Shown: positions 1 to 64,000 of the stretch, in pieces
Layout of the letters: every line of letters begins with the position of its first letter
Position numbering within the stretch: position 1 is the first letter of the stretch
Source of the DNA: Octopus bimaculoides
Taxonomy: Eukaryota
Direction of reading: 5' to 3'
DNA: 64,000 nucleotides
Assembly (NCBI RefSeq): GCF_001194135.2
Contig: NC_068982.1
Coordinates: 133,743,883-133,807,882 of the forward strand
Position numbers and translations under genes: made by a program
Notes under the pieces: generated by a model
What the model was told of the DNA's origin: nothing
Seen by the model: only the letters and a program-made list of their open reading frames with translations
The model's database searches: none

Positions 1-1676
1 CAGCTGCTATTTCTTAACCTAACACTTAAACTAGCGACCATGAATTTCCAAGTTGAACTAAGAGTAAATTGGTGCCACATAGATGGAACAACTCAGAACT
101 CAAAGCCCTTCAATTATCTTGGAGTTTTTGATTCTATCTGTCTTGTGGATAGAACTTGGGAAATAATACTCTGGGCCAAGTTGCCTTGATTGAGATGCAC
201 TATTTAAGCAAAATGTCTATTTGAAATATCAGTTTAGCAATAAGAAAGTCAGTTGTTATACTACATTCTTACAAAGTTTTGATTATTTTCACAATTAATT
301 GAAATACAGAGACAGTATTTCATTAGAAATCCTATAATGAAAAGATTCAACTCTGGTAGACAGCCTCTGCTTTAGGGTTATTTGCTGGACTGTTTTTGGT
401 GTTGAAGTTTCTGTGTTATCTGTTTATTTGAAGCAACATGAATCAAATAAAAATCAAATTAATAAGAAACTCAAACATTAGAGATTTAGAGAATTGTAAA
501 TGGGTGTTGTATCATTTTGTTGTTCTTCTAAAGTCAGAGAAAACAACACTACAACTCTAACAGAATGTGACCTTTTGTGTATATTCTGTTGCCTTGAAGA
601 GTTCAATAAGTATGGGAGCTAACTCTAAAGTATATAGTTTGATGGTGGTGGAAGGAGACTTTGTTGGAACCAGTTACTTGTTAGGCTGGAATGATTTGAG
701 TTATTCCTAGTTGATGAATGAATTCTAACATCAAAACTGTTAAGGATGTTCACCACTTGACAACACTATTGTATAGTGTATAATATTGTTAGTGTATAAA
801 AAAATTATAGGTTCTCTGTTGATCAAGGCTGACCATGCATTGGCAGATATCTACATGCTGGCCTTAGCAGAACTTGAAGAAGCTTAGAAGTTGCTTATGC
901 ATGCAAGTTTCTGTTATGCATGCCACTGATATTTATCCAAGGGAAAGATCCTGAACTTCCACTGATGTGGCTTGACACTAGTGTCATTGCAGGCATTACT
1001 ACAAAGATACAAAGGGCTAGAACAGATACCACAATGCTTCTTACTCAACTCTTTATCAAGTCCCTTAATCCACTAGCTTAGATTGTTACAATTAGTGCAT
1101 TTTATCAACCCTGAAAGGCTGAATAGCAAAGTTGATCTCAGCAAGATTTCAAGTCAGAACCAGAGAGTTGGAACAAATACAGTGAAGTATTTTACATTTT
1201 ATCCAGCACTCCATCAACTCTGCCAATTTATTGTCTATAAAAAACAAGTAAAAAAAATGCATTTTTTAATGTCTGATTAAATGTCTTGACATCTAAGATG
1301 AATTAAGGTGGTGAAGTAGAAGAATCTCTAGGATGCCAGACAAAATGCTTTTCATCCTGCAGTGTCAATGAAAATAAGTACCAGTTGAACACTGGGGTTG
1401 AAAAATATCTACTTCCCCCAGCCCTCAGAATTGCTGGCTTTGTACCAAAATAAGGAAAGAGTATCTAAAATGAATTGTTGTCAATAAAATTTATAATTTT
1501 TCAACCTTTTATCAATATTTACTTCTGCACTACATTTCTGTTGGTTTGATCTCAGGACCAGCATAAGATGCTTTATTTGTAAATGTGTATTTACTACTAG
1601 ACTATTTTACTAAGCATCAATTAATTTTGTGCATTTGAATAATTTTTATAAGTTTCTTTATTTTTTATTTTTGCAG

Positions 1677-1739
1677 AGAGTCTAATTCGACACAGTAGCT
1701 GCGAGCAGCGAGAATTAATAGATGACCGAAAAATGTTAG
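1677..1739 (+). CDS. Internal coding exon, 63 nt, phase 1-1, of an unidentified + strand gene; (x)SLIRHSSCEQRELIDDRKML
   Basis: Acceptor ttttttatttttgcag|AG and donor TTAG|gtaagc. Only the phase-1 frame is free of stops. The peptide resembles the exons at 9988 and 37908. Confidence 0.7.
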
Positions 1740-2559
1740 GTAAGCAAATCTATTCATTACCACTCTTTTTACTATGCTCCTCCTTCTCTCCTCCTCCTCC
1801 TCCTCATCATCATCATCATCATCATCATCATTTACTGGATATTTTAAAGGAGAGAGAGAAAATGAATGAAATAAACTAAAAAAAAAAATCAATATTTTGA
1901 TTTCTTCTTACTTTTTTGTCTATGTCTTCAGTTTTAACAAGATGGCTTTCAATCTTTTTTTTACACATTTTCACCAACTTAAAGACCTATATTTGTTTAT
2001 ACACACCCATACCCTACCATATCTACCATACTCATCATACTTGTGTTTTTATCATCATGTTTTGGTAACAGCTTTCTTTGAAAATGTATTCCATTGAAGA
2101 AACAGCTTTAGTGTAATTTCAATGCTTTCAAAGATATTTTCTCCAGTAAATTACTAAATATGTATGCAAATGAGCATAAAATTATAAAAGTCTATACATT
2201 ACTTGATACTTTTCAAAAAATTATCTTGCTTTCTGTTATTGATTACCTGTTGTCTAACCTGTCTAGAAGCCCTTCATTGAGCACCTTGTCAACTCAATAA
2301 ACTTCAGCTTTGGAACTTCTGTCTTGGTTTTCCTACAGATATCAACTCACAAAAGTTTAAGTTGAGCATCAACTGCATTGCCCCCCATTTCACCCTCCAC
2401 TGGTTACAAGCCAGTTAGGCAGACTCTTTATCTGGATACTTGACATGGTAAAACAGCAGTCTTGAATCACTAAGCCTGAACCCCCCCCCCCAAAAAAAAA
2501 AAAACCGATGGCCATAGTTTTTATTCATAACATTTTTTCTCTTGCTGAGTCTGGAGGAA

Positions 2560-3310
2560 AAGGCATTGCTCATGACCATTATAGCCCCACTTCTCCTAAG
2601 ACTAATCTGCTTGATGCTGTTAAAGTTCCATTCAAACTGTTGTTAAGTTAGCATATGTAAGTGAAGCATGAACTGGAAGAAGATTCCAGAGGGCCGATGT
2701 TCTAGGAAGGAAGGACTGAGAATACTGGTTAGTACAAGGCTTAGGCAGTTGGACAGAACAAATATGATGAGAGAGAGAGAGAGAGAGAGGCAGACAGACA
2801 GACTGGTTGGGAGTATCTGACTAGAGAAGGTACAAGATTAGCCAGCTGTGAGGAAGGAACATAAGCCATTTTCATAGTAATAGAAGAGACAACGTAACTG
2901 TTTGATTGATTTAATGTCAGTCATTTGAGTGACTTTTCTCTGGATTCAAGATGTCTTTGAGCATAGCAGCAGTACTGTCCCATATGCGGGAGCAGCTCTC
3001 AAATGTGGATTTCACATATTTTGTAGAGTGGCAGCAATTGTTGAGAGTTGAAATATTTTCTGGGTCTTGAAGAGAAATGCTTTGGGAGTCTTTGATTTGC
3101 CGTCCAAACTATGTTAAGTATGTGTTTTTGCCTGGAGAGATTTTGGTAATAGTGAAGCCAAGCATTTGGTGTGACAGTGAAGAATGTAGCTAAGTGTTGT
3201 TCATATTTAAAGGGATGTGGTGATGTTTCCTTGACATGAGTAATGCTTGAGTTTTTTTTTGTTTTTTTTTGCCTCCTTAAAAGAGACAAGATTGGCACTG
3301 TCTCACTGAA
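2560..3310 (-). mobile_element. Decayed 3' part of ORF2 of a CR1/L2/Jockey-group LINE
   Basis: Minus-strand translations include RKYFNSQQLLPLYK, YVKSTFESCSRIWDSTAAM (compare the conserved VRPxLEYCSxVW motif) and FLPRTSALWNLLP (compare FxxRxxxxWNxLP). Frameshifts, stops and a (GA)n insertion interrupt the frame. Confidence 0.75.
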
Positions 3311-3844
3311 GAATTCTCTCAAGGTGATCAAAATACTGCCTCAAATAAGTACCTAATCTATGTCAGTTTTGAAAACTGGATGTAAAACAAATGAACAGAT
3401 ATATTTGGTGATAAGTGTCTTGCTGCCAGTGCTATGTCTGACAATCCTAACTCTCATAAGTTCAGTCCACCTAGTAGAAGATAGGTACCATAAAGCAGTA
3501 GAGCCATATAGTTTGCTGATTGACATTTTAACACATGCTACTTTGCTGTGCTGAACTCAAATCTTCATCATTAAACACTAGACATAAAAGTGTCTCTCAA
3601 ACATTTATGTAGTACATTGAAAACTGGTATAAAGTGCAGTCCACAGATATTTGTTAGTAATTAATGAATGGATATGATGGAGAGTGAAACAAAGATTTCT
3701 ATCTTATAAACACACACATGGACACGCACACACATACACAGTGATGTGTCATCACATATGTGGCTATCATTTTATCTTGTCTAATTTATTTTAATACAGT
3801 CTTATCTATATTTTCATAATTACATATATGTATGTAAATTTGTA

Positions 3845-3887
<43 letters not shown>

Positions 3888-4591
3888 ATATTTACACTTG
3901 CACATATGTGCATAGGTATAATATACACATGCATACAAATGCATAAATACAGATATAGACATATTGTTTCTGTGATTGTGTGAGTTGGAAAGAAATCTTG
4001 ATTCATTGGTGTGATGTACTTTTAACTGCTGAATGGAGATTTGCACTATTTAATAAAATACTGTCTAAAATATTTGTCACTGAACAAAGCAAGATTAACA
4101 CACATTTCACACCCATTTGTGGATTATTGTTTGTCTGTGTTCATGTATGAATGATAAAATTAGTAAATTAGTATACTGAAGGGTCAGTTAATGGATATAG
4201 ACTTAATTATCTGAATATTCACGCTTAATGATTTATTTCTTTATTTTTTTAAGAATTGTGTTTAGTATATTTTCTGCCTATATTGTCTTGCATTCATTTT
4301 TATTTACTAAATGGCTGGGATGGATTTAGCAATAATCATTAGCAATAATCGTAACAATAATCATTAGCTCAATATTGTTGTAGTGTTTTATACAGTTGAG
4401 TGCCCACCTTTCTGATAGTTGCTCAATTACAAACGTTGGATTGGCACAACCTGATAGACCAAAGCAGCTTGTACTATTTATGCTTCTTCTTACAATGGCT
4501 GCAGTAAATTTAAACATTTAGCCATATGGCTAGTAGAGTAATCCTTTCACTGTGTCATTGTAGCTCTTAAATGGATTAAGATAAAATAAGT

Positions 4592-4985
4592 ATAGACATG
4601 GCCTATTGTGTGGTTACAAAGTTCACTTTGTAATTAGGTGGATTAGAGTTCAGTCTCACTGCATGGCACCTTGGGCAAGTGTCTTCTGTTATAGGCAAAA
4701 ACTTTGCAAGTGGATATTGCAGACAGAACTGAAAGAAGCCCACAATGTGTGTGTGTCCCTTTTCTTGACATCATGGGGTCGTTATAAAAGAGAATCTCCT
4801 TTATGTAAGTGGGGTTTCTTGTTCCAGTCTTCTGTGGAAACAGTGACTGTAGGGAAATTTATATTGCTTGGAAACAGGTGAGAGTTGATGACAAGAAGAG
4901 TATCCAGTCATAGAAAATCTGCCTCAACAAATTCCATCTGATCCATGCAAGCATGGAAAAGTGGACATTAAAATGGTGATGACGG
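4592..4985 (+). mobile_element. Diverged tRNA-derived SINE, family A (CORE-like, octopus OR/OK type)
   Basis: Degenerate A and B boxes followed by GGCACCTTGGGCAAGTGTCTTCT and GAAAGAAGCCC. The same motifs recur at about 5570, 13930, 15750, 19855, 30083, 42402-42769, 44640, 45470 and 50620. Confidence 0.75.
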
Positions 4986-6217
4986 TAACAGTGCAGTTGT
5001 CTGTCAACATTCTGTATGCTGCATTTGTTCATTTTACATGCTTTTTTGATGTTTGCATGGGTTGGACAAATATACTGAAGCATTGTTTTATAGCAGGCTG
5101 CCCTTCTCGAGGATAGCCCTCATTTGCTTTTCAAGTGATCACTTATTCCATATGCTTTCAAAGGCTGTAAGTGACTGCCCAATTTGTTGACAGGAGACAA
5201 TGTCACAAAATTATTTCCAAAATCACACAATTAGAGTGGCTATAATAAACATGATTACTTCACCTGTTTCTCATATAGGCTTTGACCTGAGATATTTAAG
5301 AGGAATGAAATAAAATATTGTGATAGCCATGCCTTAATGAAACAATTGTAATTAAGAATTAGTCCTGAGTTTCAAAACCAATTTGGCATGATCCTACATT
5401 TTAATTTGCAGAGATTGTTAACAGTAACCAGTTGATAATATCTATGCCCGTATTGATCAGGATTTTCCGTTGGACAGGTTATTGCAGCAGCTTAAACTTG
5501 TAAATGGATGAATTTGTATTAATATGAAGATGGAGATAAATTTAGTTAAGAAACACATAGTTCCGGAGTGGCACCTTGGGCAAGTGTCTTCTACTAATGG
5601 ATTTGGTAGACGAAAACTACTCAAAGCCTCACACTCACACACACACACACACAAACATATATATTTGTGTCTTTGTCTCCATGTTTGTCCCTTCCACACC
5701 GCTTGGCAACTGGTGTTGGTGTTTTACATCCCTGTAACTTAGTGGTTTGGCAAAAGAGACTAATAGGATAAGTACCAGGCTTTTAAAAAGTTAAGAACTA
5801 GGGGCAATTTATTCAACTAAAATTCTTCAAGGTGGTGCCCCAGCATGGTCACAGTTTAATGATTAAAACAAGTTAAAGATAAAACATATATGTATATATA
5901 TAGTGATATAGTGTACTGTACCATGATGGTAAAATCAGCAAAACAAAGTACTCCATCTGGTGAGAGATAACTATCATTTAATAAACACCATATATGTTTT
6001 TTATGTGCTACTACTAGTGATAAAAGCATCTCAGTATTTTTTAACATGCTTGGTGCCTTAGCACAATCTTCAGATGCTCCATGGGACCATTGCCTGAAGA
6101 TTGCAATAAGGTACCAGATATGTTAAAAAATACTGTCTAAAATGCTTTCATTCCATGAAACTAACTGTAGCACATAAAAACATATATTGTATTTATTAAA
6201 TGAGATATATATATATA

Positions 6218-6422
6218 CCGCCTGACTGGCCTTCGTGCCAGTGGCACATGAAAGCACCCACTACACTCTCGGAGTGGTTGGCGTTAGGAAGGGCATCCAC
6301 CTGTAGAAACTCTGCCAAATCAGATTGGAGCCTGGTGTAACCATCTGGTTCACCCGTCCTCAGTCAAATCGTCCAACCCATGCTAGCATGGAAATCGGAC
6401 GTTAAACGATGATGATGATGAT

Positions 6423-6424
<2 letters not shown>
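6218..6424 (+). mobile_element. Young short retroposon, family B, with RTE-like 3' tail ending in (GAT)n
   Basis: Near-identical to 39952-40193 (GGAGTGGTTGGCGTTAGGAAGGGCATCCA...CCAACCCATGCTAGCATGGAAA...GATGATGAT). Confidence 0.85.
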
Positions 6425-6460
<36 letters not shown>

Positions 6461-6650
6461 TTCAAATTTATAGAAAACCAAAGGCGAAAACAGGTGTAGG
6501 AACAACAAGCAGGTGTATTAGTTTAATGCTTGGGAAAAATGGAAAAGTTTTTTTACATTTCGAGCCTACACTCTTCAACAGGAAGGATTAAGAGGGAAAA
6601 AATGGAAAGAGAATGAAAAAATGAGCTGAGTTCAACGGTCCAACATGGCT

Positions 6651-6697
<47 letters not shown>

Positions 6698-7208
6698 GCA
6701 GGGGATGTATATATGTATTTGTTTGTGTTTGTCTTACTCACTACCACCATTGCTTGACGACCAATGTTAGTTTGCTTATGCCTCCCCCCACAAACTTCCA
6801 GTTCAGCAAAAGATACTGATAAAATTAGAAATAACTACTGGGCTCAGTTTGAAATACATAAGCAGTAACTGGTAAATACTTTATACCTTCAGTTTGGGTA
6901 GAATGTCCAGTACTGTACACCTAAAATCTCACTAGGGTTAAATAGCTTGAATGGGTAAACTGTGCAGCAGACTCATTAATACTTGGAAAATAACTATAAT
7001 GATTATCTAAAGCTGGTATTAGGTCTGATATAACAGGATTATCAGGAGAAATTTTAAAAGCAGGTTTGAACCTCATGGTAGCTCTATTATCATAAGATAT
7101 TAAATTTGTGAAACAGAGTACCAAATTACCAAGCATTGAGTATGGTTGTTGTTTTTCTGCCTAAAACAAATCTTGAAAATTTACTGGCATCCTAAAGGAT
7201 ACCAGTAA

Positions 7209-7708
7209 TACAGTTTTAACCCCCCAGAAGAGGGTTATCTATGCAAAATTTATCATGTCTGTACTATAAAAAACAAAATAAGATAAGTGGAGACTATCCT
7301 TATACCATTATATTTGGAATGGTCATATTAACCACATGCACCGTATACTTGATTTACAATTCAGTTTTATTATTATCATTATTATTATTATTATTATAGT
7401 CTCCTTTGTCTGAAATCTTTTGTCAAACTAAATAGAACAGGAGATGCGTGGGATGGAAAGTTGCTGAAGAGGTCACAGGATTTATGGCAAAACATTTCAC
7501 ACAAAGGACACTAAAATAAGAATAATAATAACAATAAAACTGAAATGAAAACCTAGTTATATAGTACATGTGTTTAATTGGTAAACAAATACAGTCATCC
7601 CCAAATATAACAATATCTATTTCAACACACAGTTTCACATCAAAACAAATACATAAATGTATCATTATATCACTAGGTCACAAACAAAATATTTTGGTTA
7701 AAAATGTA
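7209..7708. mobile_element. MITE or non-autonomous DNA transposon with long imperfect inverted repeats, possibly Tc1/mariner-type
   Basis: Ends TA-CAGTTTTAACC and GGTTAAAAATG-TA are inverted. Internal arm acatgcaccgtatacttgatttacaattcagttttattatt matches the reverse complement of aataataacaataaaactgaaatgaaaacctagttatatagtacatgt. Confidence 0.5.
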
Positions 7709-8171
7709 CTGTGACTTCGCTTTCTGTTTTATCAGGATTCATAGAATGTCCTTGACATAAAGAAATACTGTAATTAAAATAAGGATACATATTATTGATC
7801 CCATTCTGTTTGTATCCCAGTTTTTAGAACAGGTACATATCCTTGTATGTCATAAGAGATAACTAAAAGGGGTGGTTTCAGGAAGGGCATTCTGCCTCAA
7901 AAAGCCCTGTCCAACCCATATCAGCATGGATAAGTGGATATACAAATAATGATAAATGATTCTATTGAAGCAAGATATTTCTTATAAGGAAATCTTTCCT
8001 TAAGGGTCTCCTTGTCAACTTAGATATATTTGATTCAATCTGAGAACAACAAAAGCTGGAAAGAACCTGACTTGCAATGTTTGATTTTATTTTACCCCAA
8101 ATAAGATGACACCAAAATCAAGCCTTCTATTTGGTTAAAATAATTTCTTTTTCTCCAAATAAGATTATGTT

Positions 8172-8435
8172 TGAAAGCACATGGCCTAGTGGTTAGTGTG
8201 TTGGCACCCATGATTGCAGGGTTATGGTTTCAGTTCCTGGACTGGATGGTGTGTTGTATTCTTGAGCAAAACACTTCAAGTTGCTTCAGTTCACTCAGCT
8301 GCAATTGAGTAACCCTGCACCTGACTGACATCCCATTCAGGGGGAATATTGTGATCTCAGTCACTTATGCACCAAGGGAACCATATAACTGACCTTAGGA
8401 GTCCTGTGACTCAAGACAGTAATGGCTAGGTGTTG
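8172..8435 (+). mobile_element. tRNA-derived SINE, family D (CTTGAGCAA..CACTT central motif)
   Basis: A box TGGCCTAGTGG and B-box-like TTTCAGTTCC. Related copies lie at about 26757-26940 and 33880-33990. Confidence 0.6.
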
Positions 8436-9695
8436 ATGGTGATGATGATGATGGTGATGGTGATAAAGGTGGTGATGATGATGAGAATGATGAAAGTTAA
8501 AATATCACTGAAAATACTGTGAGGGGAGGAGTTTCCTTTCATTGATTATCATAGAAATTGTAGCTGAAACAGTTCCTGTCAAGTCACATCAGTTAAGAAG
8601 ACATTGGTAACTCTTGACGATGTTATAAGCACTTGTAGTATCTACAATATATGCACAAGTATTGAAACTTAATCGCATTGCGAATATCAAGTGGAACATG
8701 GGGAATATAAATAAATTAAGGGGGAGGTTAGACTAGAATTGTCATGTGATTTTTTTTTTTCCTGTAGACAAAATGACTGTTTTGACTCTTGACCTCATGT
8801 GAATGAAACTTATAAGCATGAATGAATGAGTATAGGGTTATATAATCGTGTTCTCTTTAAACAAGATATTTTGTAATGGTTCCTTCATGTGAATATGTCT
8901 TCTATAAATGATGTTTTATGGACACAAATCAGACTATATAATTAAGGGCTCATAAGACAGAGGGTCAAAAACCACCCCAAGATGGAAAAAAATCAGAAAG
9001 CCAACTGCAGGACACAAACTATGTCTCAACTGTACCTCCAGACAGTCATGATACCATTTTACTAATGTAGTGTTCCAACTTTCAATCATCCAAATTACTT
9101 TAATATTTCAAGTGAGAAAGCAAGTTTGCTTGCTTCCTTACATTTAGAATGTAAATATAGAAGCATTGAGAAATATGTAAATATGTCTTTTATAAGTGAT
9201 ATTATCTTGAATGCCAATTCAGCCATAAATAATAACTCACATTTCAGAGGGTTAAACCCCGTTAGATAGAAAAAGAAAATGCATTCTAAATGTAAACAAA
9301 GTTCCTTTACTTATTTATTTATTTATTTATTTATTCATTCATCTTCTAGCAGTTTCCACTTTAATCATTTATTTGGCATTGATCAGTCAGTATATTGGAA
9401 CTGAAATGAAATAAATACACTTCAGAAGTTTGGTTTGAAGTGAATTAACTATTACTTTGATACAATATTTTTATTGTTGATGCTGGTGGTGGTGTTGTTT
9501 TTTAGTTAACTCAGCGCAAGAAGACCTTATGATATGGAAATATCTAATTAACAATAATACTCCATTTTTTCCTATTTAACTAGCAAAATTCAGACAAAGA
9601 ATGTGAAGACTTAAAAACGTGCTTCTTATTTTAATGAAGAAAGTGAGATGTTCTTGATTGAAGTTGTGCTGGCTTGGTTTTTACTTGTGATCTAA

Positions 9696-9911
9696 CCCTT
9701 TAGCATTTAAGCTGGCCATATACAGCCCAAATATTCTACCTGTCTTATGTTCAAACCAGCCAGGTCCAGCCTCTTACTCCGACCCTAGAATTTCATTCAG
9801 AAAATAGTCACATCATCAAAGTCTCAAAGCTACAAGATAATGCATGATTAATTAAAAACAATGTGAATAAATAAGTATTAAATTGAACAGAGTAATGTGA
9901 ATGTTAATAGG
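9696..9911. mobile_element. piggyBac-type MITE
   Basis: Begins (c)taa|CCCTTTAGCATT and ends AATGTTAATAGG|ttaa, i.e. a degenerate short TIR with TTAA-like flanks. A second piggyBac-like MITE family appears at about 33625-33800, 40295-40520 and 44205-44420. Confidence 0.55.
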
Positions 9912-9987
9912 TTAAGTAATTATCCTTTTGTAATATTTATAGCTTTTAGTCCTGTTTGAATTTGGAATTTAAAATTGCTTTTTCCAG

Positions 9988-10050
9988 AAAGTCCTACACT
10001 GCATCACATTTCAGAAGATAAAGACCCAAAAGAAGAACATAAAACTTATG
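9988..10050 (+). CDS. Internal coding exon, 63 nt, phase 1-1; (E)SPTLHHISEDKDPKEEHKTY
   Basis: Acceptor ttgctttttccag|AA and donor TATG|gtaagt. Open in the phase-1 frame, which is compatible with exon 1677-1739. Purine-rich. Confidence 0.7.
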
Positions 10051-11819
10051 GTAAGTAATATCTTTTATAAGAATGGTTGTAAAATAGTAAAAAAAAAAAA
10101 GACTAAATAGAAAAATAATCTAAAACAGAAAAGCAATTCATGATTATTACTCCATCAATGTTTTTCATATGTGTTTTGTCTTAGATATCCACTTACTCGT
10201 AACTTTATATATCATGATTTGTGTGTCTATAGGTACAAAATATACAACAAAGAGAGATTAAAAACAAAGCATATACAGTGTAGTTATTGAGGTTGATGTT
10301 CGAGAAATAGAAATGTCTTTGATGTTTCGAGTTTAAGCTCTTCTTCGGAAAGATAGAGAGAAAAGGATAGGAAAATGAGAAAATGAGAACAGGATAAAAT
10401 ACATATATCCACTCACACACACATACACATGTAAACATACATACATAGAAACCTTCATACTGGCCAGTTCCACATAGCTATAAATAAATGCCATAGGTTT
10501 GGAACAAATCTCATATCAGACTGCGGCAGTATTGTAAATTGATGAGTTTTCTATTAGCTGACAATACAGAGTTCAACTCAGGCAGAGTAGTATTTAGAAA
10601 ACAATGGTGCCATGATGGTCCTCGCCAAGCTGACACATCCTATATATACAGTATGAAGATTAAGTATTCAGCAGTGCAATGGCTTTTTGGTTACTCATCA
10701 TTAATTATTACTGGTCTGGATTTTTGGCTTTCATTGTGGTATTTAGATATATTATAGATTAAAAATCGGTTGTACAAGTTGTAATTTTGTCATTGTTGTT
10801 TGCTTGACTTAAGGAAATAGCTGATTAGAGCGATATAAGAAATGCTTTTGTGAAGCTACATTATCTTAAATATCTAAAAACGCCTGAGATGAGCTCTTTG
10901 CTAATAGGATTGTAATTTTGATTGGTTATTAACTTCATCTTCACTAACAGCATTTAAAAAATTTTGTATCTACACTCTGTCATCCTTTGTTATGACCTCT
11001 ACAGTCTCTTCACTGTTTCTCTCATCACATTCATGTTCATATTCTCCCTTCATTTGGTGATCCCCCACACACACACTAGTCTTAATTATGTTTGACTGGA
11101 AAAGAATGGTGGCTATGTAGAGAGGACTACATAGTCTTTTCAGAGATAAGGCAATCTCTCTAGTGTTGGTATCCCAATAAAATGTACCCAGTTCACTTTG
11201 TATAATGGGTGGTGTTTGAACAGAAAGTATGGTTGAATTCTTGAATTGCATTGAGGACATGACAGCGTCTCCATTGATGGTGCCATGATAAAATACACCT
11301 ACTACACTCTCTAAATGTATTTGGTGTTAGAAAGAGCATCCAGCCATAGAAACCATGTCAAAAATGAAACCTACAAACTATTGTCTTCTGATTCAACTAA
11401 GAGGGCAGTAATTCTGAATAAGAACTTAATATGACTTTGATAACCTATCCGACTCATATCAGCATAGAAAGTAGATCTAAAGTGGTGATGCTGTTAACAA
11501 CTACATTATTATTGGTGTGACCCTCAATTGTCTTCAAGACTGTTGTGTGCATACTACTCACAAAGCCATCAATGTATTAGTAGTTTTGTGGACAAGAATA
11601 TAGTTACTACTCAGTTTGGAAATAAAGGTTCTTAGAATTCTAGCTAGTACTTTGAATACAACATGATATTAAATAAGACTCTGATCTAGTATAGGGGTAA
11701 ATATTGAAAAACCTGTTTCTTCTCTGATGATAAGGGTAAGTTGAAAAAAATTATAATTTAGTATTATTTTAGTTTCAGTAGTGTATATAATGTGTGAATT
11801 CTAGCTCCATTTACAACTA

Positions 11820-12030
11820 GGATACCTAAGCAAATGATGAGATTGTGTGCAGTTGCACAGTCTGCTAGAAATAGCAGCCAAATTTCCCTCAAATTGGATT
11901 ATACAATCCTAAATACAAAGCAACATATTGGATAATGCTGTTTTTAGATAAGCAATAATTGAGAGAACAGAGTAGCTATATAGGAGCACGTTTTAATCAT
12001 AGGCCTGCTCGGCTAGAACTGACCTGAGGC
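11820..12030 (+). mobile_element. Short interspersed repeat, family E (CTGCTAGAAATAGCAGCCAAAT...GGCTAAACAAC tail)
   Basis: The same motif occurs at about 1-30 (-), 13290-13440, 29405-29535, 44165-44200 and 44855-45010 (-). Confidence 0.6.
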
Positions 12031-12239
12031 TATCATCATCATCATCGTTGTTTAACGTCCGCTTTCCATGCTAGCATGGGTTGGACTGCTAAGCAACAAC
12101 AATTTCTCTGTCATTAATGGGCACTTTTTATTTTCATTCATATAATTAATTTTTGTATTTTTTGTTTTTGCATTTTTAATTAGCTTGAAACATTTTCAAG
12201 TATCTTTTCAAAGTTGTCAAAAAATAAATAAGAATCAGC

Positions 12240-12900
12240 ATGTGTATTGAAGAAGTTTATATTGTAGAGGATTGAACTCTTCAGATTCTTGGTAGAATAG
12301 TATTGACAAAAACAAGGGCTGCTAGCTAGTCTTATAAAAATTTATGAAGAAACTTGTAGGACCTTTAAAAAAAAAATAATGAAGAAAAAAAATTCAAGAG
12401 GTTATACACCCTTCTCTCTAAATTATCAGAAATTCAAATAATTTAATCTTCGATAAATGAAGATGCTGACTTGACGAAGACTGCAGCAACAATTTGAGGA
12501 GAATTTAACATTATTATAAGTGACAACATTAGTTGATGCAATTAATGGAGACTTTTCAAGATAGCTCGATTAATTTTCATAAATATTATGAAAATTCTTT
12601 AATTCTAATTGTAAGAATATAGAGTGAATAATGAAATGCAGTTTTTTTCTTTTAATTCTGAAAAAAAAGAAAAAAGAAAATGTGCCAAAAAATTATTGAA
12701 GCAACACCAACATTTAGAATAGATTATTTTTAGATTTTCATCATTTTTCTTTTTTTATTTGTTAAATTATCATAATCTTTATTAGAAGAAAAAAATAGAT
12801 GATTATTAATTTTCTAAAAAAAATGTTATATAATCCATGGTTTTTAAAATGATGTTCTTTGGGTATTCAAATTTAGAATTAAAAAGAAAAATTTTATTGT
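12240..12900 (+). mobile_element. Possible highly decayed Tc1/mariner transposase fragment
   Basis: The stop-interrupted translation INEDADLTKTAATI*GEFNIIISDNIS*CN*WRLFKIARL loosely resembles a Tc1 N-terminal HTH region. Pattern match by eye only. Confidence 0.2.
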
Positions 12901-13454
12901 ACAAAATTAAGTGACCAAAATTAAAATTTAAATGAATGTAACATGTAAAAACAAGAAATGAGATGAGTGCAGAATATTAGCCATAAAGTCTGTGAAAACT
13001 TCTTGAATAGCTGGATGTATAAAGGAATAGTTATGAGTTACATCTGGCCAATTTAATAGTGTGGAGCCAGTTTGTCAATTTAAGGAGTAATGTTTCATGT
13101 CTCATCTTTAAATACTGCATTCTGTCTCTGGCTATGCTTAATGACTTGAATAATAACAATGTACAGTTCAATAAATACCAAATAGTAAGAGAGCTCTGTG
13201 TAAATTTTCGGAATTTATAGTGTTAAACTCTTTCATGGGTTTAGAGAAAGTACAAGAGAAGCCACTATGACCTCTACATGGTTGCTTGATCTGCTAGAAA
13301 TAACAGTTAAAGCTCCCTCATCACACTTTGCTGCCTTGAGAAAGGAAAGGACACATTGGATAATGTAATCCAAGACATACCCCCAAAATGATAGGATGGT
13401 CATGGCTGGAATGACTCTGATCACAGGTCACTTGGTGTTGATTTGGGTCTAAAT

Positions 13455-13754
13455 CAGTGTTTTGCAAAGTGGGTTCTGTAAAATATTTTGAGGTTCTGCA
13501 AAATAAGTTATCTTCTAATAAACTTTGATAAAAATTATATTTTATGAAAATAGCATGGTATTTATATTCCAAATAAGGTATTGTATGTAACTCTCAGATA
13601 ATTTTTGATTCATTTAAAGTCTTTTTTAGAATTAGGATTGCAGAGTTTGTTTGTAAAATATTAGGCAGGAGTTCTACAATTTTTGGTAAATCATATAAGG
13701 GTTCTGTATCAAAATACTTTTGAGGTCCACGAGTCTAAACGATAAAAACAACTG
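13455..13754. mobile_element. hAT-type non-autonomous element
   Basis: Ends CAGTGTTTTGCAAA and AAAAACAACTG resemble the CAGTG(G/T)TT hAT/Charlie TIRs. No clear 8-bp TSD. Confidence 0.4.
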
Positions 13755-15342
13755 TTCTTGAATCAATCATGAAGTTAAAAGTTCCAGTGGTTTCCCAACA
13801 ATACATACTGTAATAGTATATTATTATAGGTAATCTTTTATGTACTGTCTCTGAGAGGAAAAACAGTTTAGGGGGATCTTATTTGGAAAAGTGAATTCAC
13901 GGAATGGTTACTGTAAATGCATTATTTAACAGGTATGGCTTGTGATAAAGAAGATTTGCTTCACAGCTATGTGGTTTTGGGGTAGTCATGCTGTACAGCA
14001 CCTTGGGCCAACAAAAGCCTTGTAAGTGGATCTGATAGATGGAAACTAAAAAAAAAAAAAAAACCATTGGATGTGTGTGTGTGTGTTCTTGACATTACAC
14101 ACTAACTGTAAATGAGTGTTACCATCATACAAGTAGTTTCATTCATCTGCAATCATTCATGAATTCACATCCAGGCATTGTACTGTTCATTTTCGAAAGA
14201 CCAGAGAAAATATTACTTTGCTTGGAAACAAGTTAGTGTTGGCAACATGAAGAACAAAATTTGCCTCATTGAATTTTTATCTATCTCGTACAAGCATGGA
14301 ATAATGCTTGTGTAAAAAATCGTGTTTTTATTCATGAAATTTATGAATGCCAACCTGTTTGCTAACCTATTAGAGTGAAGAAATGTCTGAATGGGCAAAG
14401 CATTGAGTTCAAATCCACTGTGGAATGTTTCTCTCTGTCTTGGGCAAGACTCTCAACTCTGTATTGCCTCAGTTCACTTAACCACACAGAATAGAGTGCA
14501 TCTATGCAAGAGAATCTTTGACTTGTTTTACACCACAGAATCCATAGGTGAGGACCAGATTTCTGGGTATCTGTGATTCACAATAAAGATTAATTAATCT
14601 AGTTTCCTGATTACCTTTTGTCTCCTCATACACCTAAACAGGTTTCCACAAATATAAGATTGTTCTTTTTTCTTATAGAACTCACAAAACACAAATTAAA
14701 ATGTCCATGATTAGCCTTCATTTGTTCAATATCTTAGCTATCTAGTGCGCGCTCTCTCTCTAATTAAATTGATGTGGCAGCTACTTGAGAAATGGCCAGT
14801 GTTTCCAACTAGAGTAGTCGTTACTTCCACCATTCTTTGGACAATTTTTTTTTGTCATTTTTCACAATTTTTTTTTTTAAATGTCTTTTTGATGATGATG
14901 TGTTTGTGTTTGTCTTCTTTTGTGGGTTTTTTATGTGGTTGTTTTGTGTGAGTTTGTGTTTGATAATTTACAGTTAATTGTGTTTTTAATAGATGGTAGT
15001 TCACACTCGATTTCAATAATAACCTCATGATTTATTTAGAATTAGACAATATTGTTGTTGTTGTTGTTTTATACTTTGTCTGGCTCCATGATCAATATCA
15101 CCTTTAATCTCTTTAAAGATTTAGTCTCATCGGTTTGTTTGTATTTTTCCTTCCCTCACCCCCTCCCCAACCATTCTTTATCAAATGATGTATATATAAT
15201 GACTATAAATATTACAAGATGAAAGGCAAAGTCAACCTTGGCAGGGTTTGAACTCAGTACTTAAAGAATCATGACTAAATATTATTGGTTCAGCTGTCTA
15301 CTGTTTCTGCCACTCCACCACATTAATTATGTATGTCAGAAG

Positions 15343-15378
<36 letters not shown>

Positions 15379-15388
15379 NNNNNNNNNN

Positions 15389-15430
<42 letters not shown>

Positions 15431-18420
15431 GGTATGTGTGTGTATATATGTGTGTGACAGTGGTGTTCTATTCAGCCAGAATGTTGACCCACCCTCCTAG
15501 CCAGCAGAGTAGCATCATTCAAAAGCTACAACAATGCGCTTCCTCACATTGTGGCCATCAGTATATAACGACATCTGATAATCTGATTGATACTGTAATA
15601 TATGTGTAAATTCCTCCCTGTAACAATTTTGAGGGGAGAGAGTTAGATATAAACTTAGAATCTATGGAGATGGAACAAATACTGTAAGGTATATTCTGTA
15701 GTTCTCTAAAATGATTCTGCCAACCTGCTGCCCACACACATGCATTTGGCACAGACGTTGCAGCTGTGTGGTTTAGAAATTTGATTCACACTCACATTAT
15801 TTTAGGTTTGATCCCACTGCGTGGTGCCTTAGCCATTTAGCTTCTTCTATAGCCTCGAGTTGCTCGTACATATCTGCTAACTTAATACTTCTGTGTTTGA
15901 AGATTTGTGGAATAAAGTACCTCACTTATAAAGAAGGGTTAGCATCAAGAAGCCCTTCCGGCTGTATAATACAACATAAAGAATTCTTGTCCAGCTCATG
16001 CCAGCATTAAAAAAAAATGAGGTTGATGTGAGCAGTAGTAAGAGTAGTAGCAGTGCTTTCTATTATAGACACAAGGCCTGAAATTTTGGCATGAGGGAGT
16101 TTGTCAATTACATTGAGCCCAGTGCTCATTTGGTTCTTATTTTATTGACCCCGAAAGGATGAAAGTCAATATCAGCCTTAGCAGAATGTGAACTCAGAAT
16201 GTAAAGAGCTGGAAGAACTGCTGCTGCTGATCATCATCGTCATATGTCCATTCTCCATGCTGGTATAGGTTGGATGTTTGACAAGAGCTGGCAGATTCCA
16301 TTTGTCTGTTTTAACATGGTTTCTATGGCTGGATGCTCTTCCTTCTGCTAACCACTTTAGAAAGTGTACTGGGTGCTTTTTACATGGCACCAGCATTAAT
16401 GATTAATAATAACTTCTAACTTGTCTAGGCCATGTTTAAAGGTGAGATATAATCAGGGAATTCTACTTTAGTGCAAAACTCGGACTTTTATTTTATCAAT
16501 TCTAGACTGATGAAAATCAAAGTTAAATCTGGCGGGATTTGAACTTGTAGGGGTTATAGTTCTGAATCAGTGGCATTTTCAGAATGAATCTAAGGTCTGC
16601 AATGAATGGATGGAAATAACAAATCAGATTTTAATATTAATCTTTTGTTTTATTGATCCTGAAAGGATGAAAGACAAAGTTGACTTTAGCAGGATTTGAA
16701 CCTAGAACATTAAGACTCAGAAGAAATACTGCAAGGCATTTTATTTGACACCCTAATGTTATGAGACACAGCCAGAAAGAGAGTACATGACATGCAAGCT
16801 GTATGTATGTTACTCCAATTAGAAAATTTGTTTATTTATAATTACATGCTCAAGCTTGAGTACCAGGAGTTGCCCTCGCTCTAAGTACAGCAAAATGTGT
16901 TCTAATGACACTGCATTTTTTATATTTTTTATGAATTAAACGACATACAATTAATCATATACATGACATGGCACTTTAAGAAATATAAAAGTCTATCGAT
17001 TCCTAAATTTTAGAGATAACAATGTGATTGTATGTTGTGCTTTTCAACCAGATTTTCAACCACTTCCTACATTTTTTTTCTTCAAGTCACAAAATATATT
17101 TATTTATAACTGTGTATAAAATATATTCATTTAAACTGTGTATATAAAATTCTGGTTGTGTAACCAACACCAATATTCAGACCCCTCCCTCCTCTTCCAT
17201 TCTTTTTTGGTCTTCCCACCACCATCGGTGAAAGGGTCATGCAGATTTTCATTTTTGTATTGAGAAATGTTTCGCTATTTGATACAATAATACAACATCA
17301 AAATCAGAATTCTAATATAAAAGTTCTTTCCTCAACCATTTTTCCTTCTTTCTTTCTTACTTTCTTTCTTTTTTTTTTGTTTTGTTTGACAATTCTTCTT
17401 TTCTCCTTTGTATCTATCCAAGTTTTTTTTTGTTATTTAGCTCTTGTTTGATATCGTTTTGTTCCTCTTTACTCTGCTATGTTATCTCATTGTTTGGAAT
17501 CTGTACATTCTCAGCAGCATGTGAAGAACCATTGTAGACACAAGTATATATTTTTTTTTACGATAATAATAATGGTAATGATGATGATGATAATGTAAAT
17601 CAGTTCATCATCATCATCATCATCATCATGCTAATCTTACACTAGTGACTTCTGACTTATTGACGTCAGTAAATTTCATGTAACTTCATGCATTATCAGA
17701 CAGTATTCACCCAATTAGCAGACTTTTCTCAAAGTTGGCAGCGAAATCTTTTCCTGTACTGATCCTCAGGGCAGAATGGTGTGTAAAGGTTAAGGTGCTA
17801 GATTACTAACTACATGGTCACCAGTTCAAACCTTGCAATTATGCCTAGCTCTTCTCCTGAGATTCACTCCCCTATACTATCCTCAAGCAGAGCACATAAC
17901 TTTATAACTCTGCTTTCTTCAACTTTGCCTTGCTCACGTGTTGCCTGTCTTTGTAATTTAGCAGTGATGAAATGGTATCTAGCTTTAAAAAAAATTTTAA
18001 AAATTTCACCAATGTTTAAATTTCCAAATTCATGTTTGAAAAGGAAAAACTTCCGGCTAAATGCTAATGTGGTAAAAAAAAAAAGTAAAAGAATTTCTTC
18101 ATCAGTTCTTAATAATCTTTTATTGGTTTCATACTGCACCTTCACTAAAAAATTTCATATCTAATAACTATAACAGTTTATTTATTTGATGAAGAAATCT
18201 GAGTGTAAGTATGGGATTGTATCACAAATGTTAGAAGAGAAATAACCAACTCATTCTCCCAGATAATAGTAAAATTGAAGAATTGGGAAGATAATTGCAG
18301 TTTTTGTGCCAATTATTCAATCCTAAATTGTTGTTTGGGTGGGAAGTTGTACATTAGTCAGAGAAGGAGAAGCAGAGCCTGTTGTTTTCAGGCCCTCCTA
18401 GATAATTGTGTTTGATATAG

Positions 18421-18569
18421 CTGATGTCCAACCTGAACATGTACAGGATAACACTATGAAAAATATGCCACAGAAGCACAACACCTCAATGAGTAGTAGT
18501 CGTAGTAGTAGTCGTAGTAGGTCTAGAGACCCATTAGATTATAAAGGCATCAGTGAAGCATGGGCATAG
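18421..18569 (+). CDS. Candidate terminal coding exon, phase 1; (A)DVQPEHVQDNTMKNMPQKHNTSMSSSRSSSRSRSRDPLDYKGISEAWA*
   Basis: Acceptor aattgtgtttgatatag|CT. 48 codons open in the frame that continues exon 9988-10050, ending at TAG 18567-18569. AATAAA at 18833-18838. Confidence 0.6.
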
Positions 18570-18751
18570 AGAAAACTAAAAATCTGACGTGAATGTTCTG
18601 TAACAAAGTAAGCTAAAAGCTACCAAGGAAGGGCCAGGAAGTGGTTTTAAAGCAAGCAGCATGTTAGGCTGGGTTTTTATATATTTATAGCTCCTAAAGA
18701 AACAAAAGTATCAGTTTACAAGGTATTAGATAAGAAGCTGAGTGGTCAGAA

Positions 18752-18782
<31 letters not shown>

Positions 18783-18943
18783 TTAATTATATGTATTTCT
18801 TCTATCTTAATGAATAATAATTCTTCGGATAGAATAAATGGGTTAATAGAAACCAATGTAGCAAAGAACACAAAATAACTTTGGTGTTGTTCCTTTTTTT
18901 AAGGCAGGAACTCCTTGAAATTTTGGGTATTTGAGTATATTTA

Positions 18944-19443
18944 AAAATTTAAGGAATAGAGAAAACGCATGTTATAATTGCATACTTTATTCCTACATAT
19001 GTTTCAAAGGATTACAACCTATGTGATCCATAGGGATCTGTGATATTAAAATTGTAACCTTCTCATCATCTTAAACGTAAGACATTATGACCGAGTATGT
19101 AAACAATAGATGGATAAGGTTATGACGTGATTCATTTGAAAAAAAACCGTTAGAGAATTGGATGCTGCCGGATAGTAGGTTGGACAACACATACNNNNNN
19201 NNNNGCTGCCGGATAGTAGGTTGGACAACACATACATATAAATGTGTGAAAACATACATGCATACATAAATACATATACACATACATACATACATACACA
19301 TATATACACATGTATGCTTTCCCTGATGAGAAGGTTACAATTTTAATATCACAGATCCCTATGGATCACATAGGTTGTAATCCTTTGAAACAGATGTAGG
19401 AATAAAGTATGCAATTATAACATGCGTTTTCTCCATCCCTTAA

Positions 19444-19448
<5 letters not shown>
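18944..19448. mobile_element. Fold-back element with ~110-125 bp near-perfect inverted arms, next to (TA)n
   Basis: Arm 18959-19068 is the reverse complement of 19324-19433 with 1 mismatch, and the match extends about 15 bp further with 2 A/G differences. A 10-N gap lies in the spacer. Confidence 0.65.
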
Positions 19449-19485
<37 letters not shown>

Positions 19486-19854
19486 CGGGCTTCTTTCAGT
19501 TTCTGTCTACTAAGTCTACCCACAAGGTTTTGGTCACCCGAGGCTATAGTAGAAGACACTTGCCAGGCCCTGTTACCTTTTGTGTCTGTAGCCAAAGCAG
19601 TACTTAATTCTAAAGTGCTTGGTCTAGTCCACATTGTTGTAATAGATATTGCAAAGTCAGTATAGCATTGTAAATCAGGCAAGTGCTCAGTTAACTCTCA
19701 GCATTATATTTATTTTCTCTTGTGGATATAATAGTGAAGAAGTGGGGTTTACTGGTTCCTCTATGATCTAATGTGCTTTGGGACTTACTACTGAAAGTAA
19801 TCATAGGGGTGATTTTTTTTGTTTTGGCAAATTTTTCATAAAACTTTTCATAAA

Positions 19855-20240
19855 AGGCACAGGTGTGGCTGAATGGTTAAAAAGCTTTGCTTTCAAACCA
19901 CATAGTTTCAGGTTCAGACCCACTGTGCAGCATCTTAGGTAGGTGTCTTCTGCTATATCCCTGGGCCAACTTATACCTTTTAAATGAATTTGCTAGCTAG
20001 AAACTGTGTAGAAGCTTGTCGTGTACATGTATATATGTGTGTTTGTTTGTTCTCCACCATCATTACCACCTGACAATTGGTGTTGGTTTGTTTACAATGC
20101 CTGTAACTTAGTAGTCCAGCAAAAGAGGTCTTTAGAATAAGTACCAGATTTAAAAACAATAAAACTAAATACTGGTGTCGATTTGTTTGACTAAACCCTT
20201 CAAATCTACCATCCAATGACTGAAACACGTAAAAGGTAAA
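19855..20240 (+). mobile_element. Family A SINE, near full length
   Basis: AGGTGTGGCTGAATGGTT (A box), GGTTCAGACCC (B box), CORE-like segment and 3' tail shared with other copies. Confidence 0.8.
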
Positions 20241-21316
20241 CCCACTGTTGGCACCCCTGTTTTTCTTTAGTTACCCATGGAGTGATTTGTTTCCAGCAAC
20301 AACTAAACCATACTACCTCATGTTACTTATTTACAGATAAGCATCTGAGAGTGAAATTTGCCCCAAGACAATGTTGTAGCATTACTAAAAGACAAACCTT
20401 CAACCTAGACAGATAAACCAACCACAGCTTATTTAATCATTCATTCTCCTTATATTACATAAACAAGCTACTGACTGTTGTCTTATATCTAACTCTTTAT
20501 GATACTATATATAGATGCATACATACATACATGCATATATTTTTTTTGTTTTTTGTATTTTATTTCTTTAAAATTATATAAGGCATGTTTTTTTTTATGT
20601 TTTAACTGCATGATCGAACAAATTTTCTTTTCATTTTCTCATCTCCAGTTTTCTCTGAAGAACTCCAAGCTAAATACATTTTCTTTTTGTCATGATCATG
20701 CTTCAAGTTAGACTTTTTATCAAATATTTTTATATTCCAATCTGATGAAATAACAACCACATCACTTACAACAACAACAACAACAACAACAACATCATCA
20801 TCAAACAGCCACAGTTAAAATAACATAATCATTCAAATTCCAGCAGACTTTTGTGTATGTCTACATTTGACAAGAATTAATTCAGTAGAGAATAAAGAAA
20901 AAAATGCTCATAAAACTGTGTGTCAGTATGCCCTAAGGGAGAAGAAAAAAAACGTAACATTTCAAATAATGTTCTGTCTAAAACATTAATTTCCTTCTCC
21001 TCTTGGCTCACCAATAGAACATACTTTATAATTTATTTTATTTAATTAATTTCTCTATTTGTTTTTAGTTTTTATTTTGCAGGTATAATTCTTTTTATAT
21101 TTAAAAATAATAAATATTATTGTTTTGTGTTGCAAATAAAGAATACTGAGATTAGCACAAGTGCAGTGTAAAAGGTTGGGTTGAGAAATTATGTGGAGAT
21201 GAGAGGCAATATCAACCATGGCAGGTTATTGAACTCGGACATTAAGAAGGATAAAAGAGAATGCTGCAAGGCACACTTACACTGGTTCTCTTACATTAGA
21301 GACACTCCACTGCCCA

Positions 21317-21356
<40 letters not shown>

Positions 21357-21357
<1 letters not shown>

Positions 21358-21727
21358 GAGCACTCAAAGAGCGCAAACCTCTGCCAAGGCAACACCAACG
21401 TCCTCTCATCGATTAGCTAGAAATGATTTTTAAAATGAGAATATCTGAAATAAACTTGACTGTTCTCACAAATGAGAATACTAAAAATGAACCCGACCAC
21501 TCTCAAAAACGGAGTAAAAAAAACTGGAAAAATAATCCAGAATCCTTGTCCAGTACTGGATTGATCCCAAAGTCTAATCAGTTCATGCCAGTCATGAATG
21601 AGGCCAAGCATACCTGAAAGTTTCATCTGAATCCATCCAGTGGTTCTTGAGATATTTTGTCCATGGACAAACAAACACAATTGAAAAACATTATTATTAC
21701 CTTCACCTTAGCGAAGGCAGAGGTAAT
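21357..21727 (+). mobile_element. Helentron/HINE-like non-autonomous rolling-circle element
   Basis: 5' subterminal ACCTCTGCC (21377-21385) is the reverse complement of 3' GGCAGAGGT (21716-21724), which is preceded by the hairpin CCTTC-accttagc-GAAGG. Flanked by (ATA)n. This layout is typical of Helentron-derived elements. Confidence 0.55.
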
Positions 21728-21754
21728 GATAATGATAACAATAATAATAAACCA

Positions 21755-22258
21755 TGCAGTGACTCTCATGGCTTCTGATCTTAACTGATAGGAAGTGTTA
21801 TCATGTACGTTGTTTTGTCTTGGTATAAAAGATGGGCTACAGCAAATATTCTGCCTATTACCATAGATTTGCTTGTCAGTTTCTTGACCCTTAGTGGCTG
21901 ACGATATGTGCATCTTTGATCATGTGCAGAAATAGTTGGGGAGCATCATAGCCATGTGTTGAGAGGAATTCTTTGGGGTTTGGATAATTCATCTCTAGAA
22001 ACATGGGTGTGTTGTTCATCATCCTTAAACAACCCTTATTCAGGGACCTCTTGAGCAGAATGGACTACTCAACCTGATGAAAATTCTAACTGGGTCCCAC
22101 CTGCAAGGTCATGCACTGTTTATCTTGATGTAAGGTCACCATGTCACAGACAGGTAGTCATAATGGGTATACTGGGCTTCGTATATTTGTACCCCAGTGT
22201 CACTTTGATGGCATGCACTGCTCTCTCACTCGATGATGATGATGATGATGATGATGAT
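21755..22258. repeat. Unclassified interspersed repeat ending in (GAT)n
   Basis: Its terminal segment CCCCAGTGTCACTTTGATGGCATGCACTGCTC recurs in reverse orientation at about 62990-63028. Confidence 0.5.
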
Positions 22259-22261
22259 ACT

Positions 22262-23915
22262 TTCTATTATAGGCACCATGCCTGAAATTATTTAGTGGGG
22301 TGGGGACTTGTCCATTACATTGACTTCCCCCTCCGCCCAGCTCAACAGATACTTATTTCATCAACCCTCAAAAGGATGAAAGGCAAAGGTAAATCAGCAG
22401 AATTTGAACTCAGAATGTAGAGATGGATGAAATACCACAAAGCAGTTTGTCTGGCAGGGAAACAATTCTGCCAGCTTGCCTTGATAATATAGATGATGAT
22501 GATGATAATTGTTTCAAACTTTAGTGTAAGGCAAGTAACTTTAAGGGGAAGAGGTTTAGTCAATTACATTGACCCCTGTACTTGACTGGTACTTCATTTT
22601 ATTGACCCCGAATTAATGAAAGACAAAGTTGAACTAAGAATTTAAATAGCTGGATGAGATGCTGCTGAACATTTTGTCCAATGATAGTTATTTCTAATAT
22701 AAGCAAAAGGTCTGAAATTTAGGGAGTGGGGTTAGTCAATTACATCAACCCCAGTACTTGACTGGTACTTCATTTTATTGACCCTGAGAAGATGAAAGAC
22801 AAAGTTGACCTCAGTGGAATTTGAACTCAGAATGTAAAACCAGACGAAATACTGCTCAGCATGACTTCTAATTTTAGCACAAGGCTGGCAATTTCAGGAG
22901 TGAGTACAAGTCAATTACATTAATCTCAAGTGATCAACTGGTATTTATTCTATCAACCCCGAAGGGATGAAAGGCAAAGTTGACCTCGGTGGAATTTGAA
23001 CTCAGATGAACAAAATGCCACTAAGTATTTTGCCCAACATGCATTCTGGTATTAATGGCATAGATAATGCCAAGCAAATAAGTCTTGAATTACAAAAATT
23101 TTATTGAAACCTTCAATTTAAATTAATCATTTCCAGTTGGAAGATAGCAATGAAATATTTTACTCAGAAGATAGCAACAAAATATTTTACTTTATAACAA
23201 AATGGAAACTGAATTTTATTAAAAAATAATAATAATAATCCTTTCTACTATAGGCACATGACCTGAAATTTGGTGGGAGGAGGAGGTCAGTCGATTAGAT
23301 CAACCCAGTATGCAACTGGTACTTATTTTATTGACCCCGAAAGGAGGAAAGGCAAATTTGAACCCAGAACGTAAAGACAGGCGAAATACCACTAAGCATT
23401 TCACCCTGCATGCTAATGGTTCTGTCAGCTTGCTGCCTTAAAATAATAATAATAATTTCTTTTTTTATGCTATAGGAGCATGTTTCTGATCTGGGTACAA
23501 GGGAAGCAATTTTGAACTGAAGGAAAGAAGGTGAAGCCACTGACCTCTCACTCCCAGTACTTGACTAGTGTTTCATTTTGTTGACCCAAAAGGACCAACA
23601 GTGAAGTTGAGACTTCAATGAGATTTGAATTCAAAACATAAAGAGTTCGAATAAATACTGCAAGACATTTTGTCTGACACTGATGATTCTACCACCAATC
23701 TACACTCTGACTTAATTATTTCTAACATAGATACAAAGTCAAAAATTTAGTAGAGAAGGGTTGTTAAATCAATCCTGGTACTTGATTAATTTTTAATTTT
23801 ATCAAGCCTGGAGAGATGAAAGATTTCAGTTAACTTGGGTGGGTTTGAATTCAGAACATTAAAAGTCAGACAAATACCTCCAGGCATTTTGTCTGACACT
23901 AACAATTCTGCCAAA
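22262..23915 (-). mobile_element. Head-to-tail array of about 7 family C tRNA-SINEs
   Basis: Repeated minus-strand units containing TTTTATTGACCCC..AAGGATGAAAGGCAAAGTTGACC...GAATTTGAACTCAGAA (B box GAGTTCAAATTC on the minus strand), separated by (ATA/GAT)n. Confidence 0.85.
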
Positions 23916-24937
23916 GCCAATTAAACATTTCTTAGAAGTGCAAGGTCACAAATTTGTCAGGGAGGAGGGTTCAGTGTGCAGACTGAGCTGAGTGACTAAG
24001 AAGATAGCTTTTCACTTCTGTGGTTTCAGGATCGATCTTATCAAGTGACAACCTCGGTAATCAGAGTCTTGTGAGTGAAAGTTGGGAGACAAAAACTGGA
24101 AACCTGTCAGATGGCTATACCTATTCTTGAGTGAAAGACCTAATCTCTCACCTGGTTTAACCTCCACCACCTGATCCTTAGTTACTTTTAGCAGTGTTCA
24201 CCCTAATGCATGCATTCGGATCAGGTCACTAGGCTAATGGTAACTTCTCTTCCTCTCACCAGTCTCAGAAGCCTTAAATAAGGATCATAGATGCTACCTT
24301 ACCTTCTCTAAAAAAGCCATTTCATAAAAGTAACCCCAATAAATATCCGGGGTTAATTTTCTGGACTCTGAGCTGAAATGTAAAATTATCTCACTGAGAT
24401 TTTAAAATCAGAATGTACAGGTATGAAACTAAATACTATAAAGGCACCGATTCTCTCACTCTTGCTCTTAGAATAATCCAATTAACAATAAATATTAAAT
24501 ATTGTCTTTTCTCTTCTGTCTTGTGTAATAACCCTTTTAAAAACCATTCTTACTATTAATGCAATATGTTGTCTTAACCAGGTAGTGGTAATGGTTGTGG
24601 TGACATGATGATGGGGTGGGAGAGCTGAGTACAATGTTCATCTTCATTTTTTATTTTATCATAGCATTAAGTAAATAAGACAAGTTTACTTTTGAATAGG
24701 ATGTCAGTTTTGCTGAAGTAACATTCCCAGATAATTATAGCCCATTCCTATAAGCTAAGTAAAACGGATGAATGAATATTTTCTTCTTCATAGCTAAGAG
24801 TTGGGGGGGGGGGAGCTCAATACAGCCACCACTCCTCGGCACATTCTTAATCTCATGATGTAGCTATACTCTCCATCAGTCTTTGACGTCACCACTCTAT
24901 TCTTTCTCACCTTCAATCCTGTTTTCCTTCCACCCAG

Positions 24938-24967
24938 CTCTTGAGGATATGGGCAGAAGGGTTTCTG
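24938..24967 (+). CDS. Weak candidate cassette exon, 30 nt, phase 1-1; (A)LEDMGRRVS
   Basis: Strong acceptor cctgttttccttccacccag|CT, weak donor CTG|gtcatt. Frame-compatible with the other phase-1 exons. Confidence 0.25.
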
Positions 24968-25821
24968 GTCATTCTATATAACATGAACACACAGTAAAAA
25001 GCTTGTGGTGGATTTGAGCCCAAAAACTCTTGGAGCATGCAAGTAGTTGTTATAGTTGTTGTTGGAGGTGGTGATAGTGTGTTGGTAGTAGCATTTATAA
25101 CTGTAAAAAAGCAAAACAAAAAAACTAGAGACATACTTCAGGTGCATTCTTAACTGGTGTATATATTCTGCAATCCTCTCTAACCATCATCAGCTTACAT
25201 TGATGTGTGTCTACATACATATATGTATGTATGTATCCTTATGCATACTCTGAACTATTTGGTTATCAGTGGCTGTTAAGCAAATAAAATACATTAATAA
25301 AACAAACAGATGACTAGTATTTGGAATCGTCTAGTTAGTTCTTAGATGTATTATAGAGGAGGGGAAAATTGAGGTGGTGGAAAATTGAGGAGGTAGGTTA
25401 TAAACTTGACACCTCACTTGCAACCTCTTAACAGATTTTTTATTAATTAATACCAGATTATGTTGCACAGCCTAACTGCAGTTAAATGAAACCTGGTGAG
25501 AATTAATAGGTGATATTGCCTATTGTGTGTCTCTGTGTTACAAATAAATCCATTAACCTAGTATTTGGTGATATGACTACACTATAACAATAGTTATTTC
25601 TTACAGTTGCCCAATGCCACTAAATTGTCAAGGAAAAAGGGTGCAGTTGACTAAATTCCACCCACAAATTGACTGATTTTGCATTCATTTTTCTGTTAAC
25701 CCTAATAGGATCTGAATTTAGGCTGTAGAGGGATGAAACTAAATACCAAAAGTCATTTAATCTGGCACACTCTATTTTCTGTTAATCTACTAACTTGACA
25801 GTGCTTATAATAATAATGATG

Positions 25822-25853
<32 letters not shown>

Positions 25854-28399
25854 TCAGTCTAATTTTGGCACAACGCTAGCAATTTTGAGGGGAGGGGTGT
25901 TAGATAATATCATAAAATTCATAACTTGGGTTCACAACTTTGTAAGGCTTCTATCAGTTAATATTAGTTTCAAATTTTGGCACGGAGCTAGCATTTTCAA
26001 GGGTGAGGTAAGTTGATTACATTGACCCCAGTGCTCAACTGGTACTTATTTTATCAACCCTGAGAGGCAAAGTCTACCTTACAACTTTATAAACAATTAA
26101 AAAAAATATATAACTAGACCCAATGCAATTTGTATAATAGTTTCTTTTGATTTTGTAGCACACAACTTGACAGACACATTTATCATCATCACCACCATTT
26201 AACACCTGTTTTCCATGCTGGCATGAGTTGGACAGTTTGATAGGCACCAAGAAGCCAGAGGACTACACCAAGCTCCAATGCCTACTTTGGCAAGTGAGCC
26301 AACATTCTAAACTATAAAAGATTTCACTACGAAAAGAATAACAATGAGATAAAATCCTACCACGCAGTAAAAAATTGTAAGACTGAACATATTTCCCTCT
26401 CCCAAAATATTTGCTGTGTAAGGTGTACCTGCTGGTGCAGTGAAATTCTGTGTGAAACTACTCAAATCAATAATTAATAATAAAAATGTCACAACATTCT
26501 ATTTGTCTCTTCCTTGTAAATTTGAACCTTGTTGCTATGTAAGAAAGTTATTTATAATTTAGCTTGAAGTGTACAGGAGATGGCCAAGATAGTCAAGTGC
26601 TGGATTAAACATTTTGTGGGTGTTTTTTCTTGTTTTTTTTTTGTCTTTATTTCACTTATTGTCTTGATGAAATAATAAGTATGAAATAAATACTGCAGTC
26701 ACCTAGGTCAAGTACTCGCCCACTATTTATCCGTAGCCTTGTATCTAGTTATCAAAGCACTTAGCCTGGTGGTTAGGGTCTTGAATATGGTCACAACTGT
26801 TAGGTCATGAGTTCAATATTTGGACCAATGGGTCCAGTATGTCCTTGAGCAAGGCACTTTGTTTCAGCTAACTCTGGTGTGCTCAGCTAAAAATGAATAC
26901 CAGTGACAACTGGGATTAACTCTGATTTGGAATAACATTTTNNNNNNNNNNGGGGGGGGGGGTAGTGGAGATGAGTCTTGTTTTTTCAGCCTAAATGCCT
27001 TGAAAATTCAGATGAGCTCCGATCTTATGTGATGGTAGGCTTTGAGGCTGAATTTGCCACCAGTTAAATGAAGTGAATATTCTGCCTAGCTCTATAGGAC
27101 AAACGGAGCACATTTTTGAAATCCATTTCTTCTAATTACTTTTTTTGAGAAAGTGTTGTGAATTCTCAGAATCATTCCAGCAATAGATAAAATTGCTTTT
27201 CAGTATTTGTTCCTGCTCTATTCCCGAGTTCAGATTCTGCCACAATTAACTTTCATCCTTCTGGGATTGGTAAAATAAAATACCAGTCGAGTACTGTGAT
27301 CAATATAATCAATTATACCACTCCTTCCAAATTTCTAATGTTGTGTTTATATTAAAAAATTTTATTCTTGAAAAGGGCATCAACACCACCACACAACTTT
27401 ATTCTCCTGTCATTATAAATGAGATGTTTTGTACCTTAGATGAAAAGCAATATTATTACATGCTATATTCAAAGTGGTGAACTGGAAGAATCATTAGCAT
27501 ACTGGACAAAATGCTTAGCAGTTCATCCATATTTACATTCTGGGTTCAAATTCTGCCAAGGTCAACTTTGCTGTCATCCTTTTGGGGTCGATGAAATAAG
27601 TACCAATTGAGGTCATTGTAACTGACTTACTCTCCCTACAGGACTTGCTGGCCTTGTACCAAAAATTTGAAACCAGTATTATCACGTTATAGTTTCTGTT
27701 CCCTGTTGTTAGTGATTTTTCACTTTATTTCATTTCACTTACAGATAAATTAAGAAAATGGTGTGAATGAATGTCACATACTCTAGTTTTAACCTACTGA
27801 TGAAGCTGAAACCTTGTCACTTATGTAAGAAATATAAAAAAATAATAAAAATGAAACAAAAAAGCAAAGAGTTATGCATTTTTATCATTGTAAAATAATA
27901 ACAATTTTCAGGTGATCCAAGTTTATAAGCTTCTATCATTTCCTAATTGGGGACAGTTTACCCTTTATATATCACTGTTGTGCTTGAGTGATAAACATTT
28001 CAGTCTCATTTTCCTTTACCTCCATTCTTTATATCAATCTATCTCCTAGCCAGTATTGAGTAAGAAGACTTTTATCTCCTCTTTGCTTTTCTTTCTTTTT
28101 GGTCTTGTGACATTTTTTTTCCTTTAAATATTAATTTTCCTTTCAATATTTCTTTTAATCTTTATCTTATCAACATCAAGACAGCTATGACTACCACCAC
28201 CACTAACCACCACCACCATCACTGTCACCAACGTCACCACCACCATCAGCAGCATCACCAATACTGTTATTTCACCCATCACTACCACTACACCACTCCA
28301 GTTCAGAAACTGTTGAAACAAAAATCCTCCTATAGATTTTATTATTATAGTAGCTTCAACATTTCTTTTGCACAGGCGGAAAATGGTGTTTGCTAATCT

Positions 28400-28611
28400 C
28401 TTTCTCTAACTCTTTCATTCTCTCTCTCTCTGTCTCTCTCTCTGTCTCTCTCTGTCTCTCTCTCTGTCTCTCTCTCATTTATTGTTGACTGTTGCTGCAA
28501 CAATTGGGACATAACTGTTTTAAGTCTGTTGCTTGAGAATTATTACACAGCCTACTTTCAAATAAGGTCACTTTGACTTAGTATTCTTCCAAGACAGACT
28601 GGTAGATAGAG

Positions 28612-28642
<31 letters not shown>

Positions 28643-28983
28643 CAGACAGAAATAGATAGGGAGGGGGAGAGAGAGAGGTGGGCTGGGGGGGGGGATGTTT
28701 CTTCAATACATTAACCTCCACCATTTCAGTCAGTTACACTCACATATTCAGGTTGATCTACTGTATAATCAGTACTTTATACAACTTACACACACTTTAT
28801 TATGTACATATCTCCCTTTCTTTCACTGTCTATCATCACTCATCAACTCAGTCTGTTGCACTTGCCAACTTCTCTTATTCTCTCTCTCTCCTCTCCTCAC
28901 TCTCTTTCATTTGTTCTTTCATTCTTTTCACTCACTTTCCTCCTTGCTCTCTTTACCTGCTCTCTATCTCTCTCTCTACCTGC

Positions 28984-29028
<45 letters not shown>

Positions 29029-29371
29029 ACCACTCTACACTTGTTCTTTCTCACTCTCTTTTTTACTAATTTTTTTATTACTCTCTCACTTGGTTTCTCC
29101 CCCCTCTCTCTCTTTACACTCATGCCCTCCCTCACCATTCACCCCCCTCTCTAACTTCTCTCCCTACTCTTACATATGCACTTCCACTCTCCCCTTGTGC
29201 ACTCCCATCCTCTCTCTCTCTCTCTCCACTTATGTACACACCTTTTCTCTTTATCTGTGTGCTCTCTTTCTCTCTGTGTCTCTCTTTCTCTCTCTGTCTC
29301 TCTTTCTCTCTCTCTTAATAGCAAACAAGTCTCTCTGAAGTACACATGCATGTTGCCAGCATGCACACACA

Positions 29372-29405
<34 letters not shown>
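28400..29405. repeat. Compound low-complexity block: (TC)n, (GATA)n, long CT-rich tract, (CA)n
   Basis: Directly visible. It explains the overlapping Ser/Leu-rich and ER-rich ORFs at 28678-29421. Confidence 0.95.
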
Positions 29406-29406
<1 letters not shown>

Positions 29407-29654
29407 CCGTCTTTAAATTAAAGAGAATCACATTGGATAATGCAGTGTTTAATATGTAAAATGGGGATGGTCCTGCTAGGATGCATTTAACCATAGGTCA
29501 GCTTGATCGAGATTGACTTGGGGCTAAACAAAAACATTTGAAGCAAAAACAACAAAAATAACCCTTGTCCCTTTTCTATGTGTGTTCGCATTTACACATA
29601 CTTTTCCTGTACTTTATTCCTTCTTTGTATATTTACTCTCCGCGTGCTCGTAGT

Positions 29655-30012
29655 TTATTCTTTTACTCGTTTCAGTTATTAGACTGTGGCCATGCTGGAG
29701 CACCGCTTGGAAGAGTTTTGTTGAATCAATGAATCCTGGTGCTTATTTCGGTGTTTGGTACTCATTCTATCAGTCTGTTTTGCCAAACTGTTAAGTCATG
29801 GGGAAATAAGTAAACTGACACTGGTCATCAAGTGATTAGGGAACAAACACAAAAATGTGTGGGCTTCTACACGTGCATGCGCACACATGATGAGCTTCTA
29901 TCCAGTTTCCACCTACCAGATTCACTCATAAGGTATTGGTCGGCCTAAGACTAAATTCAGAGACACGCACTCAGGAACTGAATATAAAACCATGTGGTTG
30001 TAAAGTGAATTT
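29655..30012 (-). mobile_element. Family A SINE, minus strand
   Basis: Reverse-complement match to the family A tail, body and head (AACCATGTGGTTG). Confidence 0.7.
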
Positions 30013-30017
30013 ATTAA

Positions 30018-30082
<65 letters not shown>

Positions 30083-30083
<1 letters not shown>

Positions 30084-30445
30084 GTGCAGGCATGGTGGTG
30101 TGGTAAGAAGTTAGCTTCCCAACCACATGGTCTTGGGTTCAGTGGAACCTTGGGCAGATGTTTTCTGCTATAGCCCCAGGCCAACCAAAAGCTTGTGAAT
30201 GGATTTGGTTGACTGAAACTGAAAGAAATCCATTGTATGTATATCTTCATGTTTGTCTCCCACCACTGCTTGACAACCAGTGTTGGTTAGTTTACATCCC
30301 TGTAACTTAGCAATTCAGCAAAGAGCAATTGACATAAGTGCTGAGCTTAGAAAAATAAATTACTGGGTTCGGTTTGTGTGAATAAACCCTTCAAGGCGGT
30401 GCAGTGCCCCAGCATTGCTGCAGACTAATAACTGAAACAAGTAAC
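30083..30445 (+). mobile_element. Family A SINE, plus strand, head-to-head with the 29655-30012 copy across (CA)n at 30019-30081
   Basis: GGTGTGGTAAGAAG...CCCAACCACATGG...GGGTTCAG...CCTTGGGCAGATG. Confidence 0.8.
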
Positions 30446-32363
30446 AATCGTTACCGTCATCAAATGCCACACACATATATGCACATGCGCGCGTGCATGT
30501 GTGGTGTGCATGCGAAGGAGAAAAGGAATGCCCTGGTGAGAGTGTAATTTTCAGTGAGTGTAAAAGTAGTTATCTCTCCACCTTCAACTGATTATTTCTC
30601 TGTTTACGAGTAGCACTCAATAGAGACTGGAGCAGTATATCTGAAGATGTATGTATATATCGGCAACCACAAACCATTAAATAATATAGAGCTGAGTCAA
30701 CTTATTAAATGCTTACAATTCTAACTAAATACGCTGAGTGCTATTTTCTTTTGTTTGTTCACTCAGCCGTGTATGTGTGTGTGTAGCATCTACATACGCT
30801 TGTGTTGTTGGACACACATGCATATTCATAGGTCGTGTATATATGTATTTATGTTCCATTTCTGGTTTAATTTTTTCGTGTTTTATTTTGGTTTGGCACT
30901 TGTTCATCTGGCAATTTTGTAAAGACAAAGTAATAAAGAATGAAAAATGGCTGTCTTGATCTTTTCATCATCTTTTATGGTATCAATTGTCCTTTAAACC
31001 TTAAGGTCTTGTACATTTTTTTTATTGTCCCACGTCATCTATGAACATCTGTAGCATATCAATCAATTATGGCACTAAATTCTTTCACCAAAGACCCCAA
31101 GTTCAGTTACACTTTGATCTCAACAGATTTGTATACATTCTGTCATTCAAGTGATAAATGGACATAATTTGGTGAACTGGCATAATTATTAGTGTTGGAT
31201 AATATGACTCTCAGCATTCTGAGTTCAAATTCCATCAATGACCACTTAATTTTTCATTCTTTCAAGGTCAATGAAAAAATACTAATCCATGGTGGTAGTG
31301 GTAGAGATGCTTTAAAGAATCATGGGAACTGCCTTCCTCCTAGAAAGGAAATAAAATATAAGTTGCAAGATTTTGTAAAGAAATAAATATTTTTTCTCTA
31401 TGAGATATCTAATTTGATGTGTTCAAGATAATTCCTGTTTCATTTTTAAACAGTTAATAAAAACTAATCTTCATTTTTTATATTCATTTAATTGAAACCA
31501 TGGTATGTTTTGTAGTTGATATATTGTTTTCACACTACTACATGTCTGTGGTAGCTATTCACATACAAGTGAACTTTGGTCATAAAAAAAGCCAAGTCTC
31601 TTAGTAATGGGTGCTTCTCTAAATTGGATAGGATGTAAACTGACAACTCCATAACTTAACTGTCATAGCTATTTACATACAGCTAGGTAGATTTTGGTCA
31701 TAAAACAGTTGGGTCTCTTAGTGGTGGTTCCTGCTCTAAATCGGGCAGTATATGAACTGACAACCGCTTAACTAAAACTATCCATTTCTTCTCTTTGTAA
31801 AGAACAGAGGTTTATTTTGAAGTGATCTGTTACAAGATGTGTTACTTTGATTATATTTTAATGAACCACATCTCCAAACTATTCCAAGTTGACTGAAAGT
31901 GTTACCTCATGAAATTTAAATGTTTTCTGAATATTTTATTCCATTTCACTTGCCATTTAGGACCTGGTTATATTCAGCAAGCCTGCTTCGATTAGTCTAC
32001 TAATAATAAATATTGATTTATATTATAGACTGCTGCGGTGCGCACAAGGAAATTTGGTGCTAAATTCATTTATGTCACCTTAATTAAGTTTGTCAGAAGT
32101 TATTGTTCCGTTAGACAGAGATGATGTTCTTAGTTGTAAATTATTTCACATTTCTAAAATTGATAGATTGTAGGATGCGAAATAGAATTTGGGAGTAAAA
32201 TTTTTCAACTTAATTTCTTATGACAATGCTTTTGAGGGTGAATATGAAGTGGACAAAAATATATTTAAAAAAATGAAATGCTTTTGTATATTAGCATATG
32301 CAAATAACACAAAGTATACATTTGTTTTCCTTTCATACAGCAAGGGCTCCACATGCATATAAA

Positions 32364-32417
<54 letters not shown>

Positions 32418-33110
32418 AATATAAATATAATGAATGTATTTCTTGTCTGAGTGTATGTATATGTGTGTGTATAGTGAACATAGTTATTGCATAGCTCCCT
32501 GTTCCCCCTTCCCCTACCATTTTACACTACTTTTGATAATTAGGAAGTTGTGAAACCAATTAAGTTGTTGTAAATAAATCTCCTTGATAAAGGACCCAAG
32601 GTGCATTTTCAACAGGGATTTTGTGTGCCTATTCTAAAACTAGGAGACACACAGATAATTTGACCTCAGGGCTGCATATTAATGTACAGTACTGAGCTCA
32701 GATTGTCTGTCAGGTGGTCGTATTTGCCTGGCTGACTTGCTTTAGATGCTTTACATCATGGTCACAGTGTTGCTTCAATGGTCTGGTAGCTTAAGAACCA
32801 TATATATCTATTCATGTTTGACCATATATGATCTCAAGCAGGTTGGTATTTTTAGGGCTTAATAATTTTGAAAGTTATCAAGTCAGGCATTTAAAAAGAA
32901 TTGTTTATCAGAAAATATTGAATTTCTCTAAGTAAATAAGTAACTTTATTTAATTTTTAGAAAACTTTGTTCCTTACACTAATATTGATGGAAATATATC
33001 TTTGGTGAGCCACAGAAATTTTGGTAAGTTAATCCCTGCCAAAATAATAAATTTTGTATTAACCAAATTTTACTTTTAATACTACTAATACTTGTAAGGT
33101 GGGGTGAACG

Positions 33111-33555
33111 GGAAGAACTGTTAGCATGCCAGGCAAAATATTTAACAGCATTTTGTCTGTCTTTATGTTGTGAGTTCAAATTCCACTGAGGTCAACTTTG
33201 CCTTTCATCCTTTCAGGGTTGATAAAAAGTACCAGTCAGGTACTGGGGTTGATATAAATGATTTACCCACTCCTCCAAACTTGTTAGCCTTTTACCAAAA
33301 TTTGAAACCAATATTACTGATACTAGATAAAGCAGCAAGCTGACAGAATTGTTAGCATATTGGGCAAAATGCTTAGTGGGATTTCATCCAGCTTTACATT
33401 CTAAGTTCAAATTCCACCGAGGTTGGCTTTGTCTTTCATCCTTTCAGGGTTGATAAAATAAGTACCAGTCAAACAGTGGAGCCAAGGGGCCAGTGTAATT
33501 GACATATCTCTCCCCCAAAAGTGCAGGCCTTGTGTCAAAATTTGAAACAAATATT
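33111..33555 (+). mobile_element. Two tandem family C SINEs
   Basis: Both contain GAGTTCAAATTCCAC.GAGGT...CTTTCATCCTTTCAGGGTTGATAAAA and end AAAATTTGAAAC.AATATTACTGA. Confidence 0.85.
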
Positions 33556-34437
33556 ACTGATTCTAGTGAATATTTACCGATTTTTGTTGAAGGTCTGTGT
33601 ACAGGATATTTTTATTTATTAACTGCTTTGATACCAACCTGCCTGAGATTGCCTGTACTTTAAATTAAAATGTTTAAATTAAAATTCCAATAAAAGTCTC
33701 ATGACATGAATGGTACTGTGAAGTTTTAAGTTGGTCACCACCAAAATAATTTGCTGGTTTATAAAGTTACAGGTATTTCATTAAACCTCTCCAAAATCAT
33801 TATATTAAAACTTGATAGAAAATACATAGGCAGGTTACTCATTATAAACATAGCCATGAAAGAGTTGTGGAAGCATCTGATTTAGTAGTTAGGGTGTTGG
33901 GCACATGATCATTAGGTCATGAGTTCAATTCCTCACTGGGGACTACATTTATTTTATGTCACTCCAGTCTACTCAACTGGAAATGAGTACCATTTGAGTA
34001 CTGGTGCAGCTGTTTTACTCTCCAAATGTCACATTCTTAAGGTACTGCTGAGTTAAAGGTGGGAAAGCCAAGAAGGTATTCGCTTATGACTACATAGGTG
34101 CCTAAAACAATCAGTAAAAGCATGATACATGCTCTCATGTCAGAGGTGTTCATGCTTGAAGATTGTAGGCAGGAGCATTCTGCAAAGTTAGTAAATATAT
34201 TTGGCGAAAGAACCAAAAGGTCTGGCTGAAATCTTTGTGAGGCAGCTTCCAGACCATTTGATGTATGAAGGCAGAATTTGCATTCCCAATGGTCATCTTG
34301 CAGGCATTGCTATGGTGGATGGATACACCTAAAAAAAACAAACAAACAAGAAACTTTCCTTTCTAAATTTTCACTAAAAACATTACTATATACTCACTTC
34401 TGTCTTTTCCAATACTCTCTCTCACTCTCTCTCTCTC

Positions 34438-34473
<36 letters not shown>

Positions 34474-34577
34474 AATAGGATGAATTCTTTTACAAGAATT
34501 TATCAAGTAGCTCGCGTGAAAAAAACCTCAAAAAGGGGAAAAAATCCATCATTTATTCCCAAAATATATATTTATTT

Positions 34578-34815
34578 ATATAAGGGTTTTGCTATACAAT
34601 AATGCCCCATGCTATGAGGGACTCTAAGGTCAGACTACCATAAAAAACACATTTTTACCGAACGCGAGGAAATGCAACTCTCAAAGCCAGCCCCTTAAAA
34701 CCAGACTTAATTATATTTGAGAGTTGCATTTCTTCGCGTTCGGTAAAAATGCGTTTTTTATGGTAGTGTGACCTTAGAGTCCCTCATAGCGTGAGGCATT
34801 ATTGTATAGTAATGG

Positions 34816-34822
<7 letters not shown>
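34578..34822. mobile_element. Fold-back element (MITE-like) with ~108 bp inverted arms and ~30 bp spacer, flanked by TA repeats
   Basis: 34578-34685 matches the reverse complement of 34716-34822 with about 9 mismatches by manual alignment. Confidence 0.8.
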
Positions 34823-34850
<28 letters not shown>

Positions 34851-35447
34851 CAATTAAACCTTGGGAGAGGCATTATGCCAGTAATAAACACACGCACTGG
34901 TTCAGTCCTTTATTAATTTATATAGTTTTTTGTTAAATTATTTCATTGCACTCTTGCAATCTCTTCAGTAACTTGTCTCTCCACTTCCATTTATTTTGAA
35001 TATATATACTAGTTTCTTTCTCTCCACTTTCTCTACCTTTTTTATATGCACACTTTTCATTTCCATTATAAAACTGTCGACTTTGAAGATGAATCCCTGA
35101 AATATTAACCCAACTAATCTAAACTCTATTTTATGTGTTACATTAACTCTGAATTTGGTCCTTTTACTTGTGCTTTATAATAAAAATATTATCTAAAAAT
35201 GCTGAAAGCTAAATGCTTGCAATTAATGAACATTGGCGTGTGTCAGAGGTGTTGGCTGATGTATGCAAAACAAATGAATGGCATCAATAGGGATGTAACT
35301 TAAGTGGACAATATGGTTTAGTGATCTGATCTTGCAGTCTAAATGGGGGAGGCTTTTGGGGTCAGTTGGTGAAATCTTATCTAGGTATTGTGTCAGATGA
35401 TGGTAGGGAAGACTGAGATTTGAGGATAACTGTTGTATTGTACACAG

Positions 35448-35519
35448 CTCCACATCATAGCAGAATGGTAAAAGAGAATGATGAAGATCTGAAAGAAGAT
35501 GGTGCTGACACCAGCAATG
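35448..35519 (+). CDS. Candidate internal exon, 72 nt, phase 1-1; (A)PHHSRMVKENDEDLKEDGADTSN
   Basis: Acceptor gttgtattgtacacag|CT and moderate donor AATG|gtgatc; alternative donors at ATG|gtaaaa and GATG|gtgctg. Purine-rich and open in phase 1. Confidence 0.45.
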
Positions 35520-35559
35520 GTGATCAGGCTGTTGAAATCAATAAGGACATGACATTGAT

Positions 35560-35581
35560 TATGACTGATAGATTTGATGAC

Positions 35582-35628
<47 letters not shown>

Positions 35629-36105
35629 GCAGTGACAGCAGCAATGATGATGTAAACAATGATGACTACAACAACAACAATAATGTTGATGAAAAGTATA
35701 AGTTGATGATAATGATAATGGTGCTGTATATGATAATGATGTTTGAGAAATAATTGAATTATGAAAACTTGAAAATTTGAGTGGCATGCATGTGCATGTA
35801 TGCATGCATGCACTTGCTCATTCATAAATGCATGTGAAAATGGTGTTTGGAAGATAAATGAATTNNNNNNNNNNAAATGAATTATTTAAATGTGTAAAAT
35901 GTTGAGCAACGCAGACACATACATGCATGTGCATAAATACATTAGCATGTGTATACACTTGCACATGCACACAATCACGCATTCTGTCATTCACACACAT
36001 ATACACAATAACACATTGTCATGCACACATATACACAATCACATATTGTGTCACACATACACATATACACAATCACATATTGTCACTTACACATACACAT
36101 ATTTT
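35560..36105. repeat. (ATA)n/(GAT)n trinucleotide tract followed by a CA-rich minisatellite (CACAATCACATATTGT-like units)
   Basis: Directly visible. 10-N gap at 35865-35874. Confidence 0.9.
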
Positions 36106-36859
36106 TGACAGCAAAACAACAACAGCCAAAACTTTGATAATCATGGATATTTTGGAAGATAACTAAATTATTACGAAACATTGTAAAATATGAGCTACAT
36201 GCAAATTATTAACGAACAACAACAAATTTAAAGAGCCTTTAAGAAAGAGGTTCTTTTTAAAAATACCATCACACACACACACACTTACACACTCACAAAC
36301 AAACAAAAAAAGATGAAAATACAATAAAAATCCTAACTATATTTTCTCTAAACATCTCCAGCTGAATTATTATTTGCTATTCTTCTAAAAGAAGATTGAA
36401 ACTAATTTATTTCATTTACCCTTTTTTACCTCGTCTTCCTCTTCTCATATCTCTCTCTCTCTATCTATCTATCTCTCTCTCTCTCTCTCACTTTCCCCCT
36501 CTTACTTTCTGTCTTTAGCATCTTGTAGTTATTCCGCTAGATGCTGGAAAGGAGATTATCTAAAGAGAACTAGAGATTACTTGCAGCAGAAACAATATTG
36601 ATGGTCAGTGAACAAAGGATAAGGAAATATAGTCTGTCTATTGATTATTGTTTTTGCCTCTCCATCCCCTTCTTCCCCCCACTCCCTCTCTTCCTCCATC
36701 CTCTTACTCTTCCTTCTCCTCCTCCTGGACTTTGAAGTTATTGCAATAGTAGAGTAGAAGAAATAGGAAAAAGTGCTTTTGATGATTTTGATGTCGTCTT
36801 CTACTTTCTTATTTGAGTATTGATAAAACAGACAGACCTACAGATAAAGAATTATAGAT

Positions 36860-37062
36860 AGACACGCATACACACAGATGTGCATGGATGTGCACATACA
36901 GATGTGCATACACAGAAACAGTGCACAAATATACATGAATGTGCACATAGAGACACTCACACACTTACATTCAGGCAATATCATGCACACATTAATTCTG
37001 ATGCACCACACTTTTAAAGACATATGCACATACTTGCATGTCCACACATTCACACGCATGCA

Positions 37063-37102
<40 letters not shown>

Positions 37103-37450
37103 TACACACACACACACATGCACAAATTTTTGCATACATGCACAAACACTTGTGCATATTTGCAGACATGCACAATTGCACACACCTAAACAATTTCAGA
37201 AACTCTTGTGCATACATGTACCTACATGCACAATTAAATAAACACTTCTGCATACATGCACAGCTACGCTGGTGCATTTGCGCACATGCATGCACAATTG
37301 AACAAACACTTCTGCATGTGTATACACGTTAAGAATTGCAGAAACACCTCTGTAAATATGCATATATGTGCACCTCTGCAGTCACTTGCATCCATGTGCA
37401 CACATATACAGCATACACACAGCGCATGCACTCACACACACACATGCATA
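36860..37450. repeat. Degenerate CATGCACA/TA low-complexity minisatellite
   Basis: Repeated CATGCACAATT..AAACACTTCTGCAT units. These account for the cluster of C/H/M/Y-rich ORFs. Confidence 0.85.
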
Positions 37451-37907
37451 TACTTACTTTGGTGGTAACCATAAAGGATTTCCAAGAATTTTTTTTCTCA
37501 GTTGTGGTTGTTAAACATTTTGAAATTATTACTTGGGCTTCTGTGCAATCTTTATATTGGAACCCCCTATGGCAATTTTAGCATTACCTTATTAAAAAGT
37601 TAGTATTTCACTTTGGATGATAGTCTTTGAAATCTCCAATTGTATTCAACTGAATGCAACAACAAAAAAAAAGAAAGATGACAAAAAAAAAAGAGAGAAA
37701 GAAAAGGAAAAGCGATAAACTTCGCAATTAAACTAATTGCTTTAGAATACCAGAAGTAGCAGAATTTCAAACTGTTGAAACTTTCGTCTTCAAATGATAC
37801 CAATTTCTTTAATTACATTTATATAGTTACTGTTGTTACATATTGTATGTAGTATATTTGTCCTGAGGTGCAATCTGAAAGAAAATTACTTATTTGTATA
37901 ATTTCAG

Positions 37908-37979
37908 CAGACAGTCCGGTAATAAGAGATAGCTGTGATAGACGGGAAACTGTCTTGGAGAATCACAGACAGTTCAACG
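37908..37979 (+). CDS. Internal coding exon, 72 nt, phase 1-1; (A)DSPVIRDSCDRRETVLENHRQFN
   Basis: Acceptor ttatttgtataatttcag|CAG (NAGNAG) and donor AACG|gtaagt. Open in phase 1, CpG-containing, and similar to exon 1677-1739. Confidence 0.75.
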
Positions 37980-39951
37980 GTAAGTAATTCTTTTAGAATA
38001 TCATCATATTGGGAGACTGGAAAGCTTGACTTTCATATTTTTATTTATTTATTTTCAAGAAGAAAATCTCTTCTTGAAGAGAGAAGAACCAATGATAAAT
38101 ACCTGTCCGAAAGTTTTACTCTATAATCCGGATATGAGTGGCTTAAATGGTAGCGAAGGCTTAAACATTTTGCTGTGTGTTGTTATGCACATCTACTTTA
38201 CCTTTCATATTTGCAGGGATCAATAAAAATAAGTACCAATAAATACTTGGGAGATCAGTTAAAATGATTATACTTTCAACAAAAATTTATAGCCTTCTGA
38301 CACTTACAAAACATTATTATACTCTTGTTAAGCAATGAGTGTTGGCTCTGTTGTGGAAACAACACAGCATCAGTGACTTGGGAGGGCTTGTTGATCTGTT
38401 TGGTTAGTTCTTTAGCCAATTTTATTGATTCCCATCTTTTTGGTGTCAACCATTTCGATTCAGCTATACTGTTAATGCTCTTTATAAAAATATGAACATA
38501 ACTAACGTCCATAATATATATGAGAAACTGATATTATCGTTGCAAGAAGTGAAATGGATTGGCAGAGAACTGGGCCTTGTAGTATATTGTTCTATCTCTT
38601 AAAATCTCAGCAGGATTTTCATTGTACTTTGGTTCATGGGTATCAGATATATCCTGTCGTGTGTTAGAGGTTAGTTCTGCCAACTATATACCCCTGCCCT
38701 AAGAGCATATCCAAACTGTATTTCATTACCATCATTAGTTTAATGTCCACTTTTCTTCCATGCTTGCATGGAATTTTGTTGGGGCAGTTTTTCTACAGAT
38801 GGATGCCTTCTTTGTCACCAACCTTCACCTGTTTCCAGGTAAGGTATTATTTCCCCATGACCAGATGTTTTCATGGAAGACCGAAAATGAAGGACACCAC
38901 TTGCATGACAGTAACACTCATATACAGCTTTCACACAATGTCAAGAAGAGGTGACAGTAACACACTCACACATACAACAGGTTTCTTTCATAAAACGAGA
39001 AGACACTGAATATTTTTCTTCATTTTGATTGTTAACCATTATTTTTATACACAGTCATGGGTTGCATTATTTTTAACTGTAGCAACATCTTCTTCAGCTC
39101 TATATCCTTTCTATTACTGACCACATACTTGTAAAGTAGGAGTCAAACTTATTTGTCAGTCAGGCAGACTATGGCAAGTAGAGTTATGTGACAGGCATAG
39201 CATTAAAGTTTCACCTCATGACTCATGAACTCATGGTCACTTACCCTGTACTTTAATCTCACAGTTTTTTTGTCTCATTTATTTTCAAGAAAAGATAAAA
39301 AAAAGGTAGTGCTTGTCAAAAATATATTAGTTTATATCAAAAGAAATGATCTTTGTACCCAGTCTGTCTCTTTGTCTCTGGTGTTTTGCCTAGATTGCTA
39401 TAATCTGTCTTAATTATGTTTCAGTAAAGGGCCAGTAAGAATTGATCTTTGCTAGAGAGATCTTTTATGGATATTTCTTCTTGGATACTGTTGTTGAGAT
39501 CAAAAATTGTTACTGTTGTTGTTGTTGTCATTAAAAGAGACGTTGTCTCTGATGTTTCACTGATTGAACATTTAGAATTTTGTATCTATTTTACCAGACA
39601 TGAATTACTCTTTTATGCCTCTACATTATTTTCACGGATAGCGTTTATTATCTTGGCTGAATTATTAGAGCATAGGAATAATCACTTATAGTTTTCAGTT
39701 ATGGCCCTTTACATTTAGAGTTCAAATCTTGGCAGGATCAACTCTGCTTGTCATCCTTCCAGGATCAATAAATTAAAGTACTAGTCAAATATGGAGGAGA
39801 ATATAATCCGCTGTTCCCTCACTGGAAGTTCTGATTGAGTCTCATCATAAACATCACTTAATTTCACTTTTCCATGTTTGCATTGGTTTGATGAAATTTT
39901 GTTGAGGCTGGTTTTCTACAGCTGGGTGTTCTTCCTGTTGTCAACCCTCAC

Positions 39952-40193
39952 CGTAAAAAACACCATTTGAGCGTGGCCGTTGCCAGTACCGCCTGACTGG
40001 CCCTCGTGCTGGTGGCACGTAAAAGCACCCACTACACTCTCGGAGTGGTTGGCGTTAGGAAGGGCATCCAGCTGTAGAAACTCTGCCAGATCAGATTGGA
40101 GCCTGGTGCAGCCATCTGGTTCGCCAGTCCTCAGTCAAATCGTCCAACCCATGCCAGCATGGAAAGCGGACATTAAATGATGATGATGATGAT
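39952..40193 (+). mobile_element. Young family B retroposon
   Basis: Near-identical to 6218-6424, with a (GAT)n tail. Confidence 0.9.
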
Positions 40194-40735
40194 TTAAATT
40201 TTTTTTTTCTTTATTGCTGATATCTAGTTTACTTTAGTAATTTGGACATCATTTAATCATGTCCTGATTCATCATCTTGATTGACTCAGGGCTAGGATTA
40301 AACTTTTTTTGTTACTGTATTTCCTTGAACTACACCATCTTTGCTTCAATTAATTTTTAAAATAATGAAGAATTTAGTAAAATGATTGTTATGCTGGTGT
40401 TTGGAATAAATATACATAAAATATTGATGGAATATTTTAATTTAGGTCACTTTAAAACTGTAAGTTTATGTCATAGAACCAGAGGCAGCCTTCAGTAGGT
40501 TGGTATCAAAAAAGTGAATAAGGAAATATGGTAAAAAAACAAAAACAATCTTAATTTAAAGAAAATAAAAGTCTAAAACTAATACATATTCATTTCTCAA
40601 TGAAGTAATGTTGGTCTGGAAAGCCATTTAAGTTAATTATCCTCTCTCTCTTTCTTGCTCTCAGAATGTATGGGCTTATGCCTGTATAAGACAAGATTAT
40701 TATAATTTCGTTAATGATATTGTGCTCTCACACAG

Positions 40736-40750
40736 TTTACGAAATAACTG
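40736..40750 (+). CDS. Candidate 15-nt microexon, phase 1-1; (V)YEIT
   Basis: ttaatgatattgTGCtctcacacag|TTTACGAAATAACTG|gtgagt. Consensus donor, frame-preserving, with a TGC just upstream of the AG. Confidence 0.5.
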
Positions 40751-41593
40751 GTGAGTGATGGCAGTGATGGACACAGACAGCATCAGTTGACTTGGTATGA
40801 ACTGTCAACCTTTCAGTCAGTTTTCCATCTGATCTTATTGATTCAGTTTGCTGTAACTGACTCTTTGGTTTTTATATATTTTTATTTATTTATTTATTTA
40901 TTTGTTAAAGGACATTAAATGAAATTCTTTTTTAGTAAAGTCTACATAAATAGAACTGCAACATTATTTTAATGTGATAAAAAAAATCAAAAACAAAAAG
41001 GAAAACCGATTCCACATCTCCCCCCATCAAAGTCATCACCTATTCCCGCCATTGTCACAATTCTAATTGTGTATTGATTTCAATTCCTTTTTATGAGTGT
41101 AGAAAATTATTATCTTCACCTTTCATCTAACTTATTGTATTTAGTATGCACAATACCCTCCTGTTCTGTCTGTTTCTACACGGATAACTAGCTGATTGAA
41201 TTGGTCTGATGGCTTTCTGGGTTTTTTTTTCCTTTATTTTAATTTTAATTTTATTTTATTTTTCTATTTTGTCTGATCGTTCATAGTTTTCTTGCTCTAC
41301 TAAGGATGGGTTAATTTATTTCTCATCATTAAAAATTTTTCACTCTTACCTTATACCAATTTTTTTTTTCCGGTTTTTGTTTCGTCTATCTGTTTGTTTT
41401 TTAATGTTTTTATTATAAGATGTATTGTGTATGTTTGTTTATTAATGACTGTTTGATTTGTATACCAAATAGTCATTAAATAATAGCTTTTGATATGTGG
41501 CTGTATAGCAAGGTAGAAATGACTGCAATAATACTGTCGCTTGGTTATTTGATTTTATGTATCTATCTATCTGTCTATTTGTTACTACTACAG

Positions 41594-41654
41594 CAAAATT
41601 GTCTATGAAATGACACAATCAACTTCAGTTGATGAAGCAAAAGTAACAAAATAA
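41594..41654 (+). CDS. Candidate alternative terminal exon: (A)KLSMK* in phase 1, or KIVYEMTQSTSVDEAKVTK* in phase 2
   Basis: Acceptor ctatttgttactactacag|CA. AATAAA at 41653-41658 and 41672-41677. The reading frame is ambiguous. Confidence 0.3.
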
Positions 41655-42401
41655 TAAAGTATTTCTGTGAAAATAAATACTTGTAATGACGTTCTTAATT
41701 AGAGCTGTTGGGATGGAGAGGTCCGGTGTGTAGGGTAGGGGAAGCTGAGGTTCTTTATTACAGTAATTATTCTTATCATTTGATTAAATTGAAACTGAAC
41801 TATAGAATCCAATCAAGACTTCAGTTCCTCACACTACCACCAACTCATCATTGCTGTGACTGTTATGATGTGGAGGAACAAGATGATAGGAATAATAATA
41901 ATAATGATTTGCAATTTAGACACAAGGTCATCATCTTTCAAGGGAGGTTATTAGTCAATACGCTCAACTTCAGTGCTTGGTTTTATCTTATCGATCTCAG
42001 TGCATCACTGATACTTAATTTACCTTGAAAGGATCAAAGGCAATGTTGGTCCTGCCAAGATTTGAACTCTGGACATAAAGGGTTAGAATGAGTGTTGGAA
42101 GGTATTTTGTCTGCTGCTCTAATGAATCTGCCAATCTATCATTCTAATAATAATTATCATTTCTGATACTGAAACAGAGCTGAAAATTCGTAGAAGAGGG
42201 ATTTACTTAAGTAACTGTTCTTCAACATATCACTACTATTTATTTCATCTCCTGGTAAGAGGAAAGCGAAACCAAGTTACCTACTGTTTCTGAGAAGAAT
42301 TTGGACTCAAAATATAGAGGAGTAAAACTAAATACTGAAAAACCTTTAGCCTAGGGCTCTTCTTGTCACTCTACCATCTTATATATATATATATATATAT
42401 G

Positions 42402-42769
42402 TTCTTTTATTCTTTCATTTGTTTCAGTCATTTAACTGCAACCATGCTGGAGCACTGCCTTTAGTCAAATCGATTGCAGAAATTTTTCTTTGTAAGCTTA
42501 GTACTTATTCTATCAGTCTCTTTTGCCAAACCGCTAAGTTACGGGGCTGTAAACACATCAACATCAGTAGTCAAGTGATGTTGGAGAAACACACACACAC
42601 ATATACGACAGGCTTCTTTCAGTTTCCGTCTACCAAATCCACTCACAAGGCTTTGGTCAGCCTGAGGCTATAGTAGAAGACACTTACCCAAGGTGCCTCG
42701 CAGTGGGACTGAACCTGGAACCATGTGGTTGGTAAGCAAGCTACTTGCCACACAGCCACTCCTGCACCT
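42402..42769 (-). mobile_element. Full-length young family A SINE inserted in a (TA)n tract
   Basis: The minus strand reads AGGTGCAGGAGTGGCTGTGTGGCAAG...CCAGGTTCAGTCCCACTGCGAGGCACCTTGGG. TA repeats lie on both sides. Confidence 0.9.
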
Positions 42770-43906
42770 ATATATATATATATAAAGCACACGAGAGAAG
42801 CAAAATGGAATTCACAAGATACTTTATTAATTACAATGATCGTTTTGACCCATCTTGCATCAATCCCTCACAGGTGAGATGCTAGACAACTGGTTATGGT
42901 GCAGATAAGTCAGGTGACTTTTCAAAAGGTACCTCATTCAATAAGCTCAGTTTCATTTGGTCAATTATACAGCATGTCATTATTTGCTTGCAGGTGGTTG
43001 CCCATGAGTTTCGTGGTTTCGAATGACATGGAATGAATACAGTTTATTTTTTATATATCAGGTAACCATAGAAAGTGAATGTGCTTTAATTAGCAGACTA
43101 GCAGGTGTATATCCAAGCTTTAATTAACTACTTACTATATATGTATACACACACACACACACACACACACCATTCGAGCATGGTTGATGCCAGTGCCGCC
43201 TGACTGGCCCCATGCCGGAGACACATAAAAAGCACCATTCGAGCGTGGTCGATGCCAGTACCGCCCGACTGGTCCTAGTGTTCAACTGATACTTAATTTA
43301 TTGAACCCAACAGGATGAAAAGCAAAGTCAACCCCAGTTGAATTTGAACTCAGAACGTAGCAGCAGATGAAATACCGCTCAGCATTTCACTTAGCATGGG
43401 AATGATTCTGCCAGCTCACCACCTTACATAATAATAATGATAATAACAACAACAACATAAGCATGAATGATTTAGATTATTTAAGCTTCTTGCCATGGAA
43501 CACTACACAATTCTGTCTAAATGTTTTAAGATGAATTGTTGTTAACAAGATTATAATTTTTGGACTATTAACGTCAATCTTTATGGAAATATTGAATAAT
43601 CTTTTATGTCTAAAGATGAGATTTAATAGTCTGAAAAATTATAATCTTACTGTGTAATAGATTTTGTGTTAGATTTTGCATTGTTGTTACTAAGCATCTA
43701 TACATTTTTAATTCCACTTTGGAGTGATGCTTATAGAATTGTGAATTAAGGAACACCTTATTATTATCACTTCTTTCAGAAAGGCCTGAACTCAATACTA
43801 CAAGCTAGGTCAGACATTCGTCAATCATATTACTGCTGCTACTTACAGCTATTCCTCCTGTGGTGTAGCTGCTTACAGATCAAAGCCATCAAGGGAGCCT
43901 CTACAT

Positions 43907-44157
43907 CAGTGGCTTTCAATCATTTTTTTTCTCTATGGACCCCTTTGAGTACTCTTCTATTCTGGTAGAGCCCTATAGCCATTTGATGTTTAAAGACTAG
44001 TTTTATAGATACTTCTTTCAAAATTCCTATTTTGTTATTCAAACATTAACTTGTGTAGGTTTAGAAAGAAACATAGCTGTTTCTTGCAATAAATTACATG
44101 ACATACTACTACAGATCCCCAACTTACTATCTTATAGACCCGACTTGAGAACCACTA
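43907..44157. mobile_element. hAT-type MITE
   Basis: Ends CAGTGGCTTTCAA and TTGAGAACCACT(A) form a degenerate CAGTGGTTCTCAA TIR. Confidence 0.55.
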
Positions 44158-46019
44158 TACATTGTTGCTCAGCCTGCTAGAATCAGAAACTAAAGCTCAC
44201 TAAACTCTTGATGCCAACTTGCCTGAGAATACCCTGGTTCTGTGATACAAACTTTCTGTTCTCAAGTGATCTAAAATAAACCTTCTGTCAAAGTTTTATG
44301 TTAAGTTATGTTCCAAACACCATCTTAATAATAACAAAGTTATTTTACTTAATTCATTAATTTTAAAATCGATTAAAACTGACAGTGTATTTCATTAGAA
44401 ATATTGTTACAAAAGGGCTAATTTGTACTCAACTGTCTGGAAATGTTTGATGCATTGAATAATGTTGTCCCAGATACACATAGTTTGTGGGACTACATTA
44501 TCCAAGTATTTATTTTAAAGACTGGTACATCATCTTGCTGCTCACTATTAATCAAACCACTGTTAAATACATAAACTAAAGTACCAATTATTTTTAAATG
44601 ATGTCAATAAAAGACATAGACAGACAGACATACACACGCAATGGGCTTTTGCACAGTTTCCCCTTATTAATTTCATTCACAAGGTATTGATCAGGCTATA
44701 GTAGAAGGCTATAAGGCTAATGGGACCAAACCTGAAACCACATGGTTGGGAAGCACAATTTTTTTCTTTTTTCTTATCTTTTGAGGACTCCAAACAATAT
44801 GTTTATTAGGGTTGTATCCCTTGTATATTGAGATTAGCTCCTGTTGCAGTAGTTGTCGTTTAGCCTGATGTCACCCCTGATTAAGCAAACGTGTAGTCAA
44901 AAGCATTCAAGCTTTTGCCATTCCGTTTTATATTTAGGAATAGCTAGGACTGTATTATCTAATGCATCGTTCAAGCAGTATGAGGTATTTTGACTGCTAC
45001 TTTTAAAAGGTTGAGTGATTTTGTTAAGACTCCCTCGTGCAGTAGTACTTGAAATAGCAAATGAATAAGAAGATACATTTACCGTTAATGCTATCCTAAT
45101 TATTATGCAAATAAACTCCATTGTTGAATGGAATATACCACAGTCAATGCTAACAAGCAGTAACTACAAACTAGCAAACATTAAAATTCTAATTAAGTAG
45201 TTGTTCAGCTTGACATAAGGCCCGATGATAAAGTGATCAATAGTTAGTATAAAATATGGGTCAGTTTGGAGAATCATGTTTGTTGCTTGACAAGGTGTAG
45301 TTACAATCAGGTCAGTGTACTAGATTAGTCATTGAATAGGTGCTGTTTATAAATAGGTCACAACAGTTTTGTTGAAGAAAGCAAACTTTTGTTGGCAAGA
45401 CAAAAGAACAGGTGATAGGGAAAACTTCCTTGTTTATTTAATCTAAGACTTTTTAGATATCAATATTTGTGTCTTTTTTTTTACTTACTTCAGTCACTGG
45501 ACTGCGGCCATGCTGGGGCACTGCTTTGAAAGGTTTTGTTGAACAAATTGCCCCCAGTACTCATTTGCTTTTTAAAGTCTTTGTTTTTTGGGGGGGGTTT
45601 TTTGCCAAATCTCTAAGATATAGGAATGTAAACAAATCAACACAGTTTGTCAGGTGGTGTTGTGGGGAGGGGAGACAAACAACAAAGACATGCACACATG
45701 CATATGTACTTATACACACTCTTCCACACTACCAAATTCACTCACAAGGCATCTGTTGGCCCGAGGGCATAGTAGAAGCTGCTTGCCCAAGGTGCCATAT
45801 AGTAGGTTTGAACCCAAAACCATATAGTTACAAAGTCGGTTTCATAACTACACAGCCATGCTTGTGTCTTTAAAACCAAAGGATGCTAATGTACTTTTTT
45901 TTTTTTCTTCACTATTATTTTAAATGGGCTAATGTTATAAGTTTTTTAATTCTTTACGTTGAACTTTAGTTTTGGTAATCTTACTTAGGGTTGCACATGT
46001 GTAGATGCATAATACAAAT

Positions 46020-47250
46020 GTTTATCAATTCAGGCACATGGAGATATCCTTGGATATGCTAGGTTACTTTCCTACATATATGTATTATATTGAAAGGCAG
46101 CCACAATTGATAGGCATGTTAAATACAATCTATCTCCATAGTATGTTGGTGTTTTGAAAGTTCTTCTGTAAAGGTTTCTATTGCAAAATTGCAGTGCTCC
46201 AGTAAGGATATGCATCATTGGCTGGAACAAAAAGAACAATACTTCTTTTCCTCCATAGTCTTTGTTCAATGGAAGTTTTGAGTTCAGTATTGTACCCACC
46301 AGTTGCTTTGTCATAAACATACTTATCAGTTAAAGAATTTAATTCAAGAACTCTGCCATTATTCATACTGTATATTTTAGTCCAAATGAAATGTTGCTCA
46401 GGTTTTTTTTATACACTCTGATATTCCTGGTATGATCTGGCATGAGGAAATGAGACCAAACTACTTGGCAGTCTTGTTGCATAGCAGGGGTTCTCAAACC
46501 AAAGTCTGTTACCTCGAGGGGCATACAAGAGAAATTGCATAGTGAGGTTTGCAAAAACTCTGGAATTTTAAAGTAATTGCAACCAATTTAATGTAGTAAA
46601 ATGTCTAGATGATGTGTGGAGAGCCTTTTGTTGTTGCCATTTATTCATTGTGTTTGGTAACCACAAATAAATTCCATGCAAAACTGTTGACTGAAATTGA
46701 TATAAGGTTGTGCCTCTATGAAACTCTGCTTAGAATTGAGATACTTGTTTGAAAGCCAAGCTCATCCGCCTCATTAAAAAAGTTAAATCAAAACGATTTC
46801 TTACATTGGAACATGGCCAAAAGTTTTGAGGGAGGGAACAGTCATTTGTATTGACTCTAACACTTGACTGATACTTTATTCTGTTGGCTCCAGAATGATG
46901 AAAAGCAAAGCTGACCACAGAAGAATTTGAACTCTTTAAATTAAATTATATCAATCACAAGTCTCACTTGTCTATTGTCTGTACTTTAGTATCCAACCAT
47001 TTTACACTGTATTCTTCACAATGAGTACACCAACATTGCCAGCCATGATGAAAGGCTACACTGGAAGAAACTGTAGGAGAACCTCAGTCTAGCTTCAACA
47101 AACTTTTGGCATGGAATCCAATAGATGAATAATTTGATGGCAACCGAATAAATGAATCTGGAATTTATATCAATGACTTCATTTAACATTTCAGACAAAC
47201 TTTTGTATATGACTGTAATAGTTCTTATAAAATATTCATTCACATTTTTT
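46020..47250 (-). mobile_element. Possible decayed L1/Tx1-like LINE ORF2 remnants, interrupted by a hAT-like piece starting CAGGGGTTCTCAAAC at 46485 and by a SINE fragment
   Basis: The minus-strand peptides FIRTITVIYK...CSLSSWLAMLVYSL and LPLNKDYGG resemble L1/Tx1 RT and post-RT motifs only loosely. Confidence 0.25.
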
Positions 47251-48529
47251 AATTAACTGCTGGGCTAATATATTTCAAATGATATAAAAAGCTCGACTCT
47301 AGCTTGACAAAGGCAGTAAAGAGTTATCAGAAATATAGAATAGAATGTGTTGTTCCATATTTAATTTCCATTTATGACACCCATGTTGACTGCCTGAGAA
47401 ATCTCTCATCCAATTTCTTTACAAATTGGAATTTCATCCTTAGCAATACATATTCTATTTGGTAAAATGATGCCAAGAGCATGTTCAATTTTATTTTTCA
47501 TTCTCTTTTTTCACTTTTCTATTTTCAATTTGTTTTTCTTTTCAAAATCATGCTACAATTATTTAAATTTCCATTAAAACACTTGCAAATTTGACCTGTT
47601 AAAGGTTAATCAACTTAAATCATAAAATTCTTTAATTGCCTCTCTTATTGTTAAAATGCTTGATCCTCTTTTTCCTGTTTCTCAGTTAATGGCACTATTT
47701 AGTAGAAGAATTAATGACTCTTAATTGTTCAAAAGTTATGGCTATTGCATTTTGAGGATATGAAAGGAAACTTAAGTCTTTGAAACATCTAATTATCTCT
47801 GTATTAAAAGGAACTGTTCATTTTACTATTATTTTAACGTTTTTTGGAAGGGTTTTTTTCCATTTTTTTCTCTTAACCACACAAAAAATTTGACTAAATT
47901 TATTTTTTAAAATTTTATTGATTAATTTTTTTCATAGACTTTAGATATGTTTTATCAACAACAACTAATTAATTTTCTTTACTTCAATATTCTATTGATT
48001 ACATTTTATTTTCTCACATAGTATTAGTTTAAGGCAGTATTTCGATGTTATTTTCCTTTATTTATTCACTTTCACATTTTCTAGTTTTCTTTAATGTTGG
48101 TACCCCAAAGTTATATATCTTAATATCTTAGCTAATTTACTTTCAGAACTTTAAAAATATTATTATTACTATCATCATCTTTATTATTATTTTATCACTA
48201 TGCCAAGACTATTTACTATGGATTTGCTGCCCCCTGGTTGGAAAACACTTAATGTGATTAGTCAATGGTATCCAATGTATAGTTATTGGTATTTAATATC
48301 CCCCACTGACTGAGAGCATGGAAATAGGCTAATCAACTGGTGTGTTGTCAGATCACAAGAGAGTTTAAATCCTCAATGGTTACTATTGTATTTTTAAGTA
48401 ATGTATTTATTCTTACATATCTTAGTTTACTTGGCTGTCAAAAATCTGTACAAAAGCTGCTGGGAATGTTAGCTATGGTATTTTTGTTTCAGAAAAATAA
48501 ACTATCTAAGGGTGATTACCAAAGTAGAC

Positions 48530-49020
48530 CATCATCATCAACATCATCATTTAATGTCCGTTGTCCATGCTAGCATGGGTTGGACAGTTTGACCGGGCTG
48601 GCATGCTGGAAGGCTGCACCAGACTCCAGTCTGATTTAGCATGGTTTTCTATGGCTGGATGCCCTTCCTGACACCAACCACTCAGAGTGTAATGGGTGCT
48701 TTTATCTGCCACCAGCACAGGTGCCATTTGCATGACTTGGGGTGCTTTTACATCTCACTAGCATGGGTGCCATTTGTGTGACATCGGTATCTGCCACAAT
48801 TGCGATTTTGCTCAGCTTGATGGGTCTTCTACTCAAGCACGACATAATGCCAAAGGTCTTGGTCATTGCCTCCATGTGGCTCAACACTTGAAAGGAACTT
48901 GGCCTCTTTGCCTCTATGAGGCCCAATGCTCGAAAGGAACTTGGCCACTTTGCCTCTGTGAGGCCCAACGCTTTAAAGGAACTCAGCCACTTTGCCTCCA
49001 CGAGGCCCAACGCTCAAAAG
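48530..49020 (-). mobile_element. Long family B retroposon copy containing a 42-bp tandem repeat
   Basis: (CAT)n tail at about 48530. Units AAAGGAACTTGGCC.CTTTGCCTC..TGAGGCCCAA.GCT.. at 48891, 48933 and 48975, with a degenerate unit at about 48852. Confidence 0.85.
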
Positions 49021-49630
49021 GTGATATTAATTTAGATAAATTAGGTATAGAGTGATGTACAGAATGATGTACGTAAAAACATTCTCAATTAGTTGAATTA
49101 TGTCATTTAGTTGAAGAAAGAATGAAACATAACCTAGTACTTACTGTTAGCTGTTCTTGTGGAAAAAGGGGAAATAATTTTGAGAAACTAAGAATTAATG
49201 TCATGAAAATATCAATTTGAATACACCCTAGGTAATTAAGTACTCTCTGCACTTACACAATTGCTCCCCTCACCCACTTCTGGCCTTGCTGCTGGTATTG
49301 ATCTACACCATCCCCCCACCCCAGTGATCTCTGTGCTTTGGCTAAGTACTCTTTACATTGTCCTGTGTACAAAGCACTACCTCTCATGTAATGGTGCCAC
49401 AACAGAAAGCCAACTAATCATGCACCCTCATGAGTAACCTGGTGAGTGAGGCAATCTCTCTGTTACTGGTACCACACTGTAAAGTGGTTGGCGAATGAGC
49501 AGAGAATGTGTAGGGTTCTGAGATCCCTTTTATTCAACCTCTTTAGTGTTGGTACCACAGGAAAACATACCCAGTACACTGTAAAAGTTTTGATGTAAAG
49601 TAGGATCTTCAGCTGTAGAAATCAAGCCAA

Positions 49631-49709
49631 ATGACATGAATACCTGTCTATGGATACCATGACATGAATACCAGTCATTTACCAAAATGACATGAATACC
49701 AGTCATTTT
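49631..49709. repeat. 28-bp tandem repeat, about 3 copies, inside a family B copy
   Basis: ATGACATGAATACC starts at 49631, 49659 and 49687. Confidence 0.9.
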
Positions 49710-50238
49710 CAGCTTCCAATAAGAAGTGACTTGGACCATGACAACCTCTACAACCAATGCCAGCATGGAAAGTGGACATAAGATGATGATAATGTTTGAG
49801 GGGGAGAAAATCTGATCTTTGTTACTAAGCATGGTAACAGCTATAAGCATGTTTTTTGGTCTTATTGGGCCTTGTCAGTGAAACTGAAATTCAGGCCTGT
49901 TTGGTCAGTGGATAGAGATTTCACTTTTGGAGAAATCAGTCAAAACAAAGAGTTCTAACCAGTAATAATTTGTATTATTTTAAAAAGTGAGCTAAGGAAA
50001 GTAACAAGGTGATATACTTACTGAATAATGTTTGCAGAAAATTCACATTCAACCTAAATTTGTCCCTTATTTGGAGAAAGAAAACAAGATCCTGTGTTTA
50101 GCTATGATGTTTCAATGGGGTTTCTGTACTGCAAAACATGATCTTTGGTATAAGACCAGGTCCTTAAAAGAATCTTTTGGTTTAGGGAAATTGGTGATGG
50201 AATAAACCTTTCTTTATCCAGGGAAAGATTTATTCCAT

Positions 50239-50300
50239 CTGGTTTTTAAAAGACACTTTTGGTTAAGACCTGGTTTTTAAAAGACCCTTTTGGTTAAGAA
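50239..50300. repeat. 31-bp tandem duplication
   Basis: CTGGTTTTTAAAAGACACTTTTGGTTAAGAC followed by CTGGTTTTTAAAAGACCCTTTTGGTTAAGAA. Confidence 0.9.
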
Positions 50301-51004
50301 ATTTTTATTTGAAAGTACCTTCAAGGCAAGTAAGTGGTCAACAGTTCCTTATACTCTCTCAATAGAATTGTGTGGTTCACAACTAAAATACTGAATTTAT
50401 AAGTGGCCCTCTCCTAGCTATAATTAGAATCAAAACAACTAGCACTATAAAATTGACAAGTGATTTACTAGTTTGCAGTGCCAAGAACAATTCCTTAGGA
50501 GTCTGAAATTATTCCACCAGTCAGATTTAAACCAGAGTCCACAATGTAATCATTTTGGTCTGCATTGCCATTGCAACTGAATCTTGGTTCTGACTGTCAT
50601 CTGCTGGACAATAACTGACTTTCAAGTGTAACTGTATGATTTAGAAATTTGCTTTTCAGCTTTGTGTCCAGTCCCACTGTGTCTTCTATTGTGGTCCTGA
50701 GTTGATCAAAGCCTTGTGAGTGGATTTGGCAGATGGAAACTGAAAGAAGCCTGTCACACATGTATGCGGGTTTTTTTGTATTTATGTGTACCTTTGCCTT
50801 GCCATCACATGATGGTTGTGAATGAGGATTGCTGTCATGTTGTTGTTTGTTTCTTCTATGAAAATCATGTCTGGCCATGGAGAAATTTTTTCAGTTTACT
50901 TGGCAACAAGAAAGGTATCTGACCATGAAGAATCTGCCTCATCAGATTCCATCTGACCCATGCAAGCATGGAAAAAATGGACATTAAATGATGATGGTGA
51001 TCAA

Positions 51005-51041
<37 letters not shown>

Positions 51042-51462
51042 GGTGGTGAGCTAGTAGAATTGTTATCACATTGGACAAAATGTTTAATGATATTTCTCCT
51101 AGCTTTACATTCTGAGTTCAAGTTCTGTCAAGGTTGACTTTGCTTTTCATCCTTTTAGTGTTGTTAAAATAAGTACCAGTCAAGCACTGGAGTCAATATA
51201 ATTGACTTCCCCTTCTCCTCAGAAACAGGTAGCTCTGTGCCAAAATTTGAAACGGTTATTATTCAGATTTCAGTATTTGTACCCGTGTGATCTGTTAGAA
51301 ATTTTCTAAAATTATATATTTCGGAGTTGTGTCACTTGTGACTTGATCTGAGACCACATATTGAAACGAAAGCAACCACAGCTATTTGATCAGACACAAG
51401 GCTGTTAAATTCACTTAAAATTTAAATTTATTTCATGAAGTGTCAAAATTTCTGTTGGACAG

Positions 51463-51510
51463 CTTGAACCTGGTATCGACACAGTTCCAGATGTTGCAGT
51501 GAAGTTGTGT
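51463..51510 (+). CDS. Candidate exon, 48 nt, phase 0-0; LEPGIDTVPDVAVKLC
   Basis: Acceptor aatttctgttggacag|CTT and donor TGT|gtcagt. Frame 0 is the only frame open across it, and it joins in frame to 52298. Confidence 0.4.
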
Positions 51511-52297
51511 GTCAGTGGCTAGGTCACAGATGGACAATGAATATTACACTACTTCAAGGCACAAAACTTAAAGTGAATTTAACAGCTTTGCATGCTTATT
51601 ACATGGCTATTCCATGACAAAACTGCTTACATTATACACCTGTCCTTAGAATTTTACAGGATTTGTTCTTTTATGTTTTATATATAGTCTGGTTCAAATC
51701 CTGGATAGGTCAATTTTTGACACTTAACCAAATCCAACAAAATAATATACTGGAATATAGAACAAGTAATAAAGTTATAGTAAAGCATTGTACTGGAGTC
51801 AGTTTAATCCACTGTCTAAATCCCCATTGCTCTTTTTTTAAATTTTTTTTTTTTACTTGCAAATGTCGACTTTGTGCTTAGTCAAAATAAATCAATATTT
51901 TAGTATTGTGTATAAAAGAAAAAAATGAGAGAAAAAACATGGAAGGAAGAAAGAAGCTGTTGAAACCAAACAAAAAAAAAAGAATGATAATAATTACAGC
52001 GATAATAATGTAAAGTCATGTCAGTGCTTCAGGAGATTTTTAACCAGTGTCTGTTAAAATCATGCTGAAGTACTACTGTGCTTAAGTAAATTGAATCTTC
52101 AACTCGTTTCTATTATATTCTCAAGCAACAGCTGTTGGAGTCATTTGCATACTGCAAATGGTTTAGTTCTGATATAGCTTAGCATTTCATTTTAGACTAA
52201 ACTGGCTTTTATTTTTTCTTTTATTTTTCTCTGCTCCCTCCCCCTCACCTTTTCTCAAAATAAGTTAACCATCCACCTACAGGTATCTTCCTCTTAG

Positions 52298-52414
52298 ACA
52301 TTCTCAGACCCACATTCTATTGAAGTTGAAATTGAATCTGTTAAAAACAACAAAGCACTTATCACTCTCTTGAACAATACACTGGAATTGCAGACATTAG
52401 TTGCTATTCAAGAG
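52298..52414 (+). CDS. Internal coding exon, 117 nt, phase 0-0; TFSDPHSIEVEIESVKNNKALITLLNNTLELQTLVAIQE
   Basis: Acceptor tatcttcctcttag|ACA (the AG is part of an in-frame TAG) and donor GAG|gtattt. 39 open codons with globular-protein-like composition. All three minus frames are closed. Confidence 0.6.
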
Positions 52415-52671
52415 GTATTTATAATTTTCTGTAAGACATTCCACTTGTTGTTGGTGGCGGTGGTGGTTGTTAATTACTCTATTATTCCATTGTTATTGTA
52501 TGAAGAAGAACTGATCAGAGAATATATCTGATATTTTATTGTGAAGCAATGAATTGACTGGAAAATTAAAGCTTTTGGCTAAATAAAATACCTTGCAGTA
52601 TACCAGTCCATCTGAAGTGAAATCTCACCAAGATAAAATACAAAACACCATCAGTATCCTACCCTCCTCAG

Positions 52672-52747
52672 GAAATTGGCCTGATTGCCTCCTCAAGAGA
52701 AACACATAAGCTATTATATTGCAGTGGCAATGTGGGTGAAGCAACAG
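52672..52747 (+). CDS. Internal coding exon, 76 nt, phase 0-1; EIGLIASSRETHKLLYCSGNVGEAT
   Basis: Acceptor tatcctaccctcctcag|GAA and consensus donor ACAG|gtaagc. Open in exactly the phase left by exon 52298-52414. Confidence 0.55.
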
Positions 52748-53001
52748 GTAAGCCTATATCAGACTTGAAACAGATATATTTCAGTTCCTGCTAGAGGGAA
52801 GCTGCTTCACTTCAGTTACATTTACTGATGAATGTCCTTAGGAAAGACATCAACTTCAAAAAATATCCTACTTACCTTATATAACACATTTGTATCTACT
52901 TAAAACATTATATTGTATATAGTTATATTTATAAAGTTCCATGAATTAGAGGAGATAAAACAAAATTTTTCCTTTTTTTTTTTCTTTTATTATCTGAACA
53001 G

Positions 53002-53057
53002 TGTCTCCACCTTACAGCCTCAATACAGAGACCAACCTTTTTTCAAATACCATATGA
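53002..53057 (+). CDS. Candidate terminal exon, phase 1; (V)SPPYSLNTETNLFSNTI*. Alternatively a 66-nt phase 0-0 exon ending at 53067 (CLHLTASIQRPTFFQIPYDLMW)
   Basis: Very strong acceptor ttttttttcttttattatctgaacag|TG. AATAAA at 53269-53274. Two readings are possible. Confidence 0.35.
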
Positions 53058-53477
53058 CTTGATGTGGGTATATGATGGCTAGAATTTCTCTAAATGTTTG
53101 GTTTGCTATGATGGTATTTGCTGCAGAACTTCTTCTTGTGATATCTCCGTCATAGGCAGACGTGTAACATTTTTGTTTAAGAATTAAGTTAAATTCTGAG
53201 AATGTATTTTTACTGATTAATGTGAGTAAAAAGTGTCAAGGAAAAGACAAAGAAAAAATTTAATGATAAATAAATGAATAAGAAAACCTTAGTTGTTATC
53301 AAAAGGCATTTTTGAATTTCTATTTCCTCTATAATCAAGATAAAACTAAACTTTTGATTAATGACAGAGAAGTGTATCTGTGTGAAACATTATCATTATA
53401 GAAGAAAAGAAGTCTTGTGTGAAAATAGAAACAGGAAAAAAAATTGGTTTTAATTATTGCAAGCTAGTGTGTGTGTA

Positions 53478-53517
<40 letters not shown>

Positions 53518-54276
53518 NNNNNNNNNNNNNNNNNNNNNNNNNNNNNNNNNNNNNNNNNNNNNNNNNNNNNNNNNNNNNNNNNNNNNNNNNNNNNNNNNNN
53601 NNNNNNNNNNNNNNNNNNNNNNNNNNNNNNNNNNNNNNNNNNNNNNNNNNNNNNNNNNNNNNNNNNNNNNNNNNNNNNNNNNNNNNNNNNNNNNNNNNNN
53701 NNNNNNNNNNNNNNNNNNNNNNNNNNNNNNNNNNNNNNNNNNNNNNNNNNNNNNNNNNNNNNNNNNNNNNNNNNNNNNNNNNNNNNNNNNNNNNNNNNNN
53801 NNNNNNNNNNNNNNNNNNNNNNNNNNNNNNNNNNNNNNNNNNNNNNNNNNNNNNNNNNNNNNNNNNNNNNNNNNNNNNNNNNNNNNNNNNNNNNNNNNNN
53901 NNNNNNNNNNNNNNNNNNNNNNNNNNNNNNNNNNNNNNNNNNNNNNNNNNNNNNNNNNNNNNNNNNNNNNNNNNNNNNNNNNNNNNNNNNNNNNNNNNNN
54001 NNNNNNNNNNNNNNNNNNNNNNNNNNNNNNNNNNNNNNNNNNNNNNNNNNNNNNNNNNNNNNNNNNNNNNNNNNNNNNNNNNNNNNNNNNNNNNNNNNNN
54101 NNNNNNNNNNNNNNNNNNNNNNNNNNNNNNNNNNNNNNNNNNNNNNNNNNNNNNNNNNNNNNNNNNNNNNNNNNNNNNNNNNNNNNNNNNNNNNNNNNNN
54201 NNNNNNNNNNNNNNNNNNNNNNNNNNNNNNNNNNNNNNNNNNNNNNNNNNNNNNNNNNNNNNNNNNNNNNNNNNNN
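53518..54276. other. Assembly gap of 759 N, flanked by (TA)n. Further 10-N gaps at 15379-15388, 19195-19204, 26942-26951, 35865-35874 and 59709-59718
   Basis: Directly visible. The long X-rich ORFs are artefacts of this gap. Confidence 1.
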
Positions 54277-54330
<54 letters not shown>

Positions 54331-54589
54331 TATATAAAAGAATTATTGCTGTTATCATCAAATGTATCATTAACTTCTTCATCATTTTTTCAACACAATT
54401 ATTTTCACTTTTCCGTGAACTTCAGCCATCAAGGTAGTGGGATAACACCTAACACCTTCATTTTGCACTTCCAGCCATGGCTGTCCTCTCTTAATTATAC
54501 CAAAGCCATACACCAAAAATGAATTCAGGGCATTTTTCCAATGCTCTAAAAATTCTGCCAGTTTACCACTTTTCATAATGGCTTTTGAT

Positions 54590-56490
54590 CTGGGCACAAG
54601 GCTATAAGTCTTGGTGGGAGTTGGATTAATCAGTATCAGTAGCCCCCAGGACTTGACTGATATTTCATTTTATCAACTCTGAATAGACGAAAAGGAAAGT
54701 TGATCTTGGCAGGATTTGAACTCAGAATATAATGGAAGAAGTACTGCAAAGCATTTTTTCAAATACTAGCTCTTCAGCCAACTCACTTTGTTATTGTTAT
54801 TATTATTATTATTATGACGGCAAGCTGGCGGAATCGTTAGCACGCTGGATGAAATGCTTAGTGGTATTTTACTCGCTGCTACATTCTGAGTTCAAATTCC
54901 ACCAAGATCAACTTTGCCTTTCATCCTTTCAGGGTCGATAAATTGAGTACCAGTGAAACACTGTGGTTGATGTAATCAACTACTTCCTCCCCAAATTTCA
55001 GGCCTTGTGCCTATAATAGAAATTATTATTATTATTATTATTATTATTGTTACGACAGCAAGCTGGAGAATCATCAGCACGCCTGGAAAAATGCTTAGTG
55101 GTATTTTTCCCATCTTTACGTTCTGGGTTCAAATTCTGCTGAGGTCAGCTTTGCCTTTCATCATTTCAGGGTTGATAAATTAAGTACCAGTGAAACACTG
55201 GGGTCAATGTAATCGACTTATCCCCTCCCCTAAAATGGCTGCCCTTGTGACAAGACTTTAAACCATTATTATTATTGTCAAATTCTGCTGAGGTCGACTT
55301 TGCCTTTCATTCTTTTGGGGTCAATGCAATAAGTACCAGTTGAGTACTGGGGTAGATGTAATCGATTTAACCCCTCTCCAAAAATTTCAGGTCTTGTGCC
55401 TTTAGTAGAAAGTATTATTACTATTATTAATGATAATAATAATCCTTTCTAATAAAGCCACAAGGCCTGAAATATTGGTGGAAGGGACTGGTCTATTACA
55501 TTGACTCCAGTGTTCCACTGGTACTTTATTTATTGACGCCAAGAGGATGAAAGCAAAGTCAATCTCGACGGAATTTGAACTCAGAACATAAAGATGAACA
55601 AAATGCCACTAAACATTTTGCCCAGCATGCTAACAATTTTGCCAGCTCGCTTCCTTGATAATAATAATGATAATCACAATAATAATGGTTTCAAATGTTG
55701 CCACAAGGGCAGCAATTTTGGGGGAGGGGATGAGTTAATTACGTCAACCCCAGTGTTTCACCTGTAATTATTTTATCGACCCAAAAGGATGAAAGGCAAA
55801 GTAAACCTCAGCAGAATTTGAACTCGGAACAGAGCAACAGGTGAAATACCGCTAAGCATTTCATCCAGCTTGCCGCCTGATGATAATAATAATAATATAA
55901 TAGCCAAAATTTCTTTAATCCTTTCTACTATAAGCACAAGGTCTGATATTTTGGGGGAGGGGGCAAGTCGATTACATCAACCCTAGTGTTCAACTGGTAC
56001 TTATTTTATCAACCTTGAAAGGATGAAAGGTAAAGTCAACCTTGGTAGAGTTTGAACTCAGAATGTAGCGACAGGCAAAATACCGCTAAGTATTTTGTCC
56101 AATATGCTACCAATTCTGTCAGCTCACTGTCTGAATAATAATAATAATGGTTTCAAATTTCGGCAAAGTCGACTTCAGTGGAATTTGAACCCAGAATGTA
56201 AAAACTGACAAAATGCCACTAGGCATCTAGGCATTTTGCTTGGTGTGTTAACGATTCTGCCAGCTCAAAACAACAGTAATAATGGTTTCAAATTTTGGCC
56301 CAAGGCCAACAATTTCAGAGAAAGGGGTAAGTCAATTACATTGTCCCCAGAGTCCAACTGGTACTTATTTTATTGACCCCCCAAAGGATAAAAAGCAAAG
56401 TCAACCGTGACAGAATTTGAACTCAGAATGTAAAAACAGACAAAATGCCGCTAAGCATTTTGTTTGGTATGTTAGTGCTTCTGCCAGCTC
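54590..56490. mobile_element. Array of about 9 family C SINEs: 1 minus, 3 plus, then 5 minus, separated by (ATT)n/(AAT)n
   Basis: Plus copies start near 54815, 55050 and 55280 (GGCAAGCTGGCGGAATCGTTAGCAC...GAGTTCAAATTCC). Minus copies lie at about 55445, 55685, 55920, 56160 and 56280. Confidence 0.9.
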
Positions 56491-56821
56491 ATAATAATAA
56501 TAATAAGTTATGTGGCTGTCTACAAAATACCCTCAGGTCTGAATTTCAAAGATTGTCCAAATACTTATCACAATTCATGAACCCCCACCCCCACCCCACC
56601 AGTCTTTGTTTGAATAGCTTGAATGAGACTATGTAGGTGTCTCTTCACTGATGTGTGTGTATGTGTCTGCACCTATTATATTCATAGCAATAACAGAAGT
56701 CTCTAATTAAGGAAAGAAATCTAAAAAAAAACAAAAAACCCCACTCTATATTCATGTTTACTATTTATAAACACTACAAACAAAAAACAAACTGTTAGAA
56801 CCATTTTATATATACATATAC

Positions 56822-56866
<45 letters not shown>

Positions 56867-57550
56867 ACTTGTACTTGTCTGTGTTTGTACAATAATTATA
56901 ATAGACCTATAAATAGTGTTTTTTTATGTTACTTTTTTAGTGATATATATATTTATGATTTTGGTGTTGTTTTTCCATTGACTTGATGTTATTATTTTTT
57001 AAAAACTTTGTTTATATGTTTATTTGTTTACGCTTCTTCTCAAACAGTGCGGACATCTCTTTACTTAATGTCTGTTCTGTATCGTATTCGTTTTATACAA
57101 ATACATTAATAGTTAAGTGCTAGAATTATTGATATTTCTCTTCCTTCCACCTTCCTTTTGATAGATGCCATCAATAATGTAGATATTGTAAAAATTCTAC
57201 TTTTATTTGTCTAGACAATCTTGTTAGGTTTCACAAAGTAGTGCTATCAATGAATAATATATGTATGTGTATACAAGTGTATGTATGTGTGTGTGTATGT
57301 ATATGTGTGTGTGCACTTATATATTTAAATCAGTGTTTATATGTGTGTATATATGTACCTGTGTAGATCTGGGTATGTATATTTGTGTGCTTAAGCTTAT
57401 ATATTTTTGGGTTGCTTGAGCATATATGTTTGTGCATGTGTGAACAAATATATATATATATATATACACACACTTGTGTGTGTATGTTAGTGTGTGTGTA
57501 AAAATTCTTTGACAGTTTTTAGATTATTTGCTTTAAAGTGGTTTTACTAG

Positions 57551-57561
57551 AAAACTGTCTG
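57551..57561 (+). CDS. Weak candidate microexon, phase 1-0; (E)NCL. Longer same-frame acceptors at 57523 and 57539
   Basis: Consensus donor CTG|gtaagt and acceptor gttttactag. It could splice to 57796-57864 (FYNSPWVLLVKSTLLQAYGPGL*). Confidence 0.25.
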
Positions 57562-57984
57562 GTAAGTAATTGCCTGACTTCAGTTTCAATCCTGACGTCT
57601 GTAGTCTTTTCATTTAAATCTCTGTCTGTCTTTCTGTCTGCTTTTATCCCCTCTCCCTCCCTCCTTCTCTCTCTCTCTCTCTCTCGCCGACATCCTCATA
57701 TTGATGTATTAAAAGCTGAAACTTCTCTGTCATCTCTGACTTTAACATTTGGTTTTCTATTGAGTACTCTCTTTCCCTTTTGTTTATATGCCCAGTTCTA
57801 TAACAGCCCTTGGGTGCTTTTAGTCAAATCCACTTTGTTGCAAGCATATGGTCCTGGTCTCTGATTTGAGGATACCATCATCCCTCCTTCCTTCCTACAA
57901 GTCTCAGAGATACTACAAAGAATTATGGGTCCTACCCTTTTCTTCTGAGCAAAAGATATATATAAAAAAAAGAACCTCTTCCTT

Positions 57985-57990
57985 TCTCTA

Positions 57991-58021
<31 letters not shown>

Positions 58022-58053
58022 GTCTGTCTCTTTCTCTTTCTCTCTCTCTCTCG

Positions 58054-58140
<87 letters not shown>
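57985..58140. repeat. (CT)n microsatellite. Long (TA)n tracts also occur at about 3853, 6425, 6655, 18746, 19448, 32366, 34442, 37062 and 56820
   Basis: Directly visible. Confidence 0.98.
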
Positions 58141-58649
58141 ATTTATGTCTGCAAATATGATTGATTCAAATCTATTTTCATTGTCAGTTGATTGATAATG
58201 TTTAACAAACTCTGAGAATTAAGTTCAACCAGGTCCAGCCAGTTCCTCAACAGATAAAAAAAAATTGATGTTAAAAAGATATGAAAGGAAATAGATGTTT
58301 GTGTGTGATGCTAAAATATATATAGATGGTTAGGTTAAGATAGATGATCATATATGTTGTCTTCTCTTCATATTCTATTATCTTTTGGAAACATGATAAA
58401 TGTTTGTACAACAAAAAATTATAAGCTCCAGGCTGAAGGAAGCTGTTCCAAGTTCAGTTTTGTATTGAGATGAATTCTCTTCACTTACACAACTAATGCC
58501 CATGAGAAAAGCTTGAACATTCTTCATTCAAGTTTTTTCAAAAAAAGGCTGCTGACATGACCAAATCTGCACAGAATAATGGTGATGATGATGATGATAC
58601 CTACCTAGAAGTAATGAGAGAAGAGGAATGATGTAGGTAGAATTGTGCT

Positions 58650-59460
58650 ATAAGACCTCCATAATAGCAATGAACAGGTACTTATCTTGTACAGAGGGCT
58701 GAATGCTGTGGCTTGTGTGCAAACATGAAAGCAGTAAAAAATTACATTCTATTGTCAAGGAAGCTTGCAAATTTGCAAGGGAACTTGGCATTAACCCTGA
58801 CACAGATGAAGAACTTGGAACCACTGCTACAAAGCAAGCAAAACAGATCAAACAGACTGCAAAAAAGAACAGGCAGAACAAATTGAGGAGCAGTGGAGCC
58901 AGAAGCCTCTGCATGGACAGTATATACTCTCAAGCCAAAATGCTGATGTAGACCAAGCAACAACCCATCAGTGACTGAGAAGTTCAGGACTGAAAGCAGA
59001 CACTAAAGGTTTCATATTGGCAGCACAAGATCAAAGCTTGCTTATAAAAAAACTACCAAGCTAACGTTCTTCAAAACAGTTCTGATTCTAAATGCAGATT
59101 CTGCGATACATTTGATGAAACAATAAACCATCTTGTCTCAGGATGTCCTGTGCTGACACCAAATGAATTCAAAAATTGCCATGATAGGGTAAGACAGCAT
59201 TTACATTGGAAAATATGTAAACAGTACAAAATCAGCACTCCTGCTTGATATGAAGGTAAAAATGTCACTATATTCTGGTATTTTCCAGTCAATACTGACA
59301 GAATGATCTAGGTTAATCGACCAGACATAATTATTAAAGACAAAGAAGAAAATACTTGTAGACTAATAGATATTCCCACTGATAAAAATATATCTGTAAA
59401 GGAATTTGACAAACTAAGTAAACATAAGGACCTTGAAATTTAAATACAAAAGATGTTTTT
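58650..59460 (+). mobile_element. Decayed 3' portion of an R4/Dong-like non-LTR retrotransposon (restriction-like endonuclease class)
   Basis: Translation gives WSQKPLHGQY...THQ*LRSSGLKADTKGFILAAQDQSL, the CCHC knuckle KCRFCDTFDETINHLVSGC, HDRV..HLHWKIC and the RLE motif NRPDIIIKDK...LID....KE.DK.SK.KDLE. In-frame stops and frameshifts are present. Confidence 0.9.
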
Positions 59461-61029
59461 CTTCTGTTTTTTTTTTGTTTTTTTTTTTGTATAACCTCCT
59501 GGGTTTGGGCAGTGGCCATGCCTTTCAAAAATCATCTTAGATAGGTGAAGCTGATACCGTTAATGTTTCTCTTGGACCTTTGCAGGTCAACACCTGAAGA
59601 AAAGATGTGGGTGAACAGGGACAGAACTCCAGGGGGATTGCCTTCTGAGAAGGATGGATTGGGCTTAAGGATTAGTGTAGTGTCTGGAGAAGAAGTGGAC
59701 ACAACAAANNNNNNNNNNTCTCTTGGACCTTTGCAGGTCAACACCTGAAGAAAAGATGTGGGTGAACAGGGACAGAACTCCAGGGGGATTGCCTTCTGAG
59801 AAGGATGGATTGGGCTTAAGGATTAGTGTAGTGTCTGGAGAAGAAGTGGACACAACAAAGCTTATGAATGGAGAGGAAAGTGGGTTAGAAATACCTGAGT
59901 GGGTGTGATTAAAGAAAAGTTTGGTTGCTATTTCAATCTGAGTGCTTATGTAATGGCTCCCTTGTGAAGTACCAGAATTGATTTAGTTGGCCAGATTATT
60001 CATTAAATATCGCTGCTTTGTTTCAGTCTCAAAAATCAGTGTTATCTGAAAGCTGTTAATTAATTTCATAATGTATTCCATTAGTTGCACTATTTTCTTA
60101 TTTAGTTAGAAAATTATTGCTGAATTGTAGAAATCTTATCCTGGAATGTTAAGCTTCTTCTTAAGTGTTGATACACTATTATCAAGAAATATCGTATATC
60201 TAGCAGTCACCTTTATTGGCATCAGAGTTTTCTACATTCATCATCATTGCCATCATCATCATTTTTATGTCAGCATTCGAGGCTGGATGTTTTGACAGGA
60301 TCCAATGGGTTGGAGGCTCCTGTCTTACTCCAGTGTTTCAGAAGTTTTGGCATGGTTTCTAAGGTTGGATGCTTTTCCTAACATCAAACAGGATGCCCTT
60401 TGTCTGCTCTTTACCATGCTAAGTGAGATTTATTGAAGCAGTTTTTCTGCAATTTGATGTTCTCCTTGCTGCCAATCCTCATTTGTTTCCAAATAAGGTG
60501 CTATTTCCCCTGATTTTTCAAATGACAAAGCATCCAGCAACCAGACATCTTTTTTTGGCAAGTGTAAGCAATGACACCATTTATAAGGTGATATTAATAC
60601 AATATACAAACAATGTTGAGACAACAAGAATATCCTCCCCACTCATTGTATTTCTTCTTCTCAACCCTTTGCTTCAAATGTCCATGAAAGGGGCTCTTCA
60701 GTCTTGTGTGTTACTAGGCAACCTAATATGTGCTGATACCACAAAAATCCATCCAGTACACTCTGAAAATTGGTTGTTGTTAGGAAGGGCACCCAGCCAT
60801 AGAGATTATACCAAAACTATGACACTGGAGAAAGATGTGATCCTCTGACTCATTGGATCTTGTCAAAATGTCCAACCCCTGCTAGCATGGAAAGCAGATG
60901 CAAAGTGATGATAATTCACACACACACACATGCATGCTCACCTGTTCGTTGCTAGGTTGCCACACTGTTTCTTATTTCTTGATTGCCCACAAGGGGCTAA
61001 ACATAGAGGGGACAAACAAGGACAGACAA

Positions 61030-61460
61030 AGGAATTAAGTCGATTACATCGGCCCCAGTGCATAACTGGTACTTAATTTATCGACCCCGAAAGGATGAAA
61101 GGCAAAGTCGACTTCGGTGGAATTTGAACTCAGAATGTAACGGCAGACGAAATGCATAGTGAGACTGGACGCAAACACCATATGGTTTTGAAGTAAACTT
61201 TTGAATTACACAGCCTTGCCTGAAAAAAAATATATTAAAACTATAGTTTCTATTATGAAATGTTTCTTTCTACTACAAGGTCTGAAATTTGGGGGAGGGG
61301 TATAGTCAATTTCATCAACTCCAGTACTCAACTAGTACTTAATGGATGAAAGGCAAAGTCGACCTCAGCAGAATTTGAACTCAGAGCCTAAAGCCAGAAG
61401 AAATGCCATTATGCATTCTGCCTGGAGTGCTAATAATTCTGCCAGCTCACTGCCTTCTCT
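61030..61460 (-). mobile_element. Two family C SINE fragments, the first young
   Basis: TTTATCGACCCCGAAAGGATGAAAGGCAAAGTCGACTTCGGTGGAATTTGAACTCAGAA. Confidence 0.85.
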
Positions 61461-62239
61461 GTTATAAAATATTTCAATGATTATGCAGTCAAGCCACTTC
61501 CTTTTTTCATTCAGAAATATACTTGGCCATTTTAAATTATGATCCATGTTGTAGAGTTTATTTTCATTTATCTTGTTTCCTTGTTAACATTTCTGTTAGT
61601 TTTGAGTTTCACATCATGGACTTCGAGCAGTATTCTTGCAGCACTTAACTTCAGAATCTCTGCACCGAGTAAAATTGTTAATATACTTGCATATCCCAAT
61701 GGATTTTCACTCTTTATAGCTTTTCTAACTACTCATTTACAAGAGGAATTTCTCTATTCTTAAAGGTCATTTAGTGGAGTGACAGCTTTCATGGAGATAT
61801 TTTCTTTTCCGAAAAATGATTCATCAAACATATTATGGCATTTCAATTCAAAGGATTATTATTATTATTGTGTTCTTAAAAATCACAAATTGCCACTGTG
61901 GTATTGGATATTCTATAATTGTCTTTTATTGTTATGATAATTACTGACAGCAGAATTATGTGAGATCGCAACAGTCCTGCACACGTGTTTACTGACCTGT
62001 AGTAAGACAAGCTCACTATTTATTATAAAAGGTGGACAAAAATGACTTTGTTAATTGACAACTTGTCGAGTGTGAAATAATGCCTATGTCAGATATTGAC
62101 TTCTTGAAATTACAAATTACCTCACCATTAAACAGACTTCAGCTTTGTATTCAAAAACCTTTAGAATAAAATAAAATCCTACATACAAACTGTTTTTAGA
62201 TCTGATGATGGTAATGATAATGATGATGCTGGTGGTTTC

Positions 62240-63900
62240 TAATTTAAGCACAAGGCCAGTAAATTTGGGGGAGGAGTTTAGTTGAAAGCATCAACCCCAG
62301 TACTTGATCACTTACAGCAAGAAACTTGTTCTGGCCCCTTTTCTATCACTTTGACTTTTTATCTCATTACATAAAGCCACTTTCCTCTCCACTGTAGCTC
62401 CTCTCAGCTGAAGGAGATCTTAATTTTGCAGGTTGCACTGCAACCTCATGGCTGTGCCTTGCAAAAAAAGAGTATCCAGTACACACTGTAGAGTTGTTCG
62501 TGTCAAGAAGGGCAGCCAGCTGTAGAAACCCTGTCAAAGCAGACGTTGGAGTGCGATACAGTTTTCAAACCCTTTCAATCTTATTGAACCATCAAACCCA
62601 TGCTTGCATGGAACATTGATGTTAAATGATGATGACCCCGCAGGGATGAAAGGAAAAGCAAAGTTGATCTTGACAAGATTTAAACTCAGAACATAAAAGG
62701 CCAAAAGAAATGCCACAAGGCATTTTTTTGTGCTCATCCACCACCCTTATAATCTTAATAATGATAATTGTTTTAAATTTGGGCTCAAGGCAGCAGTTTT
62801 AGTGAGAGTGGTCTATTTGATTACACCAAAACCCAGTGCTTGACTGGTACTTTGATTTATTAACCTTCCAAGAATGAAAAGCAAAATTTGCCTCTCTTCC
62901 TTTCATGGTCAATAAGGGGTTCATGTAATCATCTTCTTTCCCTTAAAACTGTTAAGATAAGAAAAAAATTGCTGTTGTTGTTGTTGCGTGAGCGAGCAGT
63001 GCATGCCATCAAAGTGACACTGGGGTAAAATATTATTATTATTATTATTGAGCTGACTAAATCGCTAGCATACTGGTCAAAATGCTTAGTGGCATTTCAT
63101 CCATCTTCACGTTCTGAGTTCAAGTTCTGCCTAGGTCAACTTTGCCTTTCATCCTTTCTGGGTCGATAAAGTACCAGCGAAACACTGGGGTCGATGTAAT
63201 CCACTCGTCCTCTCCCCACAAGTTTCAGACTTTGTGCCTATAAAAGAAAGGATTATTATTATTATCATTATTAAGGCAGCAAGCTGACAGGAGCATTGGC
63301 ATGCCAGACAAAATGCTGAGTGGCATTTTCTCCATCTTTACATTCTCAGTTCAAATTCTGCTGATGTCAGCATTGCCTTTCAGTATCGATAAATTAAGTA
63401 CCAGTCAAGTACTAGTGTTGATATGATTGACTTATCCCCTCGCCAACAAATTTCAGGCCTTGTGCTTATAGTAGAAAGGATTATTGTTATCATGGCAACC
63501 TGGCTGAATTGTTAGAACACAGGACAAAATGTTTAGCATTTGGTCCTTCTATTACAGTCTGAATTCACATTCCACAGAAGTCAACTTTACCTTTCAACCT
63601 TTAGGGGTCAATGAACTAGGTACCAGGTGACTGTAATTGTCTAGCACTCTCCCATCAAATTTTAGGCCTTGTGTCTATAATAGAAAGGTTTGTTGTTGTT
63701 GTTATGGTGGTGCATTAGCACATCAGAGAAGATGCCTAGTAGTATTTCATCCAGCTCAACCTAAGTTCAAATCCCACTGAAGTCAGCTTTCCCTTCCATC
63801 CTTTTAGATTCAATAAAATTGTCAGTCAGGACTAGGGTCAGTGTAATCAACTAGTCCCATTCCCTCAAAAATTACTACCCTTGTGCCTTAGTAGGAATTA
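62240..63900. mobile_element. Second mixed-orientation family C SINE array: about 3 minus fragments, then 4 plus copies at about 63045, 63272, 63492 and 63705
   Basis: Repeated A/B-box heads and GCCTTTCATCCTTT core with (ATT)n/(GTT)n spacers. Confidence 0.85.
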
Positions 63901-64000
63901 TTATTTCCCCCTGGAGGAGTAAAAGCCAACTCTATTTGAACCTGGAATTGATGTAAATAAATAACAGCAATTTTCCACTGTTTCTACCCCCAGACCATCC

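Follow-up and report, generated by a model that had tools for sequence, protein, structure and literature searches.

Three short symmetric segments in an Octopus bimaculoides genomic window are probably anciently duplicated exons for a disordered charged repeat

In a 64,000-nucleotide (64 kb) stretch of Octopus bimaculoides DNA, hereafter the window, three short + strand segments (e1, e2 and e3) are probably real, anciently duplicated symmetric mini-exons for a disordered charged repeat, and they are likely to be unannotated or alternatively included. The reading that we favor, with somewhat more than even confidence, is that e1, e2 and e3 are phase 1-1 exons of one + strand gene, each carrying one unit of this old repeat. 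Candidate exon e1 (1677..1739; 63 nt; ttgcag/AG..TTAG/gtaagc) encodes the peptide (E)SLIRHSSCEQRELIDDRKML(G), e2 (9988..10050; 63 nt; ttccag/AA..TATG/gtaagt) encodes (E)SPTLHHISEDKDPKEEHKTY(G/A), and e3 (37908..37979; 72 nt; tttcag/CA..AACG/gtaagt) encodes (A)DSPVIRDSCDRRETVLENHRQFN(G). The coordinates, the flanking AG and G/gtaag and the peptides quoted in a preliminary description of this DNA all match the sequence, and its claim that the three exons are of phase 1-1 and preserve the frame is confirmed, each having two leading bases and one trailing base. All splice combinations of e1, e2 and e3 are in frame and open. Because all three are multiples of three in length and of the same phase, any subset could be skipped with the reading frame unchanged. 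The phase-1 frame is the sole open frame in e1 and likewise in e3, and e2 has two open frames. The GC content of e1 (0.41, flanks 0.29-0.31) and of e3 (0.46, flanks 0.28-0.31) exceeds that of the flanks by 10-18 points, whereas that of e2 (0.33) is not above its flanks. The purine fraction (0.63 in e1, 0.60 in e2) lies at 0.60-0.63 in all three exons, as compared with 0.49 in the window. In a repeat comparison within the window, e1, e2 and e3 are unique sequence, and no further copy of any exon with its flanking 200 nt on either side was found there.

It is evident that the donor sites of the three segments are strong. Their scores (5.6, 6.0 and 6.4 for e1, e2 and e3) are in the top 20 among the 3506 GT sites of the + strand, and are no lower than those of two genuine donors of octopus rhodopsin (4.5 and 4.9). 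The acceptor of e1 is also good (5.0), whereas those of e2 and e3 (2.5 and 3.0) are clearly below two real octopus acceptors (6.0 and 6.5). A separate splice scan, blind to similarity, recovered the same three segments. Under a Markov-3 null, with splice thresholds chosen after the data had been seen, 0.195 phase-1-1 symmetric pseudo-exons of such quality are expected per 64 kb. Four were observed on the + strand (e1, e2, e3 and one derived from a SINE) and one on the - strand (derived from a transposable element, TE), such that e1, e2 and e3, all on the + strand, are the only non-TE phase-1-1 segments with a strong donor in the window.

The three peptides also resemble each other more than expected. 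Their global sum-of-pairs score is 54, as compared with 4.7 +/- 9.8 for shuffled sequences (z = 5.0; 0 of 5000 shuffles as high), and the result is robust to gap penalties (z = 4.7-5.6 under alternatives). Among 20,000 triples of unique-sequence, non-overlapping pseudo-exon peptides from the window, none reached 54 (maximum 47). Random triples from charged-only pools of pseudo-exon peptides likewise failed to reach this score, and reversed-sequence controls scored far below the three peptides. A first pseudo-exon null, inflated by overlapping and TE-duplicate peptides, had given p = 0.005-0.04. The peptide alignment of the preliminary description withstands shuffling when scored globally, but in local alignment only the e1-e3 pair is suggestive (p = 0.011), e1-e2 (p = 0.31) and e2-e3 (p = 0.17) being at chance level. 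The best pairwise match of e3 is e1 (global p = 0.0036), and e2 is the least similar member. The common layout is approximately [ED]-S-[PL]-aliphatic-x-x-x-S/I-C/S-[ED]-x-[RK]-[ED] ... [ED]-x-[RH]-[KR]-x-[LYF]-(N)-G.

Similarity is stronger between the peptides than between the DNA sequences, which are identical at 15-20 of 42 nt. It ends at the exon boundaries, and blastn comparisons of exon with exon and of flank with flank gave no match at E <= 1. Over 14 codons, 7, 8 and 5 nucleotides are identical at the first, second and third codon positions, respectively, the third being the least conserved. The earlier statement that the exon cores differ mainly at third positions thus holds weakly: it describes four of the six differences in the 18-nt core, but the 14-codon comparison is less clear-cut. 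The excess of peptide over DNA similarity and the variable third positions are expected of coding divergence and not of transposon copies; for a dispersed repeat or transposon, neither similarity extending into the flanks nor extra DNA copies were found. The shared phase, frame and peptide layout fit an old exon duplication, as had been proposed, on statistics internal to the sequence. The weak local alignments and weak DNA comparisons imply that any such duplication is old.

Further members of the family were sought in the window. An HMM of e1-e3 run against six-frame ORFs of at least 12 aa on both strands of the 64 kb gave no extra copies, with nothing else at 8.3 bits or better, and the term array used in the preliminary description is therefore too strong. 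The possible fourth member named there (35448-35519, e4) was rejected. It has a poor gtgatc donor (0.74) and a poor acceptor (1.5), a quality matched by 15 other pseudo-exons on the + strand and 17 on the - strand of the window; it resembles e1-e3 no more than expected by chance (z = 0.39), and was missed by the family HMM. The SINE-derived phase-1-1 pseudo-exon at 14473-14547 was also rejected as a member (similarity z = -2.1). Downstream of e3, a search of the last 26 kb yielded no convincing phase-1-compatible exon; the sites of the segments at 40665-40750 and 52672-52747 are strong, but the sole open frame of these segments is an incompatible one.

If e1, e2 and e3 belong to one gene, the e1-e2 intron would extend over 8.2 kb (1740..9987, + strand), a region that lacks long ORFs and abounds in microsatellites and dispersed repeats. 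The putative e2-e3 intron (10051..37907, + strand) contains the SINE-derived pseudo-exon, the rejected 35448-35519 segment and all four assembly gaps of the window (at 15379, 19195, 26942 and 35865), so that its length (~27.9 kb) and completeness are estimates. No gap touches an exon, and frame continuity is thus not at issue. Duplicated flanks at the gaps at 19195 (31 nt) and 35865 (9 nt) indicate unmerged contig overlaps; the gap at 15379 lies between (TG)n and (AG)n, and that at 26942 adjoins a run of 11 G. The window and an O. vulgaris locus have dispersed repeats in common (70 HSPs, 72-90% identity), which fits an octopod origin. A LINE ORF2 tail at 58703-59245 matches seven proteins from ENA assemblies and EukProt (40-65% identity), and TE ORFs are not annotated in the octopus proteomes. 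Neither Rfam nor tRNA scans of the window gave any match.

We then consider whether the peptides have relatives in the databases. No Pfam-A family and no PDB chain was found at E <= 10 for the e1, e2 or e3 peptides. When 1.84 billion representatives were searched exhaustively with phmmer, there was a single match, P0008, a tandem-repeat ORF that matched weakly five times at 'EALHHSNDNQSPKQH' and was judged spurious. The earlier remark that the repeat fits no named family therefore stands. In a word-indexed search of the joined e1+e2+e4+e3 peptide against 5.8 billion representatives, none had three 5-residue words in common with the query. A rhodopsin control shows that the annotated proteomes of O. 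vulgaris, O. sinensis and O. bimaculoides are included in the collection, as are some Logan transcript ORFs. Because the collection searched consists of 90%-identity cluster representatives, which are not always the longest isoform (for rhodopsin, a representative of 455 aa vs a member of 458 aa), cassette exons could be hidden. Two back-translated pattern scans of JGI metagenome contigs, in which host contamination was sought, returned nothing.

As to the product, 27 of the 67 residues of the joined peptide are D, E, K or R, the mean hydropathy is -1.35, and an AlphaFold2 model is mostly coil (pLDDT 61, pTM 0.14). In the proposed scenario, a common ancestral exon of ~63 nt may have given rise to e1, e2 and e3 via old exon duplication, and the three copies, spread over 36 kb, are plausibly exons of a single host gene, judging from their sequences. 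The host would be one large, intron-rich + strand gene of an octopod genome, in which e1, e2 and e3 would be spliced together and translated. Each exon would contribute one degenerate, highly charged unit of ~21-24 residues, with [ED]-S-P at the N-terminus, S-C-[ED]-x-[RK]-[ED] in the middle and [RH]-[KR]-x-aromatic/Leu at the C-terminus, and the units may serve as an intrinsically disordered linker. The low acceptor scores of e2 and e3, together with the absence from annotated proteins, suggest that at least some of the exons are alternatively included or simply unannotated. A more far-reaching version, to which we give a low probability, is that the exons represent an octopod-specific unannotated repeat family of charged, disordered ~22-residue units, one per phase-1-1 exon, the exons being dispersed over the giant introns of one gene, with further copies upstream of the window; combinatorial inclusion would then tune the linker by setting its length or valency, and R-x-(x)-S might be a phosphorylation site of the unit.

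Several other explanations have been weighed against real and duplicated exons of one gene. It is rather unlikely that e1, e2 and e3 are relics, i.e., once-functional duplicated copies that are no longer spliced and are decaying in a giant intron or intergenic DNA. Decay would account for the peptides missing from all representatives of a collection with three annotated Octopus proteomes, as well as for the weak acceptors of e2 and e3, the lost GC contrast of e2 and the high divergence of the copies. However, all three copies retain their open frame, the AG of the acceptor and a G/gtaag donor close to consensus. From composition, we estimate that a given frame in AT-rich DNA is open over 21 codons about one quarter of the time, and in the absence of selection it is unlikely that three copies would all have kept the frame together with both sites. 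We give similarly little weight to the view that the three segments are constitutive exons, instead of alternative cassettes, of a gene that current octopus annotations lack or model wrongly. Their donors are at or above the level of real constitutive octopus donors, the e1 acceptor is good, and gene predictors are known to miss short repetitive exons with very long introns, the short repetitive exons of titin PEVK having been missed by automatic gene prediction (PMC6469411). Nevertheless, e1-e3 would need to have escaped three independent annotations, of which two are RefSeq annotations with RNA-seq support, and the weakness of the e2 and e3 acceptors also argues against constitutive use.

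Chance is less probable still. Pseudo-exons are abundant in introns, an open frame of 21 codons is not rare, two of the three local pairwise alignments are at chance level, and there is neither a DNA-level match nor database support, all of which would be compatible with unremarkable pseudo-exons of an intron that by coincidence possess good splice-like sites, agree in phase and encode similar charged peptides. Against this, two largely independent statistics reject chance: the segment count is ~15-fold over the Markov expectation, with three or more such segments in 0 of 200 simulations, and the three-way peptide score exceeds that of every one of the 5000 shuffles and 20,000 triples, with the charged-only pools giving the same outcome. 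In addition, the splice scan chose these three segments with no similarity input. Finally, recursive-splicing or decoy exons that aid the removal of a giant intron and are not kept in mRNA would suit the strong donors and the great length of the would-be introns (8 kb and 28 kb) among which the segments lie, but are very improbable, as the hallmark of a recursive site is a 5' splice site regenerated right at the acceptor (AG/GTRAGT), whereas the exons start with AGAGTC, AAAGTC and CAGACA, and there would be no reason for a shared reading frame or peptide similarity.

Taken as duplicated repeat exons, e1, e2 and e3 can be compared with several known systems. Titin PEVK has one ~28-residue PPAK or poly-E repeat per short exon, is differentially spliced, and is recognized by a required PEVK(+A) fraction of ~0.54 or more per exon (PMC6469411). 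The likeness lies in one short repeat per short frame-preserving exon, in a disordered, highly charged product and in the difficulty that such exons pose to automatic annotation. In contrast, the P+E+V+K fraction of the joined octopus peptide is 0.27, titin PEVK comprises ~100 closely spaced tandem exons as opposed to three copies 8 and 28 kb apart, and no sequence similarity to titin was found in the Pfam, PDB and phmmer searches. By Patthy's phase-compatibility rule, 1-1 symmetric exons can be duplicated, inserted and skipped without frameshift, and e1-e3 resemble the exons of class 1-1 shuffling in their phase and in their lengths, which are multiples of three. Classical modules of this class are folded and rich in disulfides, are usually extracellular and span 40 or more residues, whereas the units of e1-e3 have 21-24 residues, zero or one Cys, no Pfam match and a low-confidence model that is mostly coil. 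The 54-bp exons of collagen are uniform in size, preserve the frame, encode a repeated peptide unit and originated by exon duplication. Similarly, e1-e3 are frame-preserving repeat exons of similar size that would share such an origin, but the joined 67-residue octopus peptide has one Gly and no Gly-X-Y periodicity, and the octopus exons are of phase 1-1 instead of 0-0. With tissue-regulated (e.g., neural) cassette exons, e1-e3 have in common that they are short, symmetric and hydrophilic, with disorder predicted for their product, and that two of the three have weak acceptors. They differ in that a search for splicing-regulator motifs (TGCATG, YCAY, YGCY and UCUCU) up to 300 nt around the exons found no enrichment, and alternative inclusion is putative. 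A (CAT)n microsatellite after e1 is the sole exception in that search. At 63-72 nt, e1-e3 are also longer than microexons, which are of 30 nt or less (PMC7821500).

These comparisons suggest no new mechanism, as frame-preserving repeat exons that arise by exon duplication are already well known, and the finding of symmetric mini-exons is ordinary in kind. Since the repeat has no known relatives, its function would become approachable once the host gene is identified. If real, e1, e2 and e3 are coding sequence apparently missed by three octopus annotations, and would provide a small example of short symmetric exons hidden in long-intron cephalopod genes. Such hidden exons matter for the quality of annotation and for work on alternative splicing in the nervous systems of cephalopods.

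We slightly favor the reading that three short segments on the + strand, e1 (1677-1739, 63 nt), e2 (9988-10050, 63 nt) and e3 (37908-37979, 72 nt), are genuine mini-exons, symmetric in phase and anciently duplicated, that belong to one putative gene on that strand. They are preceded by ttgcag, ttccag and tttcag, respectively, and end in G followed by gtaagc (e1) or gtaagt (e2 and e3). The coordinates, lengths and G-gtaag ends in the preliminary description were all confirmed when the sequence was read, as were the phase 1-1 arrangement (in each segment, two bases precede the first full codon and one follows the last) and the preservation of frame, with 7 of the 7 splice combinations staying open. 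The phase-1-1 frame is the sole open frame in e1 and in e3. With a simple PWM, the donors score 5.6 (e1), 6.0 (e2) and 6.4 (e3), within the top 20 of the 3506 + strand GT sites, and the acceptors score 5.0, 2.5 and 3.0. The two Octopus vulgaris rhodopsin introns, used as calibration on the identical PWM scale, score 4.9 and 4.5 at the donor and 6.5 and 6.0 at the acceptor. By this calibration, the strong splice sites described earlier hold for the three donors, which are fully exon-grade, and for the e1 acceptor, which is good, but not for the acceptors of e2 and e3, which are weak (2.5 and 3.0 vs 6.0-6.5 in rhodopsin). That e1-e3 are relic exons, with splicing lost, we consider unlikely, the weak acceptors being set here beside exon-grade donors and frames that stay open. 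An independent scan of the window for open segments with strong sites returned e1, e2 and e3, all on the + strand, as the only hydrophilic non-repeat candidates, and no comparable segments on the - strand.

The peptides encoded by e1-e3 resemble one another end to end. Global end-to-end alignment, taken as the right test for the same unit in the same layout, gives P = 0.023, 0.0036 and 0.010 for the three pairs; local alignment is suggestive for e1 with e3 (P = 0.011) and not for e1 with e2 (P = 0.31) or e2 with e3 (P = 0.17). The three-way alignment proposed earlier proved significant when run against composition-preserving shuffles (sum-of-pairs 54 vs 4.7 ± 9.8; z = 5.0; 0 of 5000). Other gap penalties give a three-way z of 4.7-5.6, and reversed-sequence controls score just -4 to 10. 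For an empirical null, 20,000 random triples were taken from a pool of 336 phase-1-1 open segments of the window (AG...GT, 60-75 nt, unique in sequence and non-overlapping); not one triple reaches 54 (highest, 47), and the outcome is unchanged when only polar or charged peptides are sampled. Since e1-e3 were chosen by splice quality and not by similarity, the similarity statistic is free of selection bias. In an ungapped DNA comparison of the first 14 codons, e1 and e3 agree at 20/42 positions, e1 and e2 at 19/42, and e2 and e3 at 15/42, third codon positions being the least conserved, and blastn found no match of exon against exon or flank against flank. The relationship is old, mainly visible in the protein frame and confined within the exon borders, a pattern that fits diverged coding exons and not transposon copies.

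The shared unit follows the pattern [ED]-S-[PL]-aliphatic ... S/I-C/S-[ED]-x-[RK]-[ED] ... [ED]-x-[RH]-[KR]-x-[LYF]-(N)-G, and R-x-(x)-S, present in e1 and e3, looks like a possible target of basophilic kinases. The joined peptide of ~67 residues contains 16 D/E, 11 K/R and 5 H, with a mean hydropathy of -1.35. AlphaFold2 modeled it as mostly coil without a confident fold (pLDDT 61, pTM 0.14), and the product is probably a disordered linker. Ancient duplication would have produced three symmetric mini-exons in one + strand gene, together encoding a highly charged disordered linker stretch. Within the window, the exon array suggested earlier comes down to three exons: a three-exon HMM run over all six-frame ORFs of at least 12 aa in the window found no further copies, and the top score outside the family, 8.3 bits, falls on the - strand.

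The joined peptides gave zero candidates when 5.8 billion cluster representatives were searched by word index. In a control, an octopus rhodopsin query retrieved a cluster with O. vulgaris (GCA_951406725.2), O. sinensis (XP_), O. bimaculoides (XP_, EukProt) and two Logan ORFs, which places three annotated octopus proteomes inside the searched collection; e1, e2 and e3 are absent from all cluster representatives of these proteomes. The searched set consists of representatives of 90%-identity clusters, and a cluster may be represented by an isoform other than its longest (rhodopsin, 455 aa vs a 458-aa member), so isoforms with 21-24-residue cassettes could be hidden. This negative weighs against constitutive, well-annotated exons, and less so against exons that are alternative or unannotated. 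That e1-e3 are constitutive exons of a gene missed or mis-modeled in annotation we consider unlikely. Exhaustive phmmer against 1.84 billion representatives gave a single match (P0008, E = 5.8e-6), a 558-aa tandem-repeat ORF of about six ~90-residue repeats ("...QPWQQADDEQWKEQEALHHSNDNQSPKQHPTMATSWWWA...") with five weak matches to the query, which we judged spurious and which looks like a translated satellite. Searches of Pfam and PDB with the e1-e3 peptides were empty, in keeping with the earlier remark that the repeat belongs to no named family, and Rfam and tRNA scans and JGI-metagenome pattern scans were empty as well.

Pure chance seems very unlikely to account for e1-e3. Segments of 45-120 nt with donor ≥ 5.6 and acceptor ≥ 2.5, a multiple of 3 in length and open in phase 1-1, number four on the + strand (e1-e3 and the pseudo-exon 14473-14547) and one on the - strand, the latter in another repeated element; with transposon-derived cases removed, three unique segments remain on the + strand vs 0 on the - strand. 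Third-order Markov simulations of the window (n = 200) yield 0.195 such segments on average, and 0 of 200 contain three or more, a count that is supportive and not exact because the cut-offs were fixed after the data had been seen. Recursive-splice or decoy exons are hardly credible, since e1-e3 show no GTRAGT regenerated at the acceptor.

Other exon-like segments also occur in the window. The 75-nt pseudo-exon at 14473-14547 (+ strand; acceptor 4.0, donor 5.8) is open in phase 1-1 and frame-compatible with e2 and e3, but was rejected as a relative, its sequence being unrelated (z = -2.1). It lies in an element (14391-14573) that combines a tRNA-like box ("gagttcaaatcc") with a core (cttgggcaag...gcctcagtt), which we take to be CORE-SINE/MIR-like, and is possibly a SINE exonization. 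The + strand segments 40665-40750 (86 nt; acceptor 6.0, donor 6.8) and 52672-52747 (76 nt; acceptor 4.0, donor 8.0) have very strong splice-like sites; the sole open frame of each cannot be joined to the phase-1 end of e3, and either may be a pseudo-exon or a "poison" exon that breaks the frame. The diverged fourth member proposed earlier, 35448-35519, has a poor donor (gtgatc, 0.74) and an acceptor of 1.5, is passed over by the family HMM, is matched in splice quality by 15 + strand and 17 - strand pseudo-exons, and was rejected, its similarity to e1-e3 being no greater than that of its own shuffles (z = 0.39).

The window is AT-rich (A 19,991, T 21,236, C 11,053, G 10,911, N 809), and neither strand holds a long non-repetitive ORF. 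Microsatellites and dispersed repeats abound throughout, and ~19% of the window has at least one further copy inside it. Dispersed repeat families shared with the O. vulgaris rhodopsin flanks (70 HSPs, 72-90% identity) support an octopod type of DNA, and GC content is equal in the two. One high-copy repeat (22254-23458, 33104-33559, 54646-56506, 61035-61456, 63031-63691 and others; up to ~26 other window copies) also adjoins the O. vulgaris rhodopsin gene (75-81% identity). A C-terminal ORF2 fragment of a non-LTR retrotransposon (LINE; 58703-59245, + strand), broken by stops, matches only distant ENA and EukProt proteins, and its relatives at 40-65% identity adjoin RVT_1 ORFs on ENA contigs; an assembly gap (59709-59718) lies 3′ of it. 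A (CCT)n(CAT)n microsatellite (1778-1835) starts ~40 nt 3′ of the e1 donor and explains the apparent YCAY excess beside e1. The four flagged gaps (15379, 19195, 26942 and 35865) all lie between e2 and e3 and touch no exon, so no reading frame spans a gap. Identical sequence stands on either side of the 10-N gaps 19195-19204 (31 nt, "gctgccggatagtaggttggacaacacatac") and 35865-35874 (9 nt, aaatgaatt), as in unmerged contig overlaps; these gaps are probably artefactual and the sequence continuous. Sequence could be missing at 15379, a boundary between (TG)n and (AG)n, and at 26942, beside a run of 11 G. Because of the gaps, the e2-e3 distance (~27.9 kb) and completeness are estimates only. A further gap (53518-54276, 759 N) lies within a long (TA)n/(TG)n microsatellite away from e1-e3.

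The best-known arrangement with one repeat per exon and symmetric frames is the titin PEVK region, which e1-e3 resemble in both respects. However, titin PEVK is a dense array whereas e1-e3 are three widely dispersed copies, no sequence match was found between the two, and the PEVK content of the joined peptide (0.27) is below the titin exon threshold of ~0.54 (PMC6469411); membership of that family is ruled out on these grounds. The short repetitive PEVK exons are likewise difficult to annotate (PMC6469411). In phase, e1-e3 conform to the class 1-1 rule of exon shuffling; unlike shuffled modules, however, they lack a folded module, and collagen-like exons were rejected on the single Gly in the joined peptide. 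That e1-e3 are seemingly missing from three annotations is mildly interesting; if real, a disordered region with duplicated symmetric exons would be no surprise to a specialist. Their phase symmetry would allow any subset to be skipped in frame, and the weak acceptors and missing annotation make alternative use of these putative cassettes plausible.
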